Virus record (IMG/VR): IMGVR_UViG_3300022188_000013 | Location: 1 to 55,875 of that record | Strand: one strand, 5' to 3' | DNA: 55,875 nt | Source of the DNA: a virus | Lineage: Duplodnaviria > Caudoviricetes | Shown here: positions 1-55,875 of the stretch, in pieces | How positions within the stretch are numbered: position 1 is the first letter of the stretch | How the letters are laid out: every line of letters begins with the position of its first letter | The notes under the pieces: model-generated | The model's input: the letters and a program-made list of their open reading frames with translations, nothing else | Databases searched by the model: none | Told to the model about the DNA's origin: nothing | Position numbers and translations under genes: made by a program

Positions 1-88
1 ATTAGTTATGCGAGAGATTCTCGTATAGATATTGCACAGAGAGCGGCCGCACGTGCGGCTAAGGATTTGGCCAACTATGAAGAAGAGT
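1..88 (+). CDS. Major capsid protein, upstream exon (5'-truncated by window)
   Basis: Frame 1 reads ISYARDSRIDIAQRAAARAAKDLANYEEE. The exon end GAGT can pair with intron GCTC (U.G wobble, P1). Joins downstream exons into a continuous capsid-like protein. Confidence 0.75.
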
Positions 89-1147
89 ATAAAACGTGCT
101 CCTTAGTATAGCGATATACTAAGCAAACCGTGAATATGCTGGAACATCTTGTTAGGTTACAAGTACTAGTCATTAGACAGTAAAAATCTTGTAAATAGAG
201 AAAATCAGCAGAAATGGAGATTTTTATGATAATAGAAAAAGAGATATTAGATAATATATACAACGGTAATGTGTTTGAAACAGCAGCTTTATTGAGAGAA
301 TCAGTACAAACTATTATGGCGTCATTAAAGAAACATGAGATTAAGTTTGATACACCTAAACATATCTATAGTGGACTTAGAAATACAGATTTTTCTGCAT
401 TTCAGAAAAGTTTATTAATAGGTAGTGTTATTGGTGACGGTCATATAGAAAAAAGGTCTAACTTAAAAAATGCTTTGTTTAGGGAAGATCATGCTGTCGG
501 CCAGATCGAATGGTTACGATGGAAACACAAAAATTTAAAACCGTTTACAACTGCTAATATGTGGGAAACAGATAGAGGAAAAAAAGCATTAATGCCTGAT
601 GGGCGTGGTGGTAAGAAGTATTATAATATACAGAAGGTGTGTGCTATGACCACTGGAAGTCACCCATATATAACTAAATTACATGGTTTATTTTATAAAG
701 ATAAAATAAAGGTTTTACCAAAAGAATTTATAGAAAATCATTTTGATTTGATAGCGTTGGCAGTTTTGATAGGTGACGATGGTAATTTTTGTGAAAATAG
801 TATTAGAATATGTACTGATAATTTTACTAAAGATGAAGTTTACTTTTTGGCTGACGTGTGTTCTAAATTTTATAATAGTAGAATAACTGTTAGAAAAGAG
901 AAGGTAGATAGGTACAGGGTAGTATTTACAAGAATAACAAAGGACTTAGATTTTTTTTGTAAAATGAAAGAAGTATTACCGTTATGTATGCATCATAAAG
1001 TTTCTCCAGTTCTCAACGAACACCAAACGGCTACTCAATAAAGAGTAGATGGTATGTTCTGTCCTGCATGGAGATATGCAGAGTCAAGAAGAAATTCTTG
1101 GCCGCCTGAAAAGGAGTAATATTTCAGGTCATAAAAGTAACAGTGAA
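89..1147 (+). mobile_element. Group I intron 1 in capsid gene (IA-like, HEG in P6 region); boundaries uncertain by a few nt
   Basis: P ATGCTGGAA (~136), Q AATCAGCAG (~203), R CTCAACGAACA (~1012), S GATGGTATGTTCTG (~1048), P3 CCGT/ACGG, and 3' tail TCATAAAAGTAACAG shared with other introns here. Confidence 0.85.
226..1041 (+). CDS. Intron-encoded double-motif LAGLIDADG homing endonuclease
   Basis: Motifs LLIGSVIGDGHI and LAVLIGDDGN. GGAG RBS favours ATG 226 over 214. Confidence 0.9.
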   Translation: MIIEKEILDNIYNGNVFETAALLRESVQTIMASLKKHEIKFDTPKHIYSGLRNTDFSAFQKSLLIGSVIGDGHIEKRSNLKNALFREDHAVGQIEWLRWKHKNLKPFTTANMWETDRGKKALMPDGRGGKKYYNIQKVCAMTTGSHPYITKLHGLFYKDKIKVLPKEFIENHFDLIALAVLIGDDGNFCENSIRICTDNFTKDEVYFLADVCSKFYNSRITVRKEKVDRYRVVFTRITKDLDFFCKMKEVLPLCMHHKVSPVLNEHQTATQ

Positions 1148-1350
1148 GCGGATGGAGGGTAATTATGCCCGCCGCCACATCTTCATTTTCAGGTAAAGGG
1201 CTCTTGGGGTCAAGGCCAGCCCCGATTTATGAAATTCAGCCATCATCTACTGGTGCTGGTTATCTTTCTAAAGAACTTATTAACAAAATGATTGTTGGTT
1301 TTAAGAGAATTGGTAGAACATTGACAGACCTTTATGTATCCCCTGAGGAT
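1148..1350 (+). CDS. Major capsid protein, internal exon (..GWRVIMPAATS...LYVSPED)
   Basis: Open frame between introns 1 and 2. Ends GGAT, which pairs with intron GTCC. Confidence 0.8.
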
Positions 1351-1659
1351 AGAATGACGCAGTATGTTAATAAAAATTTAAATAGTATTAAAACTACTGC
1401 AGTGTCCCGTACTCACGTAAGTGAGTGATGAAAAAAGAACTATATGCTGGAAACCCCTTAGAACTAAACTTACTGATATGTAAAAATAGTTTAGATTGGG
1501 CAATCAGCAGGCAACTTTTAATGAGGAGCCTCAACGACTATACGTTCTTCCCCCAATTATGGGGTGATGATATAGTCTGAACTCATAGGAAACTATGAGA
1601 GGGGAAGTCGAAGAATTTCCCCCGCCTAAAGAAATTTAGGTCATAAAAGTAACAGAATG
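1351..1659 (+). mobile_element. Group I intron 2 in capsid gene (IA-like, 309 nt, no ORF)
   Basis: ATGCTGGAAA, GCAATCAGCAGG, CTCAACGACTA, GATATAGTCTG; terminal G 1659. Splicing restores LYVSPED|AADIREW. Confidence 0.92.
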
Positions 1660-1686
1660 GCAGCGGATATAAGGGAATGGACGGAT
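1660..1686 (+). CDS. Major capsid protein, 27-nt micro-exon (AADIREWTD)
   Basis: Lies between the terminal G of intron 2 and the GGAT/GTCC P1 of intron 3; in frame on both sides. Confidence 0.85.
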
Positions 1687-2666
1687 TACAAAAGTAGTCC
1701 CCCTATTTGGAAACGAGTAGGTGAAAAGTTAGTGAATTCGGTGGAAGCCCTATTCTTTGGATCGAGAAGGGTAATACCGAGCCAAGCTTGTGCATAACAA
1801 GAAGGTGTAACGACTATAGGAATTTGTTATAAAATGTTTAATGATGAAAAAGGTTTAAGTTTAGATAGAAAAAATAATTTAGTTGTTCAGTCAAAGCATC
1901 AAGCAAATAGTGCTATTATAGGTATGTTGCTTGGAGATGCATCTATGCGACGTTACGTTTTGAAAAAGGCAGAGAATAATAGGGTGAGTATATTGAAGAA
2001 TAGTCGTGTTCAGTTAGATGTTACTCATTGTGGAAAACAATTAAATTATTTATTATGGAAAGAATCGATACTAAGGGCTTATATTAAGTTTTGTAAACTA
2101 ATTAAAGATCGTTCCAAAGAAGACGAAGGGTTTATATATTATAAAAAAACATCTTTGGTTAGTTCTACTAGAAATTTGATTTATTTATATAGAAAATTTT
2201 ACAGCTCAGGTAGAAAGATTGTTGATAGAAAATTATTAAATAGGCTTACAGATTTAGGTCTGGCTATATGGTTTATGGATGATGGAAGTTTAATTCCACA
2301 TAGTTTTAAGCCTGATGGTGAAATTAGAGCTTTAAAATTGAGATTACATACTTCAGGTTTTAATTATGATGAGCATGTGATCATGAAAGAGTATTTTAGT
2401 ACCTTTGGGGTTGATTTTAATATTACTATGGATAAACAGTATTTCCATTTATCCACAGGTAAGATGAGTTCTATTTATAATTTTATTGACAGGATAAAAC
2501 CTTTTGTTGAATTAGTAGGTTGTATGGGCTACAAAATTAAACATTATAATAAATTTTTTAGTACTAACCGCCCTATATATAAGGGCGATGATATAGTCTC
2601 CTCTGCATAGTAATATGCAGCACTATTAAAGAAATTTGATAGTCCATTTTATGATGGAAGAAGAGG
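1687..2666 (+). mobile_element. Group I intron 3 in capsid gene (different, IB-like core)
   Basis: GAATTCGGTGGAA, AATACCGAGC, GTAACGACTA, GATATAGTCT; P3 GTTAGT/ACTAAC; terminal G 2666. Splicing restores WTD|TDIDPVTRREIF. Confidence 0.9.
1834..2610 (+). CDS. Intron-encoded double-motif LAGLIDADG homing endonuclease
   Basis: Motifs IIGMLLGDAS and LAIWFMDDGS. Confidence 0.92.
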   Translation: MFNDEKGLSLDRKNNLVVQSKHQANSAIIGMLLGDASMRRYVLKKAENNRVSILKNSRVQLDVTHCGKQLNYLLWKESILRAYIKFCKLIKDRSKEDEGFIYYKKTSLVSSTRNLIYLYRKFYSSGRKIVDRKLLNRLTDLGLAIWFMDDGSLIPHSFKPDGEIRALKLRLHTSGFNYDEHVIMKEYFSTFGVDFNITMDKQYFHLSTGKMSSIYNFIDRIKPFVELVGCMGYKIKHYNKFFSTNRPIYKGDDIVSSA

Positions 2667-3095
2667 ACAGATATAGATCCAGTAACCCGTAGAGAGATTT
2701 TTCAGGCTTCTGGTATGGGTTCTATTTGGAATGTAAGTCTTGAAGAGATTCAGCATCTTGGAGCAACTGGTTTGTATAACGTTAATGGCAGTACTTCTGC
2801 TTACGGTAAGTTCATTGCCGACGGTTCTGAAGAGTTTAATGCTTATACTCTAGAAAACCCGAATGTAACTAATGCTGATGGTACTGTCAATACTTTAGGT
2901 GAAACTCAGGTTATCGGTTTTGATCTTACAGAAAACGATTCACTTGTTATGCCTATTAGGAAAGAGTTCGAAGCTTATGATGATCCAACGTTACTTAGAG
3001 TACAAAAACAGGGTTTCTTTGGATGGGCTGAGCTTGGATTTGCCTGTTTAGACAGTAGAATGCTTGGTATGGGTATTATAGATAGAAGTCTATAA
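2667..3095 (+). CDS. Major capsid protein, last exon
   Basis: TDIDPVTRREIFQASGMG...QGFFGWAELGFACLD resembles an HK97-fold capsid C-terminus. Followed by a terminator; head-module position. Confidence 0.78.
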   Translation, partial: TDIDPVTRREIFQASGMGSIWNVSLEEIQHLGATGLYNVNGSTSAYGKFIADGSEEFNAYTLENPNVTNADGTVNTLGETQVIGFDLTENDSLVMPIRKEFEAYDDPTLLRVQKQGFFGWAELGFACLDSRMLGMGIIDRSL

Positions 3096-3176
3096 ATCTA
3101 TAAATAACAGTACCTTATAGATAATAGTTATTTTTTATAATTTACTATAGTTGTTTTTATACGACTTACCATAAAG

Positions 3177-3229
3177 ATGGATTTTGCGGCTGTGTATTTA
3201 TTTACATTAGCCGTAAAATACCATTTTTT
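3177..3229 (+). terminator. Probable intrinsic terminator after capsid gene
   Basis: ATGGATTTTGCGGCT...AGCCGTAAAATACCAT stem followed by a T run. Confidence 0.6.
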
Positions 3230-3301
3230 GTTGAATGTTTAAATTACTTCCCTTTCCCTTTCTACAGATTTATAAACTAACCAGTAAAGAGGTAGGGGGA
3301 T

Positions 3302-4114
3302 TTGTTATACATGAAAATTTTGATTACTGAAGATTGTTTAGAAGATATAGATCAATTTTCCTATATTTATACTAGAGACGTGTTTAGGAGAAAGAATCTT
3401 TATTATAAATTTAAACTAGAATGTAGTGTATGTGGTCAGTCTTTTTTTATGCGGATGACTTACCCTACAAATGTATGTAGTATTGTATGTTCCAGTAAAT
3501 TAAAAAGTGTAAGAGATAAAATTTCTTTGTCTTTATCTGGGTTAAAACGATCGTCTTCAGAGTGTGTTGCTATAGCAAAGAGAATGTCTAAAGGTGGTGT
3601 TGTAAAGAAGAATATACCTTTATTCGATACTTACGCCAAGCAGTTAGTTCCAATAGAAGTTGTTAGAAATATTAACGGGGTTCTAGAGGTTAGATGTGCT
3701 AATTGCAATAATTGGTTTGTCCCAGGAAGAACTTCTGTAGAGGGCAGAGCTCAATATATAAAGGGTAATATAGATAGGGAGTGCAGACTCTATTGTTCTG
3801 ATGTTTGTAAACATAGTTGTTCTATATTTAATAAACACGAACACCGTAGTGATACGAGTAGTAAACAAAATAAATATTTTACTAGTGTACAGCTTAGTGT
3901 TTGGTCTGCGGAAGTAATTAAGAGGGCCGGATTTAAATGTGAGTATTGTGGTGAACCAGCTAAACATGCACACCATGAGCGTCCGAAAAAGCTTGAACCG
4001 TTCTTTGCTTTAGACCCAGATAATGGGGTTGCCTGCTGTGTTAATTGTCATTATAAATATGGGCATATCGGTGATTGTTCCACTGTTAATATATCTAAAG
4101 CAAGTCCATGTTAA
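3302..4114 (+). CDS. Cys-rich HNH endonuclease (free-standing)
   Basis: C-terminal CEYC..HAHH..DNGVACCVNCH plus several CxxC fingers. Start may be ATG 3311. Confidence 0.8.
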   Translation: MLYMKILITEDCLEDIDQFSYIYTRDVFRRKNLYYKFKLECSVCGQSFFMRMTYPTNVCSIVCSSKLKSVRDKISLSLSGLKRSSSECVAIAKRMSKGGVVKKNIPLFDTYAKQLVPIEVVRNINGVLEVRCANCNNWFVPGRTSVEGRAQYIKGNIDRECRLYCSDVCKHSCSIFNKHEHRSDTSSKQNKYFTSVQLSVWSAEVIKRAGFKCEYCGEPAKHAHHERPKKLEPFFALDPDNGVACCVNCHYKYGHIGDCSTVNISKASPC

Positions 4115-5580
4115 GGAGAAATAGTTATTATATGAGTTTATTATGTTTGACAGAAAAAATCAATAAAAAACGTAAGTATAAAAATAAGAAATGTGCGATG
4201 TTAGGGTGTGGTGTGGTTTTTACTCCGACATCTGGAAATCAAAAATATTGTGATGCTTGTAAAGAAAAAGCTAAAGCTATAAGGGATAAATCACAGTGGA
4301 GAGTCAAGAATAGAAAACGTAACGGGCATGTTCAATACAATAGGAAATGTTTAGCTTGCGGTACAGAATTTATAACATGCTATTCAAAACAGAAATACTG
4401 CGGAACAATTGAGTGTGAGAGATACAGAAAGAAAATTAATAGTGTTGTTATTGAAGAAAAAAGAAATAAATTGCGTAAAGAAGCTAGGGCAGTAAAGCGA
4501 GCATTGGCTAGACTAGACAACTTAAAAAACGTAGAATTATTTTTAAATTCCAATAATTATGAACTTTTAGATTCTTCTAACTACATAAATTCACATAGAG
4601 GTAAATTATTGGTAAAGTGCCCTAATGGCCATGAGTGGCAAACTACATTTCATAATTTTAAAGATAATAAAAATAGATGTTACAGTTGTTATGTTAAAAA
4701 TAATTATGTTTCTAAACCAGAACAGAAAATCCGTGATTTTATAGACTCGAATTTTCCAGATCTAGAAGTAATTTACAACGATCGTACACAAATACGCCCA
4801 AAAGAACTTGATTTATATTTTCCAGACCATAATCTGGCTGTAGAGGTGTGTGGTTTATATTGGCATTCTGATACTGCTAATGGTGTGGAACGTGATTATC
4901 ATTATAACAAAATGACAAGTTGCTGTAAAAAAGGAATAAGACTTATAACTATATTCGAGGATGAGCTTTATAATAATTTTGATGTAATAATGTCTAGAAT
5001 AAAGCAGGCTTTAGGTGTTACTAAAAATATAATATACGCTAGAAAATGTACTATAAAGCCTATTGAAAGTAAGGAAGCAAATGATTTTTTTATTGCGAAT
5101 CATTTACAAGGAAGATCCACTGCGAAGAAACGTTGGGGTTTGTTTTATAATGGTAGTCTATCTGGTGTTTGTAGTGTTGGTAACATTATAAGGAAACATA
5201 CGTCTAAAGAAGATGTGTTGGAATTAAAGCGTTTGTGTTTTCTTCCAGGTATAAGTGTGGTTGGGGGAGCAAGTAAATTGTTTAAAAGAGCAATTGAGTT
5301 TGCAAAGGAAGAAGGATACACTGAGATAAAATCTTATTGTGATATGAGGTATGCTAATATATTTAATCCTATTTACGAAATATTGGGATTTAGCTTATTA
5401 ACATATACTAAGTATACTCCACATTACTTTAAAAATGGGGTCCGGTATAGGAATATGTCTCTGAGAAAAACTCCCAAAGAGCGTTTAACTGGGAAAACGG
5501 AATTAGAATTGCGACAGGAACAAGGGTATGATAGGATTTGGGATTGTGGGCATAGAACTTATACTTATCATATAAACTAA
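4108..5580 (+). CDS. Hef-like/Vsr-type homing endonuclease with N-terminal Zn fingers and GNAT-like C-terminal domain
   Basis: SKPE..ELDLYFPDHNLAVEVCGLYWHS..GIRLITIFEDE; C-terminal ELKRLC..GGASKLFK..SYCDMRY..YEILGF. Confidence 0.8.
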   Translation: MLRRNSYYMSLLCLTEKINKKRKYKNKKCAMLGCGVVFTPTSGNQKYCDACKEKAKAIRDKSQWRVKNRKRNGHVQYNRKCLACGTEFITCYSKQKYCGTIECERYRKKINSVVIEEKRNKLRKEARAVKRALARLDNLKNVELFLNSNNYELLDSSNYINSHRGKLLVKCPNGHEWQTTFHNFKDNKNRCYSCYVKNNYVSKPEQKIRDFIDSNFPDLEVIYNDRTQIRPKELDLYFPDHNLAVEVCGLYWHSDTANGVERDYHYNKMTSCCKKGIRLITIFEDELYNNFDVIMSRIKQALGVTKNIIYARKCTIKPIESKEANDFFIANHLQGRSTAKKRWGLFYNGSLSGVCSVGNIIRKHTSKEDVLELKRLCFLPGISVVGGASKLFKRAIEFAKEEGYTEIKSYCDMRYANIFNPIYEILGFSLLTYTKYTPHYFKNGVRYRNMSLRKTPKERLTGKTELELRQEQGYDRIWDCGHRTYTYHIN

Positions 5581-5643
5581 TTTTGCAGTGTTTACTCTTT
5601 ACTAATAAACTGACTTATGTATAGATAGAAGAGCTTAAGTTAA

Positions 5644-5689
5644 TTTTAAATTGTAATCACGTAAACTTTTAAATTGTAATCACGTAAAC
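5644..5689. repeat. Perfect 23-bp tandem duplication, intergenic
   Basis: TTTTAAATTGTAATCACGTAAAC x2. Confidence 0.95.
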
Positions 5690-5720
5690 TAATTTTAGTT
5701 GTTACTATTGGGTTTTTAAT

Positions 5721-6035
5721 ATGGTTTTATTTTTTAAATTTTTATTAGCAATAGTGCTTACTGAAGCTTTTACTGAAATTGTAACAAAATCAGCCATCTT
5801 TAATCCTTTTAGGAAAAAGATATTTGAGTTTGGACATAACAATAAGTTTTTTAAATATCTACATGATCTACTTGATTGTGGTTATTGTTTTTCAGTTTGG
5901 TCAGGAGTATTTATTGCTTTTTTGTTGTTAAGCGACATAAATTTCATCGGTTTTGGAGTAGATGTGTTTATAATAGGGCTGGTCTTACATAGATTATCCA
6001 ATTTATTCCATAATGTTATGGATAGGTTACACTAA
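5721..6035 (+). CDS. Small membrane protein, DUF1360-like
   Basis: Hydrophobic segments and LLDCGYCFSVW motif. Confidence 0.65.
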   Translation: MVLFFKFLLAIVLTEAFTEIVTKSAIFNPFRKKIFEFGHNNKFFKYLHDLLDCGYCFSVWSGVFIAFLLLSDINFIGFGVDVFIIGLVLHRLSNLFHNVMDRLH

Positions 6036-6088
6036 ACATACCGCATGAAACGGACAAGGTTTAAACTTACTGAAAAGGAGAAGTTATT

Positions 6089-6574
6089 ATGGTTATGGAA
6101 GGTTATGTTAAGAATATTTCACCAATGTGGATGCATGCAATGAAGAGGTCTATTGGTCCAGGTGCAGAGGTTCCGATAGAAGAGCTTTACGAGCAATACG
6201 GTGTAAAATATGATATCAGAGAGGGAGAGGATTTTGTTCAATGGCTTCGTAACGTTAAGCTAAAAGACTCAAAAAGATGGAGAATTGTATTACAACAAGA
6301 GGAGGATGAAGCGAAAGACGTTAAAGTCGAACAAAAAATAAATGGTAAATCTAAAGAAATTGGTTTGGATAACGTAGCCCCACTAGTTCCTAAAAAAATG
6401 GAGGTGTCACACGTTGTTGAGTTGTCTGTTCGTAAAGGACGTGAAGTTTTACCAAAGATAATGGATTTAAGTTTACTAAAATATGCTCTACAGGAAGCTA
6501 ACCAGCTTTCTGGTAAGGACAGTCTTTGTAGAATTATAAGAAAACGTATTAAAGAGTTGCAAGTTGGTCGTTAA
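6089..6574 (+). CDS. Hypothetical protein
   Basis: 161-aa ORF with AGGAG RBS. Confidence 0.7.
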   Translation: MVMEGYVKNISPMWMHAMKRSIGPGAEVPIEELYEQYGVKYDIREGEDFVQWLRNVKLKDSKRWRIVLQQEEDEAKDVKVEQKINGKSKEIGLDNVAPLVPKKMEVSHVVELSVRKGREVLPKIMDLSLLKYALQEANQLSGKDSLCRIIRKRIKELQVGR

Positions 6575-6609
6575 ATTATACAAATTTTAATATAATAGGA
6601 GAATAAACA

Positions 6610-7926
6610 ATGGCTAGAAGTTTGCTGAGACAATTAGAACAGATTAGACGTGCAGCTACGTATGATGACACTGTTGCTGACGTTAATTTATCTGCTGTTG
6701 CAGAGCCTACTATTTCTGGTTCTTTAGAAGAAGATACTAATGTAATTCGTACTTTGATGAAACAAATAAAACATGGTGACGCGGCAGGTAATTGGTTTGA
6801 TGCTCCGCCGAAATATTTTGATCCTACTGACACAGACGCAGGTAATGCTGAAAATAAAGACACCACGCTGGTTAATATAGCTAATAACACACTTGATGCT
6901 AATACCATTATAGTTGCTGTTAGTGATGATAATTCAGGTAGTGGTTATACGGTTTCTGGAACATCTAATGGTGTATTACTTGCTCCAATAACTACTAATT
7001 ATGCTGATCCGGCGAATCGTACAGGACTTCCGATTTTTGCTTCTACAGCAAATAACGGTTCTTATTATGATGAGGCTGGTGATAATAATGTATGTCGTAT
7101 AGATATAATTAATACTGCTACAGATTCTGAGTTCGTAACAAATGGCGGTGATGTAGTATATGCTAAGTTCCATGATGGTGCAGATTTTGGTGGAACTGGT
7201 GAGAACACAGACGCTTTTGCCCGTTTTTACGCTAACGAGGTTCCAGTGGATATGTCTACAGTTTCAGGCACAGTAACAAATATTATGTTTGTTTATCCAG
7301 TACGTAAAAAACTGTCTGATATGCAGGAACATGAATGGTTAAGAACTGACTTTATCTCATCCTGGGAGGGTGATATTGAGTTAATTGAAGATATTCAGAA
7401 TGTATGGAGTTACACTGGTGCTGGTAACAATATTGATACTACAGCAGGTACTTGGACAAACACTTCTGCTTCTTACTTACTTCAAGCTGACCCATCGAAT
7501 TTAAAAGTAGCTGTAGATACAATCAATACTGGTGTTGGTGATCGCATGTTCTCTGAAGAGAATTATATTACCAGCGGTTCAGTTATTTCTACTGCTTTGG
7601 ACACTTTGGATCAGGAGTTGAAAGATATCGCTGATAGTGTTGATGCAGGTGTTGGTGAAAAATATGTGGAATCAGTGGCTGGTGCTATAACAAAGAATAC
7701 CTCCCATACAATTCCAGTAGCTATTGGTACTTATACACCTGAAAGTTCTGCTGGACGTGAGGGTAAAAATATGGATATCTATGTCGACGGTCAATTACTT
7801 GCTGCAGACACTGGAGTAGCTGGTGCTAACGCAGATCGTGATTATGCTGAGGCATCCAGTACACAGATAACATTTAGATTTAATATCCAGGCTGGACGTA
7901 ATATTACTTATATAGTACGTCAATAA
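6610..7926 (+). CDS. Virion structural protein (paralog of C-terminal half of 8023..10446)
   Basis: Acidic, T/S/G/N-rich; AGGAG RBS; shared blocks YAKFHDGAD and MD(I/V)Y(V/L)DGQLLAA. Confidence 0.7.
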   Translation: MARSLLRQLEQIRRAATYDDTVADVNLSAVAEPTISGSLEEDTNVIRTLMKQIKHGDAAGNWFDAPPKYFDPTDTDAGNAENKDTTLVNIANNTLDANTIIVAVSDDNSGSGYTVSGTSNGVLLAPITTNYADPANRTGLPIFASTANNGSYYDEAGDNNVCRIDIINTATDSEFVTNGGDVVYAKFHDGADFGGTGENTDAFARFYANEVPVDMSTVSGTVTNIMFVYPVRKKLSDMQEHEWLRTDFISSWEGDIELIEDIQNVWSYTGAGNNIDTTAGTWTNTSASYLLQADPSNLKVAVDTINTGVGDRMFSEENYITSGSVISTALDTLDQELKDIADSVDAGVGEKYVESVAGAITKNTSHTIPVAIGTYTPESSAGREGKNMDIYVDGQLLAADTGVAGANADRDYAEASSTQITFRFNIQAGRNITYIVRQ

Positions 7927-7967
7927 TTAAAAGTTTAGGAAAACATTATTAATAGAAAGGAGGAATG

Positions 7968-8005
7968 GCAATTTCTCTCATGACTAAAGTCGTGGGTTTT
8001 TTTGC
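7968..8005. other. Intergenic hairpin (terminator and/or IS200/IS605-end-like palindrome)
   Basis: CTCATGAC-TAAA-GTCGTGGG followed by a T run, enclosed by GCAA...TTGC. Confidence 0.5.
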
Positions 8006-8022
8006 TGTAAAACTTATGAATT

Positions 8023-10446
8023 ATGGCAAATAATTTTAATTTACAATATAAAAGTACTGCCGTTTCATCACCCGCTGAAGTGGAGCTGCATTATGGTGCT
8101 TCAGTAGTTAATGGGTTGTCTGTTAATGCTTCTCTTTACGCTGGTTCTGATTTCACACCAACGCATTATAAAATGTGGGGAGTCGAATTAGTGGATGGGG
8201 AAGGTATTGTCACTGTTTCTGGTGCTGTGTGGAATACTTATGTAAACACTAGAGATATACAACTTGCTAGACATAACGATCCACAATACGCTTATGTAAA
8301 GTTCAGAGATACCTCAACTTCTGGAATACCTGAAACTGAGGTTATTCAATCAAATGCTGTTACGTTTGGTTTTGTGGACCCCGTAATTAATGAAACTGTA
8401 GAGTGGGAAACGGATTTTGTTGAGTTGGAGTTTGATTCTGCCTCAGTAAATGTATTGAAAAATGATACATATAGTACTAAGGTTGAATTTAATAAAAATA
8501 ATTTAGATCAATTAGAGTTTAGTGGGCGAGATTTTTCTGGATTAAGATTAGAACCAGAAACTATTTATATTAATCCTTCTAGCGAGATTGGTCGGGTTAT
8601 TGGCCTTGATGCAGTAAATTACGTAACAATTACTAAAGTTTTAGAATCAGCAGAAACACCTTTAATTAAGGTAGCTTATGGTGATGGGTATGATACTCTT
8701 ACTACATTCGACCAAACAATAAAAACTACTGTTAGTGGTGAAAATGCCGGTAGAATTTCTAATGTAAATTGGGTTTCTGCTACTAAAACTTTAACATTCG
8801 ATGCATATAAATTTTCTACTTATGGGTTTTGTACTATACAGGAGGTAGAATTTACTAATGACTCACAAACTGGTGGGTATATTGGTGATACTAACACTAT
8901 TAAAGTTTATGTGCAAGATACAAATGGTGAACCAGTAGAGAGTGCTCCAGTAACTCTTTCTGGAAGTGGTGATATTATTGGTACATTTCAGGAGTCTATG
9001 CCGGTTTCTACTGGAGCAAATGGTATAGCAGAATTTAATCTTGACATTTCATCAGCTGGAACTGCTATTTTTGAAGGCAATGTTGATGACTATTATTTTA
9101 CTGATCCTGATTTACAAGTTCAGGGTATGGCTACTATATCCGGTGCTAGAAGTTTATTTAGGCAATATGAGCAAATACATAGAACGTATAATTACATAGA
9201 TACTGTTTCTGGGGTTAATGACAGTGTAGTAGCAGAACCAATAACTTCTACATTTTCAGGAACTTCTAATTCAGTATTAGAGTATGATTTAAATATTCTT
9301 AGAACATTGGTAAAACAGTGTAAAGGCACAAGTGACTGGTTTAGCAATACTCCAACTATGTTTGATCCAGAAGACACAGACGGTGTTGGTGTAGAAAATA
9401 ATCAAGTTACCTTATCTTCTATTTCGGGAAAGACTCTAGATTCTAAGACTATTCTTATTGCAGTAAATGATTCAAATTCTGGTAACGGGTTTAGTATAAC
9501 TTCAGGAGATGTTGGTTTTTTACTAAATAATACTTTAGGTTATGCAACTCCTGCTGATCGTCGTGGTATTCCTATTTTTGCTTCTACAGTAAATAATGGC
9601 TCTTATCATGATGAAGGTGCTGATGATAAAATAGTTGGAATAGATCTTATTAATATGGAAACTGGTTCAGAATTTAGGGATGCCAGTGGGAATATAGTTT
9701 ATGCTAAGTTTCACGATGGTGCTGACTATAGCGGTGTTGGTGTTGGTACTGATGTTTATGTGAAGTTTTACACAGATACAGGTGCCTATACAACTGTTCC
9801 TGGAGATCCTAGTTCTATTTTGATTGTTTATCCCTATCGTAAAGTTATGTCGGAAGTTGATGAGCATGAGTGGGTTAGAACAGATTTTATTAACTCGTGG
9901 GAGGGAGATGCAGCTATTGTAGACCAGGTTTCTGATTTATGGTCTTATACTGGTGCTTCTAATAATGAGGTTACTCCTGTTTGGACAAGTGTTTCAGGGT
10001 TAACTATAATAACTGACGAGTCGAGTCTTAGAGATGGAATTGATGTACTTAATGACGAATTTGGAGATAGATTATACACTGGAAATTATATTTCAAGCGG
10101 ACAGCTTATTACAGACTCACTAGATGCATTAGATAGTAATATGTATTTGTTATCTCAAGAAGTTTATTCTGGTGTAGCTGAAAAATATGTTGTAGTTGTT
10201 GCAAGTAATATATCCGAAGGGTCACCTTACCAGTTACCCGTAGGGGTTTCTTATACACCAAACTCAGATAGTGACCAACAGGGAGCTAATATGGATGTTT
10301 ATCTAGATGGCCAGCTTCTTGCAGCAAGTACTGGACTGAACGGAATAAATGATGATAAAGACTATTCTGAAACTGATGCAACACATGTTGTATTTAGTTT
10401 TGATATTTACCAATATTCTAACCTTATTTTTCAGGTTAGGACTTAA
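8023..10446 (+). CDS. Virion structural protein with Ig-like (Big-1-type) domain
   Basis: IKVYVQDTNGEPVESAPVTL..TGANGIAEF Ig motif; C-terminal ~430 aa paralogous to 6610..7926. Confidence 0.72.
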   Translation: MANNFNLQYKSTAVSSPAEVELHYGASVVNGLSVNASLYAGSDFTPTHYKMWGVELVDGEGIVTVSGAVWNTYVNTRDIQLARHNDPQYAYVKFRDTSTSGIPETEVIQSNAVTFGFVDPVINETVEWETDFVELEFDSASVNVLKNDTYSTKVEFNKNNLDQLEFSGRDFSGLRLEPETIYINPSSEIGRVIGLDAVNYVTITKVLESAETPLIKVAYGDGYDTLTTFDQTIKTTVSGENAGRISNVNWVSATKTLTFDAYKFSTYGFCTIQEVEFTNDSQTGGYIGDTNTIKVYVQDTNGEPVESAPVTLSGSGDIIGTFQESMPVSTGANGIAEFNLDISSAGTAIFEGNVDDYYFTDPDLQVQGMATISGARSLFRQYEQIHRTYNYIDTVSGVNDSVVAEPITSTFSGTSNSVLEYDLNILRTLVKQCKGTSDWFSNTPTMFDPEDTDGVGVENNQVTLSSISGKTLDSKTILIAVNDSNSGNGFSITSGDVGFLLNNTLGYATPADRRGIPIFASTVNNGSYHDEGADDKIVGIDLINMETGSEFRDASGNIVYAKFHDGADYSGVGVGTDVYVKFYTDTGAYTTVPGDPSSILIVYPYRKVMSEVDEHEWVRTDFINSWEGDAAIVDQVSDLWSYTGASNNEVTPVWTSVSGLTIITDESSLRDGIDVLNDEFGDRLYTGNYISSGQLITDSLDALDSNMYLLSQEVYSGVAEKYVVVVASNISEGSPYQLPVGVSYTPNSDSDQQGANMDVYLDGQLLAASTGLNGINDDKDYSETDATHVVFSFDIYQYSNLIFQVRT

Positions 10447-10459
10447 GGAGGTATAATTT

Positions 10460-10873
10460 ATGGCATATACACCACCATTAGGGAATGATGTAGACTTCTC
10501 ATTTCAAGGCGGTTACATATCTCCAACTGGTAATAATGTAGACTTCTTGTCTGGTATTGTTGCTGCAATTACAATAGGTAATGTTTCCAGAGATATAATA
10601 TATGACGATCAAATACTTACTGGATTCGATACTTCTGTTGTGAGATGGCAATCCTCTGCTTCTGGAGCTTATAGAATGGAGGTTGGTGGCGATAATGTTG
10701 GTACAGGTTATTTAGTAAAGTCTGGTAATACTACTAGACATCTTTCTATTAAAACTAACTTGACTGACACTGATATTGAAGGAGTTACTACATTTTCTGG
10801 GGAAGGAGTATACCGTTTTAATATATACGTGAAAAGTGTTGATGATGTTTGGAGTCCATATAACCAAGTTTAA
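10460..10873 (+). CDS. Putative virion protein
   Basis: AGGAGG RBS; repeated Y.(P/S)P.GN.VDF motif at the N-terminus. Confidence 0.65.
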   Translation: MAYTPPLGNDVDFSFQGGYISPTGNNVDFLSGIVAAITIGNVSRDIIYDDQILTGFDTSVVRWQSSASGAYRMEVGGDNVGTGYLVKSGNTTRHLSIKTNLTDTDIEGVTTFSGEGVYRFNIYVKSVDDVWSPYNQV

Positions 10874-10881
10874 TAAACACT

Positions 10882-10910
10882 AAGGGGGTGTAAAAAATAC
10901 CCCCTTTTTT
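10882..10910 (+). terminator. Intrinsic terminator
   Basis: GGGGGTGT-AAAAA-ATACCCCC stem plus TTTTTT. Confidence 0.8.
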
Positions 10911-11021
10911 ATTATATATATATATATATAAATAGGAAATATTAGAAATATAGGACTATGTGCACTGCGTACTGTAGTGTATTTTATTATTACAAAATTT
11001 ATGGGTTGGGGGAAAAGGATT

Positions 11022-11384
11022 ATGTTAAACGATAGAGTTGAGCGTAACAAATTTAGAAATGTCGTTATAAATGCTGAAGAAAAAAAGATTATTACTAAGG
11101 AAGAGGTCGGGTTTGTTGTATCTTTAGTAGAGCGTTTTAGAAACGATATTGAAAAGAAAATCAAACATTTACATTTGTTACAGGGTGAGATTGCACAATT
11201 GAAATCAAACGAACAAATTATTATGGAATTAATAGAAAATATGGTAGCTGCTGCTGAGCGAGATGTTGCTAGACAGGAAACTATGAATAAGCTTAAGGCG
11301 GATAGGGAAGTACAAGCAGAGCGTCGTGCGGAGTTGAAGGACAAGACTCCTACAGAGCAGGCTGATACCGTAGAGAAAAAATAA
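11022..11384 (+). CDS. Coiled-coil hypothetical protein
   Basis: Charged helical sequence; AAGGA RBS supports ATG 11022 rather than 10977. Confidence 0.65.
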   Translation: MLNDRVERNKFRNVVINAEEKKIITKEEVGFVVSLVERFRNDIEKKIKHLHLLQGEIAQLKSNEQIIMELIENMVAAAERDVARQETMNKLKADREVQAERRAELKDKTPTEQADTVEKK

Positions 11385-11526
11385 GATGTAACAAAAAAAT
11401 TGAATTATAAGGGATTGAAAAAAAAAATGGTTGAGAATTCGCTGAATTGGTGTACTACTTGCGATCTTGTAGGGCTACGACAGTTTTGTGTATATTCCCA
11501 GCCATTTTTTGTGGAGATAAGCTAGT

Positions 11527-12804
11527 ATGATAATTTTAAGGAGGACTGGAGGACAAGGTTCGTGCAGAGTTATACTATCTGATACGCTTATTGGCGAAAC
11601 AGATAGTGTAAACGGGGCTTTTTCTACCTCTTACGCATATACTCCTGGACGTATAGAAATTGTTTATAATGGTCAGACCCTCACTAGTCCTGCTGATTTT
11701 ACAGAAACAGGCCTTAAAGAGATTACTTTTGTTTATATTAGACCAGATGACGGAGCAGTCCTTAGAGCTAATTATGAAATTAGTAATTACGCTGATGATG
11801 GATTCAGCTTTGATTTTACTGATTTAGAAGATACCCCGCCAGGTTATTCCTCTCATGCAGGAAAATTAGTAAGTGTAAATGGGTCTGAAACAGGTTTATC
11901 ATTCATAGATTTTGAACAAGGTTTTACTAATTTTATTACACTGACAGATACTCCAACTACTTATTCTGGTTTCGAGAATCATTATGTTAAGATTAATTCT
12001 ACTGGTGATGGGGTAGAATTTGTACTACCTGATGGGGAAGCACAAGAAGGGATATCCACAAGTATAGTAAATGGAGCTTACTCAACTACAGTAAATTTTG
12101 ATCGTGCATTTACTAGTGATCAGTATGTTTTAACAGTTGGGTTAGAAAATACAATAGATCTTACGCCTTCAATTTATCCAACACTGCTTAGAGACAAAAC
12201 GATTGATGGATTCACTGTAGAATTTTCAGGTAATATAGACTCAGATAACTATTATCTTAATTGGCGAGCAACGCTCTCAGGTGCTGGTACTTTAGGTGGT
12301 GGGACTGGTATTACTGAGTTGTCTGATGATTTGAGTCCTGAGCTCAGAGGAAATCTAGGGGTTGGGAGTAACCTCATTATGCTCGAAACTACTCCACATA
12401 GTACTACAGTATCTGGAGGGTACGTTAGAGGACATAGTGGTGATGCTTCTGAGATGTTTGTGTTTGATAATTCTCCATCGGCTGGGGACGGATTCAGTAC
12501 TCCGTTATACATGAGGCCGGATGGTAAATGGGGAACTTGTACAGCAGTAAGTGGGACTACACAGATGCCTTGTGCTGCTTTGGCATTAGAGTCAGGAGAT
12601 GGAGAAATTAAAAAGATTTTATGGAAAGGGATCATTAGAAAAGGCGAATGGAGTTGGACTCCCGGAGATCTTATATATGTTTCGACTGTTAAAGGGGCTT
12701 TGACTAAAATTAGGCCTAATGACGGGCACAGGAAGCAGTGTATAGGGTTGGCTATAGAAGCAGATACAATAAGATTTGACCCAGGATTTGATCCTGGAAT
12801 TTAA
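11527..12804 (+). CDS. Fibre/decoration-type structural protein
   Basis: Two F..L.DTP..Y fibre repeats; C-terminal WSWTPGDLIYVS motif seen in cement/fibre proteins. Confidence 0.65.
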   Translation: MIILRRTGGQGSCRVILSDTLIGETDSVNGAFSTSYAYTPGRIEIVYNGQTLTSPADFTETGLKEITFVYIRPDDGAVLRANYEISNYADDGFSFDFTDLEDTPPGYSSHAGKLVSVNGSETGLSFIDFEQGFTNFITLTDTPTTYSGFENHYVKINSTGDGVEFVLPDGEAQEGISTSIVNGAYSTTVNFDRAFTSDQYVLTVGLENTIDLTPSIYPTLLRDKTIDGFTVEFSGNIDSDNYYLNWRATLSGAGTLGGGTGITELSDDLSPELRGNLGVGSNLIMLETTPHSTTVSGGYVRGHSGDASEMFVFDNSPSAGDGFSTPLYMRPDGKWGTCTAVSGTTQMPCAALALESGDGEIKKILWKGIIRKGEWSWTPGDLIYVSTVKGALTKIRPNDGHRKQCIGLAIEADTIRFDPGFDPGI

Positions 12805-12825
12805 ACTTATTTGGAGAAAGGGATA

Positions 12826-13254
12826 ATGGCAAGAAGTTTTTTAAGAGAAAATCAATTAGGCGACCCAGATGTATTATCTGAAGGAGAACATAGGGGGTTA
12901 ACCCATGATAATTTAGTAGTTTCTGGTACATTAACAGTTTCTGGAGTAGTTCAATTAGGTATTGACTCAGATGTATGGTGGGATGATACGTCGTCTGAGC
13001 TTCGTTTAAATACTGTTATTAGCGGTGTTTACCCTACTAAGCAAGACCATTTAACCACACGTTTGTATGTGGATGATAAGGTTTCAACAACTTCTGGGGT
13101 ACTTCAAGACCAGGTAGACGCTAAACCAGACAGTCTTATTGAATTGGATGATACATTTAATTCTTATATTGGACATGCAAAAAAATTATTATTTGTCAAC
13201 AGCTCTGAAACCGGTGTTGTGTGTAGTGGAATAATAGATGGTGGTTACTTTTAA
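12826..13254 (+). CDS. Small fibre adaptor-like structural protein
   Basis: Starts MARSFLRENQ after GAAAGGGA; HLTTRLYVD fibre motif; ends IIDGGYF. Confidence 0.65.
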   Translation: MARSFLRENQLGDPDVLSEGEHRGLTHDNLVVSGTLTVSGVVQLGIDSDVWWDDTSSELRLNTVISGVYPTKQDHLTTRLYVDDKVSTTSGVLQDQVDAKPDSLIELDDTFNSYIGHAKKLLFVNSSETGVVCSGIIDGGYF

Positions 13255-13276
13255 TTAATAAAGGGGGTTTTTAGAT

Positions 13277-14443
13277 ATGGCAGTTAAAATTAGATTAAGA
13301 CGCGGAACAAAAGTACAATTAGACTCTTTGATGAGTGGGGCAACCCCCATGGTTAGCGGAGAGATCGGATTTACAACAGATACCAAAGAGGTTTTTGTTT
13401 CTGATGGGTCAAATGCACATTTAGTTGGTGGGGTAATAGTAGATACGTTTGTTAATAGACCAAGTGCTGGGGTTTCAGGTAGACTTTTTCATGCTTCAGA
13501 TACAGATGCAACTTATGTTGATGATGGTTCTTCTTGGATAGATGTATCAGGAGGTATTTCAGATCTCGATGATGTCCCAGATGGTTCAGTATATGGTAGA
13601 GTAAGACAAACAGAGCTTACAGACGGAAGAGTTGCTCGTTTGGTTACAACAGTTAGCGGTGTATATGTTACTGGACAAGAAATTAGAACTCATGTAAATG
13701 ATGTTACTTTGCATAGAGTAATTAACGATGTTAGTACTACAGCCACCGATTTGTGGTCCGCACAGAAGATAGGTAATGAAATCGACAATGCAATAGCGGG
13801 GTTAGACTTTCAAAGAGATGTTTTAAATAAACAAGTAGATGCTACATTAGACCCTGGCGGATCACCTACGATCGGTGATAGGTATATTTTAACTAATGTA
13901 AGTAATCTTAATGCTAATTTTGGAACTATAACAGGAGTTAGTAATAATGATATTGTAGAGTATACAGGAAGTGCTTTTGAAGTAGCTTATGATGTTTCTG
14001 CTGTAGGTGAAGGTGCTTTAGTATGGAATATGAATGCAAATTATTATGAACGGTGGGATGGGACTGTTTGGTCTGAATTTGGTGGGTTGTCTGGAGTAAC
14101 TGCCGGAGCAGGTCTTACAAAAACAGGGAATACTATAGATGTAGGGACCGGTGATGGTATAACTGTTAATGCGGATGATGTTGCAGTTAATGTTTCTGAT
14201 TTGGTTGGAACAGGTTTACAGGATGACGGTTCAAATAATTTTAGATTAACTACTCAAGGAAATGGAGTCGGTGGGGGAGGGGGTTCTTTGTTAAATGTAT
14301 TACCTTATAGTGTTGTAAATGATATTATAGCCCCTGTTTCAGTAACAGTTAGTGGTGTAGGAGTATCTATAGATAATGATTCTATAAATCATACATTAGG
14401 AGTAATAGAAGTAGTGAAAGTAGATGGTGGTAGTTTTGTTTAA
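13277..14443 (+). CDS. Fibre protein with Mtd/hyaluronidase-type N-terminal domain
   Basis: IRLRRGT..GEIGFTTDTKEVFVSDG; AGAGLTKTGNTIDV repeats. Confidence 0.78.
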   Translation: MAVKIRLRRGTKVQLDSLMSGATPMVSGEIGFTTDTKEVFVSDGSNAHLVGGVIVDTFVNRPSAGVSGRLFHASDTDATYVDDGSSWIDVSGGISDLDDVPDGSVYGRVRQTELTDGRVARLVTTVSGVYVTGQEIRTHVNDVTLHRVINDVSTTATDLWSAQKIGNEIDNAIAGLDFQRDVLNKQVDATLDPGGSPTIGDRYILTNVSNLNANFGTITGVSNNDIVEYTGSAFEVAYDVSAVGEGALVWNMNANYYERWDGTVWSEFGGLSGVTAGAGLTKTGNTIDVGTGDGITVNADDVAVNVSDLVGTGLQDDGSNNFRLTTQGNGVGGGGGSLLNVLPYSVVNDIIAPVSVTVSGVGVSIDNDSINHTLGVIEVVKVDGGSFV

Positions 14444-14465
14444 TTCCATTTAAAAGGAAAAATTT

Positions 14466-16781
14466 ATGGCTATAGATATAAAAATAAAACGCGGTACACA
14501 CTCTCAATTACCGACTTTAGGTTTAGCAGAACCAGGTTTTACAACCGATACAAAAAGTTTATATATAGGTGATGGGGTTGGTAATGTAAAGATAGGTAAA
14601 GAAACATTACTTGATCTTACAGACACCCCAAGTATGTATAATACAGGTAAGTATTTACGGTCTACTGCTGTTGGTACTGAGTGGGCAGATAGTGGTGCTT
14701 TTAGTGGTGTTTCTTCAGAAAACATTATATACATTGCAAAAAATGGAAATGATGTTACTGCGTCTGGAACTTTTAATGACCCATTTTTAACTATTAAATA
14801 TGCTATATCCACTGTTTCCGGTTGCTGTGATGAGGCTAATAGATATGTGTTTAAGGTTAGTCCTGGTATTTTTTATGAGGATAACCCATTACAAATGGAA
14901 GTTTATACACAAATAGTTGGTGAGGGTGGTTTTTTCTCAACAAAGATAGTTGCTAATAATATAAATGAAAGCATTATAAAAACTAATAATGCTACAGAAA
15001 TTTTAAATTTTGAATTAAATGGTAGTACTGGTGCAAGTGCTATTCTTACTACTGTGTCTGGTGTATTTTCTAATAAGTTTTTGGTAATATCTAATTGTCA
15101 AAAAGGTTTATATATAAATAATAAGGATGCGTTAATAAGGTTTTCTGATGTAAATTATGTAGGTAATCTTACTGATGCTGTTTTAGTTGAAAGCGGTTAT
15201 TGTGACATAAAGGGTTTATATGTAAAACCAGGAGCAGCAATTGAGTCAGTTATCAGAGCTACAGGTGCAGATTCAAGAATTGATATTACTTCTTTAACTA
15301 CAACAAATAGTGATATAACTAATTGTTTTTATGGAAATAATCAAAGTGTAATTAATAGTATCGGTGGTATTGTTGACAATTGTACAAATGTTTTTCGTTT
15401 AAATAATGCTTCTACTTTTAATGGTTCAAATATTATAGTTGGAGATAATACAGTAAGACAAGTTCATATTGAAAATAAGAATTGTACTATTGGTTTTATT
15501 GGTTGTGTTATGGACGCAGAAAAAATGTTTGGGCCAGAGAATTATAAAGGCGACTCTGTTTTTTTTAAGGATAGTAAAACAAAGGGTATTACAGTTTACA
15601 CTGATTTATCGGTTGGAAGACCGGATAGAAGTTGGAGTTCTGTGTTTGGTGGTGGTAGGAGTTACAGTAAAGGAATGGTGGTATTAAGTACAGATAGTAC
15701 TGCTTCTACTATAAGTGATGGTGATAATTTTATTGATATTACAGACGAAGCAACTACCATTTCAGGTGCAGATTTTAGTTTTCAAGGTACCTCCTCTGGA
15801 CATTCAGTTTTAGTTGGAGCAGCTTTTACTGAAAACTTACAATTACACGGAGTAAAATTCAATCAAATATCTGCTGCTATAGAAGTAACAAAACGTTCAT
15901 TTGTTACAGAATATTGGAATGGTACTAATTGGCTAGAGTGTACCAATATGTGTACAGAATCAAATAAAGGGTATTCTTATGCTAATGAACTATTTATAAG
16001 GTCAAATAGTGACGAGTATATTTCTTGTAATATACCAGACGATTGTGTAAATAAAACTATAAATGGAATTACTTGTTATTGGATTAGATTTAAAATAAAA
16101 TATTCTCTTACAACTTTACCAGTTTTTTCGTGGTTAAAGTTACAAACAAATAGAACTAAATTTAATACTGATGGTTTTAGTACGTTTTATGGTAAAGCTA
16201 AATTTAAACAGACTGTTTTAGCTACGGGAAATATTTTTGGTGAAACTGGTGGCGTAACAAACGCTTATGTGAATGTTGGTTTTGGAGGGGTTCCTACAGG
16301 TTGGGGACATATGTTCAAAAATAATCAATTAAATAGTAATGGTGATGCTATTTATATGCAAATTAATTTACCTCGTGGTATTTGTACAGCGTTTCCTATT
16401 ACAGTTAAAATAATGGGACATCCGGAACAATCAGGGTCTTCTAGTAATGGTACCATAGTTATTTCGGTTTTACCAATAGAGATACAAGGTGTTTTAGAGG
16501 CTGACCCTGATGGTGGTAATTTTCCAGTAGAGCGTACATTAGAAAATACAGAGGTTTTGACAGCAAATGCAGCACAAACAACAAATATAAGTGTTCCGTT
16601 TGTTGTAAATAATAAATTAATTACAATTGAATCAGACCCTATAAATATTTCTAATTATTATGAAGGAGATATGTTAGCAATAAGAATAGAGTTAGATGAT
16701 GATGGTACTGGTAATAAAGATTTTATAGTGTGGACAGTTGAAGTTTCTGGAGTTAAATGGACACATGGGGAGAGGGTATAA
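14466..16781 (+). CDS. Fibre/spike protein: Mtd-like N-terminus plus pectin-lyase-like beta-helix
   Basis: IKIKRGT..EPGFTTDTKSLYIGDG; IYIAKNGND..GTFNDPFLTIKYAI..VSPGIF followed by an N/I/V-rich region. Confidence 0.75.
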   Translation: MAIDIKIKRGTHSQLPTLGLAEPGFTTDTKSLYIGDGVGNVKIGKETLLDLTDTPSMYNTGKYLRSTAVGTEWADSGAFSGVSSENIIYIAKNGNDVTASGTFNDPFLTIKYAISTVSGCCDEANRYVFKVSPGIFYEDNPLQMEVYTQIVGEGGFFSTKIVANNINESIIKTNNATEILNFELNGSTGASAILTTVSGVFSNKFLVISNCQKGLYINNKDALIRFSDVNYVGNLTDAVLVESGYCDIKGLYVKPGAAIESVIRATGADSRIDITSLTTTNSDITNCFYGNNQSVINSIGGIVDNCTNVFRLNNASTFNGSNIIVGDNTVRQVHIENKNCTIGFIGCVMDAEKMFGPENYKGDSVFFKDSKTKGITVYTDLSVGRPDRSWSSVFGGGRSYSKGMVVLSTDSTASTISDGDNFIDITDEATTISGADFSFQGTSSGHSVLVGAAFTENLQLHGVKFNQISAAIEVTKRSFVTEYWNGTNWLECTNMCTESNKGYSYANELFIRSNSDEYISCNIPDDCVNKTINGITCYWIRFKIKYSLTTLPVFSWLKLQTNRTKFNTDGFSTFYGKAKFKQTVLATGNIFGETGGVTNAYVNVGFGGVPTGWGHMFKNNQLNSNGDAIYMQINLPRGICTAFPITVKIMGHPEQSGSSSNGTIVISVLPIEIQGVLEADPDGGNFPVERTLENTEVLTANAAQTTNISVPFVVNNKLITIESDPINISNYYEGDMLAIRIELDDDGTGNKDFIVWTVEVSGVKWTHGERV

Positions 16782-18364
16782 TGGCCAATATACTTAAGTT
16801 AATACACACACAAAATTTTGTTAATACAGACATTATTGAAGTTAATCATAATAGTGGTTATGAGTATTTAAAAGTCAAAGTTATTGTTGATGGTGAGAGT
16901 TCTGAAAGTTTAATTAAAAGTATAATTACTAATAAGAACAATCCAACTAATGTATTAACTGTTACATTGATGTCTTCTCAAACTGGAGTAGTTCAATTAT
17001 TTGGATCAGATGTTGCAAGTGTGGGAGAAAATTCAGCAACAGAACTACACACGATACCTGTAGCTGTGCGAGAGGTTATTAATGAAGAAGTAATTACTAT
17101 TTCTGGGATGCTACAAGATAATATAGACGATAAAGATAATTATCAAAGTTGGTCGTTTGCAGTAAATGGTCTTACACAAGACGAAATAACTTCAAGAGAT
17201 GTGTTGAATTTTGTCGGAGCAGGGGCAATAGCGATCGATAGATCTGCTGAAGACGAAATTACTATTAGTGGCAGCAATACAGTAGATGCTGTAAAGGCCA
17301 TGATGGTTTATAATAGTGTAGTTCAAACAAATGTTGATACTGCAGAAAGTTTACGTTTAGAAGGTACTACAAGATTAGACTCTGGTTTTTCTATGGGTGG
17401 GACCAATTCTACAGAGATAACTATTAGCGAAGCCGGTTGGTATGAATTTCAATATTCAGTTGCGTGGGATAGTGATTATTCAAGTAGAGCCACCATGCGT
17501 GTATATGTCGAAAGAGATGGTTCTAGTTCTTGGGTTTCTATAGATCAGTCTTACTCTTACGAGTATTTGAGATATAACACATACGGTAGGATGAGTAATA
17601 ATACAGCGTCTTTTTTTCTGAATGCCTCAGTCGGTGAGAAGTTTAGGGTGCGTATGGATGGGGCTACAACAGGTAGTTTTCCATCAACATCAGTTGATTC
17701 AGATACGATACAGAATCAGTGTTGGGTTACAGTAAAGTCTATAGACTTTGATGGTCTTAAGGGTGTAGATGGTGCAGACGGTGTTGATGGGGTACAAGGA
17801 CCTCAAGGAAGCGGTTCTACTATTAATGTTCAAAAAGATGGTTCGATAGTATCTGGAAGTCCTTTCCAGACATTAAACTTTAAAAATTTTGATGATGTTT
17901 CTAGTGTGGTAAGTGGTACAGTTGATATAACTGTACCTGTATTTGGATCTGAATATCATTATGCCTCTGTAGATTCCACAACTAATACTAATAGAACCTA
18001 TCCACTTAATAAACTTACTATGATAACATCAAGTTTGCCGGTTGGTAACTATAGGATAGGTTGGTATTATGAATGGAGAAGGAACACTACGTCTAATGAT
18101 TTTAGAGCCAGTGTACAAATAGACAACAGCATAACTGTGATGGAACATTCCGAAGAACCTAAAGATGTGAATTCCTGGCATACTGTGATGGAGCATTCAG
18201 AAGAATCTAAAGATGTGAATTCCTGGCATGTTGAAAGTGGGTTTGTTCACAAGTATGTTCCTACAGTAGCAAATCACACAATAGATATAGATTATTGGGG
18301 AGAGTCTTACGGTGGTACTAGTTATATAAGAAGAGTAAGAATTGAACTTTGGAGGGTTTCATAA
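16781..18364 (+). CDS. Fibre protein with C1q/BclA-like domain and short collagen-like repeat
   Basis: ITISEAGWYEFQYSV; GVDGADGVDGVQGPQG; TAATG coupling to the previous gene. Confidence 0.68.
   Translation: MANILKLIHTQNFVNTDIIEVNHNSGYEYLKVKVIVDGESSESLIKSIITNKNNPTNVLTVTLMSSQTGVVQLFGSDVASVGENSATELHTIPVAVREVINEEVITISGMLQDNIDDKDNYQSWSFAVNGLTQDEITSRDVLNFVGAGAIAIDRSAEDEITISGSNTVDAVKAMMVYNSVVQTNVDTAESLRLEGTTRLDSGFSMGGTNSTEITISEAGWYEFQYSVAWDSDYSSRATMRVYVERDGSSSWVSIDQSYSYEYLRYNTYGRMSNNTASFFLNASVGEKFRVRMDGATTGSFPSTSVDSDTIQNQCWVTVKSIDFDGLKGVDGADGVDGVQGPQGSGSTINVQKDGSIVSGSPFQTLNFKNFDDVSSVVSGTVDITVPVFGSEYHYASVDSTTNTNRTYPLNKLTMITSSLPVGNYRIGWYYEWRRNTTSNDFRASVQIDNSITVMEHSEEPKDVNSWHTVMEHSEESKDVNSWHVESGFVHKYVPTVANHTIDIDYWGESYGGTSYIRRVRIELWRVS
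18134..18229 (+). repeat. 48-nt in-frame tandem duplication
   Basis: TVMEHSEEPKDVNSWH / TVMEHSEESKDVNSWH. Confidence 0.95.
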
Positions 18365-19392
18365 TGGTAGATTATGGTTATAATTACACAATAGACCAGT
18401 TTTTAAATAACAAATATGATCTTAGCAAGCTTGACAGGGAAATAAGATCTTCGAGTATTACTGTAGCAATCAATTATTTAACTGGCACAGAAGAAGATGT
18501 TGATATTTATTTTAAGAACTATCTTCAAGTAGATGAAGTTACTACTTTAAGTGGTATAGTTGCTGTGCATGACGGTATAGATGATAGTATAGACTACCAG
18601 CCTGTAAAAATAATGGCGGTGGATGAAGGTACTCATATGAACACAAGTATTTATGATGTTCCTATTGATCGTTCTGGAAAATTAAGAGTACATCAAACAT
18701 CACGTAAACTTGGTACGAAAACATATTGGACTGGGTGTGGAGACGATCTTTCAGATATAACTGATGTTGGTGGTGGGAATCAGAAATTTTTATTGAATCA
18801 TACCATTTCTGGAAGTTTAACTGAGGCTGTATATATAGATTTTAATATTTGTTTAAATGAGACTTGGATCCATGAAGGATTAATTAATTGGGAAAATTGT
18901 AAAGGGGACTCTGTAACGTTAGAAATGGTTAGCAGAGCAACGGGTATTGTTTCTGGAACAAATACAAATTATAATTTATATGGTGGTTACATGGTTATAC
19001 CTGCGGATGGAGATGGGACTATTGAGGTTACCAGTGATATAACATCACCAATAGGTGGATTAGTTTATATGCCAAATAATGATCTTGATGAATCACCGAC
19101 TGCATTTTGGAATGCTGATTTTAATTCTAGTACAGGGTTATATGAAAATATTAGCCCGGCTCCTTATGGAGATGGAAGGTATAATATGTTTGCAGGTGAA
19201 ATACTATTTGCAAGATTTACAAATAGTATTTTGCTCCTAAATAGTGGTTTCATGCCATTATCTTGTTCAGACACAGATGAATTAGGAAACGGTTTCAGAT
19301 TAAAAATGACGGGGGAAACTAATATAGATAAAGGAGATCATGAGTGGAGTGTTGCAGCTACTATAGTGTTTCATAGAGCTAGGATTAGATAA
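18364..19392 (+). CDS. Putative virion structural protein
   Basis: TAATG coupling with GGAGG RBS; acidic, beta-rich composition. Confidence 0.65.
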   Translation: MVDYGYNYTIDQFLNNKYDLSKLDREIRSSSITVAINYLTGTEEDVDIYFKNYLQVDEVTTLSGIVAVHDGIDDSIDYQPVKIMAVDEGTHMNTSIYDVPIDRSGKLRVHQTSRKLGTKTYWTGCGDDLSDITDVGGGNQKFLLNHTISGSLTEAVYIDFNICLNETWIHEGLINWENCKGDSVTLEMVSRATGIVSGTNTNYNLYGGYMVIPADGDGTIEVTSDITSPIGGLVYMPNNDLDESPTAFWNADFNSSTGLYENISPAPYGDGRYNMFAGEILFARFTNSILLLNSGFMPLSCSDTDELGNGFRLKMTGETNIDKGDHEWSVAATIVFHRARIR

Positions 19393-19757
19393 TGAGAAAA
19401 AAATTAACAATAGATTATATTTGTTCAGAATTTAAAAAAGAAGGTTATATTCTTTTGACTGAAAAATATATAAATAACAGTCAGAAATTAGATTACATTT
19501 GTCCAAAAGGACATAAACATAGTATTAGTTGGAGTAATTGGAATCACCCTGAAAAATACAGACGTCCTTATTGTTCTGGTAAAGATTCTACATTGGCTGT
19601 GCATCATATAGATTATAACAAAAAATTTTGCGGGGCTGAAAATTTAATTACCGTTTGCAGATCTTGCAATTCTAGAGCAAATACAGATAGAGGGTGGCAT
19701 AAAGCTTGGTATAAAGCAATTTTATATAAAAGATATGGATATGTTTATGAAGGATGA
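19392..19757 (+). CDS. Internally deleted HNH endonuclease, related to 25421..26320
   Basis: One EGY.LL..Y...KLDYICPKGH repeat joined directly to VHHIDYNK..NLITVCRSCNSRAN. Confidence 0.75.
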   Translation: MRKKLTIDYICSEFKKEGYILLTEKYINNSQKLDYICPKGHKHSISWSNWNHPEKYRRPYCSGKDSTLAVHHIDYNKKFCGAENLITVCRSCNSRANTDRGWHKAWYKAILYKRYGYVYEG

Positions 19758-19760
19758 TAT

Positions 19761-19880
19761 ATGGAATTATATATTTCAGATTTACATTTAGGTAGTTCAC
19801 TTTTTAAATCTAAACATGAAGTTTTAAATTTAGTATCACAAGATTTTGAAAAAAATAGTAATAGGGATAGACTTATTTAG
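19761..19880 (+). pseudogene. Truncated metallophosphoesterase paralog (39 aa)
   Basis: MELYISDLHLGSSLFKSKHEV matches the next gene's MDIFISDLHISSPLFKFEKEV, then similarity is lost near an A7 run. Confidence 0.7.
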
Positions 19881-19886
19881 GAGAAT

Positions 19887-20555
19887 ATGATGGATATTTT
19901 TATTTCCGATTTGCATATAAGTAGTCCGCTTTTTAAGTTTGAAAAAGAGGTTACTTGTTTATTTAACGACCCAAAGGTAGAGGCCATCTATATTTTAGGT
20001 GATTTATTTGATGATTGGGAAGAGTGTCCTACGAAAACTGCTAAAAAGAAAAAAGTTTTTATAGACATGATTAACAATTGTAGTAAAATAAAAGTGATTA
20101 TAAAAGGAAATCATGATCCAGACATACACGTTATGGGGGAAATTTTTCCTAATATACTAATACTTGAACGTATGGAATTAGATTTGTTTGGAAAAAAAGC
20201 TATATTAATTCATGGGGATGAAACAGATACTTCGATGGGTTGGACTAAAACACTGTTTTATGTAAATTATTTACTAGAAAGAGTTGGTTTTAACTTGAAA
20301 GCGTTTATCAGAAATACAGTACATTGGTATTTAGTTTGGAAACATAGTGTTTCACCTAATTCTTTAGTGTTTAAAACTGAGAAAGCGTTATATAAGAAAT
20401 ATTCTAAAGATTATGATATTATAATTTCAGGACATACACATATGCCTAAGATCGTTGTAATGGAAGATGCTTATTTTTTGAATACTGGTAGTGTGTTATA
20501 TAAACCAAATTATTTAGTTGTAGACAAAAATACATTTTTTATACAGAGGTTTTGA
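19887..20555 (+). CDS. Calcineurin-like metallophosphoesterase, LpxH-like
   Basis: ISDLH, LGDLFDDW, GNHD, HGD, GHTH, NTGS motifs. Confidence 0.88.
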   Translation: MMDIFISDLHISSPLFKFEKEVTCLFNDPKVEAIYILGDLFDDWEECPTKTAKKKKVFIDMINNCSKIKVIIKGNHDPDIHVMGEIFPNILILERMELDLFGKKAILIHGDETDTSMGWTKTLFYVNYLLERVGFNLKAFIRNTVHWYLVWKHSVSPNSLVFKTEKALYKKYSKDYDIIISGHTHMPKIVVMEDAYFLNTGSVLYKPNYLVVDKNTFFIQRF

Positions 20556-20556
20556 T

Positions 20557-21114
20557 ATGAATTATTATAAAATAAAATCAAGGTTACTGAGTTTTTTTTC
20601 GGATATAAGAATTTATCCTGGCGGTATAATAATAGCAGGCGATTCCCATTACGATTTTAAGGGAAAACATATGAGGCAAGCTTTAGGTAATTTAAAAACT
20701 GGAGACGTGCTATTACGTAGATATTCTCATTATCTTGGCAGTGTATTGACTAAAGGGTATTTCTCTCACGCAGCAATTTTTACCGGCGAAAATAATGTTA
20801 TACACATGTTAGGTGATGGTATAGTAAGAGAGGATATACTAACTTTTATGCATTGCGATGATATGTGTATTTTAAGATCAGTAAATAAAGAGATTGTAGA
20901 ACAAGCAGTTTTAAATGCTTATAAGCACGAATCTGTGGGAGTTGAATATGATTATGATTTCGATATGGTTAGTCCGTCAAGGCTGTATTGTACTGAATTT
21001 GTAGATAACTGTTTTGGGTATCCAATTAAAAAAGAAAAATCTTGTAGTGGTTTTATTTTACCAGATAATTTTTTAGAGTCACCACAATTTAAACTTATTT
21101 GGAGAAAAGGATAA
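20557..21114 (+). CDS. Permuted papain-like NlpC/P60 enzyme (YiiX/YebB-like)
   Basis: GDVLL, FSHAAI, YDYDF, LYCTEFV (His precedes Cys). Confidence 0.85.
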   Translation: MNYYKIKSRLLSFFSDIRIYPGGIIIAGDSHYDFKGKHMRQALGNLKTGDVLLRRYSHYLGSVLTKGYFSHAAIFTGENNVIHMLGDGIVREDILTFMHCDDMCILRSVNKEIVEQAVLNAYKHESVGVEYDYDFDMVSPSRLYCTEFVDNCFGYPIKKEKSCSGFILPDNFLESPQFKLIWRKG

Positions 21115-21164
21115 TATCAAATTTTAGAATAAGGAAATTAATGAGTGGTAAAGGTAACTAAATT

Positions 21165-21683
21165 ATGATAAGAGTAAACGTATCCGAGGCATTTCCAATA
21201 ACAGTATCTCTTATAGACGAGATTACTGGGTCAGTAGCTACTGGGAAGACTGTTTACTACGATGTTAGACAGTATTTAACAGATCTTCCTATTTTTCCAC
21301 CGGCCTCAGGAATATTATCAGAATCTATAGTAGAGCCTGGTATATACACTGGTATTGAGTCTATAAATAAAAGTGGAACGTATATAGTGTATGCTACGTG
21401 TTCAGGTTTTTTATCTAATACAGAAGAAATAATAATATCTTCTAATTACAGCAGACATTATAATACTTCAATCGAAGATGTTGTAAGAACGACAGTGACT
21501 CCTACACCATCACAAGTAGTTCGAAATGTTGGTCCTGGTAAGACAGACTATGTTATAACTAGACTTAAACCAGATCATGTACCAGATTGGACTGGTCCAT
21601 CTACAGTGTCTGGTTCAGTGTACGCACATTATAAAGAGTTTGATGATGAAATACCATTCCTGATGGGAGGCTCTGGGGTATAA
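21165..21683 (+). CDS. Putative virion protein
   Basis: Beta-rich ORF within the structural operon. Confidence 0.6.
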   Translation: MIRVNVSEAFPITVSLIDEITGSVATGKTVYYDVRQYLTDLPIFPPASGILSESIVEPGIYTGIESINKSGTYIVYATCSGFLSNTEEIIISSNYSRHYNTSIEDVVRTTVTPTPSQVVRNVGPGKTDYVITRLKPDHVPDWTGPSTVSGSVYAHYKEFDDEIPFLMGGSGV

Positions 21684-21684
21684 T

Positions 21685-22131
21685 ATGGTTGATGTGAGAT
21701 TCATAGGCTGGGCAGGATATCAATTAGCTCCTTGTAGTGCAACTTCAAGCGGCATTTGTGGCTATGGCATAATAGAAATTGAGCCGGGATTTCAGATAAT
21801 AGCTACACCGGTGGAGTATGGTTATTGGAGCACGACAGAGCACAGACATATCCATGATGGTACAACAGTTGCAACAATTTATAATTATATAGACCAGCAG
21901 ATAAGTGATGTGTATGGCGTGCAGTCTAATGCTATGGTGGAGGTTTATAATACTTTGGTTGGCGGTCAAGGAAATTATTGGAATTTCGTGCCAGGAGTTA
22001 CAAATCCACTAAGCCCTCATAACTTCAATCTTAGTTACTACGATTCAGGGGCTAATTCACAGGAAATTGTTGGTTATTTTGTTAAGTCTATACATCCAAC
22101 TAAGTTTACTATTACCTGGGGAGAGCGTTAA
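21685..22131 (+). CDS. Putative virion protein
   Basis: ORF tightly packed in the structural operon. Confidence 0.6.
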   Translation: MVDVRFIGWAGYQLAPCSATSSGICGYGIIEIEPGFQIIATPVEYGYWSTTEHRHIHDGTTVATIYNYIDQQISDVYGVQSNAMVEVYNTLVGGQGNYWNFVPGVTNPLSPHNFNLSYYDSGANSQEIVGYFVKSIHPTKFTITWGER

Positions 22132-24398
22132 TGGGAGTTAACATAGTAATAACTGGTAATATTTATAATGAACACGGTACACAATACACGGGTTCTGAGA
22201 TAGCTTATCAGCCGTATTTCGCTAATGTTGTAGGTGGTGGTTCAGCGTCTATTTGGGGAACTGTCAAATACTCTATATTTGGGCAATACAATTTTAATTT
22301 AGCAGATAATGATTTACTTACTACTGCAGGTGAGGTGTCGTCTGGAGATGTGGTTATAGTAGTTTTTTGGTCTCCAAATTCTGTAGATAGATCTGTAAGT
22401 TGTGAGCACTTAAATAGTTGGAGTGTTTGTCGTTTCGTGTTAGGTACAGGACCGGGTATGGTTAGTGATAGTCTATATGTAGCAGATATACAGATACTGC
22501 CTAATATCTGTCCTAATCTTATATGGTCATTACAAGGTACTGGACTTGCTGGTGTTAATGTAACTGCTAATAATACAAGTACAGACACGCACCAATGGGT
22601 GTTTTCAGGGACCGAATTATACCAAAGAGATGCGTGGTATGGTGAACAGTTAATGTCTATAAATAATGTTGATAATTCAAGTTATGATTGGGGTGATGGA
22701 AACCAAGATAACAACCTGAATGGAACTACAAACGGTATACATAGTTGGGTAATGTCAGGGGATTACGATGTTGAGTTAGTAGTTGAGGATGATTGTGGGT
22801 GCACGGTTACTGGTACAGAGCAGATCAAAATTTTTAATAATGTTCCAGTACCGAATATTATAATGACCCCTGGTGACCCAGATCCAAATGAGATGGTTAC
22901 CTTTCAGTATACTGGGACAGATATAGATGATAATATTACCAATATAGCATGGACTATAGTTGATTCTGGAATTTATGGTAATACTGATACGATAAGTGCT
23001 ACTAACGTTAGAGATGCTGTTGTACCGCATTCTGAGGGTCAAGGTACCCAATGGTATGGTGAGACTTCTAATGTAGGTGCATTCACTAACCCAGGCGGTC
23101 ATGTGGTTTATATAGTGGTAAGTTGGTGGGATGGTTTTGCAATTCAGACAATAAATTATAATGAAAGTTTCACACAAGGTATTTTTTCCGGCCCGGCCGT
23201 AAATTTTACACAAGTACCAAATGAGGCAGAAAAAGATTTACAAGTTATATTTACTAATACATCTACTAATACAGAGAGAGTTGGGTTAGGGTTACCTAAC
23301 CACATAGAATATAACTGGAGATGGATAGATGGTGCTTTAGTAGAAAATGAAATTGATAAAGTATATGGGTATGAATTAATAAAAACACCAACTACTGCTT
23401 CTTGTGAAGTGCAGCTTTGTGCCCAGTGGAGTGATGGTTGGGATACACAAGAAACCTGTGTAGAAAAAGACGCTGTATTTAAAACTACAATTACAGTATC
23501 TGAAGAAGATTGTTATTATAATCTTAATATAATTGGTACTTCTACAGACGGTTCCGTTAGTGGTTATGGGTGGACAATATCTTCTGGTATAAGTGCGGTA
23601 GGTCCGTGGGCAGAGACTTGGACAAGTCCTATAGGATTAAATCAGAATGATAAGAAAATATGTTTTACATCATTGGGCTGGTACAAAATAGAAGGTGCAG
23701 TGCACGGCACAGGTAATTCAACATATGATGATGAGACGTTATATATAACTTCTGTTTGTCCTCCTGGTGAATCAATTAAAAATATTTGGAATGGTACCGG
23801 TGTGCTTGATATTGGTTCCGATTGGACTCATAGTTCGTTTGGTGTAGAAACAGAGCAGGCTATGCATTCAGGTACTTACGGTCTTGATGCTATTGGAATG
23901 AGTAATAATACAAGTATACTTTTTTCAGCCCCGGGAGTAAGTAATATTTTATTAGATGATTATGATTTTTTAAGGTTATGGGTTAATGTTAAGGATTGGA
24001 CTTCTGGAATAAATACGACTGTACAATTTAAAACTGTAGGATCGTCTAACAGTAATATAGTAAATTTAAATTCTTACTTAGATACTGGTATCCTTGATGT
24101 TTGGCAAAAAGCATTAATTCCAGTAACAGACTTTGGTTTTAATACTGGTGGTATATATCTTAATAAATTAATTTTAAAGTCTAAGGGAAGTTTGGGTATT
24201 TGGCTAGATGACATTGCTCTTACAATGGGAACTAGAGAACAGGTAGCTATCCCTATTTGTGCTCCTGATATACATGCACATGAGTTTGGAGTTAAAGGAA
24301 CTACTTCTAAAGAAGTTAAACCAGCTATGAGGTCTTACCCAGATATTCAGAATGGTCCTAGGGTAATAAATACTTTTCCACCACCAAGCGTTAGTTAA
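22131..24398 (+). CDS. PKD-domain structural protein with possible C-terminal carbohydrate-binding module
   Basis: YDWGDG..H.W..SGDYDVELVVEDDCG PKD motif; WQKALIPVTDF..IWLDDIAL CBM-like motif. Confidence 0.72.
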   Translation: MGVNIVITGNIYNEHGTQYTGSEIAYQPYFANVVGGGSASIWGTVKYSIFGQYNFNLADNDLLTTAGEVSSGDVVIVVFWSPNSVDRSVSCEHLNSWSVCRFVLGTGPGMVSDSLYVADIQILPNICPNLIWSLQGTGLAGVNVTANNTSTDTHQWVFSGTELYQRDAWYGEQLMSINNVDNSSYDWGDGNQDNNLNGTTNGIHSWVMSGDYDVELVVEDDCGCTVTGTEQIKIFNNVPVPNIIMTPGDPDPNEMVTFQYTGTDIDDNITNIAWTIVDSGIYGNTDTISATNVRDAVVPHSEGQGTQWYGETSNVGAFTNPGGHVVYIVVSWWDGFAIQTINYNESFTQGIFSGPAVNFTQVPNEAEKDLQVIFTNTSTNTERVGLGLPNHIEYNWRWIDGALVENEIDKVYGYELIKTPTTASCEVQLCAQWSDGWDTQETCVEKDAVFKTTITVSEEDCYYNLNIIGTSTDGSVSGYGWTISSGISAVGPWAETWTSPIGLNQNDKKICFTSLGWYKIEGAVHGTGNSTYDDETLYITSVCPPGESIKNIWNGTGVLDIGSDWTHSSFGVETEQAMHSGTYGLDAIGMSNNTSILFSAPGVSNILLDDYDFLRLWVNVKDWTSGINTTVQFKTVGSSNSNIVNLNSYLDTGILDVWQKALIPVTDFGFNTGGIYLNKLILKSKGSLGIWLDDIALTMGTREQVAIPICAPDIHAHEFGVKGTTSKEVKPAMRSYPDIQNGPRVINTFPPPSVS

Positions 24399-24409
24399 GG
24401 AGATTATAA

Positions 24410-25411
24410 ATGATTAATTTAACATTTACGGTAGGAGATATAAATAACGTCCTACAAGTATTCAATACGATACAGATTCGTATGTATACTGGAGAAGGTA
24501 CACCAGGATCTCCTATAACAGATTTGGTAGCTTTTTCTGATTATACTAAAATAAATGGGTTTGATGTGATTAATGGTAGGAGTGATGTGTCTGATGTAAG
24601 TTTAAGATCAGATTTCTCTCAATACTACTTTACTCACACGTCAGGCGTTGCTACTGACTGGTATACTTCTAGATATTATAATGATTCTACAGGGGCAACT
24701 TCTGGATGGTCAGACGCAATATTAGGTGAACCAGGAGATCTTTATTATGATCCAGTTTACCCTCCAGAGATAGAGTACGGTTCTGCTGATCAAATGACAA
24801 TAGACCGTATACGGTTGTATATAGGTGATCCTATAGGGTTACGGAGAGAGTATGGTGAAGAGGCTATGTCTTCAATTCATCCAGATGGAAAAACGTATGA
24901 ATTTGACGAAAAAGGATGGCCAGTATATGTAACTATGGGAGGAAAGTCTTATGTAAGTACTACAAACCCATCAGTGAATGGTTATAAATTTTTAAGATTT
25001 ACAGAATTTATTGATGATGTGTGTCAAGAGTGTGTAACATACTCAGGAACTTGTGGCGAGGATGTAGTTAAAGAGGTTACCCACGGTATTGATTTATGGT
25101 ACTACACATTTCGGTTCAGTTCTAGACAGATTATGGAGGCTTACGAGAGCTGTCCGCCCCCATCACCACTTACACCTGTTACTGCAAATGCCGAAGTTTA
25201 TATGGTTCAGACTGCTATTGATCTTCTTAGGAGTGAGCTCTTAGAAGATACTACTGAAGATGGGGCCGTTATCAGTGATGAAGGGTCCAAATATGATCCT
25301 TCTGCTGGGCTTGAGGTAAGAAGTGATTTATTAAAAGATTTAACTAAAAGGCGTGATGATTTAGTTAGAGCTTTACAATTAACCGGAATTACTGGAGTCA
25401 GAGTTGACTAA
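24410..25411 (+). CDS. Putative head-tail adaptor/neck protein
   Basis: IDRIRLYIGD and FSSRQI motifs typical of connector proteins; synteny. Confidence 0.55.
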   Translation: MINLTFTVGDINNVLQVFNTIQIRMYTGEGTPGSPITDLVAFSDYTKINGFDVINGRSDVSDVSLRSDFSQYYFTHTSGVATDWYTSRYYNDSTGATSGWSDAILGEPGDLYYDPVYPPEIEYGSADQMTIDRIRLYIGDPIGLRREYGEEAMSSIHPDGKTYEFDEKGWPVYVTMGGKSYVSTTNPSVNGYKFLRFTEFIDDVCQECVTYSGTCGEDVVKEVTHGIDLWYYTFRFSSRQIMEAYESCPPPSPLTPVTANAEVYMVQTAIDLLRSELLEDTTEDGAVISDEGSKYDPSAGLEVRSDLLKDLTKRRDDLVRALQLTGITGVRVD

Positions 25412-25420
25412 AGGATAATT

Positions 25421-26320
25421 ATGAGTAGGAAACTAACATATGAATTTGTAAAGGAATCTTTTGAGAAGGAAGGATATACTCTTTTGTCTACTGAGTACAT
25501 ATGTGCTAACAAAAAATTAGATTATGTTTGTCCAAATGAGCACAAACATTCTATTAGCTGGAATAATTGGCAACAAGGCAAACGATGTTACTTCTGTTTT
25601 GGGTCAGAAAAGCACACTATTGATTATATCAAATTGTGTTTTGAAAAAGAAGGTTACACACTTTTATCTAATGAATATATTAATAACAGTACTAAACTTG
25701 ATTATATTTGTCCTAAAGGTCATAAACACAATATAACTTTCGGTAATTGGATTAGTGGTTATAGATGTCCAACATGTGCAAACATAATTAATGGAACTAG
25801 ACAAAGAAAGCGTGTTTTTGATATAAAAGTTGCGTTGCGTGACGATGATTACACCCTTTTATCTGTAAAATACTCTTTAACAGGTCGTACTGTATTAAAA
25901 TGTAAATGCCCAATAGGACATGTGTATGAGGTTAGGTGGAATTGTTGGCAACAAGGACAAAGATGTCCAACATGTAGGGGTATTAAGATGTCTATAGACA
26001 GATCAGGCCCCAATCATCCAAACTGGAAAGGTGGTATTTCTTGTGATCCTTATTGTGATGCTTGGTCAGATAAAGAGTATAAAAATGACATTAAAAACCG
26101 TGATGGAAATATGTGTTTAAATCCAGAATGTTGGAAAAAAGATAACATACTTTCTATTCATCATATTGATTATAATAAGAAAAATTGTTCTCCTAATAAT
26201 TTAATAACAGTTTGTAGAAGTTGTAATTCTAGGGCAAACAAAGATCGTAAATGGCATACGTCTTGGTACCAAGCTGTCATTAAAAATAGATACATTACAC
26301 TGGGAGCTGAATATGGTTAG
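25421..26320 (+). CDS. HNH endonuclease with three CPxxH/CxxC Zn-ribbon repeats
   Basis: Repeats EGYTLLS.EY..KLDY.CP..H; HPNWKGG; IHHIDYNK..NLITVCRSCN. Confidence 0.88.
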   Translation: MSRKLTYEFVKESFEKEGYTLLSTEYICANKKLDYVCPNEHKHSISWNNWQQGKRCYFCFGSEKHTIDYIKLCFEKEGYTLLSNEYINNSTKLDYICPKGHKHNITFGNWISGYRCPTCANIINGTRQRKRVFDIKVALRDDDYTLLSVKYSLTGRTVLKCKCPIGHVYEVRWNCWQQGQRCPTCRGIKMSIDRSGPNHPNWKGGISCDPYCDAWSDKEYKNDIKNRDGNMCLNPECWKKDNILSIHHIDYNKKNCSPNNLITVCRSCNSRANKDRKWHTSWYQAVIKNRYITLGAEYG

Positions 26321-26909
26321 AGGAAGAATTTCACCTAAAACAAAAGAAAGGTTTCGTAAGTCTATACGTGATGTTATTAAGGGGCTTAGTAGAAAGGTTC
26401 TTATTTATAAGCAGCCAATTAAAACAGAATGTATGAACTGTTATTTTGACAAGATGACCGGTCGTTCTACCGGTAAATGTAAGTGGACTGTAGATGAAGC
26501 TGTTCAGAAGCAGGCTGAATGGGGGTCTACACACCCAGGTCAAGTAAGATTTAAATGGTTTAGGGTAGGCCGTTGTCCAGTATGTAGGGGTGATGGTTAT
26601 TTAGAGATTAAACGTAGAACGTGGGTAGATTGTTTAGTTATGTGGAGTCCTGGAAGTAGATACGGTAATGAAACTGTATACACTCCTGCTGGTACAGAAG
26701 GATCAACAATAGTACAACTAAAAACAGACCCTAAGTATTATGATATATTTAAGAACTGTACTGCCATTATAGTGGATGGGGTTGAGTGTAAGTTATCTAA
26801 ACCACCAATACTGAGGGGTCTTGGCAATCAGGCGGTACTGATAATTTCAGCATTTACAACAGACAAGCCTAAGCTTGATAGTGGTGAGATTATTAAGGAA
26901 TATACATAA
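26313..26909 (+). CDS. Putative head-closure/neck protein with CxxC motifs
   Basis: Synteny; CMNC and CPVC motifs. Confidence 0.5.
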   Translation: MVRGRISPKTKERFRKSIRDVIKGLSRKVLIYKQPIKTECMNCYFDKMTGRSTGKCKWTVDEAVQKQAEWGSTHPGQVRFKWFRVGRCPVCRGDGYLEIKRRTWVDCLVMWSPGSRYGNETVYTPAGTEGSTIVQLKTDPKYYDIFKNCTAIIVDGVECKLSKPPILRGLGNQAVLIISAFTTDKPKLDSGEIIKEYT

Positions 26910-27550
26910 TGAAAAGAGAACATGTAATAAAGAAAATTTCCAAGGGTATGGATAAATTAATTAAGAATTCTTTAGTACATAAGTTTACAAATGTAAGTGA
27001 AGAAGTTCGCGAAGTAATAATAGCTGAGTATGATGAGGAGTTAGTCGATGTTGTAACTGATAGAAAAAGTAAAACAAACCCTAATTTATATAGGGATGAG
27101 TTTATTGAACGCTTAGAATCGTATACTTATGTGAAGTATAGTGGTGATGTAGTAACGTTGTCTGTTCCTGACATGGAAACTTTTGATTTTTCTGGAAGGT
27201 TGAGGGTTATAGAATCCATCATGCGTGGATTGACAGGAATTTATGTTGAAATTAATGAAGAAGATTATATAAAAGTTTTTGGAAAGAGGCCTGTAAACCA
27301 GGAACCAATAGATAACTATGTGTCGCCTAAGGACAGGATATATTTGGTTAAACATACTGGAAAGATTAAAAGGTCAGAACGCGAGCTAAAGAAAAAATTT
27401 GTCCGTTATCCGTTTTCTAATACAGCCCCAATAGAGATACTTGAAGAAGGACAAAAATTTGTGGATGAAAACATAAATATGTGGACCGAAGAAGCCATTA
27501 CAGAAGCTCAAAAGGTATTTGCTTTAAATTATAAAGGAGCTAAATTATAA
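26909..27550 (+). CDS. Putative neck/tail-completion protein
   Basis: Translationally coupled ORF; function from synteny only. Confidence 0.5.
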   Translation: MKREHVIKKISKGMDKLIKNSLVHKFTNVSEEVREVIIAEYDEELVDVVTDRKSKTNPNLYRDEFIERLESYTYVKYSGDVVTLSVPDMETFDFSGRLRVIESIMRGLTGIYVEINEEDYIKVFGKRPVNQEPIDNYVSPKDRIYLVKHTGKIKRSERELKKKFVRYPFSNTAPIEILEEGQKFVDENINMWTEEAITEAQKVFALNYKGAKL

Positions 27551-28491
27551 TGAGTTATGAGATGAGAAGCCTTCGTAAAGAAGACTTAAGCTTATATTAT
27601 TATATAAAAGATGTTGTACTCCGTGATTTTGTAGAGTTAGAGCAGCTTGCAGAGATGACTCTAATGTCAGATATGTGCGGAATGGATAGTTTTGTATACG
27701 AGTATGTGTCTGGCCTCGAACCGTCACCAACAGAGCGTGGTAGGGGGTGGAAATGTTTTGATCATCCTACAGGCTGTACTTCTTGTGAACCATATCCAAC
27801 TGTTTCTGGACTTGACGGTGATGGTGATGCTGCGTATGGGACCCCAGAACAGAGTTACCAAGTAGTAGTGTTTGAAACAACTTCAAGTGGTTTAACTGCA
27901 GTACTGCCCACTGAATACATGGTTGACTATGTAGATGGAAGAATAGTTTCAACAAGAAAATTAAATTCACCAAAAGTAACATACCATTGGAACTACGTTT
28001 CTGTTGTTGATGAGTGGGCTGCTATTGAAGCAGCAGATCCTCCAGTAATTGTTATAGACATGCAAGGTACAGACAAGATGGGTTATCAATTAGGTGGTGG
28101 TAAAAAGACAGTACGTAAAGTCGACATTCACGTGTTTGCTTCAGATACAGCTGAACGGAATGACATTGTGGAGACATTATATGATGGTTTGTATCTTAAG
28201 AGTTGTCCTTTATATAACTTCCCTACAGGTACAGTCTTAGACTATGACGGTACCTTTTATGGTAGGCGTAGTGCAGCAACACCAGCTAATAAACTAACCT
28301 ATCTATTTAATAGAGAGAAGGTTTTAAATGTTAGTCAATTACAGTTTGATTCTGTTGTAGCTAGGCATGTTAATTTACCACTAGTAATGTCGAGAGGACG
28401 CGATGAAATTATGCTAAGTGATTTAAATGCATATAGGTCAAAGGTATCGTTTAACGTGTTTTCATATGATGACAGGACAATTACTATATAG
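27550..28491 (+). CDS. Putative tail terminator protein
   Basis: PVIVID..GYQLGGG..VDIHVFA..ERNDIVETL pattern; immediately precedes the tail tube gene. Confidence 0.6.
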   Translation: MSYEMRSLRKEDLSLYYYIKDVVLRDFVELEQLAEMTLMSDMCGMDSFVYEYVSGLEPSPTERGRGWKCFDHPTGCTSCEPYPTVSGLDGDGDAAYGTPEQSYQVVVFETTSSGLTAVLPTEYMVDYVDGRIVSTRKLNSPKVTYHWNYVSVVDEWAAIEAADPPVIVIDMQGTDKMGYQLGGGKKTVRKVDIHVFASDTAERNDIVETLYDGLYLKSCPLYNFPTGTVLDYDGTFYGRRSAATPANKLTYLFNREKVLNVSQLQFDSVVARHVNLPLVMSRGRDEIMLSDLNAYRSKVSFNVFSYDDRTITI

Positions 28492-28711
28492 AGTATTATA
28501 ATTAAACGAATATGATTTACAGGTTCACACTTTGAAAGAAGAAAGATGAACCAAAAGATATAGTGGTAACAAGAAATATATCTTGGATAAGGAACGTGTT
28601 GTAGTAAATTAGCCTCAATTTACGCAACATATTAAGGTAAATATCGACCTGATATGATTTACACATACTATTAAGACCCAAATAAGGGAATGATAGGAGG
28701 AAAAATTTATT

Positions 28712-28821
28712 ATGGCTAGAAATAGAATTATATATGCATCCCAGAGTATATGGGCAGAGGGGGAAGTTCTATATAGGGTGCAATCCCTTGGAACAACTAC
28801 TACTTTCACTTCTGAGGACAT
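28712..28821 (+). CDS. Tail tube (major tail) protein, exon 1
   Basis: AGGAGG RBS; MARNRIIYASQSIWAEGEVLYRVQSLGTTTTFTSED; exon end GGACAT pairs with intron GTGTCC. Confidence 0.85.
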
Positions 28822-29887
28822 AAATTCGATTGTGTCCCTTATCTGGTAACAGGTAAGCTAAAAATTTTACTGTATGCTGGAAACCCCAGTTAAGTTTTAG
28901 ATACTAACCAATTGGTAGTGATAATTCTAAAATTATGGGCAATCAGCAGGAAAGGGGTTATAATGAAAAGAAATAAAATAGGAAAAGAGAGATTAGTTGC
29001 TCTTTTAAATGAGTTTGGTTCTGTTGGTAAAGTATCATCTATGCTATCTATACCATATACAACTATTTATTACTGGTATAAAAGTTATGATATAGAGCTT
29101 TTACCGAGTTGTATGACTATATATGAAGAATTACGTAGTGTGCCCTTATCGGATACTCATAAATCAGTAATAGTTGGGTCTGTTTTAGGGGATGGGTCTT
29201 TGGTTAAACAAAGGCACTCTAAAAATGCTAGACTTCAAATAGGACATTGTACAAAACAGCTCGGGTATTTAAAATGGAAAAAAGGACTACTAAACCCTTT
29301 TGTAAATAAAGTTACTAAGGGAGAGTCTGCCGGTAAAAAAATAATATGTGGAAAAGAGTCTTTTTCTACAGGATATTGGTTAATAAATACTATATCTCAT
29401 CCTGGTGTTAATGATTATTTTGACAGGTATTATATTGCTGGTAAGAAAAGGGTAGACAGCTCTATTATAGATGAACTAGATTGGTTGGCAACAGCTATAT
29501 GGATGGCAGATGATGGTAGTTTTACTCTTAGAGATACTAATGGGTATTCATTAAGAGCTTCTGTGGCCACTTGTAGTTTTACTTTAGATGAACTTGCGAT
29601 TTTAAAGATAGCTTTTAGTAAATTTTATAAGGGGTCTATAACTGTAGACACATATAATAATACACTAAGGCTTGGTGGCGGAACCAAATATATAGATAAT
29701 TTTTTAGACCGAATTTCAGATATTTTACCAGAGTGTATTCATTATAAACTCGCTCCTCAGAGACTACACGTAAAACCCCTTTTTTATAAAGGGTGAAGAT
29801 ATAGTCCGAACTTCGTAGGAGACTACGAGAGGTTGCTTCGCAGTAACCCGCCTGGAAAATTTTTCAGGTCATAAAAGTAACAGAATG
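28822..29887 (+). mobile_element. Group I intron 4 (tail tube gene, IA-like)
   Basis: ATGCTGGAAA, GCAATCAGCAGG, CTCAGAGACTA, GATATAGTCCG; P10 AATTCGA/TCGAATT; terminal G 29887. Confidence 0.93.
28963..29796 (+). CDS. Intron-encoded LAGLIDADG endonuclease with N-terminal HTH
   Basis: IVGSVLGDGSL and AIWMADDGS; AAGGGG RBS supports ATG 28963. Confidence 0.9.
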   Translation: MKRNKIGKERLVALLNEFGSVGKVSSMLSIPYTTIYYWYKSYDIELLPSCMTIYEELRSVPLSDTHKSVIVGSVLGDGSLVKQRHSKNARLQIGHCTKQLGYLKWKKGLLNPFVNKVTKGESAGKKIICGKESFSTGYWLINTISHPGVNDYFDRYYIAGKKRVDSSIIDELDWLATAIWMADDGSFTLRDTNGYSLRASVATCSFTLDELAILKIAFSKFYKGSITVDTYNNTLRLGGGTKYIDNFLDRISDILPECIHYKLAPQRLHVKPLFYKG

Positions 29888-29927
29888 TTTCGAATTAGGG
29901 CATTTAGATATTGTTGATGTTGTTGAT
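29888..29927 (+). CDS. Tail tube protein, 40-nt exon 2 ((I)FELGHLDIVDVVD)
   Basis: In frame with exons 1 and 3 after removing both introns. Confidence 0.85.
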
Positions 29928-31172
29928 AATTAAAGTTGTCCTTCATTTAAAGTAATTTTTATGAAGAACTTCACGATATGCTGGAATACCCAGTCAAGCC
30001 TTTACTACTACCGATATCGGAGTGATAATGTAAAGGATATGGGCGATCAGCAGGGAGCGGATTATGATAGAAAAAATTAAAAAAAGTGATTTGAAAAGAT
30101 TGTATAATGAGTTAGGGTCTGTTTATAAAGTAGCAGATAGATTAGGAAAACCTCCATCCACGGTGTATTACTATATTGATAAATATGATATTGATATTAG
30201 TAAAAGAAGATTTCCATACACTAAGGATGAGTTAATTGATTTACACAGAGAGTGCGGTTCAATTACTAAAGTGGCAGCTAAATTATCTAGAAGCTATTCT
30301 ACTGTTAGATATTGGTACAAAGCATTTAATATTGTGCAGAATGCTTCTGGAATGACCGTTTTTCAAGAGTTAAGAAAAACACCAATGTCCCAAAAACATA
30401 AGTCTGCTTTGGTTGGTAGTATGTTAGGGGATGGTGGGTTATGGTTAGCCCCACACAGTAAGAACGCTAGGTTATATGTTAGTCACTGTGAAAAACAATT
30501 GGGTTACTTGAAATGGTTACATAGTTTATTCCAGCCTTTTTCTAGGCCTATAGTACAGACCGAGGTAGCTGGCAAGAAGATTATAGGGGACTATGTAGTA
30601 CAAGGGAGCAATTTTTACAGGTTTTACACTATAGCCCATCCTGATGTTACTAGAGTATTTCATTCTTACTATAGAAAAGGATTAAAGCATGTAACCTCTA
30701 CTGCTATTATTGATGAGGTAGACTTATTGTCAATGAGTATATGGTTTGCAGATGATGGGTCAATATCAAGAAATAAACAAGGTGTTCCGGTTAGCTGTAC
30801 GATATCCACAAATAGTTTTTCATACAAAGAGCAAATAATACTGGTTGATGTTGTACGTAAGTTTTTTAAAGGTACAATTGGAATTAGAAAGCAAGGTGGA
30901 TACTATAATGGTACTAAGCGGACAGACTATGTGATTTCTATGTCAGGTAAGGAAGCGGTTAATGATTTTTTGACATTAATAAAGTTAGTTCTTCCTGAAT
31001 GTATATACTATAAACTATCATAATTTGACCCTCAACGACTGTGTGTGAAGCTCCTAACATTAGCGTTAGGATGATGATACAGTCTGAACTTGCTGGAGAC
31101 AGTAAGAGGGGAGGTCGAAGTGCCGCCCCCGCCTAACAGGTAAAGCTGAGGTTATTATAAGTAACAGATTTG
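29928..31172 (+). mobile_element. Group I intron 5 (tail tube gene, IA-like)
   Basis: ATGCTGGAA, GCGATCAGCAGG, CTCAACGACTG/CAGTCTG (compensatory P7), P3 CTTCAC/GTGAAG; terminal G 31172. Confidence 0.92.
30064..31023 (+). CDS. Intron-encoded LAGLIDADG endonuclease with two N-terminal HTH repeats
   Basis: LVGSMLGDGGL and SIWFADDGS; GSVYKVADRL..STVYYY and GSITKVAAKL..STVRYW repeats. Confidence 0.9.
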   Translation: MIEKIKKSDLKRLYNELGSVYKVADRLGKPPSTVYYYIDKYDIDISKRRFPYTKDELIDLHRECGSITKVAAKLSRSYSTVRYWYKAFNIVQNASGMTVFQELRKTPMSQKHKSALVGSMLGDGGLWLAPHSKNARLYVSHCEKQLGYLKWLHSLFQPFSRPIVQTEVAGKKIIGDYVVQGSNFYRFYTIAHPDVTRVFHSYYRKGLKHVTSTAIIDEVDLLSMSIWFADDGSISRNKQGVPVSCTISTNSFSYKEQIILVDVVRKFFKGTIGIRKQGGYYNGTKRTDYVISMSGKEAVNDFLTLIKLVLPECIYYKLS

Positions 31173-32594
31173 GATGTCCCAGCGGTGGCTGTGACTCTCA
31201 ACACCAACGATTTCGGTGATGTAGCTACTTTAGCAATTTTGGCCCAGGTACCTGCAGCAAAGCGTGTTATGGCTGAGAATGCGACTTCAGCAGCCAACGC
31301 AAACATAGTGTCAGGGGCGACCTACCTCCATGGTGTCTCCTTGGCTGACTTTGCTGTAACATGTGGTAACCTTACCGGTATTACTATGTGGGCACCTGTT
31401 CAAGGTGAATGTAGTCTTGGTACTCTTGCAAATGATATTGACCAGACTTTATTTTTGGATGAGGTTTATATCAATAGTCTTGAGTTTAGTTATACTACCG
31501 GTGCTAATGCAACAGAGAACTACGGAGCTGAAACAGACAATAAGATGTGGTTGCTGAATAGTGGGGCTTTTGTTAACCACTTTATGGCCACAATCTCTGG
31601 TACTGTTATGAACTTTGATTTTAGTGCAATTGGCTATGATACTACATCTGTAATTCCTGATCTTTCTACAGGAAACTATGCTTTTTTGAGAAAAGATGAG
31701 GATGGTTCACCTGCAATTACTTTGTTTGATGTTGCTAGTAATGAAAAGGTTAATTATCCAATGATGAAAGGAGTTGCTGCTAATACAGATGCTGAGTCTA
31801 AGACTTTTGTTTTTGATGAAAGTGACGGTACTCTATATTTCCCAGCTGGTCCTTCACCTGCAGTTACTGTAGCAGACGGCGATGAAATTGAAATTATTTA
31901 TGCTGCAGATAAGTATTCGGATCCAATGAATACATATTTTGTAGAAAAAACTGACGGAGCTAACGCTGATGTTGGTGCCTTACGTCAGGGTCAGGTAGAA
32001 ATTTATATAATTGATGGTGATGACGCAGCAGCTGCATGGCGTTTGACTGGTGTTACAATTTCTGCTGATCTTACTCGTGAGCCTCTAACTGAGCTTGGCC
32101 ATCTCGGTCCTTATGATCGTCCGTTGACTCTGCCTATTCCTCTTACTGTAACTGTAGATTCTACAGCCGGTGATCTTGAGAATTGGGCTAGATTTTCTGG
32201 GCAGATCGTTGAGTTCGAAGATGGTACTATGTCCGACATCGATCTTAATGACCTTATGAATAAGGATGATCTTATGCTTATGGTCAAGGTTTATGAACAA
32301 ACCGATGAGGAAGCTGGCGGTACTGGCGTAAAACGTAAAGCTCTTACTGATAGTGTTATTGGTGAGCAGCAGTTCTTGGACGGTGTATTACAGCCGGCTT
32401 ATACTGCTAATGACTTAGAATACGCTCTTAAGACTATTGTAGTAAAGAATCTGAAAATTACTGATGAGGGAATGACTCTCGATGTCGGTGCGAATGCGAC
32501 ACAGACATTTGGTTTCCGTTCTACCAATGATTTATTTGTGGTCAAGGGTGATCTTTCTGCCAATTTGGCTGCTGGACTAACACGTGCTGTTTAA
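31173..32594 (+). CDS. Tail tube protein, exon 3 (spliced product 523 aa)
   Basis: DVPAVAVTLN...; E..ELG tube motif; lies between the terminator protein and the chaperones/TMP. Confidence 0.8.
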   Translation, partial: DVPAVAVTLNTNDFGDVATLAILAQVPAAKRVMAENATSAANANIVSGATYLHGVSLADFAVTCGNLTGITMWAPVQGECSLGTLANDIDQTLFLDEVYINSLEFSYTTGANATENYGAETDNKMWLLNSGAFVNHFMATISGTVMNFDFSAIGYDTTSVIPDLSTGNYAFLRKDEDGSPAITLFDVASNEKVNYPMMKGVAANTDAESKTFVFDESDGTLYFPAGPSPAVTVADGDEIEIIYAADKYSDPMNTYFVEKTDGANADVGALRQGQVEIYIIDGDDAAAAWRLTGVTISADLTREPLTELGHLGPYDRPLTLPIPLTVTVDSTAGDLENWARFSGQIVEFEDGTMSDIDLNDLMNKDDLMLMVKVYEQTDEEAGGTGVKRKALTDSVIGEQQFLDGVLQPAYTANDLEYALKTIVVKNLKITDEGMTLDVGANATQTFGFRSTNDLFVVKGDLSANLAAGLTRAV

Positions 32595-32615
32595 TAATTG
32601 ATATAAGGTAAAAGG

Positions 32616-32652
32616 AAGCGGCCGGTTTAGGCTGGCCGCTTTAAATTTTTTA
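32616..32652 (+). terminator. Intrinsic terminator after tail tube gene
   Basis: AAGCGGCCGG...CTGGCCGCTT stem followed by a T-rich tract. Confidence 0.75.
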
Positions 32653-32669
32653 ATTGGAGAGGGAATATT

Positions 32670-32927
32670 ATGGCTGTTACTGATAAAAGTAGGGAAAAAT
32701 TAATACGAGATATAGAATCTGAAGTAACTAATTTGTTTGAACAGGCTTTAGATTATGCACAAGTAGCGTGTCCTACTCAAGATATTTATAAGATACTTCG
32801 TTCTAAGATATTGAGGGTAGGAAATAATTGTATCCGTAATATAAAGAAAAAAGCTCAACATTATGATGTAGAGTTTATTCCTCAGTCTGAGGAAATAATA
32901 GAGGTTATTAAACTAAATAATAAATAA
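32670..32927 (+). CDS. Hypothetical protein
   Basis: 85-aa ORF with GGAGAGGG RBS. Confidence 0.7.
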   Translation: MAVTDKSREKLIRDIESEVTNLFEQALDYAQVACPTQDIYKILRSKILRVGNNCIRNIKKKAQHYDVEFIPQSEEIIEVIKLNNK

Positions 32928-32949
32928 AGGAAACGGGGAGGGTAAAAAC

Positions 32950-33690
32950 ATGGATGCACAAGAAAAGGAAGTTAGAAGATTTTTTTTAGGACCTGACGAG
33001 GAAACTAAATATTATATAGAAACACCCACTGCTGAAGATATTAGAGGTGCGGATTGGCAGTATAGTAAAATTTACACACAGTGTCTTGTAGAAGGCATAA
33101 CTACTGCTGCTGAGATGATGGATATTTTAAATAGAAGAGGAATTATCGGTCCAGAATTTGAACAACGTGTTAATGAGTTGGCTGAGAAGTTGACTGAAGC
33201 TATTACCCAACTAGAATTAACTGACGATATGAACGCTAAACGTGAAATGTCTATTGATGTAGCTAGAGCCCGTGAGGAGTTATTTCAGTGGAACCAGCGA
33301 CTTAATGGGCCTATGAACAATACCGCAGAACAGATGTCGGACGACTCTCGTCTTGAATATCTAACATCAGCTATGATTCTAAATTGTGACTATAATAAAG
33401 TATGGGATAGTTATGATACATATCTTAAGGAGAAAAGTCAAGCCTTAGCCACAAGAGCTAGATTTGAGGTAATGCTTTACTTGCAAGGGTTAGAGTCTGA
33501 TTTTCTTGATCAAACTCCAGAAGCCCAGGCTATGAAAGAGGTTGAAGCTGATATTATTTCCAAAGCACAAGAAGCTATTAAGGCGGCCGAAGCTGTGCAT
33601 GATGAAGAAGCTCAACAAGTAGAAAAAAAGTCGGTCGGTAAAAAGAAGGTATCTAAGAAAAAAACATTAAGTAAAAAGAAAGAAGAATAA
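32950..33690 (+). CDS. Putative tail assembly chaperone
   Basis: Acidic helical protein between tube and TMP genes (synteny). Confidence 0.55.
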   Translation: MDAQEKEVRRFFLGPDEETKYYIETPTAEDIRGADWQYSKIYTQCLVEGITTAAEMMDILNRRGIIGPEFEQRVNELAEKLTEAITQLELTDDMNAKREMSIDVARAREELFQWNQRLNGPMNNTAEQMSDDSRLEYLTSAMILNCDYNKVWDSYDTYLKEKSQALATRARFEVMLYLQGLESDFLDQTPEAQAMKEVEADIISKAQEAIKAAEAVHDEEAQQVEKKSVGKKKVSKKKTLSKKKEE

Positions 33691-33696
33691 AAAAAA

Positions 33697-34707
33697 ATGA
33701 TCTTGACCTACGACGAAACAGATCAGTATCTCACTAAAGTTTTTACTGGTATAGATTATCAATATATAGACGATCTACTTGTAGTTTTTAAATTTCCTAA
33801 CCATGAAACAAGACAAAAAGCACATTTAGTTTACAAAAGGTCTTTTGAAAGTGCTGTGGAACAAGGTATGCTGCCTGTCGAAGAGCTAAGGATTTTGATA
33901 GAAAAACGTAATTTAATTACGGCTGCTGATAAGTTACAACTAAAGAAGTTAGAAAACCAACTTGAAGCACAAGAAGTACTTTTATCAAAAACTACAAGAG
34001 TGAAAGCTAATCAAGAGCGTATTAAGGGTGTAATAAGAAGACTAAGGCACGAGATACGTGAAATAGAAATTAAGCACTCCTCTAAACTTATGATGTCTGC
34101 AGAAAATAAAGCTGAGGAAGATAAGACTTTTTACGTATGTACTCGGTGTGCGTTTATGGAAGATGAAAAAACTCTTATATGGTCTTCGTATGAAAAAGCC
34201 TTGAAAGAAGTTAAAATAGAATTAAAAGATAAGATTTTACTTGGATTTCTGAGATTTTTTTCTGGATTTCCAGTATCAATAGTGCGAGCACTATCCCGTA
34301 GTAGTTTGTGGAGAATTAGATATATAAATAGTATGAAGACGTCGGACCCTTTGTTTGGTGTATCGACGTCTGAGTACACAACTGACCAATTAAATCTAGT
34401 TTACTGGTCTAACTATTATCAGAATATATACGAAATGATGCCAGAAGATAGACCTTCTGAAATAGTTATCGAAGATGACGATGCTTTGGACGCTTATATG
34501 AAAGCGTTTTACGAGGAAAGGAATAGACAGGAATCTGAACGTAGACACAAAAGCAATCGATCAGGTAAACTATCTGCATTTGATGCAGAAGAAGTTATAA
34601 TCACACGATCTCATGAACTTTATGAAGATATAGAGTATGATAAACCAAGAGAAGCACAGAAACTTAAGAATCGAACTGACATTCGAAAAAGGACTAAGCG
34701 TGGTTAG
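33697..34707 (+). CDS. Putative tail assembly chaperone 2 (pre-TMP protein)
   Basis: Helical; YYQNIYE..EDRPSE.VIEDDDALDAY motif; directly precedes TMP. Confidence 0.55.
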   Translation: MILTYDETDQYLTKVFTGIDYQYIDDLLVVFKFPNHETRQKAHLVYKRSFESAVEQGMLPVEELRILIEKRNLITAADKLQLKKLENQLEAQEVLLSKTTRVKANQERIKGVIRRLRHEIREIEIKHSSKLMMSAENKAEEDKTFYVCTRCAFMEDEKTLIWSSYEKALKEVKIELKDKILLGFLRFFSGFPVSIVRALSRSSLWRIRYINSMKTSDPLFGVSTSEYTTDQLNLVYWSNYYQNIYEMMPEDRPSEIVIEDDDALDAYMKAFYEERNRQESERRHKSNRSGKLSAFDAEEVIITRSHELYEDIEYDKPREAQKLKNRTDIRKRTKRG

Positions 34708-34740
34708 GATAGGCTAATTATTTAACTTCAGTAAGGATAA

Positions 34741-34758
34741 GTGCAGAATTTTCTGCAC
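34741..34758. promoter_or_regulatory. Inverted repeat just upstream of the giant ORF RBS
   Basis: GTGCAGAA-TT-TTCTGCAC followed by ATTTT; role unknown. Confidence 0.4.
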
Positions 34759-34783
34759 ATTTTAATGTTTCGGAGGTGCACTC

Positions 34784-37700
34784 TTGGCTGATAATAACGT
34801 TAATATAAACATTAACGACAACTCCAACCGTAAAGGCTCAGCTGGCGGTATAGCAGGAAAAGCTGCCCAAACAAGTGTAAACGATCCTGCGTCAATAACC
34901 AAACTCGCTCGCCTATTAAAATCCGCTTTAGAAGAAAACTCTAAGAAGACTGGTGACGTCATTGACAAGGCCATATCTAAGCTAGTTCGTGTTATGGTCG
35001 AAAGTGCTGGTGGTGGTTCAATTAGCGATGCCGATATTAAGAGTATTATGAAGGGTGTTGGTAAAGAACTTGGCGACGAAGTTGTAAAATCTATTGCTAA
35101 AACCCTACCTAGGTCTTCCGGAGAAAAGCAGGATTCTACTGCTATAACTAAGGCCATAGACAACAGCATGGTAAGAGCTGCCGATAAAATGGCCCAGACT
35201 ATTTCAAGTCGACTATCAAAACAAGAGAACGTTTCAGTTAATTCAACAGAACTAGCTAAAGGAATCGCTAACTCTATGCGTAGAGCGGTGCCTGCTAGTA
35301 CTGATAAAGCTACAAGAGAACTTATACAGGCCATTGGCTCCATGAAAACTATTTTCAGAGATATTAAAACTTTGGTTAGTCAAATTGGATCTATGCGTAA
35401 GTCTGAGGGTAAAGTTGATGTTGGTGAGATTAGTAGTGTTCTTGGAAGCATTAAAAGAATTCTAACAGATTTTAAAGCTCTTTCACAGGAAGCTAGTAAC
35501 GCTAAAGATTCTTTGAAAGATTTAGCGTTAGAAAGTAAGCAGATGCTCGGTACTCTTACTACAGCTATTAATGATGTTAAGAGAAGTGCTGAAAAAACTG
35601 TTTCTGGTGTAAAGCAGAGAGCTGTTGGCGACCCTAAAGATTTTACTAAAGAAATTGTTACTTCTGTTGTAGGGATTATAACTAAATCAGAATCACTAAA
35701 AGGGACTTCTTTAGAGAAAGCTGTACGTAGTCTTGAGGGCAAGATCGGTGATATGTCCAAACTTTCTATTGAATTACAGAAATTTCAAAAAACATTTAAG
35801 CAGGAAATTACTTCTGGAACTATTAAAATAGAAGGTATTGAAAAGGTTTTAAAGGAATTTGATCAAATTGTAACAAAGCTAGGTAATGTGCCTAAGCAGA
35901 TTGGTATGGATAGAGCCTCTAAACAGGTTGGCATGGATAAGTCACCTAAGCAGATTGGTATGGGTAGATCTCCTAAGCAGATAGGTATGAGTAAGCCACC
36001 TAAGGAGTGGAAGGACTTCGCTAACTCTCTCAGTGGGTTCACACAGAGAACTACAAAATTAATTACACAAGTTAAACTTATAGTAGACGACTCTGAGATC
36101 AGAAAGATGATACCAGATGAAATTGCTGTAAAAATTACTCCAAAGGTTGAGTCTAAAACTATATACGATGATGTTGAAACAGCAATAATTCGTGCTCTTC
36201 ATGATGCTGAAAAGACAAAGATTACACCTAAAGTTGAACCGGTTGTTTCAAAAATTGAGATAGCTTTAAACAATAAAGATTTGGCAGGTATTAGAAAGGG
36301 GTTAGCAGAGCTTTCAAAGATTAAACTAGATTCTAGCCAACTTATCGATGATCTTAGAAAGAGAATTAATGTAATAGAAGGTAGTGCTGAACTAAAAATA
36401 AAGGCAGTTTTAGATACTAAATCTTATGACGATATGCTTGCTACTAAGGTTAAAGCTGATCATAAAAGACTTCAAGCAGCTTTGGCTACTACTGCTCCTA
36501 CTACTGTTGGGTCTACTGGCAGGTCTTTTTCAAAGATAGACCCAGTTGGCCGTTCTCTTTACAAACAGCAGACAGTTAAACCAGTTGAGGGTGGAGAGGT
36601 TAAACGTGCTAGTACTATTAGAATTTTGTCAAGAGATGCTCAAGGTATTAAGCAAGATACAGAGCAGAATATTAAAGCTTTGTCTGCTTCGTTATATAAA
36701 TTACAAGACCAGGTAGTTAGTGGGTTAGAGAAACAGTTTTCAGATGCTGAAAAGAAATGGGCTGTAGTTAAACCAACAGGAGGTACTGCAAGAGACGCTT
36801 TTAAATTAACTCCTGGTGAACGTCAGTGGACAATGCAAATTGCTAATCTAGATAGATTACAAAGAATAATGAAAGATTTTGATTCTGGTGTAATGGATTT
36901 AGTAAATGCGTATAAAGCACAGGCTGTACAAGAACGTGTTACTATGGCTGGTGGTCCGCAGAAACAGGCAGATTTGGTAGGACAATGGTTAAAGACTGTG
37001 TCTGCCCCACAGATTAAATCTGTAGAGGGTCTTGATAGTATAACAAAGGGTAAATTATCTAAGGTTAAGACCTCTTTTTCTGGTACAGACGTTAGTGACG
37101 AGATGCGTACACAGATACGTAAGCTTTTTGGTGATGTAAAACTAGAGAATATTTTTAGAAAAACTTATGCAGAATCTGAGGCTAAGCGTGAGTTACAGAG
37201 TGAGGGTTTAGTAAAACAGGTAGCTCTTCCTGCAGCTAAAGTGACAAAGACCGGTAGTGTTTCATTCCAGACGGTTCATGGTGCGGAACGTGCTTTGTCT
37301 AAATTTGCTAAGTTTGAGACTGGTTTTGAAAAACTTTATGAGGAGTTGACTGGTTTAGCTGTTAACGCAAGTAAAGAGGGTAAGAAACAAATTTTCACAG
37401 AAGCACGTGGTTTTACTGTAGCAATTAAAGAGTTGGGGGTACGCCCAGGCCCAGATAATTTAGCATCAGCGGATGCTCTTGCTAATAAGATGCTTTCATC
37501 TATAGTAAAAAATATAGGTGACAAGGCTGCAGGTTCTACATATACTAGAGAGTTATACACTGGGGCTGCTGCTTCAAAGAGGTTTGCAGTGAAAGAAGCG
37601 GGTGGAGATCCTGCTAAGTTCATGAAAGATTTTGAAGCTGCAATGTCAAGGACATATAAAAGTTTTGATGAGTTTTCAGCCGCTATGAAGGCGATAAACC

Positions 37701-40700
37701 TTTCAGCATATGATGTAGCTAAAAGTTTAAATAGTATAGAAGTTACTAATGTATACGATACAATTGGGAAGGTACTACAAGGGTCTAAGGGGTTATCTCC
37801 TATAACAACATTAGGTGAGAGTCCACAGTTCGAAAGGTCGGTTCGTGGATTTGAAAAAGCTGTTAGTGAAATTGAGGGGTTGATGCCTCTTTTAGAACAG
37901 AATCGTCCTCGTCGTGGTTTTCATCAAGAGAGTGTGGTTAATTTAATGTCTAGAACTGCTCCTTTTTATAGTTCAAAAGACAGACTTGATCCTGATGCAC
38001 AAAAGAAACTTATTAAAGATCTTAATTTAACTGTTAATGAGACTCTTACTAGAATCAAGCAGACAGACCCAACTAAACTTCCTGGTAATTTACAGAGGCT
38101 TACTAGTTTAGGTATTCCTGAATCACAGGCTGGTAATATAGAGGAGTACAGACAAGGTGGTACTAGCCAGACTAAGTTTTTGAAATCTTTGCAAGCAACA
38201 GGAATTAAATTATATAGCCAAGATTTGACAGCCCAAGCCCCTTTTCAACAGTTCCAACAGGTTGGTAGAAATATTTCTAATATAAGTAATGCCATGGTAG
38301 ATTTGGCAGGATCTGCAGAACTTCCTAAACTACGTTCTACAAAAGAGCGTGCCATTATTGAGAGTGGTAGATATGGTGAAAAGGGTTACGGTTATAACGT
38401 AACGGCAGAGTTACGTAATACTGCAGCTAACTTTGAGGATCAGATTATTATTGCCGGTAAGTTAGCGACTGCACTTACATCCGCTGTAAGTACTTTGGTT
38501 AAACCTAGTGCGACTGGCCGTGTTCGTGGTGCTACTACAGAGGATAGAATTTCTGGTACTGGTGTAACAGAACTCAAAGAACAAGAGATTACTAAGGTTG
38601 CCAGAGAGTATATGAGTATTTTAGGTGTGCCAGAGGAATATAAGGGGCGTGCAGATAAAGTTCTTATCGAGGACGTAAGGAAGACAGTCTCTGTTGTACG
38701 TGGTGAAGATGTAGAGGTACAGCAAGCTAAATTAGCTGAGACGTTTTTGAATTACTTTGGCAGAAAGATAACAACTAGATACGGGTCTAAGGGCGTTAGT
38801 GTTACTCCTACTGGACCTACTGAAAACCTTTCTGATATCATATCTAAATATTCTGGAGCAAAGATAAAGTTAGATCCGTCACAAACACTCGGTGCTGCTT
38901 TTGTACCTAAGACTATGGGTAAATTAGTTTCAGAGTTGTTTGGAGACAAAGTTTCTCAAGAGTTAAAGACCCAACTTATAGCTTCTGGTAATAAATTCAT
39001 TATTGACATATTTCAAAAAACAGGTAAAGGTGCTGTTGTTGCAGCTGATGAAGCTAAGAAGACTGCAGGATTATATAAAGAGTTTACTGCTGCTTGGGAA
39101 GATGTTTTTAGTAGTAAGGCTCCCAGTGTTGGTACTGGAGGAATAGCACAGATCCGGGGTAAATATCAGGATCGTTTTGGAGACAAAGCTCTAAAAGAAG
39201 TTAAACCAATCGATGTACGTATTAGTTCTTATGGTGCAGCTAAACGTGGTCTTCAGACTGAGTTTCTAGAATCTATATTCAGTAATGTAGCTGGTACAGG
39301 TAAAGGAGGCGTTACTACTGTAAAGAAACTTGATAAGCCTGCGTATGAGTGGCTTTTAAAGCACGGTGGTTTATCTAAATATTCATCTGCATTGGGGTTT
39401 AAGGGGTCAGGTAAGATGGAGGCTCAAATAGCTCCAGAGCTTTACAGTAAGTTTACTGGTAAGCCTGCAGACAAGTTTGCAGAAGCATTAGCTTCGGGGG
39501 ATGAAAAAGCTGTACTGGCCAAACGTGCTGCTTCTTTAGAGGCTGCTTCTAGTTTTTACTCTGAGCTGATAGATGAGTTTGGTAATAAACGTACCGGTCT
39601 TATTGGTGAAAAATTTCTACAGATTGTAGAAGAACCTGGTGAAAATCCAGAATGGCAACGAGGTCAGATTGATAGTGGGATGAAGGGGGCAAGGCTTAAT
39701 CTTCCAGCATTCTCAGCGTATGCTACTGTGTTTGGTGAGCAGTCTAATTTTATGAAAGAGTTACAAGGTAGTCTCGATGTTAACGCTAAGAAACATTGGG
39801 AATACATGAAGGCCCTGCAGACTATTCAGGATGAAGATAGTACCGTTTACAAGAATATTACTAAGGGATTGAAAACTGTGGATATTGGTGATCTTAGATC
39901 ATTTGATTCGTCTACTGGTGTTTATGGTAAAAAGCATATTACAGATGAAGCTGGTAATCAAGTAATCAATCAGAGAAGTTTTGATGACACAGTTTTAGAT
40001 CTAAATAAGTTTTCTGAGGCTTTTAAGATTGCAATTCCTACAGGTAAGTATGGTCCGGAAGGAGAGATTAAGAAGCAAGAGTTTTATGTTCCAGGAGCCC
40101 CTGCTAGAGGTACATACCCAGAACCGCTACTTGCAGGTGAAAGGGGCATGGACCAGATTACTCGCCGTTTGTCGCATTTTGTAAATATGGCTAAAGAGTT
40201 GCAGGAAGTTATGGAGGACCCAGATAAGTCTTTAGATGCAAATGATATTAGAAAAAAGATTCCACCAGTTATAGGAACATGGATTGGTGAGTCTTGGGAT
40301 ATAGCTAAATCTAAGGCTCCAGATGCCGAGGAACAATTGAGCGGTATACTTAACAAAATGTTTTCAGCTATGTCTACTACAAGTGCCCCTAGTTCATCAC
40401 TAATTAATACTTCTGGTAGGACAGAACAGCAGTTTGCTCAGGATTTCTATAAAGGTCAAATTAACAAAGTATCTCAGGGGCTCAAGACAAAGCCAGAAGC
40501 AATGGCAACTACTATATCCACTATGGGGGATTTGTTAGTTGGTAAAAAGAAGGGAACCCATGAACAGTTGGCAGCTCCTACAGGATTAACTCGTGCATTA
40601 GATCAGGGTATTGGTGGAGTTTTCGCACAGAAGTTGGGCATAGATGTTGTGCAGGACACTATAGATAAACGTGTATCTGCATTAAATAAAGCTAGAATAG

Positions 40701-43700
40701 ATTATTATAACTCACTTGCTGATGCTGCTACAGGGAAAACTGGAAGTATTAATGAGTTGTTGTTTAGTAGAAAGATTCCTGCTGTCATTGGAAAAGCTGT
40801 TACGGCAGTAGTAGATAAGAGAGATGATATTACAAAGTTTGGTAAAGATTTAGTAACCATAGAGTCTAAATATGGTGTTAATCTTGGTGTATCTGCTGAT
40901 AGTTTAGCAGATATTTCTAAGAAACATTCAGAGGCAGTTGTAAATTACCAGAAAATAGGTGTGCCAGTTTTAAAAGAAACAGAACTTGGAGTACCTACTA
41001 CTTTTGCCAAGAAGATACCTTTAGATTTTGTTAAGAAGTTTGTTGACACAAAGGATCCAATTATGGGGGTTAAGGAACAGAAGCCTGAAGCTGTTTCTGG
41101 TACACTGTACGATCTTCTTAAACATATAGAACAGATTAGAGAAGGGGCTAAAAAAGAGTCTCCTGGAATGCAGGATGTTCTTTCTAAGTATATAGACGAT
41201 GAGCTTGTGCCGTATGTAGAGAGTATTCGTTACCCGTTTACAGGTACTTCATCCATAGTTCCGTTTAAACCTAAGTTACTGGAAGAAAAAGATTATCAGA
41301 CAACCGAAGGTACTAAGCTCGCTAGAAATGTTCTAGTAGCCCCAGGTGTACCTGAAGGTTTGGATGAATTGTCGCCTATTTTAAGTAATTTACAAGAACG
41401 GCTCAAAGATGAAATTTCTAACAGAGAGAAGTTACAGAAAGCTGGGGTTCCTCAGGAGGAGATAGAAAGAGCTACAGGGCTTATTAGAGATCTTAGTGCT
41501 GCTATAGCAGAAGTTATTCCTAAGTACACTTCTCAAGCACAGAAACTTGATTTTGACGGTGATCAGATAGAGCTTCATTCAGCAAGAACAGTATCTGCTA
41601 GAAAAGATATAGAATCTCATTTTAAAAGATTTCACACAAGGGATAGTTCTAAAGATCCTTATACTGCTGACGTGTTTAGAACACAATTTTTATCAGAAGC
41701 TCCAGTTGCATCTACAGGACAGTACGTACTTGGTGAATCTTCAGCAGCGTTTGAGAAAAAATTTCCAGCTGGTAAAGGATTTGATTTTCTCCAAAGTCCG
41801 TTCTTAACAAAAGAACTTGAATACTTATCTTCAGGGGAAGCCCTTAATGTACTTAAGGATAACCCAAATATAGGTAATGTAGAGAACGTTATTAAGGATG
41901 TTCTAGTAACACAAAATAAACCTATTGATCAGATTGCGTCCGTAATGGAAACGATAGGTAATGTAGATACATCAGACGCAGACAAAGCTACTCAAAATAT
42001 AATGGAGGCTATCGGTGCCCATCATGCAGATCTAATGACTGTTATTGAGAAGGGTATTAAAAAGAGGTTGTATGAGGAAAAACTTGGAGACGCCATTGAA
42101 GCCCAGTTGTTTAAGGTACATACTGGCCCTGAAGTTGAGTCTTTATATAGAGTTCAAAGGCTTGCAGAGTCGTCTGTAGGTTTTGGAGGCGGTGAAATTG
42201 CAGGACGCCCAGATAAGAGTTCTAAGTATTTTCAAAGTCGTTTTCCTTCTAGTTTGAAGTCTATGGGGGGTCGCCCAGAAGAAGAATTTAATACAATGAT
42301 GAATGAGGTGGTTCGTTTCGGTATTCAGAAAGGTATGGACGTTAAACATGCAGGAGAAAAACCAGTAGCTGGTGAGATGGTTGGTTATCTTACTAGAGGC
42401 GTTAAGGGGGCTACAGAGCTGTGGTCAAGAGTACAAGATGAAAATGATAAAACTTTTGGTGATTTAAGAGATTTTGCTGGGGCTAACGAATCCGCGGTAA
42501 AAATGAGGCTAGGTGCTTTATCCACATCTGACATTATGTCAGAAGCCAAGAAGGTTATAGACTCTCGTGGTGAAAAAATGGATGTGTCTGGTATGGATAG
42601 GGAAGCTTTAATTCAACTAATGGTAGATAAGATAGGTTTCAAGGGGTTTCTTGAGGAGCTTTCTAGATTAATAAAAAAAGAAGCTATTGATGGGTTGATA
42701 GCACAGGCGGAGACTTGGTCGTCAGCTAAGAAGAAAGATCCTGGAGGAGGTTTACCTGAGGTTAAAGATAGTATAAAAGACTGGGCAAATCAAGCTGTCC
42801 AACAGCAGATGGAACGTGGAGGTATTAATATTCGTCAGGATATTACAGAAGGGAAGCAGCCTTTGTATGGTATGCGTACGTTTTTTTCGTCACCAACAGC
42901 TGAGTATGACAAATACAGAGGTAAGTTTGGCGATTTACAAGTACCTGAAGGTGAATTAGAAGGTTTGTCTGAGAAGGATACTAAATCTTACAAATTTAAA
43001 TATAGAAAAGCAGCGGCTACTGCTTCTAATATTAAACAAGAACTAAGGTCTTTTGCTGGGAGTAAGCAGGGCGGGGCTTACGCTGATATGATTAGAGGTG
43101 CTGTTGACGCATTGTATAGCCAACAAGAAGAAGTTGAAAAATATATAACTGCTTTAATGAAAGAAGGTTACAACTCAGAGGCTTCTAAAGGTGTTGCTAT
43201 AGCAGAGCGTACATTGTCTAGAAGCGGTGTTTCTGATTTTGCTAACTCAGTTCTTAATATGAGAACTGGTATGAAAGATGAGGTCTCTAGGCTTTCTGAC
43301 CTTGCAGGAGTTCCTGGATTAAGTAATACTGAGATGTTTGGTATTCGTCGTGAATCTTCAGAGAAATTTGCAGATATTAAACACAGTGAACTTAAAGATA
43401 CAGGAATGTCTGAAGAGGAGGTTAACTCTTCTGTTAAGGATTATGTAGACAGAATGGTAGATAAAGCACAAGCACTTGCACAATTAGACAGAGTAATTGA
43501 CTCTCTAGTGTCTAAAAAGTTTGAGGGAAGAGTGTTGCAAGATTTATTACCAAGACCAGATAAGGTAAGCCAATATAGTACTTATGATAAGACCCGTGGT
43601 GAGGCTTTTACTGCTGCTAGGGAAAAGATGAAGTTTAAGAATGGACGAGCCAGATTAACACAGCCGGCTGCTATGGCTTTTGGTAAAGAAGGAGGCCCTG

Positions 43701-46700
43701 CAAGTGCTAGTATGATGGGTGGTGCAGGTGGTGTTGTACCAGTCCATCTCGTAGGTACAGATCCAGGAGTTACACTTAATGTTAAGGGGCTTGAAGGGTT
43801 GGGTTTAGTAGAAAGAGTTCCTACATCTGTTGATAGAGTTGCAGAAATGGACATCGAACTTCAACAGTTTGCTAAAGATACTAAAGAGTTGGGTGATATA
43901 CTTAAAAAAACTAAGCCTCCAAGAACTGGTGGTAGGTCTACTAGTTATGAGGATTTTTATTCTCCAAGTAAATTTGCTGGTGGTGGTTTTGCTTATAGTG
44001 GAGGAGCAAAAGAGTTTACTGAGGAGGGGCGTCTAAAAGAGCAGGTCGAACGTATAGCTAGAGATATGATTTCAAGAGAGCCATTAGCTCCAGCATCGCA
44101 AGCCTTAGCTGACTGGGGTTCTGCTATTCATGCTAAGTTTGAAAAGTCTTTAGAAAAGCAGGGTAATGTGGAGGTTGAAAAGTACGGTGAGTTTGTAGAC
44201 GGTGTTGGTGGTGTTATTGGTGGATTCGCTGACATTGTTGAGTACGAAGGTACCGAAAAGAAAAAGGTAACCACTGTGGCCGATATTAAAACCGTAGGTG
44301 TTGATAAATTTGAAAAGATTCAATCTGCAGTAAAGAAAGCAGGTTCTACTGATTTTACTGAAGTATCTAAACAGTTGGATGATCGCACAGCTTTGCAGTT
44401 GGAAGATAATTTTAGTCAGCTTAATGCTTACTTAAAAATATTCGATGAAACTGCTAAAGCTGAAATTAGATTCTATGATAGAGAGGGTCGTGGTGAGAAC
44501 ATAGAGGATTACACTGCAGTATCTTTTGGATTTGATCCAGAAAGATTCCAGAAAGATATGCAGGCTTTAGCTAGTGCTAGAACTATAGTTAAACAAGCAG
44601 GAGGCAAGAAGTTCTTACGTACTAACGTAAGAAATCAAGCAGGAGCTGCTAAGCCTGAAGGAGCTTCAACTGAAGAACTTGATAGGGCTATGGAGTTAGC
44701 GAAACAAGCATATGAAAGAGAGCGTGGTGGTGGCGGTATTCGTGCTATGGCGTCTGGTATAGGAGCTAGCAAACGCGGTAAAGAGTACGAAAAGGCTAGA
44801 AAGGGTACGAAGGCTGCTGCCGAGCAAATGTCGAGAAAGGAAATGTATAAGAATCTTACTCCAAGTGAGTTAGATAAATATCTTGTACCACCTCAAGCAG
44901 TAGAGGGAGAAACTGCTGAGGCTTTTTTGACAAACCTTAAGTTATTACACGATCAGTCAAAATTGTATCAAAAGTCTAAGGGTTTAAGTATTGATACTAC
45001 TGACAAAATGCCGAAGCAGATCAAAGAATCTATTGAGTCCGTTAAAGATTCTGGACCAGATTACCAGTCTTTTATAGACCTTACTGGTAAATTAAAAGAA
45101 ATGGATCGTCCAGATTTTACCGGTATGGATATGATTAATGTTTGGAAGCTTTATAGAATAGCTGTTGGTGATTGGTTATTTAAGAGAGCTGATGATGCTT
45201 ATGAAGAGATGCAGGCACTTGAGGCTGCTGGAGATGTTAGGGGATCTAATCAGAAGTATGGTGATTTTACTAATAGGGTGTCTAGAGCCCAAGAGTTTGT
45301 AAGACGTAGTGTTGGGAAGCGTACTGATATTTATACCGATGACAAGAGATTTGTGTATCCTTCACTAGCTAAAAAGGCTGGTGTTTATATGAGTCCGTCT
45401 CAGGTCATGAAGAAGGCTGGAGAGCCGTTAGGTGACGATCCTAAGCTGATAGAAAGTTTTAGGGGTGTTGTACAGGGTATAAAAAGTGAGACAGGAAAAA
45501 CGCCTCCTGTGGAAGCTGCTAGAGCTATTTTTGGTGATCTATCAAATATGAACAAGGATTTTGCTAAGATTCTTTCAGACGGTGAAAAATTTAAACGTTT
45601 AGGTCCAGAGATATTAGACGCTTGGGATTTTGATAAACTTACCGCAAGAACAACAAGATTAAGAGCTGCCCTACAAGAGATCCTTAGAGATAATAAGGAG
45701 ATGGATGCTGAGCAAAGGAAGAATGTTGAAAACATAGTCAAGTATCTTAAGAAGGTAGAGGGTATGTATTCACATATGAATTTAGGGGGTGAACAGACTG
45801 GTTACGGACAGACAGGTATTGTGCCAGTACCTAAATTTGAGACTCCTGCTAATCAGAGAGCCTTACATGCTAGAAATATTCAATCAACAAGGGAATATTT
45901 CAGACGTCCTTCTGAGGAAGGCGGTCCTGACATTGGTGAGCGTTTTAGTTATAGTGAAAAAATAGTTGGTCAGGCAGGCGAAACTATAAAAAATGTTACC
46001 CATCATTTTAGTAAATACGGTGAAGAGCTTTTAGCTTCAGGCCAAAAAGTAGGACAGTTTTCAGAGTCACAACAGGACATAATTGAGAAGATGCAAAAAG
46101 TTAATGCTACATTTAGTAACGCGGTAAGACGTGTTACTTTGTGGGGAGCAGCTTCTCGTTTAGTATATGGTAGTGTGTCTAACCTTAAATCATCTTTAGA
46201 CGAACTTACAAACATCGAGATGGGTGTAGCAAGTTTGAGAATGGTTATGAGCCCTCTTGAAACAGATTTCCAGAAAATGACTAAATCTGCTTCTGGACTT
46301 GCTAAGCAATACGGTGTTCCTGTAACTGATGTGTTGAAATCAATGAAGGTTTTTGCACAGCAAGGTTTGAAACAGGGCGATGTAATTAGTAGAACTAAAA
46401 CAGCTACGCTGGCTTCTAACGTTACTACCTTAAATTCTAAGGAAGCTACCGAAGCTTTAACAGCTGCTATGAGGGTCTTCCGTGAGGAGGGTTCACAATC
46501 ACTGAGATTCTTGGATGCTTGGAGTGAGGTTGAGGCTAAGCACGCTATTACAGCAGATGATATGGCTAATGCTATTAAAAAATCAGCTGCTGCTGCTAAG
46601 AGTGCTGGTGTTAATTTTGACCAATTGAATGGTATGGTTGCAGCTGTTGGTGCTGTAACTAGGCAGACTGGTAAGGAAGTTGGTACGTCTTTTAGGTTTA

Positions 46701-49700
46701 TTTTTAGAAGGTTGTTTGCTGAAGAAGGTCCTAAAACACTTGCTAAACTAAAGATTCCAACTTTAACGCCTGAAGGTGAGTTAAGGGGGGCTTTTGATGT
46801 ATTAGGTGATTTGGCAGGTCAGTGGGATGATTTAACATCAGCCCAGAGAATGAATGTTGCACAATCAATTGGTGGTACTAGACAGTACAATAGTGTACTA
46901 GTTTTAATGGATCAGTGGGATGAAGTTCTTAGAGGAATTAGAAATAGTACTAATTCTAAAGGGTCTGCTGAGAGACGTAATGCTGAAATCATGAAAACTT
47001 ACGGCAAACAGCTTGAGAGGACAAAAGCTGCTGCCACTGAGTTTAAGATGGAAATAGGTAATATAGTTTTACCGACATTCACAGCTGGTGCTAAGTCACT
47101 AACGTTTTTATTTGAAGCTTTGACTGCAATACCAACACCGATTAAGGCTGCTTCTGCAGCACTAGCTGCGTTTTTTACATTCGGTGCTAAAGGTATCAAT
47201 TTATTTGATTCTATTGGTAGCGGTGTAGAGAAGGGGGCTAGTCTTTTTAGTAATTTCGGAAATGAATTCTCGAAGAGCATGAAGATTGCAAAGTATGAAA
47301 TATTAGGTAAAGCTGACGCTACTACTAATATATTTGGTCTTAAAACTTTAACACCTACTGCTACTAAGACTGCTAATGCTGTAAAACAAAAAGGGTTCCC
47401 TCTTACTGAGCAGGGTGAGAAAATGTCAGATTTTCATTCGTCTATAGGTAAGACGATGTCTTTACTACAGGGTTGGGGTAGGGGCTATAATGAAATGATT
47501 GGTGGAATGATAGTCGGTACTGGTGCTCTTACAGAAAAGGTTGGGGAAGGTGCACAAGATGTTGGTGCTTTTTTAAGCCTTGCTGCTGGAGGAGCAGATA
47601 ATGTCGGACTTGAGGGGTTGAAGGACGTACTTCAAGGCGGTGCAGCAAGAAAAGGGCTTAGTGCTGTAGCGATAAAATCAGTTTTGAAAGGTCAAGGTGT
47701 TATGAAGGGTGGTGCAAAGCTTTTGGTTAGATTCGCTGCACTAGCCTCAGAAATAGTTGGATCAGCTACATACTTAACTGGACAGGCCGTGGACGCTGTT
47801 GGGGAGCAGGTAGGTGCCGGTGGACATAAAATTTTAAAAGATTTTACTACACAGAATACTGGTTTTGTTAAATCAGTTGCACCATTAGCGTTAACTGTTG
47901 CTGCTATGGTTCCAGCTATTAAGGCAGCTTCAGAATATTTTGGAAAAATGACAAATAGTGCACAAGGTTTTGAAAAAATCATGGACGGGGCTCGCCGTAA
48001 GAATGAATCTCAACTTAAATCAGTTAGAGATATGGTACAAGAATATGAGGCCCTATCAGGCCAAGTTAAAAATGTAGAAAAGGTTAGAGACCCAGAAGTT
48101 AAGGCCAGAAGGCAGGAATTGGGTACTTACGAGTCGCCCCTAACCACATTACAGAAGGTACAAGGTAGGGCCGTTGATCTTACAAACCAGATAGCAGACT
48201 CTAATCAAAACTTAGTAGTTGGTTATGATGATCTCGGTAATGCTGTTCTTAAGACTGGTAAGAATTTTAAATCTTATCTAAAAGATATAGAGAATTTAGA
48301 TGTACAAGCTGGTGTAGCTACAGAGTTGGAAATACTTGGTAAGTACTTAGATGATTTGTCTAGTGGAAATAAAACTGAAAAGGTAAAGATGGCTTTTAAA
48401 GAATTAGCTGCGGCTTTTCCAGTAATAGGGGATTTGGTAGGTAGACATATTAAAGTTAGTCCTGCACAGCAATTAGAGGTAGCAGCTACAGATCTTAATA
48501 AGAGATTAAATTTAAAACAAAAATATCCTCTATCAACTGCTGGGGATGCTGATATTAAGAGGTTACAGGGAGTTCTTGGTAAAGCACGTGATGCATATAA
48601 AGACACGTTTTCTGATATGACAAGGGTGTATAGTACTGTTCTTTCTCGTGCAAATCTAAGGGGGCTTAATAAAGGACAGATAGAAGAAGTAGTTGGTTCT
48701 CCTGAGCTTAGAAAAGCTTACGAGATGCAGATAAAAATAGATCCAAGATTTAAATTAGTTGAAGGAGTTAAGTGGCAAGATATAATGGGTAAAGAGCTTA
48801 TTACTGCCCTTAACCCATCTACTGCAGGAAGTTTAGACGTTGTATCTGAGTTTACAAAAGCAAATTTAGAATCGGCCGGTGTAAAACCACGTTCCGGAAA
48901 AGCTGCTTCTGGTGATATAGTTATGTTTCATAAAGATATGGCTGATAAATATAATATAGCAGGTGCTCAGGCTATAGTAAAATTGAAAGATACTGATGAG
49001 TGGGTAATAGAATATTTCAATACAAGAACTTTAAAGTTAGAAGAGCGTTCGTTGTCAGATGTTGATAATATGGTGGAGAGTATTTTTCCATTACAGAAGG
49101 TAAAAGAAGATATAGCTTACCGAATGGACGCATTGAATACGTTTGTTGCTGGAGCTTCTGCTGGGTTGACTGGGTTATCTAAGAAAGATTTTAAACGGGA
49201 TTTTAATTTAGGCGAACGTTTTTTTGGTGAAATCCCCACTACTACACTTCTTCAGGGCAATAAAGGGTTTCTTCCTGGGTCAGGTTATGGTGAGCTCGAA
49301 GGAATGAAGGATTTTAAGGGTGATATTGAAAATTATTTTTTCAAACCAATGGGGGAGTTGCGTAATAAGACCGAACAATTCAAGAAGTTACAGTTAGAGG
49401 GTTTAGATGTTAGTGATACTGCTATATCTAAAGGTTTTTACGATGAAATTAATAAACTTTTGGATGTTCTTAAGAATAATCAAGTTGTATTACAATTCAG
49501 AGCAGTTTTTGTTGATCTCATGAAAGAGATGTCTACAGGACAGCGTGTACTTAGAGAAGAGCTAGCTATTATGAGACGTCGTGCAGATATCAATGTTACC
49601 CCAGGGGGGCTTACTCGTGGTATGCCTATAGGTTTAGAAAATATAGATCTTGGTATTAGAGATGTGAGAGATGTAACCGCAAGACAGAGCTTATTAACTA

Positions 49701-52700
49701 GAGATCCTAATTCTAGAAAACAGGCAACTCAATTAAGAGCTTTTGAAATAACAACTCAAAGTAATATGGATATGATAGACAAACTTGAGCGTGCTATTGT
49801 TCATATCGATGATATATCTTCCGTGGCAGGGGGATTTGGGGCAAGTATGTCTACAGAACAACTACAGAACTATGTTGAAAAGGTGGTCCCTGAAAGAGGG
49901 GAAGGTCCATTCTATGAGTTGACACAGATAGATAAGGGGATAGAACAGAATACCTCTAATACAGTGGATAAACTAGATAAGATATTAGAAAATCTAGGAG
50001 ATCCAGAAGCTGTTGAGAAGAGTTTAACTAGTATATTTGATAATTTAGGGGCTGGTTTAGGTGTAGGTGTGAGTGGAAATGCACTGAAGACAGTAAACGC
50101 GTTAGAGCGTGTTTCTAGAGTTAGAAAAAAGGCAGAGGGTAGAGGTGATCAAGACACTGTAATATCTTCAAATAAAGCATTAGATATATTGTCTAAGCAG
50201 CTTATAGCTCAAGTAGGTTACAAGAAGGGTATGGAGATGGTAAGTAGTAATACTACTCTCTTTTCTAAACGGTTTACTGGTAGGGAATTTCAACAAAGAG
50301 CATTTTCAGGTGTGGATTCTAAGGTGTTTTTGGACAGACTAAAGAAGTATGGTCCAGAAAAGAAAGGTTTTCTTGGGATAGGTAGTCGTCCTCCTATGGA
50401 GGAAAGTAAAGCTTTTAAAAATTTTGAGAAGGCTCAGCAGGCTACCGTAAAACAGACAACTTTTTCTAGCAAGAACTTAGCTAGAGTTGGGGCTGTTACT
50501 GCAGCACTTTCCAAGATTCAACAGTCTGGAAATAAAAATATAATTAGTAAGATAGACGAACAAATATCAATTATAGATCAACAGGTTACAGATAAAAGAC
50601 AAGCTGGTGCTGGTGCTGATGAGTTAACTGGGTTAATAAAGAAACGCGAATCTTTAACTCTTAAAAGAGATGAAAAACGTGGTGAGGCTGATTTTTATGG
50701 CACTGTTGCGGCAATCAGTGCCACAGGTTTTGCAGCTGTAGAGCTATCAAAAGCGTTTGGTTTAACCGAAAAACAAATTAATGCCTTAGGTGTAGGTGCT
50801 GCTGGTACTTACGCAGCAATGGTAATAGCCTCTAAGGTTACTGGTGAACAATTACCAGATAGTGCTAAGAAGTTCGGTGAAGAAATTAAGCGGCTAGGTA
50901 AGAAGACAATTCAAGGTGAGAAGCCTGGTTTACGTGATGCTAAAATGCTTAAAAATGCAGGTAAGGAGATGTCTAGAGACTTTGTCGACAGAACTAAAAA
51001 AGTGTTTGGTAAAAGTGCCAAAGATATAGGAACAGCTGCTACAAAAGTAGATTCAGAAGAGTTAATAAAGAAATTGGATGCTAGTTTGGGTCGTCGGGCT
51101 AAATCCATGAAAGATTACACTTCTCTGGGTCCAGATTTTGCTAAGTACGCCGCTATGATGAGAAGTCAAACTAAAGAAAAGTCTGGTCTTTTGGAGGATG
51201 GTAAAGCAACAGATTCAGCGGTTTACAAGGATCTTACAACGCGTCAGAATGCTGAGACTGCCAAGTTTTTACGTGGTTTAGGAAGAGAAGATAAACGCGA
51301 TGTTTTGTCTAAATACCCTGTTACAGGTAAAGACGACTTGCATAAGTATGTGGCTGAGTCTTTTGGCCCAGAGTTAGAAAAAACTGGTGAGTATATGGTA
51401 CGTGGTTTAGAGAAAGCAGAAGCACCATCTAAACTGAAACAGGCTATAGTGGCTTATTTGGCAGTCGGGTTGTCTGATTATATGTCTAATAAAACTGCAG
51501 ATAAGACTGCATTGGCAGAGACAGAAAAGATTATGAAGCGTCAGTCAGAAGCATTAGCTGAGCTCATTAGGAAATACCCAGATGCAGCTGAGATGGCTTT
51601 AACTGATTTACAGAAAGAAGTAGGTACTGCTGTAGCTGAGGTATCCGATATTACTACTATTGACAAGTCTATGGTGCAGGATACCAAAAAAGCTAAAGAG
51701 TCTATTAAACGCCAGATAGCTGAAATTAGAGATACATATATAGAAGAACAAAAGAAAGCTCTTGATGAGCAAAGGAAAGTTCAGAATAAGTTTGCAGATA
51801 GAGAGTCTAGAGAAAGTTTAAAGATTAAACAAGAAACAGCAGCTCGTGACAGAAGGGGTCAAATAGATTCGTTTAACATAAGCCGTCGTTTCTCCCCAAC
51901 TAACTTACTAAATAAACAATTACAAGGTTTTTCGGGGGAAGTGGAGCTTCCTATAGCTGAAGATCAGATGTCTACCCAGCAAAGGGTATATAATGACTCC
52001 GGTAAGAGCTTTAAAGGTGTTATAGATAGTTTTTCTGCCGGTGTGCAACAATTAGAAAGTATGCGTAATAATTTAGAAATGTTAAAACAGGCGGCGAGGG
52101 TTGAGGAAGATTTAGTAGATACTACTGACGATGATGATGTAAAAAGAAGGGCTAAAGAACGTCACAAAGATCTTAATGACACTATGACAGACCAGATTGG
52201 TGTGATAGGTAAGTTTGCCGAAAAACTTAGGGAGTTTGGTAAGTTAAAGGGATTGTTTGATCAGTTTGCTAGCTCTATGCACCGTCTAAAAGACTCTCTC
52301 AAGGAGATTGGTGTTCAAGAAGCTGTAGAAAATATACCAGGTATGCAGCAGTATAAAGGCCGCATGAACAAGTTATTGGGCGGGACAGATCCAGATGCTG
52401 TTGTTCCAGTGTCTACTGAAGAGTCTCGTATGAGTAGTAGAGTAGGTATGGATTTACAGCATATGTTGTCAACTAAATATGAAGTGATGAGGGCACAGTT
52501 ACTTGATCAGTTAAGAACTGCTTCACCAGACGAAGCTAGTAAACTTAGAAGACAGCTTTCTGATTTACCAGAGCAACGTGTAAGAGATATACAGGCGTTT
52601 AAACAACGTGAGGAAGATGACAAGTTACGAAGAGGATTACAACCTTATGAGAAACAGGTCACAGAGCTTGGACGTGTTAAAGCGTCTCCTTTTATAAGTG

Positions 52701-55700
52701 GTAAGCAGGTTATGGCTGCAGGACATATGCAGCAAGAATTAGTCGATATTCTAAATAATGCGGCAAAAAGGATAACCATTGAACAAGCTCGTAAGGAGCT
52801 TAAAGCAAACAAAGGAAGTCTTACTAGAAAGGAGTACAAAGCAGAACAAAGTAAAATAGACGAACTTGAGAAACAGGGTACACCACTAACTTACAGGGGA
52901 ATTAGACCTTGGGACCAGAAAAAAGTACGTAATATGTCAGTAGAGATCCAAGAAGCTATGAAGAAGGCAATGATGGGTTCAAAAGATGGATTAGAAGCAC
53001 AGCTTATTTATGATCCGATAGTTTCAGCTATTACCGATACAAACGCTATTCTAACAATGATAGCTGAAAAAGAGTTTGGTATTGATTACGATAAGAGTTT
53101 TATTGGTGATATGCAGGATAGAGCGTCTAAGATTGGAACAAGGGGAACTGATAAAGTAAAACAGTTCATGGAGGTTTTAAATCCTACAGACATAAGGAAC
53201 CCATTTGAAATAGCTGGTGATGCTATTACTAGGTTTGTAGACAGGCTTGGCGGTTTCGAACCAGAACGTAAGCCTTTCGAGAAAAAAGCTGCCGGAGGAA
53301 GGGTGTTTGGTCCAGGAGGACCGAAAGAAGATAAGGTGCCGGCCTGGTTAAGCCCAGGTGAGTATGTAATTAGGGCTAATTCAGCACAGAAATTAGGTCC
53401 TCAAGTACTTGATTACATGAATTCTAGTGGCAATGTACCGTCATCTATACCAACATTTAGTAATGGTGGTAATGTGTCGTCATCTGTACCAGTATTCAGT
53501 AATGGGGGTAAAGTGTCTTCAATTTCTGACGATATGCAGAATTTTGTTAGTTATCTAGAATCAGAAAGATTGGCATTATCGGACAAAGATATGACACCTG
53601 GAAGCTTGATGAAGCAAGCTGGTCTTGCTACTACAGAGTTGGTTACTAGATTACTTAAATCTCCTGTTGATTTTGGAGCTATGACAGAAAAAATGGCAGG
53701 GTTTGCTGGTAGTGAAGGTTTTGGTGCTACTTTAGATGTTGGAAAGCAAGTGGGTAGTAATTTAATTGATCTCGTAAAAGGAGGTATTACCTCAGAGCAA
53801 GTAGCTAAAGTTACTGGTGGTATGAAGGAAGGTATTAGTAAAGGCGGTATGGGTATAACAACAGCTATACTTGAGACTTTGCTTGGAGGTACTGCGGTAG
53901 TTAAGAAGTTGGCACCACCTACTGATTCACTTAAGGGACAGCTTAAGCTGTTAGCCAAAGATGTTGATCCTATAGTATCGGAACAAGCTAAAGACGCTCT
54001 TAGTTCTCAAGCGGTTAAAGAACTTTCAAAAAGTAAATCCTTTAAAAAAGATTTTAAATATTTGGCCGGTGGTAATGAAGCTTTAGTATTCAAGCGTGGA
54101 GATAAAGCAGTCAGACTAGGCGGACTTAGTAGCCCAACAGCGTTGGAAAAAGTAAGGAAAGGTAATATATTTAGTATTGCTGATGAGCTTACAGATGAAG
54201 AATTGTTGGCTAAAATTGGACAGCATTTAACTAAACGAGAGCTAAATGAAATCGGTTCAGCTAATAAGTTTCTAGCCCATGGTAAATTTAAAGATAAGGA
54301 CATTTCAATCTCTACGTTACTTGACACAGAAAAAGTTAAAAGTTTAGATCCTGTATTAGGTATTAGAGGCATGTTAGAAAAGCAGGGGGCTGTTCCTGGT
54401 AATTATGGGCAAACTTACTTTAGTAGGGGTAAGTCTGGTCAGTTTTACCAAATTGGTGATCTACATCCTGGAAATTTTGGTTTCGATAAGAAAGGTAAGC
54501 TTTCAGGAATAGATCCGGGTATGTATAAAAAAACTGATTTGGATAAACTTCCATACGATGCACAAGATGCTTTTTTTAAAAAGAACCAAGATCCTACATT
54601 GTTTGATTTGAAAGGTAAAGTACTAAAAAAAGCTGAAGGTGGTATAGTAGAAAATTGGCTTAAAACTGCAAAAGAGCATTGGTTTGGTAAAAAAGAAGAA
54701 ACAGAAGATGATGAAAAACTTCTTAGAAGAATAACTGAAGATAGAGGTATATCTTTTGATGAGGGTGCAGGAGGTTCTTACTTTGAGACCGGTAAACAAA
54801 AGAGGAAACGTTATGATGAGATGTTGGGTTATGCTTCTGGTGGTAGGGTTGGAGTAGATGTGGACGAACGAGGAAGACCTATACATTATTACACTGCTGA
54901 TGCTTCAGGGTATGCTAGACACGATAGCAAAGAAGATTTTGATGCTGCTGTTAATAGAAGAAAAGAAGGGAATGCCACACAAAACGGTAGTACTGTTCAA
55001 TCTAATCCTAGTGGTTTAACACAAGCTGAAATTACACAAAGAATTGAAGAGGCATATGGGCCTGCCAATGAAAGGGTTACAGAAAGATTGTTTCCTGAAA
55101 TAGAAAAAAAGTCTCGTCCGGAAAATATTTTTGCGGATACTCCTAAGCAGTTAGATGCCAGTAGTTTAAACTACAATAACGCAATGAAGTATATTGAAAA
55201 TGTGTATAAGCGTATTAGTGGTGGAGTTACAAACAGTTCATCACTTAAAACCAAAACACAAATAAATCTAGAGGAGAGTTTGACTACTAATGGTATATTT
55301 AACAAAGTTAGTGCGTCTTCTCGTGCTTCAGAATTCGCCGAGGTTATGCAGAACATTGAAGCTGCGTATGGGCCTATTAATGATGCGGCTACAAAAAGAC
55401 TGTTTTCTGTAGACATACCGTCTTTCGATTCATACGATCAACTCAGTAGTGGGCTTGAAACAACAGGACAATACACTAGAAATGTAGTAAACGCTGTCGT
55501 ACACCCATTTGAAGCTTCTAAAAAAGCTGCTAAAGCTTCTTACGGAGTAGGTTCGAAGTGGGCTGAGAAAGCTTACGGAGTTGGTTCAAAGATAGCGGTG
55601 CCAACTTACGGAGTTAGTAAAGACATAATAGGGACTGGCAAAGAGATGATTACAAACCCATTAGAAGCTTTGAAGACTTCTGTTAAAGCTGGTTACGGAG

Positions 55701-55875
55701 TAGCTGCGAAGGGTACTAAAGCTGGTTACGTAGTCGCTGCGAAGGGTACTAAAGCTTCTTACGGAGTAGGTTCGAAGTGGGCTGAGAAAGCTTACGGAGT
55801 TGGTTCAAAGATAGCGGTGCCAACTTACGGAGTTAGTAAAGACATAATAGGGACTGGCAAAGAGATGATTACAAA
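34784..55875 (+). CDS. Giant multidomain tape measure protein (>7,030 aa, 3'-truncated): RNA polymerase + PD-(D/E)XK nuclease + TP901-type TMP core + kinase-like domain
   Basis: GGAGGT RBS then TTG. Same frame in every segment I translated, and the track lists no stop-terminated ORF in this frame. TMP core at ~46080-47200 (FSNAVRRVTLWGAAS..FAQQG..AVTRQTGKEVGTSFRFIFRRL); TMP C-terminal motif AAGGRVFGPGGPKEDKVPAWLSPGEYVI at ~53290. Confidence 0.92.
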   Translation, partial: MADNNVNININDNSNRKGSAGGIAGKAAQTSVNDPASITKLARLLKSALEENSKKTGDVIDKAISKLVRVMVESAGGGSISDADIKSIMKGVGKELGDEVVKSIAKTLPRSSGEKQDSTAITKAIDNSMVRAADKMAQTISSRLSKQENVSVNSTELAKGIANSMRRAVPASTDKATRELIQAIGSMKTIFRDIKTLVSQIGSMRKSEGKVDVGEISSVLGSIKRILTDFKALSQEASNAKDSLKDLALESKQMLGTLTTAINDVKRSAEKTVSGVKQRAVGDPKDFTKEIVTSVVGIITKSESLKGTSLEKAVRSLEGKIGDMSKLSIELQKFQKTFKQEITSGTIKIEGIEKVLKEFDQIVTKLGNVPKQIGMDRASKQVGMDKSPKQIGMGRSPKQIGMSKPPKEWKDFANSLSGFTQRTTKLITQVKLIVDDSEIRKMIPDEIAVKITPKVESKTIYDDVETAIIRALHDAEKTKITPKVEPVVSKIEIALNNKDLAGIRKGLAELSKIKLDSSQLIDDLRKRINVIEGSAELKIKAVLDTKSYDDMLATKVKADHKRLQAALATTAPTTVGSTGRSFSKIDPVGRSLYKQQTVKPVEGGEVKRASTIRILSRDAQGIKQDTEQNIKALSASLYKLQDQVVSGLEKQFSDAEKKWAVVKPTGGTARDAFKLTPGERQWTMQIANLDRLQRIMKDFDSGVMDLVNAYKAQAVQERVTMAGGPQKQADLVGQWLKTVSAPQIKSVEGLDSITKGKLSKVKTSFSGTDVSDEMRTQIRKLFGDVKLENIFRKTYAESEAKRELQSEGLVKQVALPAAKVTKTGSVSFQTVHGAERALSKFAKFETGFEKLYEELTGLAVNASKEGKKQIFTEARGFTVAIKELGVRPGPDNLASADALANKMLSSIVKNIGDKAAGSTYTRELYTGAAASKRFAVKEAGGDPAKFMKDFEAAMSRTYKSFDEFSAAMKAINLSAYDVAKSLNSIEVTNVYDTIGKVLQGSKGLSPITTLGESPQFERSVRGFEKAVSEIEGLMPLLEQNRPRRGFHQESVVNLMSRTAPFYSSKDRLDPDAQKKLIKDLNLTVNETLTRIKQTDPTKLPGNLQRLTSLGIPESQAGNIEEYRQGGTSQTKFLKSLQATGIKLYSQDLTAQAPFQQFQQVGRNISNISNAMVDLAGSAELPKLRSTKERAIIESGRYGEKGYGYNVTAELRNTAANFEDQIIIAGKLATALTSAVSTLVKPSATGRVRGATTEDRISGTGVTELKEQEITKVAREYMSILGVPEEYKGRADKVLIEDVRKTVSVVRGEDVEVQQAKLAETFLNYFGRKITTRYGSKGVSVTPTGPTENLSDIISKYSGAKIKLDPSQTLGAAFVPKTMGKLVSELFGDKVSQELKTQLIASGNKFIIDIFQKTGKGAVVAADEAKKTAGLYKEFTAAWEDVFSSKAPSVGTGGIAQIRGKYQDRFGDKALKEVKPIDVRISSYGAAKRGLQTEFLESIFSNVAGTGKGGVTTVKKLDKPAYEWLLKHGGLSKYSSALGFKGSGKMEAQIAPELYSKFTGKPADKFAEALASGDEKAVLAKRAASLEAASSFYSELIDEFGNKRTGLIGEKFLQIVEEPGENPEWQRGQIDSGMKGARLNLPAFSAYATVFGEQSNFMKELQGSLDVNAKKHWEYMKALQTIQDEDSTVYKNITKGLKTVDIGDLRSFDSSTGVYGKKHITDEAGNQVINQRSFDDTVLDLNKFSEAFKIAIPTGKYGPEGEIKKQEFYVPGAPARGTYPEPLLAGERGMDQITRRLSHFVNMAKELQEVMEDPDKSLDANDIRKKIPPVIGTWIGESWDIAKSKAPDAEEQLSGILNKMFSAMSTTSAPSSSLINTSGRTEQQFAQDFYKGQINKVSQGLKTKPEAMATTISTMGDLLVGKKKGTHEQLAAPTGLTRALDQGIGGVFAQKLGIDVVQDTIDKRVSALNKARIDYYNSLADAATGKTGSINELLFSRKIPAVIGKAVTAVVDKRDDITKFGKDLVTIESKYGVNLGVSADSLADISKKHSEAVVNYQKIGVPVLKETELGVPTTFAKKIPLDFVKKFVDTKDPIMGVKEQKPEAVSGTLYDLLKHIEQIREGAKKESPGMQDVLSKYIDDELVPYVESIRYPFTGTSSIVPFKPKLLEEKDYQTTEGTKLARNVLVAPGVPEGLDELSPILSNLQERLKDEISNREKLQKAGVPQEEIERATGLIRDLSAAIAEVIPKYTSQAQKLDFDGDQIELHSARTVSARKDIESHFKRFHTRDSSKDPYTADVFRTQFLSEAPVASTGQYVLGESSAAFEKKFPAGKGFDFLQSPFLTKELEYLSSGEALNVLKDNPNIGNVENVIKDVLVTQNKPIDQIASVMETIGNVDTSDADKATQNIMEAIGAHHADLMTVIEKGIKKRLYEEKLGDAIEAQLFKVHTGPEVESLYRVQRLAESSVGFGGGEIAGRPDKSSKYFQSRFPSSLKSMGGRPEEEFNTMMNEVVRFGIQKGMDVKHAGEKPVAGEMVGYLTRGVKGATELWSRVQDENDKTFGDLRDFAGANESAVKMRLGALSTSDIMSEAKKVIDSRGEKMDVSGMDREALIQLMVDKIGFKGFLEELSRLIKKEAIDGLIAQAETWSSAKKKDPGGGLPEVKDSIKDWANQAVQQQMERGGINIRQDITEGKQPLYGMRTFFSSPTAEYDKYRGKFGDLQVPEGELEGLSEKDTKSYKFKYRKAAATASNIKQELRSFAGSKQGGAYADMIRGAVDALYSQQEEVEKYITALMKEGYNSEASKGVAIAERTLSRSGVSDFANSVLNMRTGMKDEVSRLSDLAGVPGLSNTEMFGIRRESSEKFADIKHSELKDTGMSEEEVNSSVKDYVDRMVDKAQALAQLDRVIDSLVSKKFEGRVLQDLLPRPDKVSQYSTYDKTRGEAFTAAREKMKFKNGRARLTQPAAMAFGKEGGPASASMMGGAGGVVPVHLVGTDPGVTLNVKGLEGLGLVERVPTSVDRVAEMDIELQQFAKDTKELGDILKKTKPPRTGGRSTSYEDFYSPSKFAGGGFAYSGGAKEFTEEGRLKEQVERIARDMISREPLAPASQALADWGSAIHAKFEKSLEKQGNVEVEKYGEFVDGVGGVIGGFADIVEYEGTEKKKVTTVADIKTVGVDKFEKIQSAVKKAGSTDFTEVSKQLDDRTALQLEDNFSQLNAYLKIFDETAKAEIRFYDREGRGENIEDYTAVSFGFDPERFQKDMQALASARTIVKQAGGKKFLRTNVRNQAGAAKPEGASTEELDRAMELAKQAYERERGGGGIRAMASGIGASKRGKEYEKARKGTKAAAEQMSRKEMYKNLTPSELDKYLVPPQAVEGETAEAFLTNLKLLHDQSKLYQKSKGLSIDTTDKMPKQIKESIESVKDSGPDYQSFIDLTGKLKEMDRPDFTGMDMINVWKLYRIAVGDWLFKRADDAYEEMQALEAAGDVRGSNQKYGDFTNRVSRAQEFVRRSVGKRTDIYTDDKRFVYPSLAKKAGVYMSPSQVMKKAGEPLGDDPKLIESFRGVVQGIKSETGKTPPVEAARAIFGDLSNMNKDFAKILSDGEKFKRLGPEILDAWDFDKLTARTTRLRAALQEILRDNKEMDAEQRKNVENIVKYLKKVEGMYSHMNLGGEQTGYGQTGIVPVPKFETPANQRALHARNIQSTREYFRRPSEEGGPDIGERFSYSEKIVGQAGETIKNVTHHFSKYGEELLASGQKVGQFSESQQDIIEKMQKVNATFSNAVRRVTLWGAASRLVYGSVSNLKSSLDELTNIEMGVASLRMVMSPLETDFQKMTKSASGLAKQYGVPVTDVLKSMKVFAQQGLKQGDVISRTKTATLASNVTTLNSKEATEALTAAMRVFREEGSQSLRFLDAWSEVEAKHAITADDMANAIKKSAAAAKSAGVNFDQLNGMVAAVGAVTRQTGKEVGTSFRFIFRRLFAEEGPKTLAKLKIPTLTPEGELRGAFDVLGDLAGQWDDLTSAQRMNVAQSIGGTRQYNSVLVLMDQWDEVLRGIRNSTNSKGSAERRNAEIMKTYGKQLERTKAAATEFKMEIGNIVLPTFTAGAKSLTFLFEALTAIPTPIKAASAALAAFFTFGAKGINLFDSIGSGVEKGASLFSNFGNEFSKSMKIAKYEILGKADATTNIFGLKTLTPTATKTANAVKQKGFPLTEQGEKMSDFHSSIGKTMSLLQGWGRGYNEMIGGMIVGTGALTEKVGEGAQDVGAFLSLAAGGADNVGLEGLKDVLQGGAARKGLSAVAIKSVLKGQGVMKGGAKLLVRFAALASEIVGSATYLTGQAVDAVGEQVGAGGHKILKDFTTQNTGFVKSVAPLALTVAAMVPAIKAASEYFGKMTNSAQGFEKIMDGARRKNESQLKSVRDMVQEYEALSGQVKNVEKVRDPEVKARRQELGTYESPLTTLQKVQGRAVDLTNQIADSNQNLVVGYDDLGNAVLKTGKNFKSYLKDIENLDVQAGVATELEILGKYLDDLSSGNKTEKVKMAFKELAAAFPVIGDLVGRHIKVSPAQQLEVAATDLNKRLNLKQKYPLSTAGDADIKRLQGVLGKARDAYKDTFSDMTRVYSTVLSRANLRGLNKGQIEEVVGSPELRKAYEMQIKIDPRFKLVEGVKWQDIMGKELITALNPSTAGSLDVVSEFTKANLESAGVKPRSGKAASGDIVMFHKDMADKYNIAGAQAIVKLKDTDEWVIEYFNTRTLKLEERSLSDVDNMVESIFPLQKVKEDIAYRMDALNTFVAGASAGLTGLSKKDFKRDFNLGERFFGEIPTTTLLQGNKGFLPGSGYGELEGMKDFKGDIENYFFKPMGELRNKTEQFKKLQLEGLDVSDTAISKGFYDEINKLLDVLKNNQVVLQFRAVFVDLMKEMSTGQRVLREELAIMRRRADINVTPGGLTRGMPIGLENIDLGIRDVRDVTARQSLLTRDPNSRKQATQLRAFEITTQSNMDMIDKLERAIVHIDDISSVAGGFGASMSTEQLQNYVEKVVPERGEGPFYELTQIDKGIEQNTSNTVDKLDKILENLGDPEAVEKSLTSIFDNLGAGLGVGVSGNALKTVNALERVSRVRKKAEGRGDQDTVISSNKALDILSKQLIAQVGYKKGMEMVSSNTTLFSKRFTGREFQQRAFSGVDSKVFLDRLKKYGPEKKGFLGIGSRPPMEESKAFKNFEKAQQATVKQTTFSSKNLARVGAVTAALSKIQQSGNKNIISKIDEQISIIDQQVTDKRQAGAGADELTGLIKKRESLTLKRDEKRGEADFYGTVAAISATGFAAVELSKAFGLTEKQINALGVGAAGTYAAMVIASKVTGEQLPDSAKKFGEEIKRLGKKTIQGEKPGLRDAKMLKNAGKEMSRDFVDRTKKVFGKSAKDIGTAATKVDSEELIKKLDASLGRRAKSMKDYTSLGPDFAKYAAMMRSQTKEKSGLLEDGKATDSAVYKDLTTRQNAETAKFLRGLGREDKRDVLSKYPVTGKDDLHKYVAESFGPELEKTGEYMVRGLEKAEAPSKLKQAIVAYLAVGLSDYMSNKTADKTALAETEKIMKRQSEALAELIRKYPDAAEMALTDLQKEVGTAVAEVSDITTIDKSMVQDTKKAKESIKRQIAEIRDTYIEEQKKALDEQRKVQNKFADRESRESLKIKQETAARDRRGQIDSFNISRRFSPTNLLNKQLQGFSGEVELPIAEDQMSTQQRVYNDSGKSFKGVIDSFSAGVQQLESMRNNLEMLKQAARVEEDLVDTTDDDDVKRRAKERHKDLNDTMTDQIGVIGKFAEKLREFGKLKGLFDQFASSMHRLKDSLKEIGVQEAVENIPGMQQYKGRMNKLLGGTDPDAVVPVSTEESRMSSRVGMDLQHMLSTKYEVMRAQLLDQLRTASPDEASKLRRQLSDLPEQRVRDIQAFKQREEDDKLRRGLQPYEKQVTELGRVKASPFISGKQVMAAGHMQQELVDILNNAAKRITIEQARKELKANKGSLTRKEYKAEQSKIDELEKQGTPLTYRGIRPWDQKKVRNMSVEIQEAMKKAMMGSKDGLEAQLIYDPIVSAITDTNAILTMIAEKEFGIDYDKSFIGDMQDRASKIGTRGTDKVKQFMEVLNPTDIRNPFEIAGDAITRFVDRLGGFEPERKPFEKKAAGGRVFGPGGPKEDKVPAWLSPGEYVIRANSAQKLGPQVLDYMNSSGNVPSSIPTFSNGGNVSSSVPVFSNGGKVSSISDDMQNFVSYLESERLALSDKDMTPGSLMKQAGLATTELVTRLLKSPVDFGAMTEKMAGFAGSEGFGATLDVGKQVGSNLIDLVKGGITSEQVAKVTGGMKEGISKGGMGITTAILETLLGGTAVVKKLAPPTDSLKGQLKLLAKDVDPIVSEQAKDALSSQAVKELSKSKSFKKDFKYLAGGNEALVFKRGDKAVRLGGLSSPTALEKVRKGNIFSIADELTDEELLAKIGQHLTKRELNEIGSANKFLAHGKFKDKDISISTLLDTEKVKSLDPVLGIRGMLEKQGAVPGNYGQTYFSRGKSGQFYQIGDLHPGNFGFDKKGKLSGIDPGMYKKTDLDKLPYDAQDAFFKKNQDPTLFDLKGKVLKKAEGGIVENWLKTAKEHWFGKKEETEDDEKLLRRITEDRGISFDEGAGGSYFETGKQKRKRYDEMLGYASGGRVGVDVDERGRPIHYYTADASGYARHDSKEDFDAAVNRRKEGNATQNGSTVQSNPSGLTQAEITQRIEEAYGPANERVTERLFPEIEKKSRPENIFADTPKQLDASSLNYNNAMKYIENVYKRISGGVTNSSSLKTKTQINLEESLTTNGIFNKVSASSRASEFAEVMQNIEAAYGPINDAATKRLFSVDIPSFDSYDQLSSGLETTGQYTRNVVNAVVHPFEASKKAAKASYGVGSKWAEKAYGVGSKIAVPTYGVSKDIIGTGKEMITNPLEALKTSVKAGYGVAAKGTKAGYVVAAKGTKASYGVGSKWAEKAYGVGSKIAVPTYGVSKDIIGTGKEMIT
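35891..36004 (+). repeat. 27-nt (9-aa) tandem repeat x4 in giant ORF
   Basis: PKQIGMDRA SKQVGMDKS PKQIGMGRS PKQIGMSKP. Confidence 0.9.
37200..42400 (+). other. Domain of giant ORF: fused beta/beta' two-barrel DNA-directed RNA polymerase
   Basis: Collinear motifs HGAER 37277, NFEDQI 38429, GRKITTRYGSKGV 38759, PIDVRISSYGAAKR 39206, SLADAATGKTG 40712, RYP 41228, DFDGDQ 41549, GIQKGMDVKH 42320. Confidence 0.9.
43950..44560 (+). other. Domain of giant ORF: PD-(D/E)XK (RecB/Cas4-like) nuclease
   Basis: WGSAIH, E, IGGFAD, ADIKT, SQLNAY in correct order. Confidence 0.8.
54050..54530 (+). other. Domain of giant ORF: protein-kinase-like fold
   Basis: YLAGGNEALVF (G-loop), DLHPGN (catalytic loop, 54458), IDPG (DFG-like). 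Confidence 0.7.
55530..55875 (+). repeat. Exact 127-nt direct repeat (55530-55656 and 55749-55875, period 219 nt) built on 11-aa units
   Basis: KASYGVGSKWAEKAYGVGSKIAVPTYGVSKDIIGTGKEMIT twice, with KAGYGVAAKGT-type units between. Confidence 0.92.

Follow-up and report, generated by a model that had tools for sequence, protein, structure and literature searches.

The sole studied RNA polymerase (RNAP) fused to a tape measure protein (TMP) is gp96 of the Thermus phage P23-45, a tape measure of 5,002 aa that has an active virion RNAP in its N-terminal part (PMC10770324, Chaban 2024). According to that report, gp96 is represented by crystal structures (PDB 8H2M and 8H2N), the same type of fusion occurs in P74-26, G20c, and TSP4, and the enzyme uses defined promoters in transcribing the pre-early genes. 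A sequence-only reading of the DNA studied here, which proposed a single-chain beta-beta' RNAP within a tape measure frame, knew of no characterised example of such a fusion; gp96 is a proven one (PMC10770324). The virion RNAPs of the phiKZ type also represent a two-barrel polymerase that jumbo phages deliver into the cell, but they are described as multisubunit enzymes packaged in the head and not as a part of a tail protein (PMC7824862, PMC7598289).

The window, i.e., the whole stretch of 55,875 nucleotides that was analysed, amounts to ~21% of a genome. It contains a giant ORF that starts with TTG, with GGAGGT located 6 nt before it. The ORF, its parts, and the repeats at its end are as follows:

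34784..55873, plus strand: giant ORF of 7,030 codons, stop-free and 3'-open at the contig end
34784..37786, plus strand: poorly conserved N-terminal region (aa 1 to ~1001)
37787..42733, plus strand: two-barrel RNA-polymerase-like module (aa ~1002-2650), by hhalign to the stand-alone RNAP family
38231..40183, plus strand: beta-like half (DPBB-B side, aa 1150-1800), by hhalign and invariant residues
40184..40483, plus strand: variable connector between the halves (aa 1801-1900), identity falling to 0.19
40661..42733, plus strand: beta'-like half (DPBB-A side, aa 1960-2650), by PF00623, hhalign, and invariant residues
44117..44428, plus strand: PD-(D/E)xK (RecB/Cas4-like) nuclease motif set (aa ~3112-3215), by PHROG Cas4-type families
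45998..48076, plus strand: tape-measure core (aa 3739-4431), by PF10145, phrog_4211, and 10 further TMP PHROGs
46283-46756, plus strand: Pfam PhageMin_Tail (PF10145, aa 3834-3991), E 4.6e-21
47864-47920, plus strand: hydrophobic segment (aa 4361-4379) within the tape-measure core
53282..53485, plus strand: C-terminal motif common to other TMPs (aa 6167-6234), phrog_25241, E 1.7e-13
54455..54538, plus strand: weak ABC1/atypical-kinase-like catalytic-loop match (aa 6558-6585), PF03109, below cut-off
55523..55875, plus strand: direct repeats within the ORF at the contig end, 134-nt copies 55523-55656 and 55742-55875

The two repeat copies are 98% identical and contain 33-nt sub-repeats, and they are probably the reason why the assembly stopped there. 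The end of the contig inside the ORF, in a repeat, could speak for a chimeric assembly or for two genes read as one, as could the breaks seen in three relatives (an in-frame TAG within the beta-like half of L022 and frame changes in L049 and L010). However, the frame runs through 7,030 codons without a stop, and the breaks in L049 and L010 both fall downstream of the polymerase module. Four long viral records contain continuous open frames of 7,577-7,820 aa for relatives of the giant protein, complete relatives being ~7,000-8,000 aa long, and 50 representatives reach at least 5,000 aa. As the same unbroken architecture is found in dozens of independent contigs from many samples, we conclude that the giant ORF is not an assembly artefact, the probability of which we regard as next to negligible. 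The sequence-only reading had considered that the polymerase region might be a separate ORF in a corrected assembly, which is just as improbable.

When 1.84 billion representatives were searched by phmmer with aa 1150-2349, 110 matched at E<=1e-3, including the 50 long ones. In 48 of these 50, D[FY]DGD, RNAP-like matches, and TMP-core matches were found in one protein, a combination that had been suggested as a search target; the remaining two contain DHDGD and DLDGD. PF10145 is precomputed in 61 of 63 giant relatives, and seven of the eight that have public names are called tape measure. The relatives come from low-GC jumbo phages with genomes of 234-285 kb. They represent a new family of uncultured jumbo phages, a large one with 110 clusters at 50% identity and proteins of 7,000-8,000 aa. 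The fusion of an RNAP with a tape measure, proven solely for one small Thermus phage group, is widespread here.

The tape-measure core is the best-conserved part of the protein (identity 0.64-0.70) and matches phrog_4211 with an E of 9.1e-55. The C-terminal TMP motif also matches phrog_6090 and phrog_3547. Meanwhile, the tail neighbourhood was hardly recognisable: one of 28 neighbours had a PHROG match, a homing endonuclease, and the neighbouring genes revealed no sheath, tube, chaperone, or distal tail protein. Together with the fact that TMP families account for ~700 residues out of more than 7,000, this would suit an ejected cargo polyprotein with a tape-measure-type domain that is not a ruler of tail length. 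Such a protein would resemble the giant RNAP-bearing proteins of crAss-like and N4-like phages. The crAss-like and N4-like phages of this comparison are podoviruses without a tape measure, and the N4 enzyme is T7-like, not two-barrel. As would be the case for the giant protein, their polymerase is reported to be particle-borne within a giant ejected protein and to serve early transcription (phi14:2 gp66, PDB 6VR4, for the crAss-like phages; PMC10770324). Nevertheless, the conservation of the core, the strength of its PHROG matches, the second TMP motif near the C-terminus, and the public names all favour a tape measure, as does one relative that has no polymerase module and is still 5,591 aa long with the same core. 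We therefore consider the cargo explanation unlikely.

The N-terminal region gave no Pfam or PHROGs match above the cut-off over aa 1-800; its identity to 30 full-length relatives is 0.10-0.33 per 100 aa, and it does not resemble the profile of the stand-alone RNAPs (E 0.42). A conserved block then extends over aa 1000-2700, interrupted by a less conserved stretch at 1801-1900, and in conservation the polymerase module within it comes second to the TMP core. The main motifs of the module are as follows:

38429-38446, plus strand: NFEDQI (aa 1216), beta-like half
38759-38797, plus strand: GRKITTRYGSKGV (aa 1326), beta-like half
39206-39247, plus strand: PIDVRISSYGAAKR (aa 1475), beta-like half
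40712-40744, plus strand: GKTG block (SLADAATGKTG, aa 1977), beta'-like half
41228-41245, plus strand: RYPFTG (RYP at aa 2149), beta'-like half
41549-41563, plus strand: DFDGD, within KLDFDGDQIELH (aa 2254), with D2256, D2258, and D2260, beta'-like half
42320-42355, plus strand: trigger-loop-like block GIQKGMDVKHAG (aa 2513), beta'-like half

Other motifs are HGAER (aa 832), APFQQFQQVGRN (1152), PKLRSTKERA (1181), and GARL (1635), and, on the beta' side, LFSRKI (aa 1993) and ELGVP (2067). All 14 strings named in the sequence-only reading are present, each once and in the order given, the three catalytic Asp are intact, and the substitution reported at the position of E. coli beta' N458 proved to be Lys: in the alignment, K2254 occupies this position, two residues before the first Asp. 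In 36 relatives at 34-75% identity, the residues E1218, D1219, R1327, K1328, R1332, G1334, K1336, G1337, and R1488 of the beta-like half and G1984, G1987, R2149, P2151, T2153, G2154, D2256, D2258, G2259, D2260, and H2265 of the beta'-like half are invariant (36/36), so the catalytic signature of the latter is invariant. The DFDGD motif, on whose conservation the earlier proposal had been made to depend, is kept as DxDGD in 50 of the 50 long relatives.

The same phage group encodes stand-alone RNAPs, which are free proteins of 1,100-1,200 aa with a median of 18 Cys (for example, L081:3001-6534, 1,178 aa). The Pfam models PF00562 (Rpb2_6) and PF00623 (Rpb1_2) match their family (A5) in the correct order, both being precomputed in most of the 120 members listed. 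The A5 profile found 49 PDB sequences at E<=0.1, namely 47 bacterial RNAP beta sequences (best 8.4e-5) and two of gp96 (8H2N, 8H2M), and hhalign aligned it with gp96 at Prob 89 and E 2.1e-6. Two genomes, G001 (100% complete) and G003 (87%), contain a stand-alone RNAP together with the giant protein, whereas none was found in G002 (89%). Besides the second RNAP, related genomes also contain a sigma factor.

For the beta-like half, an hhalign comparison of 34 sequences of the giant family (A3) with 32 stand-alone RNAPs (A5) gave Prob 99.0 and E 3.1e-18 over 448 columns. The alignment covers the blocks FED, G-R/T-K...G-S/N-K-G, P/K-I-D-V, and the subsequent ones, and reaches N-terminally to aa ~1002. 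This match is more than chance, as it surpasses by many orders of magnitude the controls with reversed profiles (E 0.52-0.66) and with five regions elsewhere in the giant protein (E 0.24-0.9). The best local match to E. coli RpoB, at residues 1062-1076 (K1065, K1073), had an E of 0.29, not significant alone, and the ESM Atlas returned sub-threshold tape-measure leads and nothing stronger for this half. At the level of profiles, the beta-like half is homologous to a bona fide RNAP family.

The beta'-like half gave weaker hhalign matches (Prob 28-66), with E 6.4e-4 to 5.8e-5 at the DFDGD block. In sliced runs, three of the top local matches were collinear and fell on the GK.G, R.P.TG, and DFDGD blocks; it should be noted that in two of these runs a non-collinear alternative R.P.TG pairing outranked two collinear matches. 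Among the 36 relatives, 25 had a PF00623 match (best E 3e-5, compared with 0.065 for the window's own sequence), the next family matching in four. A six-frame PF00623 scan of the window gave a single match, of 14.5 bits and a per-record E of 1.3e-3, located at the DFDGD block (41540-41614); with 13.9-14.5 bits, the window's module stays below the cut-off of 25.3. The same scan of the 268-kb genome G001 picked out two genes and no others, namely the giant ORF and that of the stand-alone RNAP. Distant family members have near-canonical strings such as THLDFDGDMVAVH and GDKFISRGGNKGV, and the best local RpoC match was at 457-481 (D460, D462, D464; E 0.012, not significant alone). For the window's own module, Pfam and PHROGs were silent at default thresholds, with nothing above curated cut-offs; phmmer and hmmsearch against the PDB found no polymerase, and the ESM Atlas gave no usable match for the beta'-like half. 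As the only six-frame match falls on the DFDGD block and the motifs are invariant in all 36 relatives, the motif set is beyond chance. The profile search suggested earlier thus succeeded strongly for the beta-like half and weakly for the beta'-like half, and the proposed single-chain beta/beta'-type polymerase in the same polypeptide as the PF10145 core is supported at the sequence-profile level.

The module could also descend from a polymerase and no longer polymerise; in the ejected tape measure, it would then have a structural, DNA-binding, or plugging role. The beta'-like half is indeed very divergent, 105 residues separate R.P from DFDGD (~35 in E. coli and gp96), Lys stands at the N458 position, and no curated model was passed. 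However, gp96 is as divergent as the giant module and yet active (PMC10770324), and since it has Gly at the N458 position, Lys there is not disqualifying. In spite of ~35-40% overall identity, the trigger-loop-like block and the basic residues of the beta-like half do not vary in 34-36 of 34-36 sequences; together with the DxDGD of all 50 long relatives, this fits an active site and not a scaffold. A non-polymerising module is, in our opinion, very unlikely.

We compared the putative polymerase with its counterparts. The stand-alone RNAPs share the homologous beta-like half and the order of motif blocks through the beta'-like half, but are located in the non-structural arm, have normal cysteine, are nearer to the Pfam models, and keep the Asn before DFDGD. 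Unlike E. coli RpoB/RpoC, the module is one chain with large insertions. With gp96 it shares a single-chain, putatively two-barrel layout with DFDGD inside a giant tape measure polypeptide, a position N-terminal of the TMP core, a second stand-alone RNAP in related genomes, and a similarity to cellular RNAPs almost confined to the metal loop. What is new here is that the module has no detectable similarity to that of gp96 (hhalign Prob 0.3) and is internal (aa ~1000-2650 of >7,030), not N-terminal. Its length is about double that of the smallest active fragment of gp96 (327-1124), and the phages are low-GC jumbo phages of ~235-285 kb versus 84 kb. Another new element is the RecB-like nuclease motif set; a metallopeptidase domain was not seen. 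The motif set matches PHROG Cas4-type families (E 9.9e-4 and 6.7e-3), Pfam being silent on this region, and its motifs G..H, E, G..D, DIK, and SQ.N.Y are conserved across 21 aligned sequences, i.e., the window's protein and the relatives having the region.

We consider it probable that the giant protein is a TMP carrying a complete but very divergent single-chain two-barrel RNAP for virion-delivered early transcription, a function that we infer by analogy. Its variable N-terminal region of ~1,000 aa would be followed by the polymerase and then by the tape-measure core; the polymerase would consist of the beta-like half, the connector, and the beta'-like half with the DFDGD metal site and the bridge-helix-like and trigger-loop-like blocks. 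As in P23-45, the protein would form part of the tail and would be ejected when infection begins. Its polymerase module would come to lie at the cell envelope channel or within it and would transcribe the first-entering genes without host help. Transcription may also help to draw in the ~270-kb genome. The stand-alone polymerase from the non-structural arm of related genomes would take over second, followed later by the host polymerase with a phage sigma factor.

It is quite unlikely that the module is an active nucleotidyl transferase whose main role differs from early mRNA synthesis, such as a genome-pulling transcription motor, an enzyme that makes primers, or one that is relaxed in its sugar or template specificity. 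The very large genomes, the substituted N458 position, the nuclease-like motif set downstream in the same protein, and the G001 search, in which no shared promoter-like 9-mer was found, would agree with it. The present evidence fits such a role and mRNA synthesis alike, and the roles may coexist, but gp96 transcribes pre-early genes from defined promoters (PMC10770324).

The PF03109 match near the C-terminus (E 0.022, 14.4 bits) lies in a poorly conserved region. The giant family is also new in its near-total absence of cysteine: there are 0 in the 7,030 residues of the window's protein, as in gp96 (0 of 5,002), and 22 in the 358,557 residues of 50 giant relatives. For comparison, cysteine makes up 1.55% of the stand-alone RNAPs and 1.57% of the window's 31 other ORFs.

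The window's record is a linear viral contig of 55,875 bp with an estimated completeness of 21%, and its final 21 kb are occupied by a single open frame of 7,030 codons (34784..55873, plus strand). This frame starts with TTG, has GGAGGT 6 nt ahead of the start and loses its 3' end off the contig. Direct repeats of 134 nt (98% identical) and of 33 nt were found within the gene at 55523-55875, and the contig ends inside them; the truncation is probably due to the 134-nt repeat there.

The product of this frame contains the TP901/PhageMin_Tail core domain of tape measure proteins (TMPs). PhageMin_Tail (PF10145) matched aa 3834-3991 (E 4.6e-21, 76.1 bits against a cut-off of 33.2), and 11 tape-measure PHROGs matched aa ~3,620-3,991 (top, phrog_4211, E 9.1e-55), four of which ran on to aa ~4,454. 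A C-terminal motif (aa 6167-6234) was matched by three further tape-measure PHROGs, and fibre-like proteins (Mtd_N, Ig, PKD) are encoded among the genes upstream. The immediate neighbours of the giant gene had no family matches in the window or in the related jumbo-phage genome G001, where 27 of the 28 neighbours compared with PHROGs were without a match and the remaining one matched a homing endonuclease. No sheath family was found in the four records searched.

The sequence-only reading had placed a beta-beta' RNA polymerase (RNAP) inside this tape measure protein on the strength of short motifs. Each of the quoted motif strings was found once, in the order claimed, between aa 832 and 2,524, and the single frame that holds them also holds PF10145, confirming that the RNAP-like module (aa ~1000-2650) and the TMP belong to one polypeptide. 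The aspartates of the DFDGD motif are D2256, D2258 and D2260 (nt 41549-41563). At default thresholds, aa 801-2600 matched nothing from Pfam or PHROGs. Profile comparisons make the polymerase homology of the module nearly certain in our judgement.

A phmmer search of 1.84 billion cluster representatives with aa 1150-2349 as a query yielded 110 proteins at E<=1e-3, mostly of 6,800-8,000 aa and matching at their own aa ~1,000-2,500. Fifty of these have at least 5,000 aa. Proteins with both DxDGD and a TMP core, which the sequence-only reading had suggested looking for, do exist: in 48 of the 50 long relatives, a single chain has D[FY]DGD together with RNAP-like and TMP-core matches. The motif reads DHDGD and DLDGD in the remaining two, so that the motif on whose conservation that reading had staked its claim is kept as DxDGD in all 50. 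When contigs from IMG/VR and metagenomes were scanned, 13, 31 and 33 loci were located, on contigs of up to 284,791 bp, and the frame is open over 7,577-7,820 aa in four long viral records, including G001 (268,764 bp, rated 100% complete). A word-index search gave 63 giant relatives, 61 of them with a precomputed PF10145 and four (P0262, P0263, P0264 and P0061) with a precomputed RNase_T/DEDDh exonuclease domain (PF00929). Among their names were seven of 'TP901 family phage tail tape measure protein' and one 'hypothetical protein'; none named a polymerase. A tblastn search of 50,697 GenBank phage records with the module found no match.

The identity between the window's giant protein and 30 full-length relatives, calculated per 100 residues, was 0.36-0.50 over aa 1000-1800, 0.19 at aa 1801-1900 and 0.34-0.47 over aa 1900-2700. 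It peaked in the TMP core (0.64-0.70) and was at most 0.22 in the first 600 residues and at most 0.14 in the last 700. A weak match to ABC1 atypical kinases (window 54455-54538, PF03109, E 0.022, D-L-H-P-G-N ... I-D-P-G) lies in this poorly conserved C-terminal part. Three relatives are broken: locus L022 has an in-frame TAG within the beta-like half, and L049 and L010 change frame downstream of the module. The frame is identical on either side of the single TAG (L022:7804-7806), which may reflect an error in sequencing, a nonsense mutation or readthrough. Introns were rejected as the cause of the breaks, Rfam being silent on L022, L027, L049 and L010.

In a second, distant clade of giant TMP-linked proteins, a single ORF combines R-D-P-T-T-G and N-L-DFDGD with PhageMin_Tail (E 4.4e-24). 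Its motif regions are as follows:

L013:9851-10510, second-clade region with H-R-D-P-T-T-G and N-L-DFDGD-Q-I-E-I-H
L014:4653-5312, second-clade region with the same two motifs

A complete tape-measure-like ORF of 5,591 aa, free of cysteine, was found on a 177.8-kb viral contig (L106:1718-18490). Its TMP core is in common with the giant family (37% identity); no DxDxD motif or polymerase similarity was found in it, and its first 2,760 residues had no match at all.

The polymerase homology was examined through a profile built from 34 module sequences. When five related records were searched with this profile, a 1,178-aa ORF was recovered in genome G003 (E 3e-4), in which PF00562 is followed by PF00623, both marginally below cut-off. 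Its homologue in G001 scored above the PF00623 cut-off (25.6-28.2 bits across two scans). The two ORFs, of 1,102-1,178 aa, are:

L081:3001-6534 (G003), stand-alone single-chain beta-beta' RNAP
L082:1453-4758, minus strand (G001), stand-alone single-chain beta-beta' RNAP

This family has at least 270 members of ~1,100-1,200 aa. Among 120 listed members, most have a precomputed PF00562 and/or PF00623, and the source names of the family are 'hypothetical protein' or nothing usable. At E<=0.1, a profile of 32 stand-alone sequences matched 49 distinct PDB sequences; 47 of these are bacterial RNAP beta subunits (best E 8.4e-5), matched on the block with the acidic pair and the two lysines, and the other two (8H2N, 8H2M) are gp96, the TMP-fused virion RNAP of Thermus phage P23-45. 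The alignment of the stand-alone profile with gp96 gave Prob 89 and E 2.1e-6.

The module and stand-alone profiles were aligned by hhalign over 448 columns (Prob 99.0, E 3.1e-18), with PFG..RN, FED, G-[RT]-K...G-[SN]-K-G, [PK]-I-D-V and then K-G-x-K-[LF] as the paired blocks. With a profile of aa 600-1200, the match extended N-terminally as far as aa ~1002 (Prob 88.8, E 2.5e-6). In the controls, E was 0.52-0.66 for reversed profiles and 0.24-0.9 for five segments from elsewhere in the giant protein. Lone distant members also matched the stand-alone profile (P0088, E 7.7e-10; P0091, 3e-10; L014, 1.8e-5). FED and G-R-K...G-S-K-G are invariant in 36 of 36 relatives, and these profile alignments indicate that the DPBB-B signature, an acidic pair plus two lysines, is present in the beta-like half. 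We take the FED pair to be the equivalent of E. coli E813/D814, as numbered in the sequence-only reading, and the K1065/K1073 equivalence comes from an hhalign alignment to E. coli RpoB, in which the best local match of the single sequence (residues 1062-1076) was not significant. A six-frame scan of the window with PF00562 gave nothing at E<=10, and the ESM Atlas search with the beta-like half gave only tape-measure leads below 0.9.

By the same comparisons, the polymerase homology is much weaker for the beta'-like half than for the beta-like half. The profile of the beta'-like half aligned with the stand-alone profile at the DFDGD block alone (E 6.4e-4, Prob 28), and broader profiles gave E 5.8e-5 and Prob 66 at this block. 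In three comparisons with the stand-alone profile, three of the top local matches were collinear and fell on GK.G, R.P.TG and DFDGD; in two of these comparisons, the second rank was taken by another pairing of the R.P.TG block, which was not collinear. When 36 relatives were scanned singly, PF00623 matched the DFDGD block in 25, always below cut-off (best E 3e-5; 0.065 for the protein of the window), and the next commonest family was seen in four relatives. In six-frame scans, PF00623 matched one place only in the window (E 1.3e-3) and exactly two genes in G001, one being the giant ORF and the other that of the stand-alone RNAP. On this evidence from conserved motifs, the DxDxD metal-binding-loop signature of DPBB-A is present as DFDGD at aa 2256-2260. 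Two invariant blocks follow downstream, K-x-H-T-G-P-E and N-E..R..Q.G.DVK.A, in the places and order expected of a bridge helix and a trigger loop; the only alignment that pairs them with blocks of the stand-alone enzyme is of low confidence. The best local match in E. coli RpoC (residues 457-481; hhalign, single sequence) was not significant, and the ESM Atlas gave no usable match for the beta'-like half.

The sequence-only reading knew of no characterised example of such a fusion, which has to be corrected, as P23-45 gp96 is one. In this tape measure protein of 5,002 aa, residues 327-1124 form a two-barrel virion RNAP that is active (PMC10770324), and its DFDGD occupies residues 779-783 (Chaban et al. 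2024, PMC10770324). The full-length protein is found in virions and transcribes the pre-early genes; it probably split from gp64, its non-virion partner RNAP, in an ancient duplication (PMC10770324). As in gp96, RNAP and TMP share one polypeptide here, but gp96 has an N-terminal module with a flat, clamp-less fold, whereas the module of the window is internal, follows ~1,000 residues and is known from its sequence. As for a partner RNAP, the stand-alone enzyme was found in G001 and G003 but not in G002 (89% complete), and the window covers only ~21% of its genome. Searches of the PDB with the module (phmmer, hmmsearch) found no polymerase, gp96 included, and its profile showed no similarity to gp96 327-1200 in hhalign (Prob 0.3). 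The link to gp96 runs only through the stand-alone paralogue family.

The main text of PMC10770324 gives the TMP-RNAP fusion for P23-45, P74-26, G20c and TSP4 only and has neither the word 'metagenome' nor 'jumbo', and its Supplementary Data 4, a table of GenBank viruses with two RNAPs, gives the fusion for Thermus phages only in the portion available to us. No prior report of the giant-protein family was found in the literature, on which Supplementary Data 3 and the rest of 4 of that paper could bear. The kind of fusion is therefore already known; the present lineage and its layout seem to be unpublished. Identity with the mReC phage lineage was rejected because separate beta and beta' subunits are described there (Weinheimer and Aylward, PMC7481178, as far as available).

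In G001, the giant gene lies at 148,970-171,973 inside a 165-kb plus-strand arm, and the stand-alone RNAP lies at 44.3-47.5 kb in the opposite arm. The latter arm also encodes a sigma-70 region 2 protein (L090:6759-7526, minus strand), RuvB-like and RtcB proteins, an RNA ligase, NAD-salvage enzymes and an anti-Pycsar (Apyc1) homologue. The products of G001 include NAMPT plus NMNAT/Nudix, Ro/TROVE and several phiEco32-like COOH-NH2 ligases. A 9-mer promoter search in 141 upstream regions of G001 gave generic A/T-rich words only. The sigma-70 region 2 protein and the anti-Pycsar homologue point to a bacterial host. An archaeal host was also considered, as the only match among 185,579 species genomes was a 16-kb contig (L103) of a MAG titled Candidatus Woesearchaeota and one of the stand-alone RNAPs bears the label Thermococci archaeon; it was rejected, since both are probable binning noise and G001 has the two proteins named.

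Cysteine is absent from the window's giant protein (0 of 7,030 aa) and nearly absent from the 50 long relatives (22 in 358,557 residues), while it makes up 1.55% of the stand-alone RNAPs and 1.57% of the window's 31 other ORFs. Also free of cysteine are gp96 and the L014 protein (4,643 aa). This fits a protein that exits the cytoplasm and travels through a narrow channel, and we infer that it is tied to ejection. As a simple sequence marker in common with gp96, the near-total lack of cysteine may help to find other ejected enzymes. A nuclease-like motif set follows the polymerase module and precedes the TMP core:

window 44117-44428 (aa ~3112-3215), RecB/Cas4-like PD-(D/E)xK motif set: G..H, E, G..D, DIK, SQ.N.Y

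It is kept across all 21 sequences aligned, namely the window's protein and those relatives that contain the region, and one PHROG (E 9.9e-4) is its sole family support.

One chain thus holds a tape measure core, polymerase homology and an invariant active-site signature, and it lacks cysteine. By analogy, we consider it likely that the module is a tail-borne RNAP that is ejected, acts at the envelope channel and later hands over to other polymerases. The giant protein would be built into the tail and ejected upon infection, and the module, located at the envelope channel, would act on whichever DNA comes in first; the stand-alone RNAP would then take over, to be followed by the host RNAP with the phage sigma factor.

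A wider and rather doubtful proposal is that the giant protein is a cysteine-free injection polyprotein with several enzymes, serving a three-stage programme and recruited independently. The protein, of 7,000-8,000 residues, would pass along a very long tail in a mostly unfolded state and regain its fold at the envelope, where the polymerase would transcribe and help to reel in the ~270-kb genome, accompanied by a RecB-like nuclease and perhaps a kinase. Transcription would pass from the fused polymerase to the stand-alone phage polymerase and on to the host polymerase with the phage sigma factor, and the source of the module would be the stand-alone enzyme of this same lineage, in a recruitment separate from that in the Thermus phages. 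If this were true, the TMP-polymerase fusion would be a recurrent solution and not a curiosity of one genus.

The only proven TMP-fused polymerase so far is that of four closely related Thermus phages; the same solution is now indicated for a large, uncultured and sequence-unrelated group of jumbo phages. The layout differs in the internal module and the extra nuclease-like domain, and the proteins are among the longest phage proteins on record. The family bears on the passage of a folded polymerase through the tail, on transcription as an aid to internalising very large genomes and on whether such fusions arose more than once.

Elsewhere in the window, the group I intron model RF00028 matched on the plus strand at 1359-1599 (82.3 bits), 29627-29829 (46.8 bits, E 4.4e-10) and 30923-31106 (30.5 bits, E 3.4e-5), the latter two below the gathering score. 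Each match adjoins a LAGLIDADG ORF (214-1041, 1834-2610, 28912-29796, 30064-31023), and the structural genes at 27550-28491 and 31170-32594 may therefore be exons of one split gene. A 490-aa ORF at 4108-5580 combines a homing-endonuclease-type PHROG match (E 1.1e-72) with a Mom-like/GNAT domain (Pfam Mom, E 2.8e-7).

Follow-up and report, generated by a model that had tools for sequence, protein, structure and literature searches.

The closest described system is gp96 of the Thermus phage P23-45, a protein also known from phages P74-26, G20c and TSP4. This tape measure protein (TMP) is fused to a virion RNA polymerase (RNAP), which is active, is present in virions as part of the full-length chain and is paired with a non-virion RNAP (PMC10770324, Chaban et al. 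2024; for this and the other papers cited, our statements refer to the portions of text available to us). The authors called the fusion in P23-45 a "previously unsuspected association" and showed experimentally for gp96 that a tail ruler can act as a delivery vehicle. The idea of the ruler as a means of delivery is not new, since this precedent was published in 2024 (PMC10770324). Particle-borne RNAPs in very large proteins that are delivered with the DNA are also described for N4 (gp50) and for crAss-like phages (gp66); these are podophage proteins and possess no tape measure (PMC10770324).

The TMP-RNAP fusion is otherwise known only from the four related Thermus phages, and the supplementary survey of PMC10770324, covering viral genomes with two RNAPs, may already list the lineage examined here. 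In the accessible portion of PMC7824862 there is no earlier description of such a fusion. The accessible text of the moraphage paper (PMC12619734) yielded no TMP and is not relevant as an earlier description, and that of PMC13585406 added nothing on this point.

The window analyzed in this study is a whole viral contig of 55,875 nucleotides (55.9 kb; IMG/VR record IMGVR_UViG_3300022188_000013), with a CheckV completeness of 21%. We read the giant frame at its 3' side as the tape measure gene of an uncultured giant phage whose genome measures about 270 kb.

The reading frame and the end of the contig

34772..34776, + strand: Shine-Dalgarno sequence GGAGG, 7 nt ahead of the TTG start, as read from the sequence
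34784..55873, + strand: giant tape measure gene, truncated at its 3' side where the contig stops; 53 colinear homologues
55530..55875, + strand: terminal repeats, a 127-bp exact repeat flanking 2.8 copies of a 33-bp unit (55684-55777); assembly break

The ORF listing and the translation gave a single open frame of 7,030 codons at 34784..55873 on the + strand, with zero stops and an open 3' end. The original prediction of a 21-kb ORF of more than 7,000 aa was thus borne out. The D(V/I)NININ motif at the N-terminus is also found in homologues. Among 746 scored candidates, 53 colinear homologues of 5,023-7,998 aa were obtained, and PF10145 was present in all of them (53/53). The family has at least 53 members, with 27-65% identity and contigs of up to 318 kb, and aa 600-5400 could be aligned in 44-53 of the 53 homologues. 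Three of the five IMG/VR relatives searched contained complete frames, of 7,652, 7,939 and 7,751 aa. The family architecture was found at 12 IMG/VR loci, and CheckV estimates on relatives indicate a genome size of about 270 kb for the lineage. When IMG/VR was scanned with the single sequence of aa 4400-5399, none of its loci was confirmed, and tblastn with aa 1601-3000 gave no match in 50,697 GenBank phage records.

The last 127 bp of the contig (55749-55875) repeat 55530-55656 exactly and in direct orientation, at an offset of 219 bp, and the contig end is an assembler break in this repeat. The gene therefore lacks its 3' end, and its last 73 codons may have arisen by duplication of a unit. 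Contigs from other runs carry the frame on past 55660 and 55872; those of runs X7, X4 and X3 diverge from the path of the window at 55660.

An exact repeat at a contig end is typical of an assembler break, and it is the one point in favor of the view that the gene is an assembly chimera or a frame open by chance. We regard this view as extremely improbable. The same architecture is seen in the 53 homologues, which come from several sources, at the 12 IMG/VR loci and in the contigs of four runs, which cover 30 of 30 bins without joints. One contig runs gap-free over 45512-53752, and its run may be the window's own source. Furthermore, a stop-free frame of 21 kb is impossible by chance at 37-40% GC. 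No stop, frameshift or misassembly parting the enzymes from the TMP core was seen. The tape measure gene of more than 7,000 residues is real and is not a chimera.

The tape measure core and its surroundings

46283..46876, + strand: TP901-type TMP core, PF10145, aa 3834-4031; score 97.7 bits (cut-off 33.2), E 1.1e-27
47081..50983, + strand: conserved block behind the core that is specific to the family, aa ~4100-5400; alignable in 44-53 of the homologues (total 53), no Pfam or PHROG match
47864..47929, + strand: hydrophobic segment in a Gly/Ala-rich stretch, aa 4361-4382; Kyte-Doolittle scan with a 19-residue window
53282..53485, + strand: C-terminal TMP motif, aa 6167-6234; matched by phrog_25241 (E 5.5e-14) and by a further four TMP PHROGs

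The positions of PF10145 and of the PHROG tape-measure families, which match from aa ~3740 (phrog_4211, E 1.5e-77), show that the predicted core start at about residue 3,770 holds. The wider TMP match extends over aa ~3712-4430, and 13-14 TMP PHROGs match in total. By tblastn, the core matched annotated TMPs in 133 GenBank phage records (best E 2e-34). The TP901/PhageMin_Tail TMPs of the Bacillus phages Stills and vB_BanS-Thrax2 resemble the present protein in the PF10145 core (26-28% identity, E to 2e-34), in the C-terminal TMP motif and in the near absence of cysteine. In these two cultured phages, however, the core lies ~270-570 residues in, within proteins of 2,243-3,031 aa, whereas here the core match starts at ~3,712. 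The core is thus located ~3,700-3,800 residues from the N-terminus, which agrees with the claim that it lies unusually far in for a TMP. Only 21-24% of a 1,700-aa query around the core is common to siphophage TMPs.

When aa 3501-7030 were compared with PDB sequences by phmmer, the C-terminal motif matched 8zdo_S, "Tape measure protein (gp16)", with an E-value of 2e-4; this was the only such match, and the rest was coiled-coil noise. The motif is not terminal in this family, since complete relatives extend ~300-1,175 aa beyond it. From these sequence matches, the ruler part is predicted to run from the TP901 core (aa ~3,790) to the C-terminal motif (aa ~6,230), behind an extension of ~3,700 residues.

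Upstream of the gene lie three ORFs (474, 246 and 336 aa) whose synteny is kept in a relative and which have no family match; the downstream side is cut off in the window. In relatives, an ORF of 675-687 aa without any Pfam match lies downstream of the tape measure gene, and Pfam searches of three downstream ORFs gave nothing credible. Fibre-like genes with Mtd_N, Big_1 and PKD domains are located upstream of the tape measure gene. The sheath families PF04984 and PF17482 had no match in five relatives, one of them 87% complete. Because these five relatives are fragments, this negative result lends weak support to a non-contractile tail.

Tail tube, sheath and distal tail protein were not identified beside the gene, and podophages of the N4-like and crAss-like kinds have virion RNAPs that are joined to large proteins (PMC10770324). 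These two points would suit an internal ejection or cargo protein, as in those phages, that has acquired a PhageMin_Tail domain and is not a tail ruler. We consider such a protein very improbable here. The TMP core is accompanied by the C-terminal TMP motif, at a distance of ~2,200 residues, and the core matches the TMPs of 133 cultured siphophage records. The hydrophobic Gly/Ala-rich segment behind the core and the fibre-like genes upstream also speak for a tail ruler.

The predicted RNA polymerase

34784..36583, + strand: variable Lys-rich N-terminal leader, aa 1-~600; common to only ~20-25 of 53 homologues, 12.8% Lys
35891-36004, + strand: 27-bp repeat in the leader, 4.2 copies (9-aa PKQIGM...); TRF
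36641..42883, + strand: conserved RNA polymerase module (predicted), aa ~620-2,700; aligned in 46-53 of 53 homologues
38432..38794, + strand: two motifs of the beta-like double-psi barrel, FEDQ at aa 1217-1220 and GRKxTTRxGxKG at aa 1326-1337; invariant in 34 of 34 aligned rows
39827..41650, + strand: beta'-like module, aa 1682-2289; fold match to RNAP largest subunits
41549-41563, + strand: metal-binding motif DFDGD, aa 2256-2260; once per protein in 54 of 54 members

The N-terminal leader had been put at ~800 aa. It is shorter than this, because the family-wide conserved block already begins at aa ~600-620. Conservation within the protein is highest in this RNAP block.

The fold of the beta'-like module was compared by VIA-align. 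The highest Z was 11.9 (rmsd 4.3-6.2, 237-271 residues aligned), and the best 50 rows were all RNAP largest subunits (beta'/Rpb1/A190). The likeness to cellular beta/beta' is a beta'-like fold over ~240-270 residues that includes the double-psi barrel with NADFDGD, at Z 11.3-11.9; with the non-virion RNAPs of phiKZ and AR9 the beta'-like fold gave Z 8.1. In an unbiased fold search of 48,161 chains, RNAP largest subunits took ranks 1-4. Helical-bundle rows at Z 8-10 were mixed among the RNAP rows of this search, and the Foldseek E-values were weak (0.013 or higher); both of these results count against the assignment. The two AlphaFold models were mediocre (pLDDT 68, pTM 0.34-0.35), and the beta-like barrel was modelled poorly.

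The beta motifs NFED and G.K...RHGNKG of multisubunit RNAPs have counterparts in the present protein, and the best local hhalign match of the beta-like motif region to E. coli beta was at 1064-1076. A relative, G006, has a free-standing RNAP of 1,178 aa (L034:5001-8537), separate from its tape measure gene. The beta-like part matched a relative's stand-alone RNAP by hhalign (prob 92%, E 5.5e-7, 168 columns), and this stand-alone enzyme in turn matches Pfam Rpb2_6 (E 1e-4; 22.0 bits, cut-off 23.4) and Rpb1_2. In contrast to multisubunit RNAPs, both barrels are here in one chain, zinc-binding cysteines are absent, the Pfam models stay below cut-off and the module is embedded in a predicted virion protein. 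The N4 enzyme, by comparison, is T7-like.

PF00623 matched at 41540-41614 with E 0.0013 and 14.5 bits, below its cut-off of 25.3, and PF00562 had no match in the window. A family profile of the RNAP region found no RNAP among PDB sequences, where its best match was apolipophorin (E 0.003), and phmmer of aa 1-4000 against PDB sequences gave coiled-coil noise only and no RNAP chain. Neither gp96 nor N4 gp50, crAss gp66, QDE-1 or YonO was among the best 50 rows of either VIA list, a result that is compatible with a relationship to them.

From the motifs and the modelled fold, aa ~620-2,700 are predicted to form a single-chain two-barrel DNA-dependent RNA polymerase, in which a beta-like barrel is followed by a beta'-like one with DFDGD.

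The predicted PD-(D/E)xK exonuclease

43904..44626, + strand: PD-(D/E)xK exonuclease domain (predicted), aa 3041-3281; fold and motifs

The domain carries the motifs GFADIV (aa 3147), DIKT (aa 3167) and SQLNAYL (aa 3211), which span aa 3147-3217. VIA-align gave Z 11.5 to 3k93 (182 of 223 residues aligned, rmsd 4.2), 11.3 to Cas4 4ic1 and 10.6 to lambda exonuclease 3slp. In the fold search, the top 19 rows were all nucleases of this kind and were followed by unrelated helical rows with Z of 7.1 or less. Foldseek reported a probability of 1.0, and a Cas4-like PHROG matched with E 6e-4. The domain therefore shares with lambda exonuclease, RecE, YqaJ-like nucleases and Cas4 the fold (Z 9.5-11.5 over 160-190 of ~200-230 residues) and the D...(D/E)xK...QxxxY motifs. 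It differs from them in lying inside a 7,000-aa protein and in lacking the Fe-S cysteines of Cas4. Since the protein has no cysteine and hence no Fe-S cluster cysteines, the nuclease is not Cas4 proper. The motif pair is found at the equivalent place in 45 of 54 members.

The original prediction had placed a polymerase and a nuclease in the front half of the protein. Both were confirmed, the former by the fold match of Z 11.9 and DFDGD in 54/54 members, the latter by the fold match of Z 11.5 and the motif pair.

All Pfam RNAP models were below cut-off, and the protein has neither the cysteines that bind zinc in beta' nor those of the Fe-S cluster in Cas4. It might be supposed from these results that the two regions are inactive structural relics that add only length to the ruler. 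Such a loss of function is very unlikely, judging from the conservation. Even members with as little as 27% identity retain the catalytic residues, with DFDGD in 54/54 members and FEDQ and the lysine-bearing GRKxTTRxGxKG in 34/34 aligned rows. The (D/E)xK...QxxxY pair of the nuclease is kept in 45/54, and the RNAP block is conserved better than any other part of the protein.

The region behind the C-terminal motif

53427..53521, + strand: 39-bp (13-aa) repeat, 2.4 copies; TRF
54059..54520, + strand: putative kinase-like motif region, aa 6426-6579; GG-rich loop, GDLHPGN, IDPG

Repeats and a kinase-like module had been predicted behind the C-terminal motif. The repeats were confirmed by TRF. As to the module, the motif is present, with GDLHPGN at aa 6558 and IDPG at aa 6576, but support from a family, a fold or homologues was not obtained. 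Pfam ABC1 gave E 0.08 and 12.5 bits, below its cut-off of 22.9. The region is common to only one homologue, P0003 (46% identity), and the expected position of the beta3 lysine is Arg in both sequences. A search of 1.84 billion representatives gave 0 matches to the kinase-like region. Shorter homologues of it were not found either, and the leads from the ESM Atlas did not exceed 0.84; one of the clusters was 11% T7-kinase.

Pfam searches of aa 6100-7030 of the window returned nothing credible, with no match at E 0.05 or better and no Peptidase_M23, and the C-terminal 1,500 aa of three relatives likewise yielded nothing credible. Where the window has the kinase-like motif, relatives have a PT-TG domain or an HExxH motif. 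The region behind the C-terminal motif is thus a variable slot, with the kinase-like motif here and PT-TG or HExxH in relatives. Accordingly, the claim of enzyme cargo on both sides of the core stands for the N-terminal side, with its RNAP and nuclease, while the C-terminal side has in the window only the kinase-like motif.

Comparison with gp96

The present protein resembles gp96 in being encoded by a giant ORF with a two-barrel RNAP, including DFDGD, upstream of the ruler. Both proteins are cysteine-free. Relative G006 of the present lineage has a second, free-standing two-barrel RNAP, like gp64 in P23-45; the contig of the window, at its completeness of 21%, has none. The differences are considerable. 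The RNAP parts show no detectable similarity: when family profile A4 was compared with aa 1-1200 of gp96, hhalign gave prob 0.3% and E 0.23. By Pfam, gp96 has no PF10145 and only a Peptidase_M23 at aa ~3161-3251, whereas the window has PF10145 and no M23, in a gene whose 3' end is missing. DFDGD lies at aa 779 in gp96, and the RNAP is here preceded by a leader of at least 600 aa. The present protein has in addition the PD-(D/E)xK nuclease. The sizes are 5,002 aa in an 84-kb genome for gp96, against 7,650-7,940 aa and ~270 kb (CheckV) here. The gp96 vRNAP is flat and clampless according to the available text of PMC10770324, while our fold search lists beta'/Rpb1-type chains with clamp elements.

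Because the RNAP parts lack detectable similarity and gp96 shows no PF10145, the fusions seem to have arisen independently of each other, and what links them is an analogy of function, not descent. We tentatively propose a second, independently evolved virion RNAP-TMP fusion in widespread uncultured ~270-kb phages, whose tails are probably non-contractile. It would be a modular injection device with a fixed N-terminal RNAP and exonuclease and an exchangeable C-terminal cassette. Taken jointly, these points are possible yet somewhat doubtful. A second family, dissimilar in both polymerase and ruler sequence, would mean that the fusion is a recurrent solution and not an oddity.

Storage and ejection of the chain

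No cysteine occurs in the 7,030 aa of the protein, and only 25 occur in 400,388 residues across the 54 members. The other 26 ORFs of the window contain 1.56% cysteine. For comparison, there are 15 cysteines in E. coli beta' and none among the 5,002 aa of P23-45 gp96. The near-absence of cysteine in the enzyme part fits passage by the TMP route. However, the two ordinary Bacillus phage TMPs have 0 in 2,243 and 1 in 3,031 aa, so that cysteine avoidance is a marker of TMPs in general, which counts against this use of it.

As the RNAP and the nuclease are in the front half of the tape measure frame, delivery of enzymes into the host is probably a second task of the tail ruler. The original prediction of the ruler as an injection vehicle is supported by the enzymes in the same frame, by the gp96 precedent and by the lack of cysteine; its novelty does not stand, given the publication of 2024. 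By analogy with P23-45 gp96, we favor, with some reserve, a TMP with fused RNAP and nuclease that is stored whole and ejected. The tail would incorporate the whole chain, which has no cysteine and is probably in an extended or metastable state, and at infection the chain would leave by the tail tip. An envelope channel may then be formed by the TMP part, and the N-terminal enzymes would enter last, beside the leading DNA end. The virion RNAP might transcribe pre-early genes, likely including that of the separate 1,178-aa RNAP of the lineage, and the nuclease might act on host or entering DNA.

Two facts count against storage as a whole. Three polymerases of ~200 kDa, if folded, cannot sit in the tail lumen. 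In addition, the gene of relative G004 consists of two ORFs overlapping by one base (4,530 aa and at least 1,706 aa), split after the core, so that the single chain is not universal.

It is established that folded enzymes are too big for the tail lumen. This would be accounted for by a true polyprotein, cleaved at assembly, whose RNAP and nuclease become ejection proteins of their own, housed in the head or neck; the tail would then be measured by the stretch from core to motif (~2,450 aa) alone. The G004 gene shows that parts can work as separate chains, and the leader and the linkers (aa 2,700-3,040 and 3,280-3,790) are long and poorly modelled. We nevertheless judge cleavage unlikely, while giving it more weight than any other alternative. 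The split in G004 lies behind the TMP core, so that the enzymes stay attached to the core, and cysteine avoidance is as full in the enzyme part as in the ruler part. No protease site or protease gene was identified. In P23-45, the RNAP was found as part of full-size gp96 in virions (PMC10770324).

If the chain is indeed stored whole and ejected, the question is sharpened to how a ~200-kDa enzyme and a nuclease are stored in or behind a tail channel of ~4 nm and work after ejection. The N-terminal takeover unit would enter beside the DNA end, and the C-terminal cassette, which resembles those of polymorphic toxins (PT-TG, HExxH peptidase, kinase-like), would reach the envelope first. No tape measure described so far would be as large as these rulers of 7,650-7,940 aa, which would also widen the known size range of phage structural proteins. 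The near-absence of cysteine over 400,000 residues, the natural split variant and the predicted tail length offer testable handles. Tape measures follow a rule of 0.15 nm per residue. The predicted tail is ~0.37 um if only the core-to-motif ruler measures it and ~1.1-1.2 um if the whole chain does, and this difference separates the storage models. In P23-45, a tail of 800 nm goes with 5,002 aa, that is, 0.16 nm per residue.

An uninterrupted giant reading frame and its family

The 21-kb reading frame claimed in the original prediction was confirmed by ORF listing and translation. That is, a single frame of 7,030 codons stays open over window positions 34784-55873 (+). It starts with TTG, with GGAGG 7 nt upstream, and its N-terminal D(V/I)NININ motif was also seen in homologues. 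We saw no misassembly: contigs of other public runs covered 30 of 30 bins over 35900-55875 without joints, and a single 8,241-bp contig, whose run is possibly the source sample, was gap-free over 45512-53752. The stretch is present in runs labelled hydrothermal vent metagenome: of the 13 runs listed, 7 contain 0.9 or more of the sampled words, with 6 of those flagged as possible sources. In one public run (X7), a strain variant over 40561-44608 has 330 substitutions and in-frame deletions of 6 nt at 43693 and 3 nt at 43700, which is population diversity within the linker between the RNA polymerase (RNAP) and nuclease.

The window is the entire contig, and its last 127 bp (55749-55875) exactly repeat 55530-55656 in direct orientation, at an offset of 219 bp. 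An end of this kind is typical of a k-mer assembler break and indicates that the 3' end of the ORF is missing. The conserved C-terminal end common to the complete homologues is absent from it. Contigs of three runs diverge from the window path at 55660 into an in-frame alternative, and those of a fourth extend past 55872. These in-frame continuations indicate that the ORF goes on and leave it uncertain how many copies of the 219-bp unit it has.

A search with aa 1400-3300 as query against proteins of 3,866-12,303 aa gave 53 matches among 746 scored candidates. PF10145 is present in all 53 homologues, which are 5,023-7,998 aa long with 27-65% identity and lie on contigs of up to 318 kb. The giant ORF is a member of a family, not an artefact. 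By BLAST coverage, aa ~600-5400 of the query were aligned in 44-53 of the 53 homologues, aa 1-600 in about 20-25, aa 5400-6300 in 21-35, the part past aa 6300 in at most 9, and that past aa 6700 in none.

In IMG/VR, 12 loci matched over long stretches and 2 more matched weakly. Among five relatives searched, three have complete frames (7,652, 7,939 and 7,751 aa), each followed by a 675-687-aa ORF, and one has the gene truncated at the contig end. In the relative G004 the gene is present as two ORFs with a one-base overlap (L011:5060-18652 and 18652-23769; 4,530 aa and at least 1,706 aa), split downstream of the tape measure protein (TMP) core; the split may be genuine or due to a sequencing error. 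CheckV rated a 129-kb record 49% complete, a 238-kb record 87% and the window contig 21%; the implied genome size is about 265-275 kb.

Tape measure identity

The features bearing on a tape measure function are as follows.

aa 3834-4031 (+): TMP core, PF10145 (E 1.1e-27)
aa 4361-4382 (+): hydrophobic segment
aa 6167-6234 (+): C-terminal TMP motif (PHROG match; PDB 8zdo_S)

In addition, 13-14 TMP PHROGs matched from aa ~3740, and tblastn matched annotated TMPs in 133 GenBank phage records, only over aa ~3712-4120. The domain, the PHROGs, the annotated TMPs and the C-terminal motif together bear out the claim of a tape measure. In the TMPs of Bacillus phages Stills and Thrax2 this core begins some 270 and 570 residues after the N-terminus, respectively; here it begins at ~3,712.

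Three ORFs of ~470, ~245 and ~337 aa lie directly 5' of the giant gene (31170-34707) and are syntenic in a 40%-identical relative (L011:1471-5000). They matched no Pfam or PHROG family and are candidates for the tail tube and TMP chaperones.

RNA polymerase and nuclease upstream of the core

D[FY]DGD occurs exactly once in each of the 54 family members, and a 34-row alignment shows no variation in FEDQ (aa 1217), GRKxTTRxGxKG (aa 1326) or DFDGD (aa 2256). An AlphaFold model of aa 1150-2349 had pLDDT 68 and pTM 0.35, its first ~220 residues being poor. Foldseek with this model gave RNAP largest subunits in 49 of the best 50 rows (E at least 0.013). VIA-align gave beta'/Rpb1/A190 chains in all best 50 rows (Z up to 11.9; 237-271 residues aligned, 15-19% identity), placing model residues 533-1140 on E. 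coli beta' 24-495. An unbiased search, over 48,161 chains, placed RNAP largest subunits at ranks 1-4 (Z 10.6-11.6) and gave the phiKZ and AR9 non-virion RNAPs Z 8.1, with helical-bundle noise (Z 8-10) mixed among the RNAP rows. Pfam RNAP models stayed below their cut-offs on the giant protein, and the family profile found no RNAP in PDB sequences.

The best local hhalign matches to E. coli beta/beta' fell exactly at GDKMAGRHGNKGV and NADFDGDQMAVH, and were weak (E 0.21/0.015). The family profile also matched a relative's free-standing 1,178-aa protein (prob 92%, E 5.5e-7, 168 columns), which itself matches Rpb2_6 (E 1e-4) and Rpb1_2 (E 3e-4). Support for the beta-like barrel in the giant protein is thus indirect.

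The 1,178-aa protein is a single-chain two-barrel RNAP (relative G006, L034:5001-8537) with NFEDQ and THGNKGV motifs, and is a candidate non-virion polymerase paralogous to the TMP-fused one.

For the nuclease, a model of aa 2650-3849 (pLDDT 68) contained an alpha/beta domain, confidently modelled, at aa 3041-3281. VIA-align matched it to phage exonuclease 3k93 (Z 11.5, 182/223 aligned), Cas4 SSO0001 (Z 11.3) and lambda exonuclease (Z 10.6); rows 1-19 were PD-(D/E)xK nucleases only, and the following rows had Z of at most 7.1. Foldseek gave probability 1.0 and TM 0.5-0.57 on target length. Of the 54 members, 45 have the (D/E)xK...QxxxY pair at the corresponding position. The domain has no cysteine and so cannot hold the Fe-S cluster of Cas4. 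Thus, conserved motifs and fold matches (Z 11.9 and 11.5) uphold the prediction of a polymerase and a nuclease upstream of the core.

Cysteine avoidance and comparison with gp96

The giant protein has no Cys in 7,030 residues, and the 54 members have 25 in 400,388 (38 have none); Cys makes up 1.56% of the window's 26 other ORFs. Likewise, gp96, the TMP-fused RNAP of Thermus phage P23-45, has none in 5,002 residues and the counts for two ordinary TMPs of Bacillus phages are 0 and 1, whereas E. coli beta' has 15. Cys avoidance is therefore a TMP trait. In the family it also covers the enzyme domains, which fits their sharing the TMP's route.

Chaban et al. (2024; PMC10770324) showed gp96, 5,002 aa long, to be a TMP with an active two-barrel virion RNAP as its N-terminal part; this RNAP was found in virions within the full-length protein and transcribes pre-early genes, among them a second, non-virion RNAP. 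On paper the giant-TMP family would resemble this system, but it falls outside the gp96 type, because we detected no similarity of its RNAP to the gp96 polymerase and because gp96 has no PF10145 match (Peptidase_M23 instead), unlike the giant protein. The giant protein also differs in carrying its polymerase behind a long leader and in the added nuclease. We found no other papers on a TMP-fused polymerase; the supplements of PMC10770324 may list the lineage. The original interpretation is largely right, but has a published precedent. In the giant gene, from an uncultured jumbo-phage lineage, TMP and RNAP were probably fused independently, with an exonuclease in addition.

The C-terminal region

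Family sequences diverge after the motif ending at aa 6234, where the window protein has repeats of 13-aa, 11-aa and 73-aa units. Enzyme cargo had been predicted on both sides of the core. The N-terminal part (RNAP, nuclease) was borne out. On the C-terminal side the window protein has a GDLHPGN...IDPG stretch, common only to it and the homologue P0003 (46% identity), and no family, homologue or Atlas support for a kinase was found there. Neither enzyme cargo on the C-terminal side nor a polyprotein is proven. At the same position the homologue P0022 has a PT-TG pre-toxin domain (E 1.1e-11), and HExxH occurs just once in the C-terminal region of 18 of the 54 members, estimated as far above chance.

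Other genes

Seven homing-endonuclease-like ORFs are scattered over 31 kb of a structural gene module, an unusually high density.

214-1041, 1834-2610, 28912-29796, 30064-31023: LAGLIDADG ORFs
3302-4114, 4108-5580, 25421-26320: HNH / homing endonuclease ORFs

ORF 4108-5580 additionally matches a Mom-like DNA modification family. Two adjacent proteins (13277-14443, E 6.5e-10; 14466-16781, E 1e-11) start with Mtd_N, the N-terminal domain of the Bordetella phage DGR major tropism determinant, and likely serve as fibre or receptor-binding proteins. Big_1 and PKD Ig-like domains occur in the large ORFs 8023-10446 and 22131-24398, which are probably virion decoration or fibre proteins. The + strand carries all 28 long ORFs of the window except two short antisense ones, and GC skew stays positive throughout (0.16-0.33 per 2-kb bin). 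In G006, a helicase (ResIII / Helicase_C; L034:11462-13963) is interrupted by an intein with a LAGLIDADG domain and adjoins a phiEco32-like COOH-NH2 ligase (L034:13998-15194).
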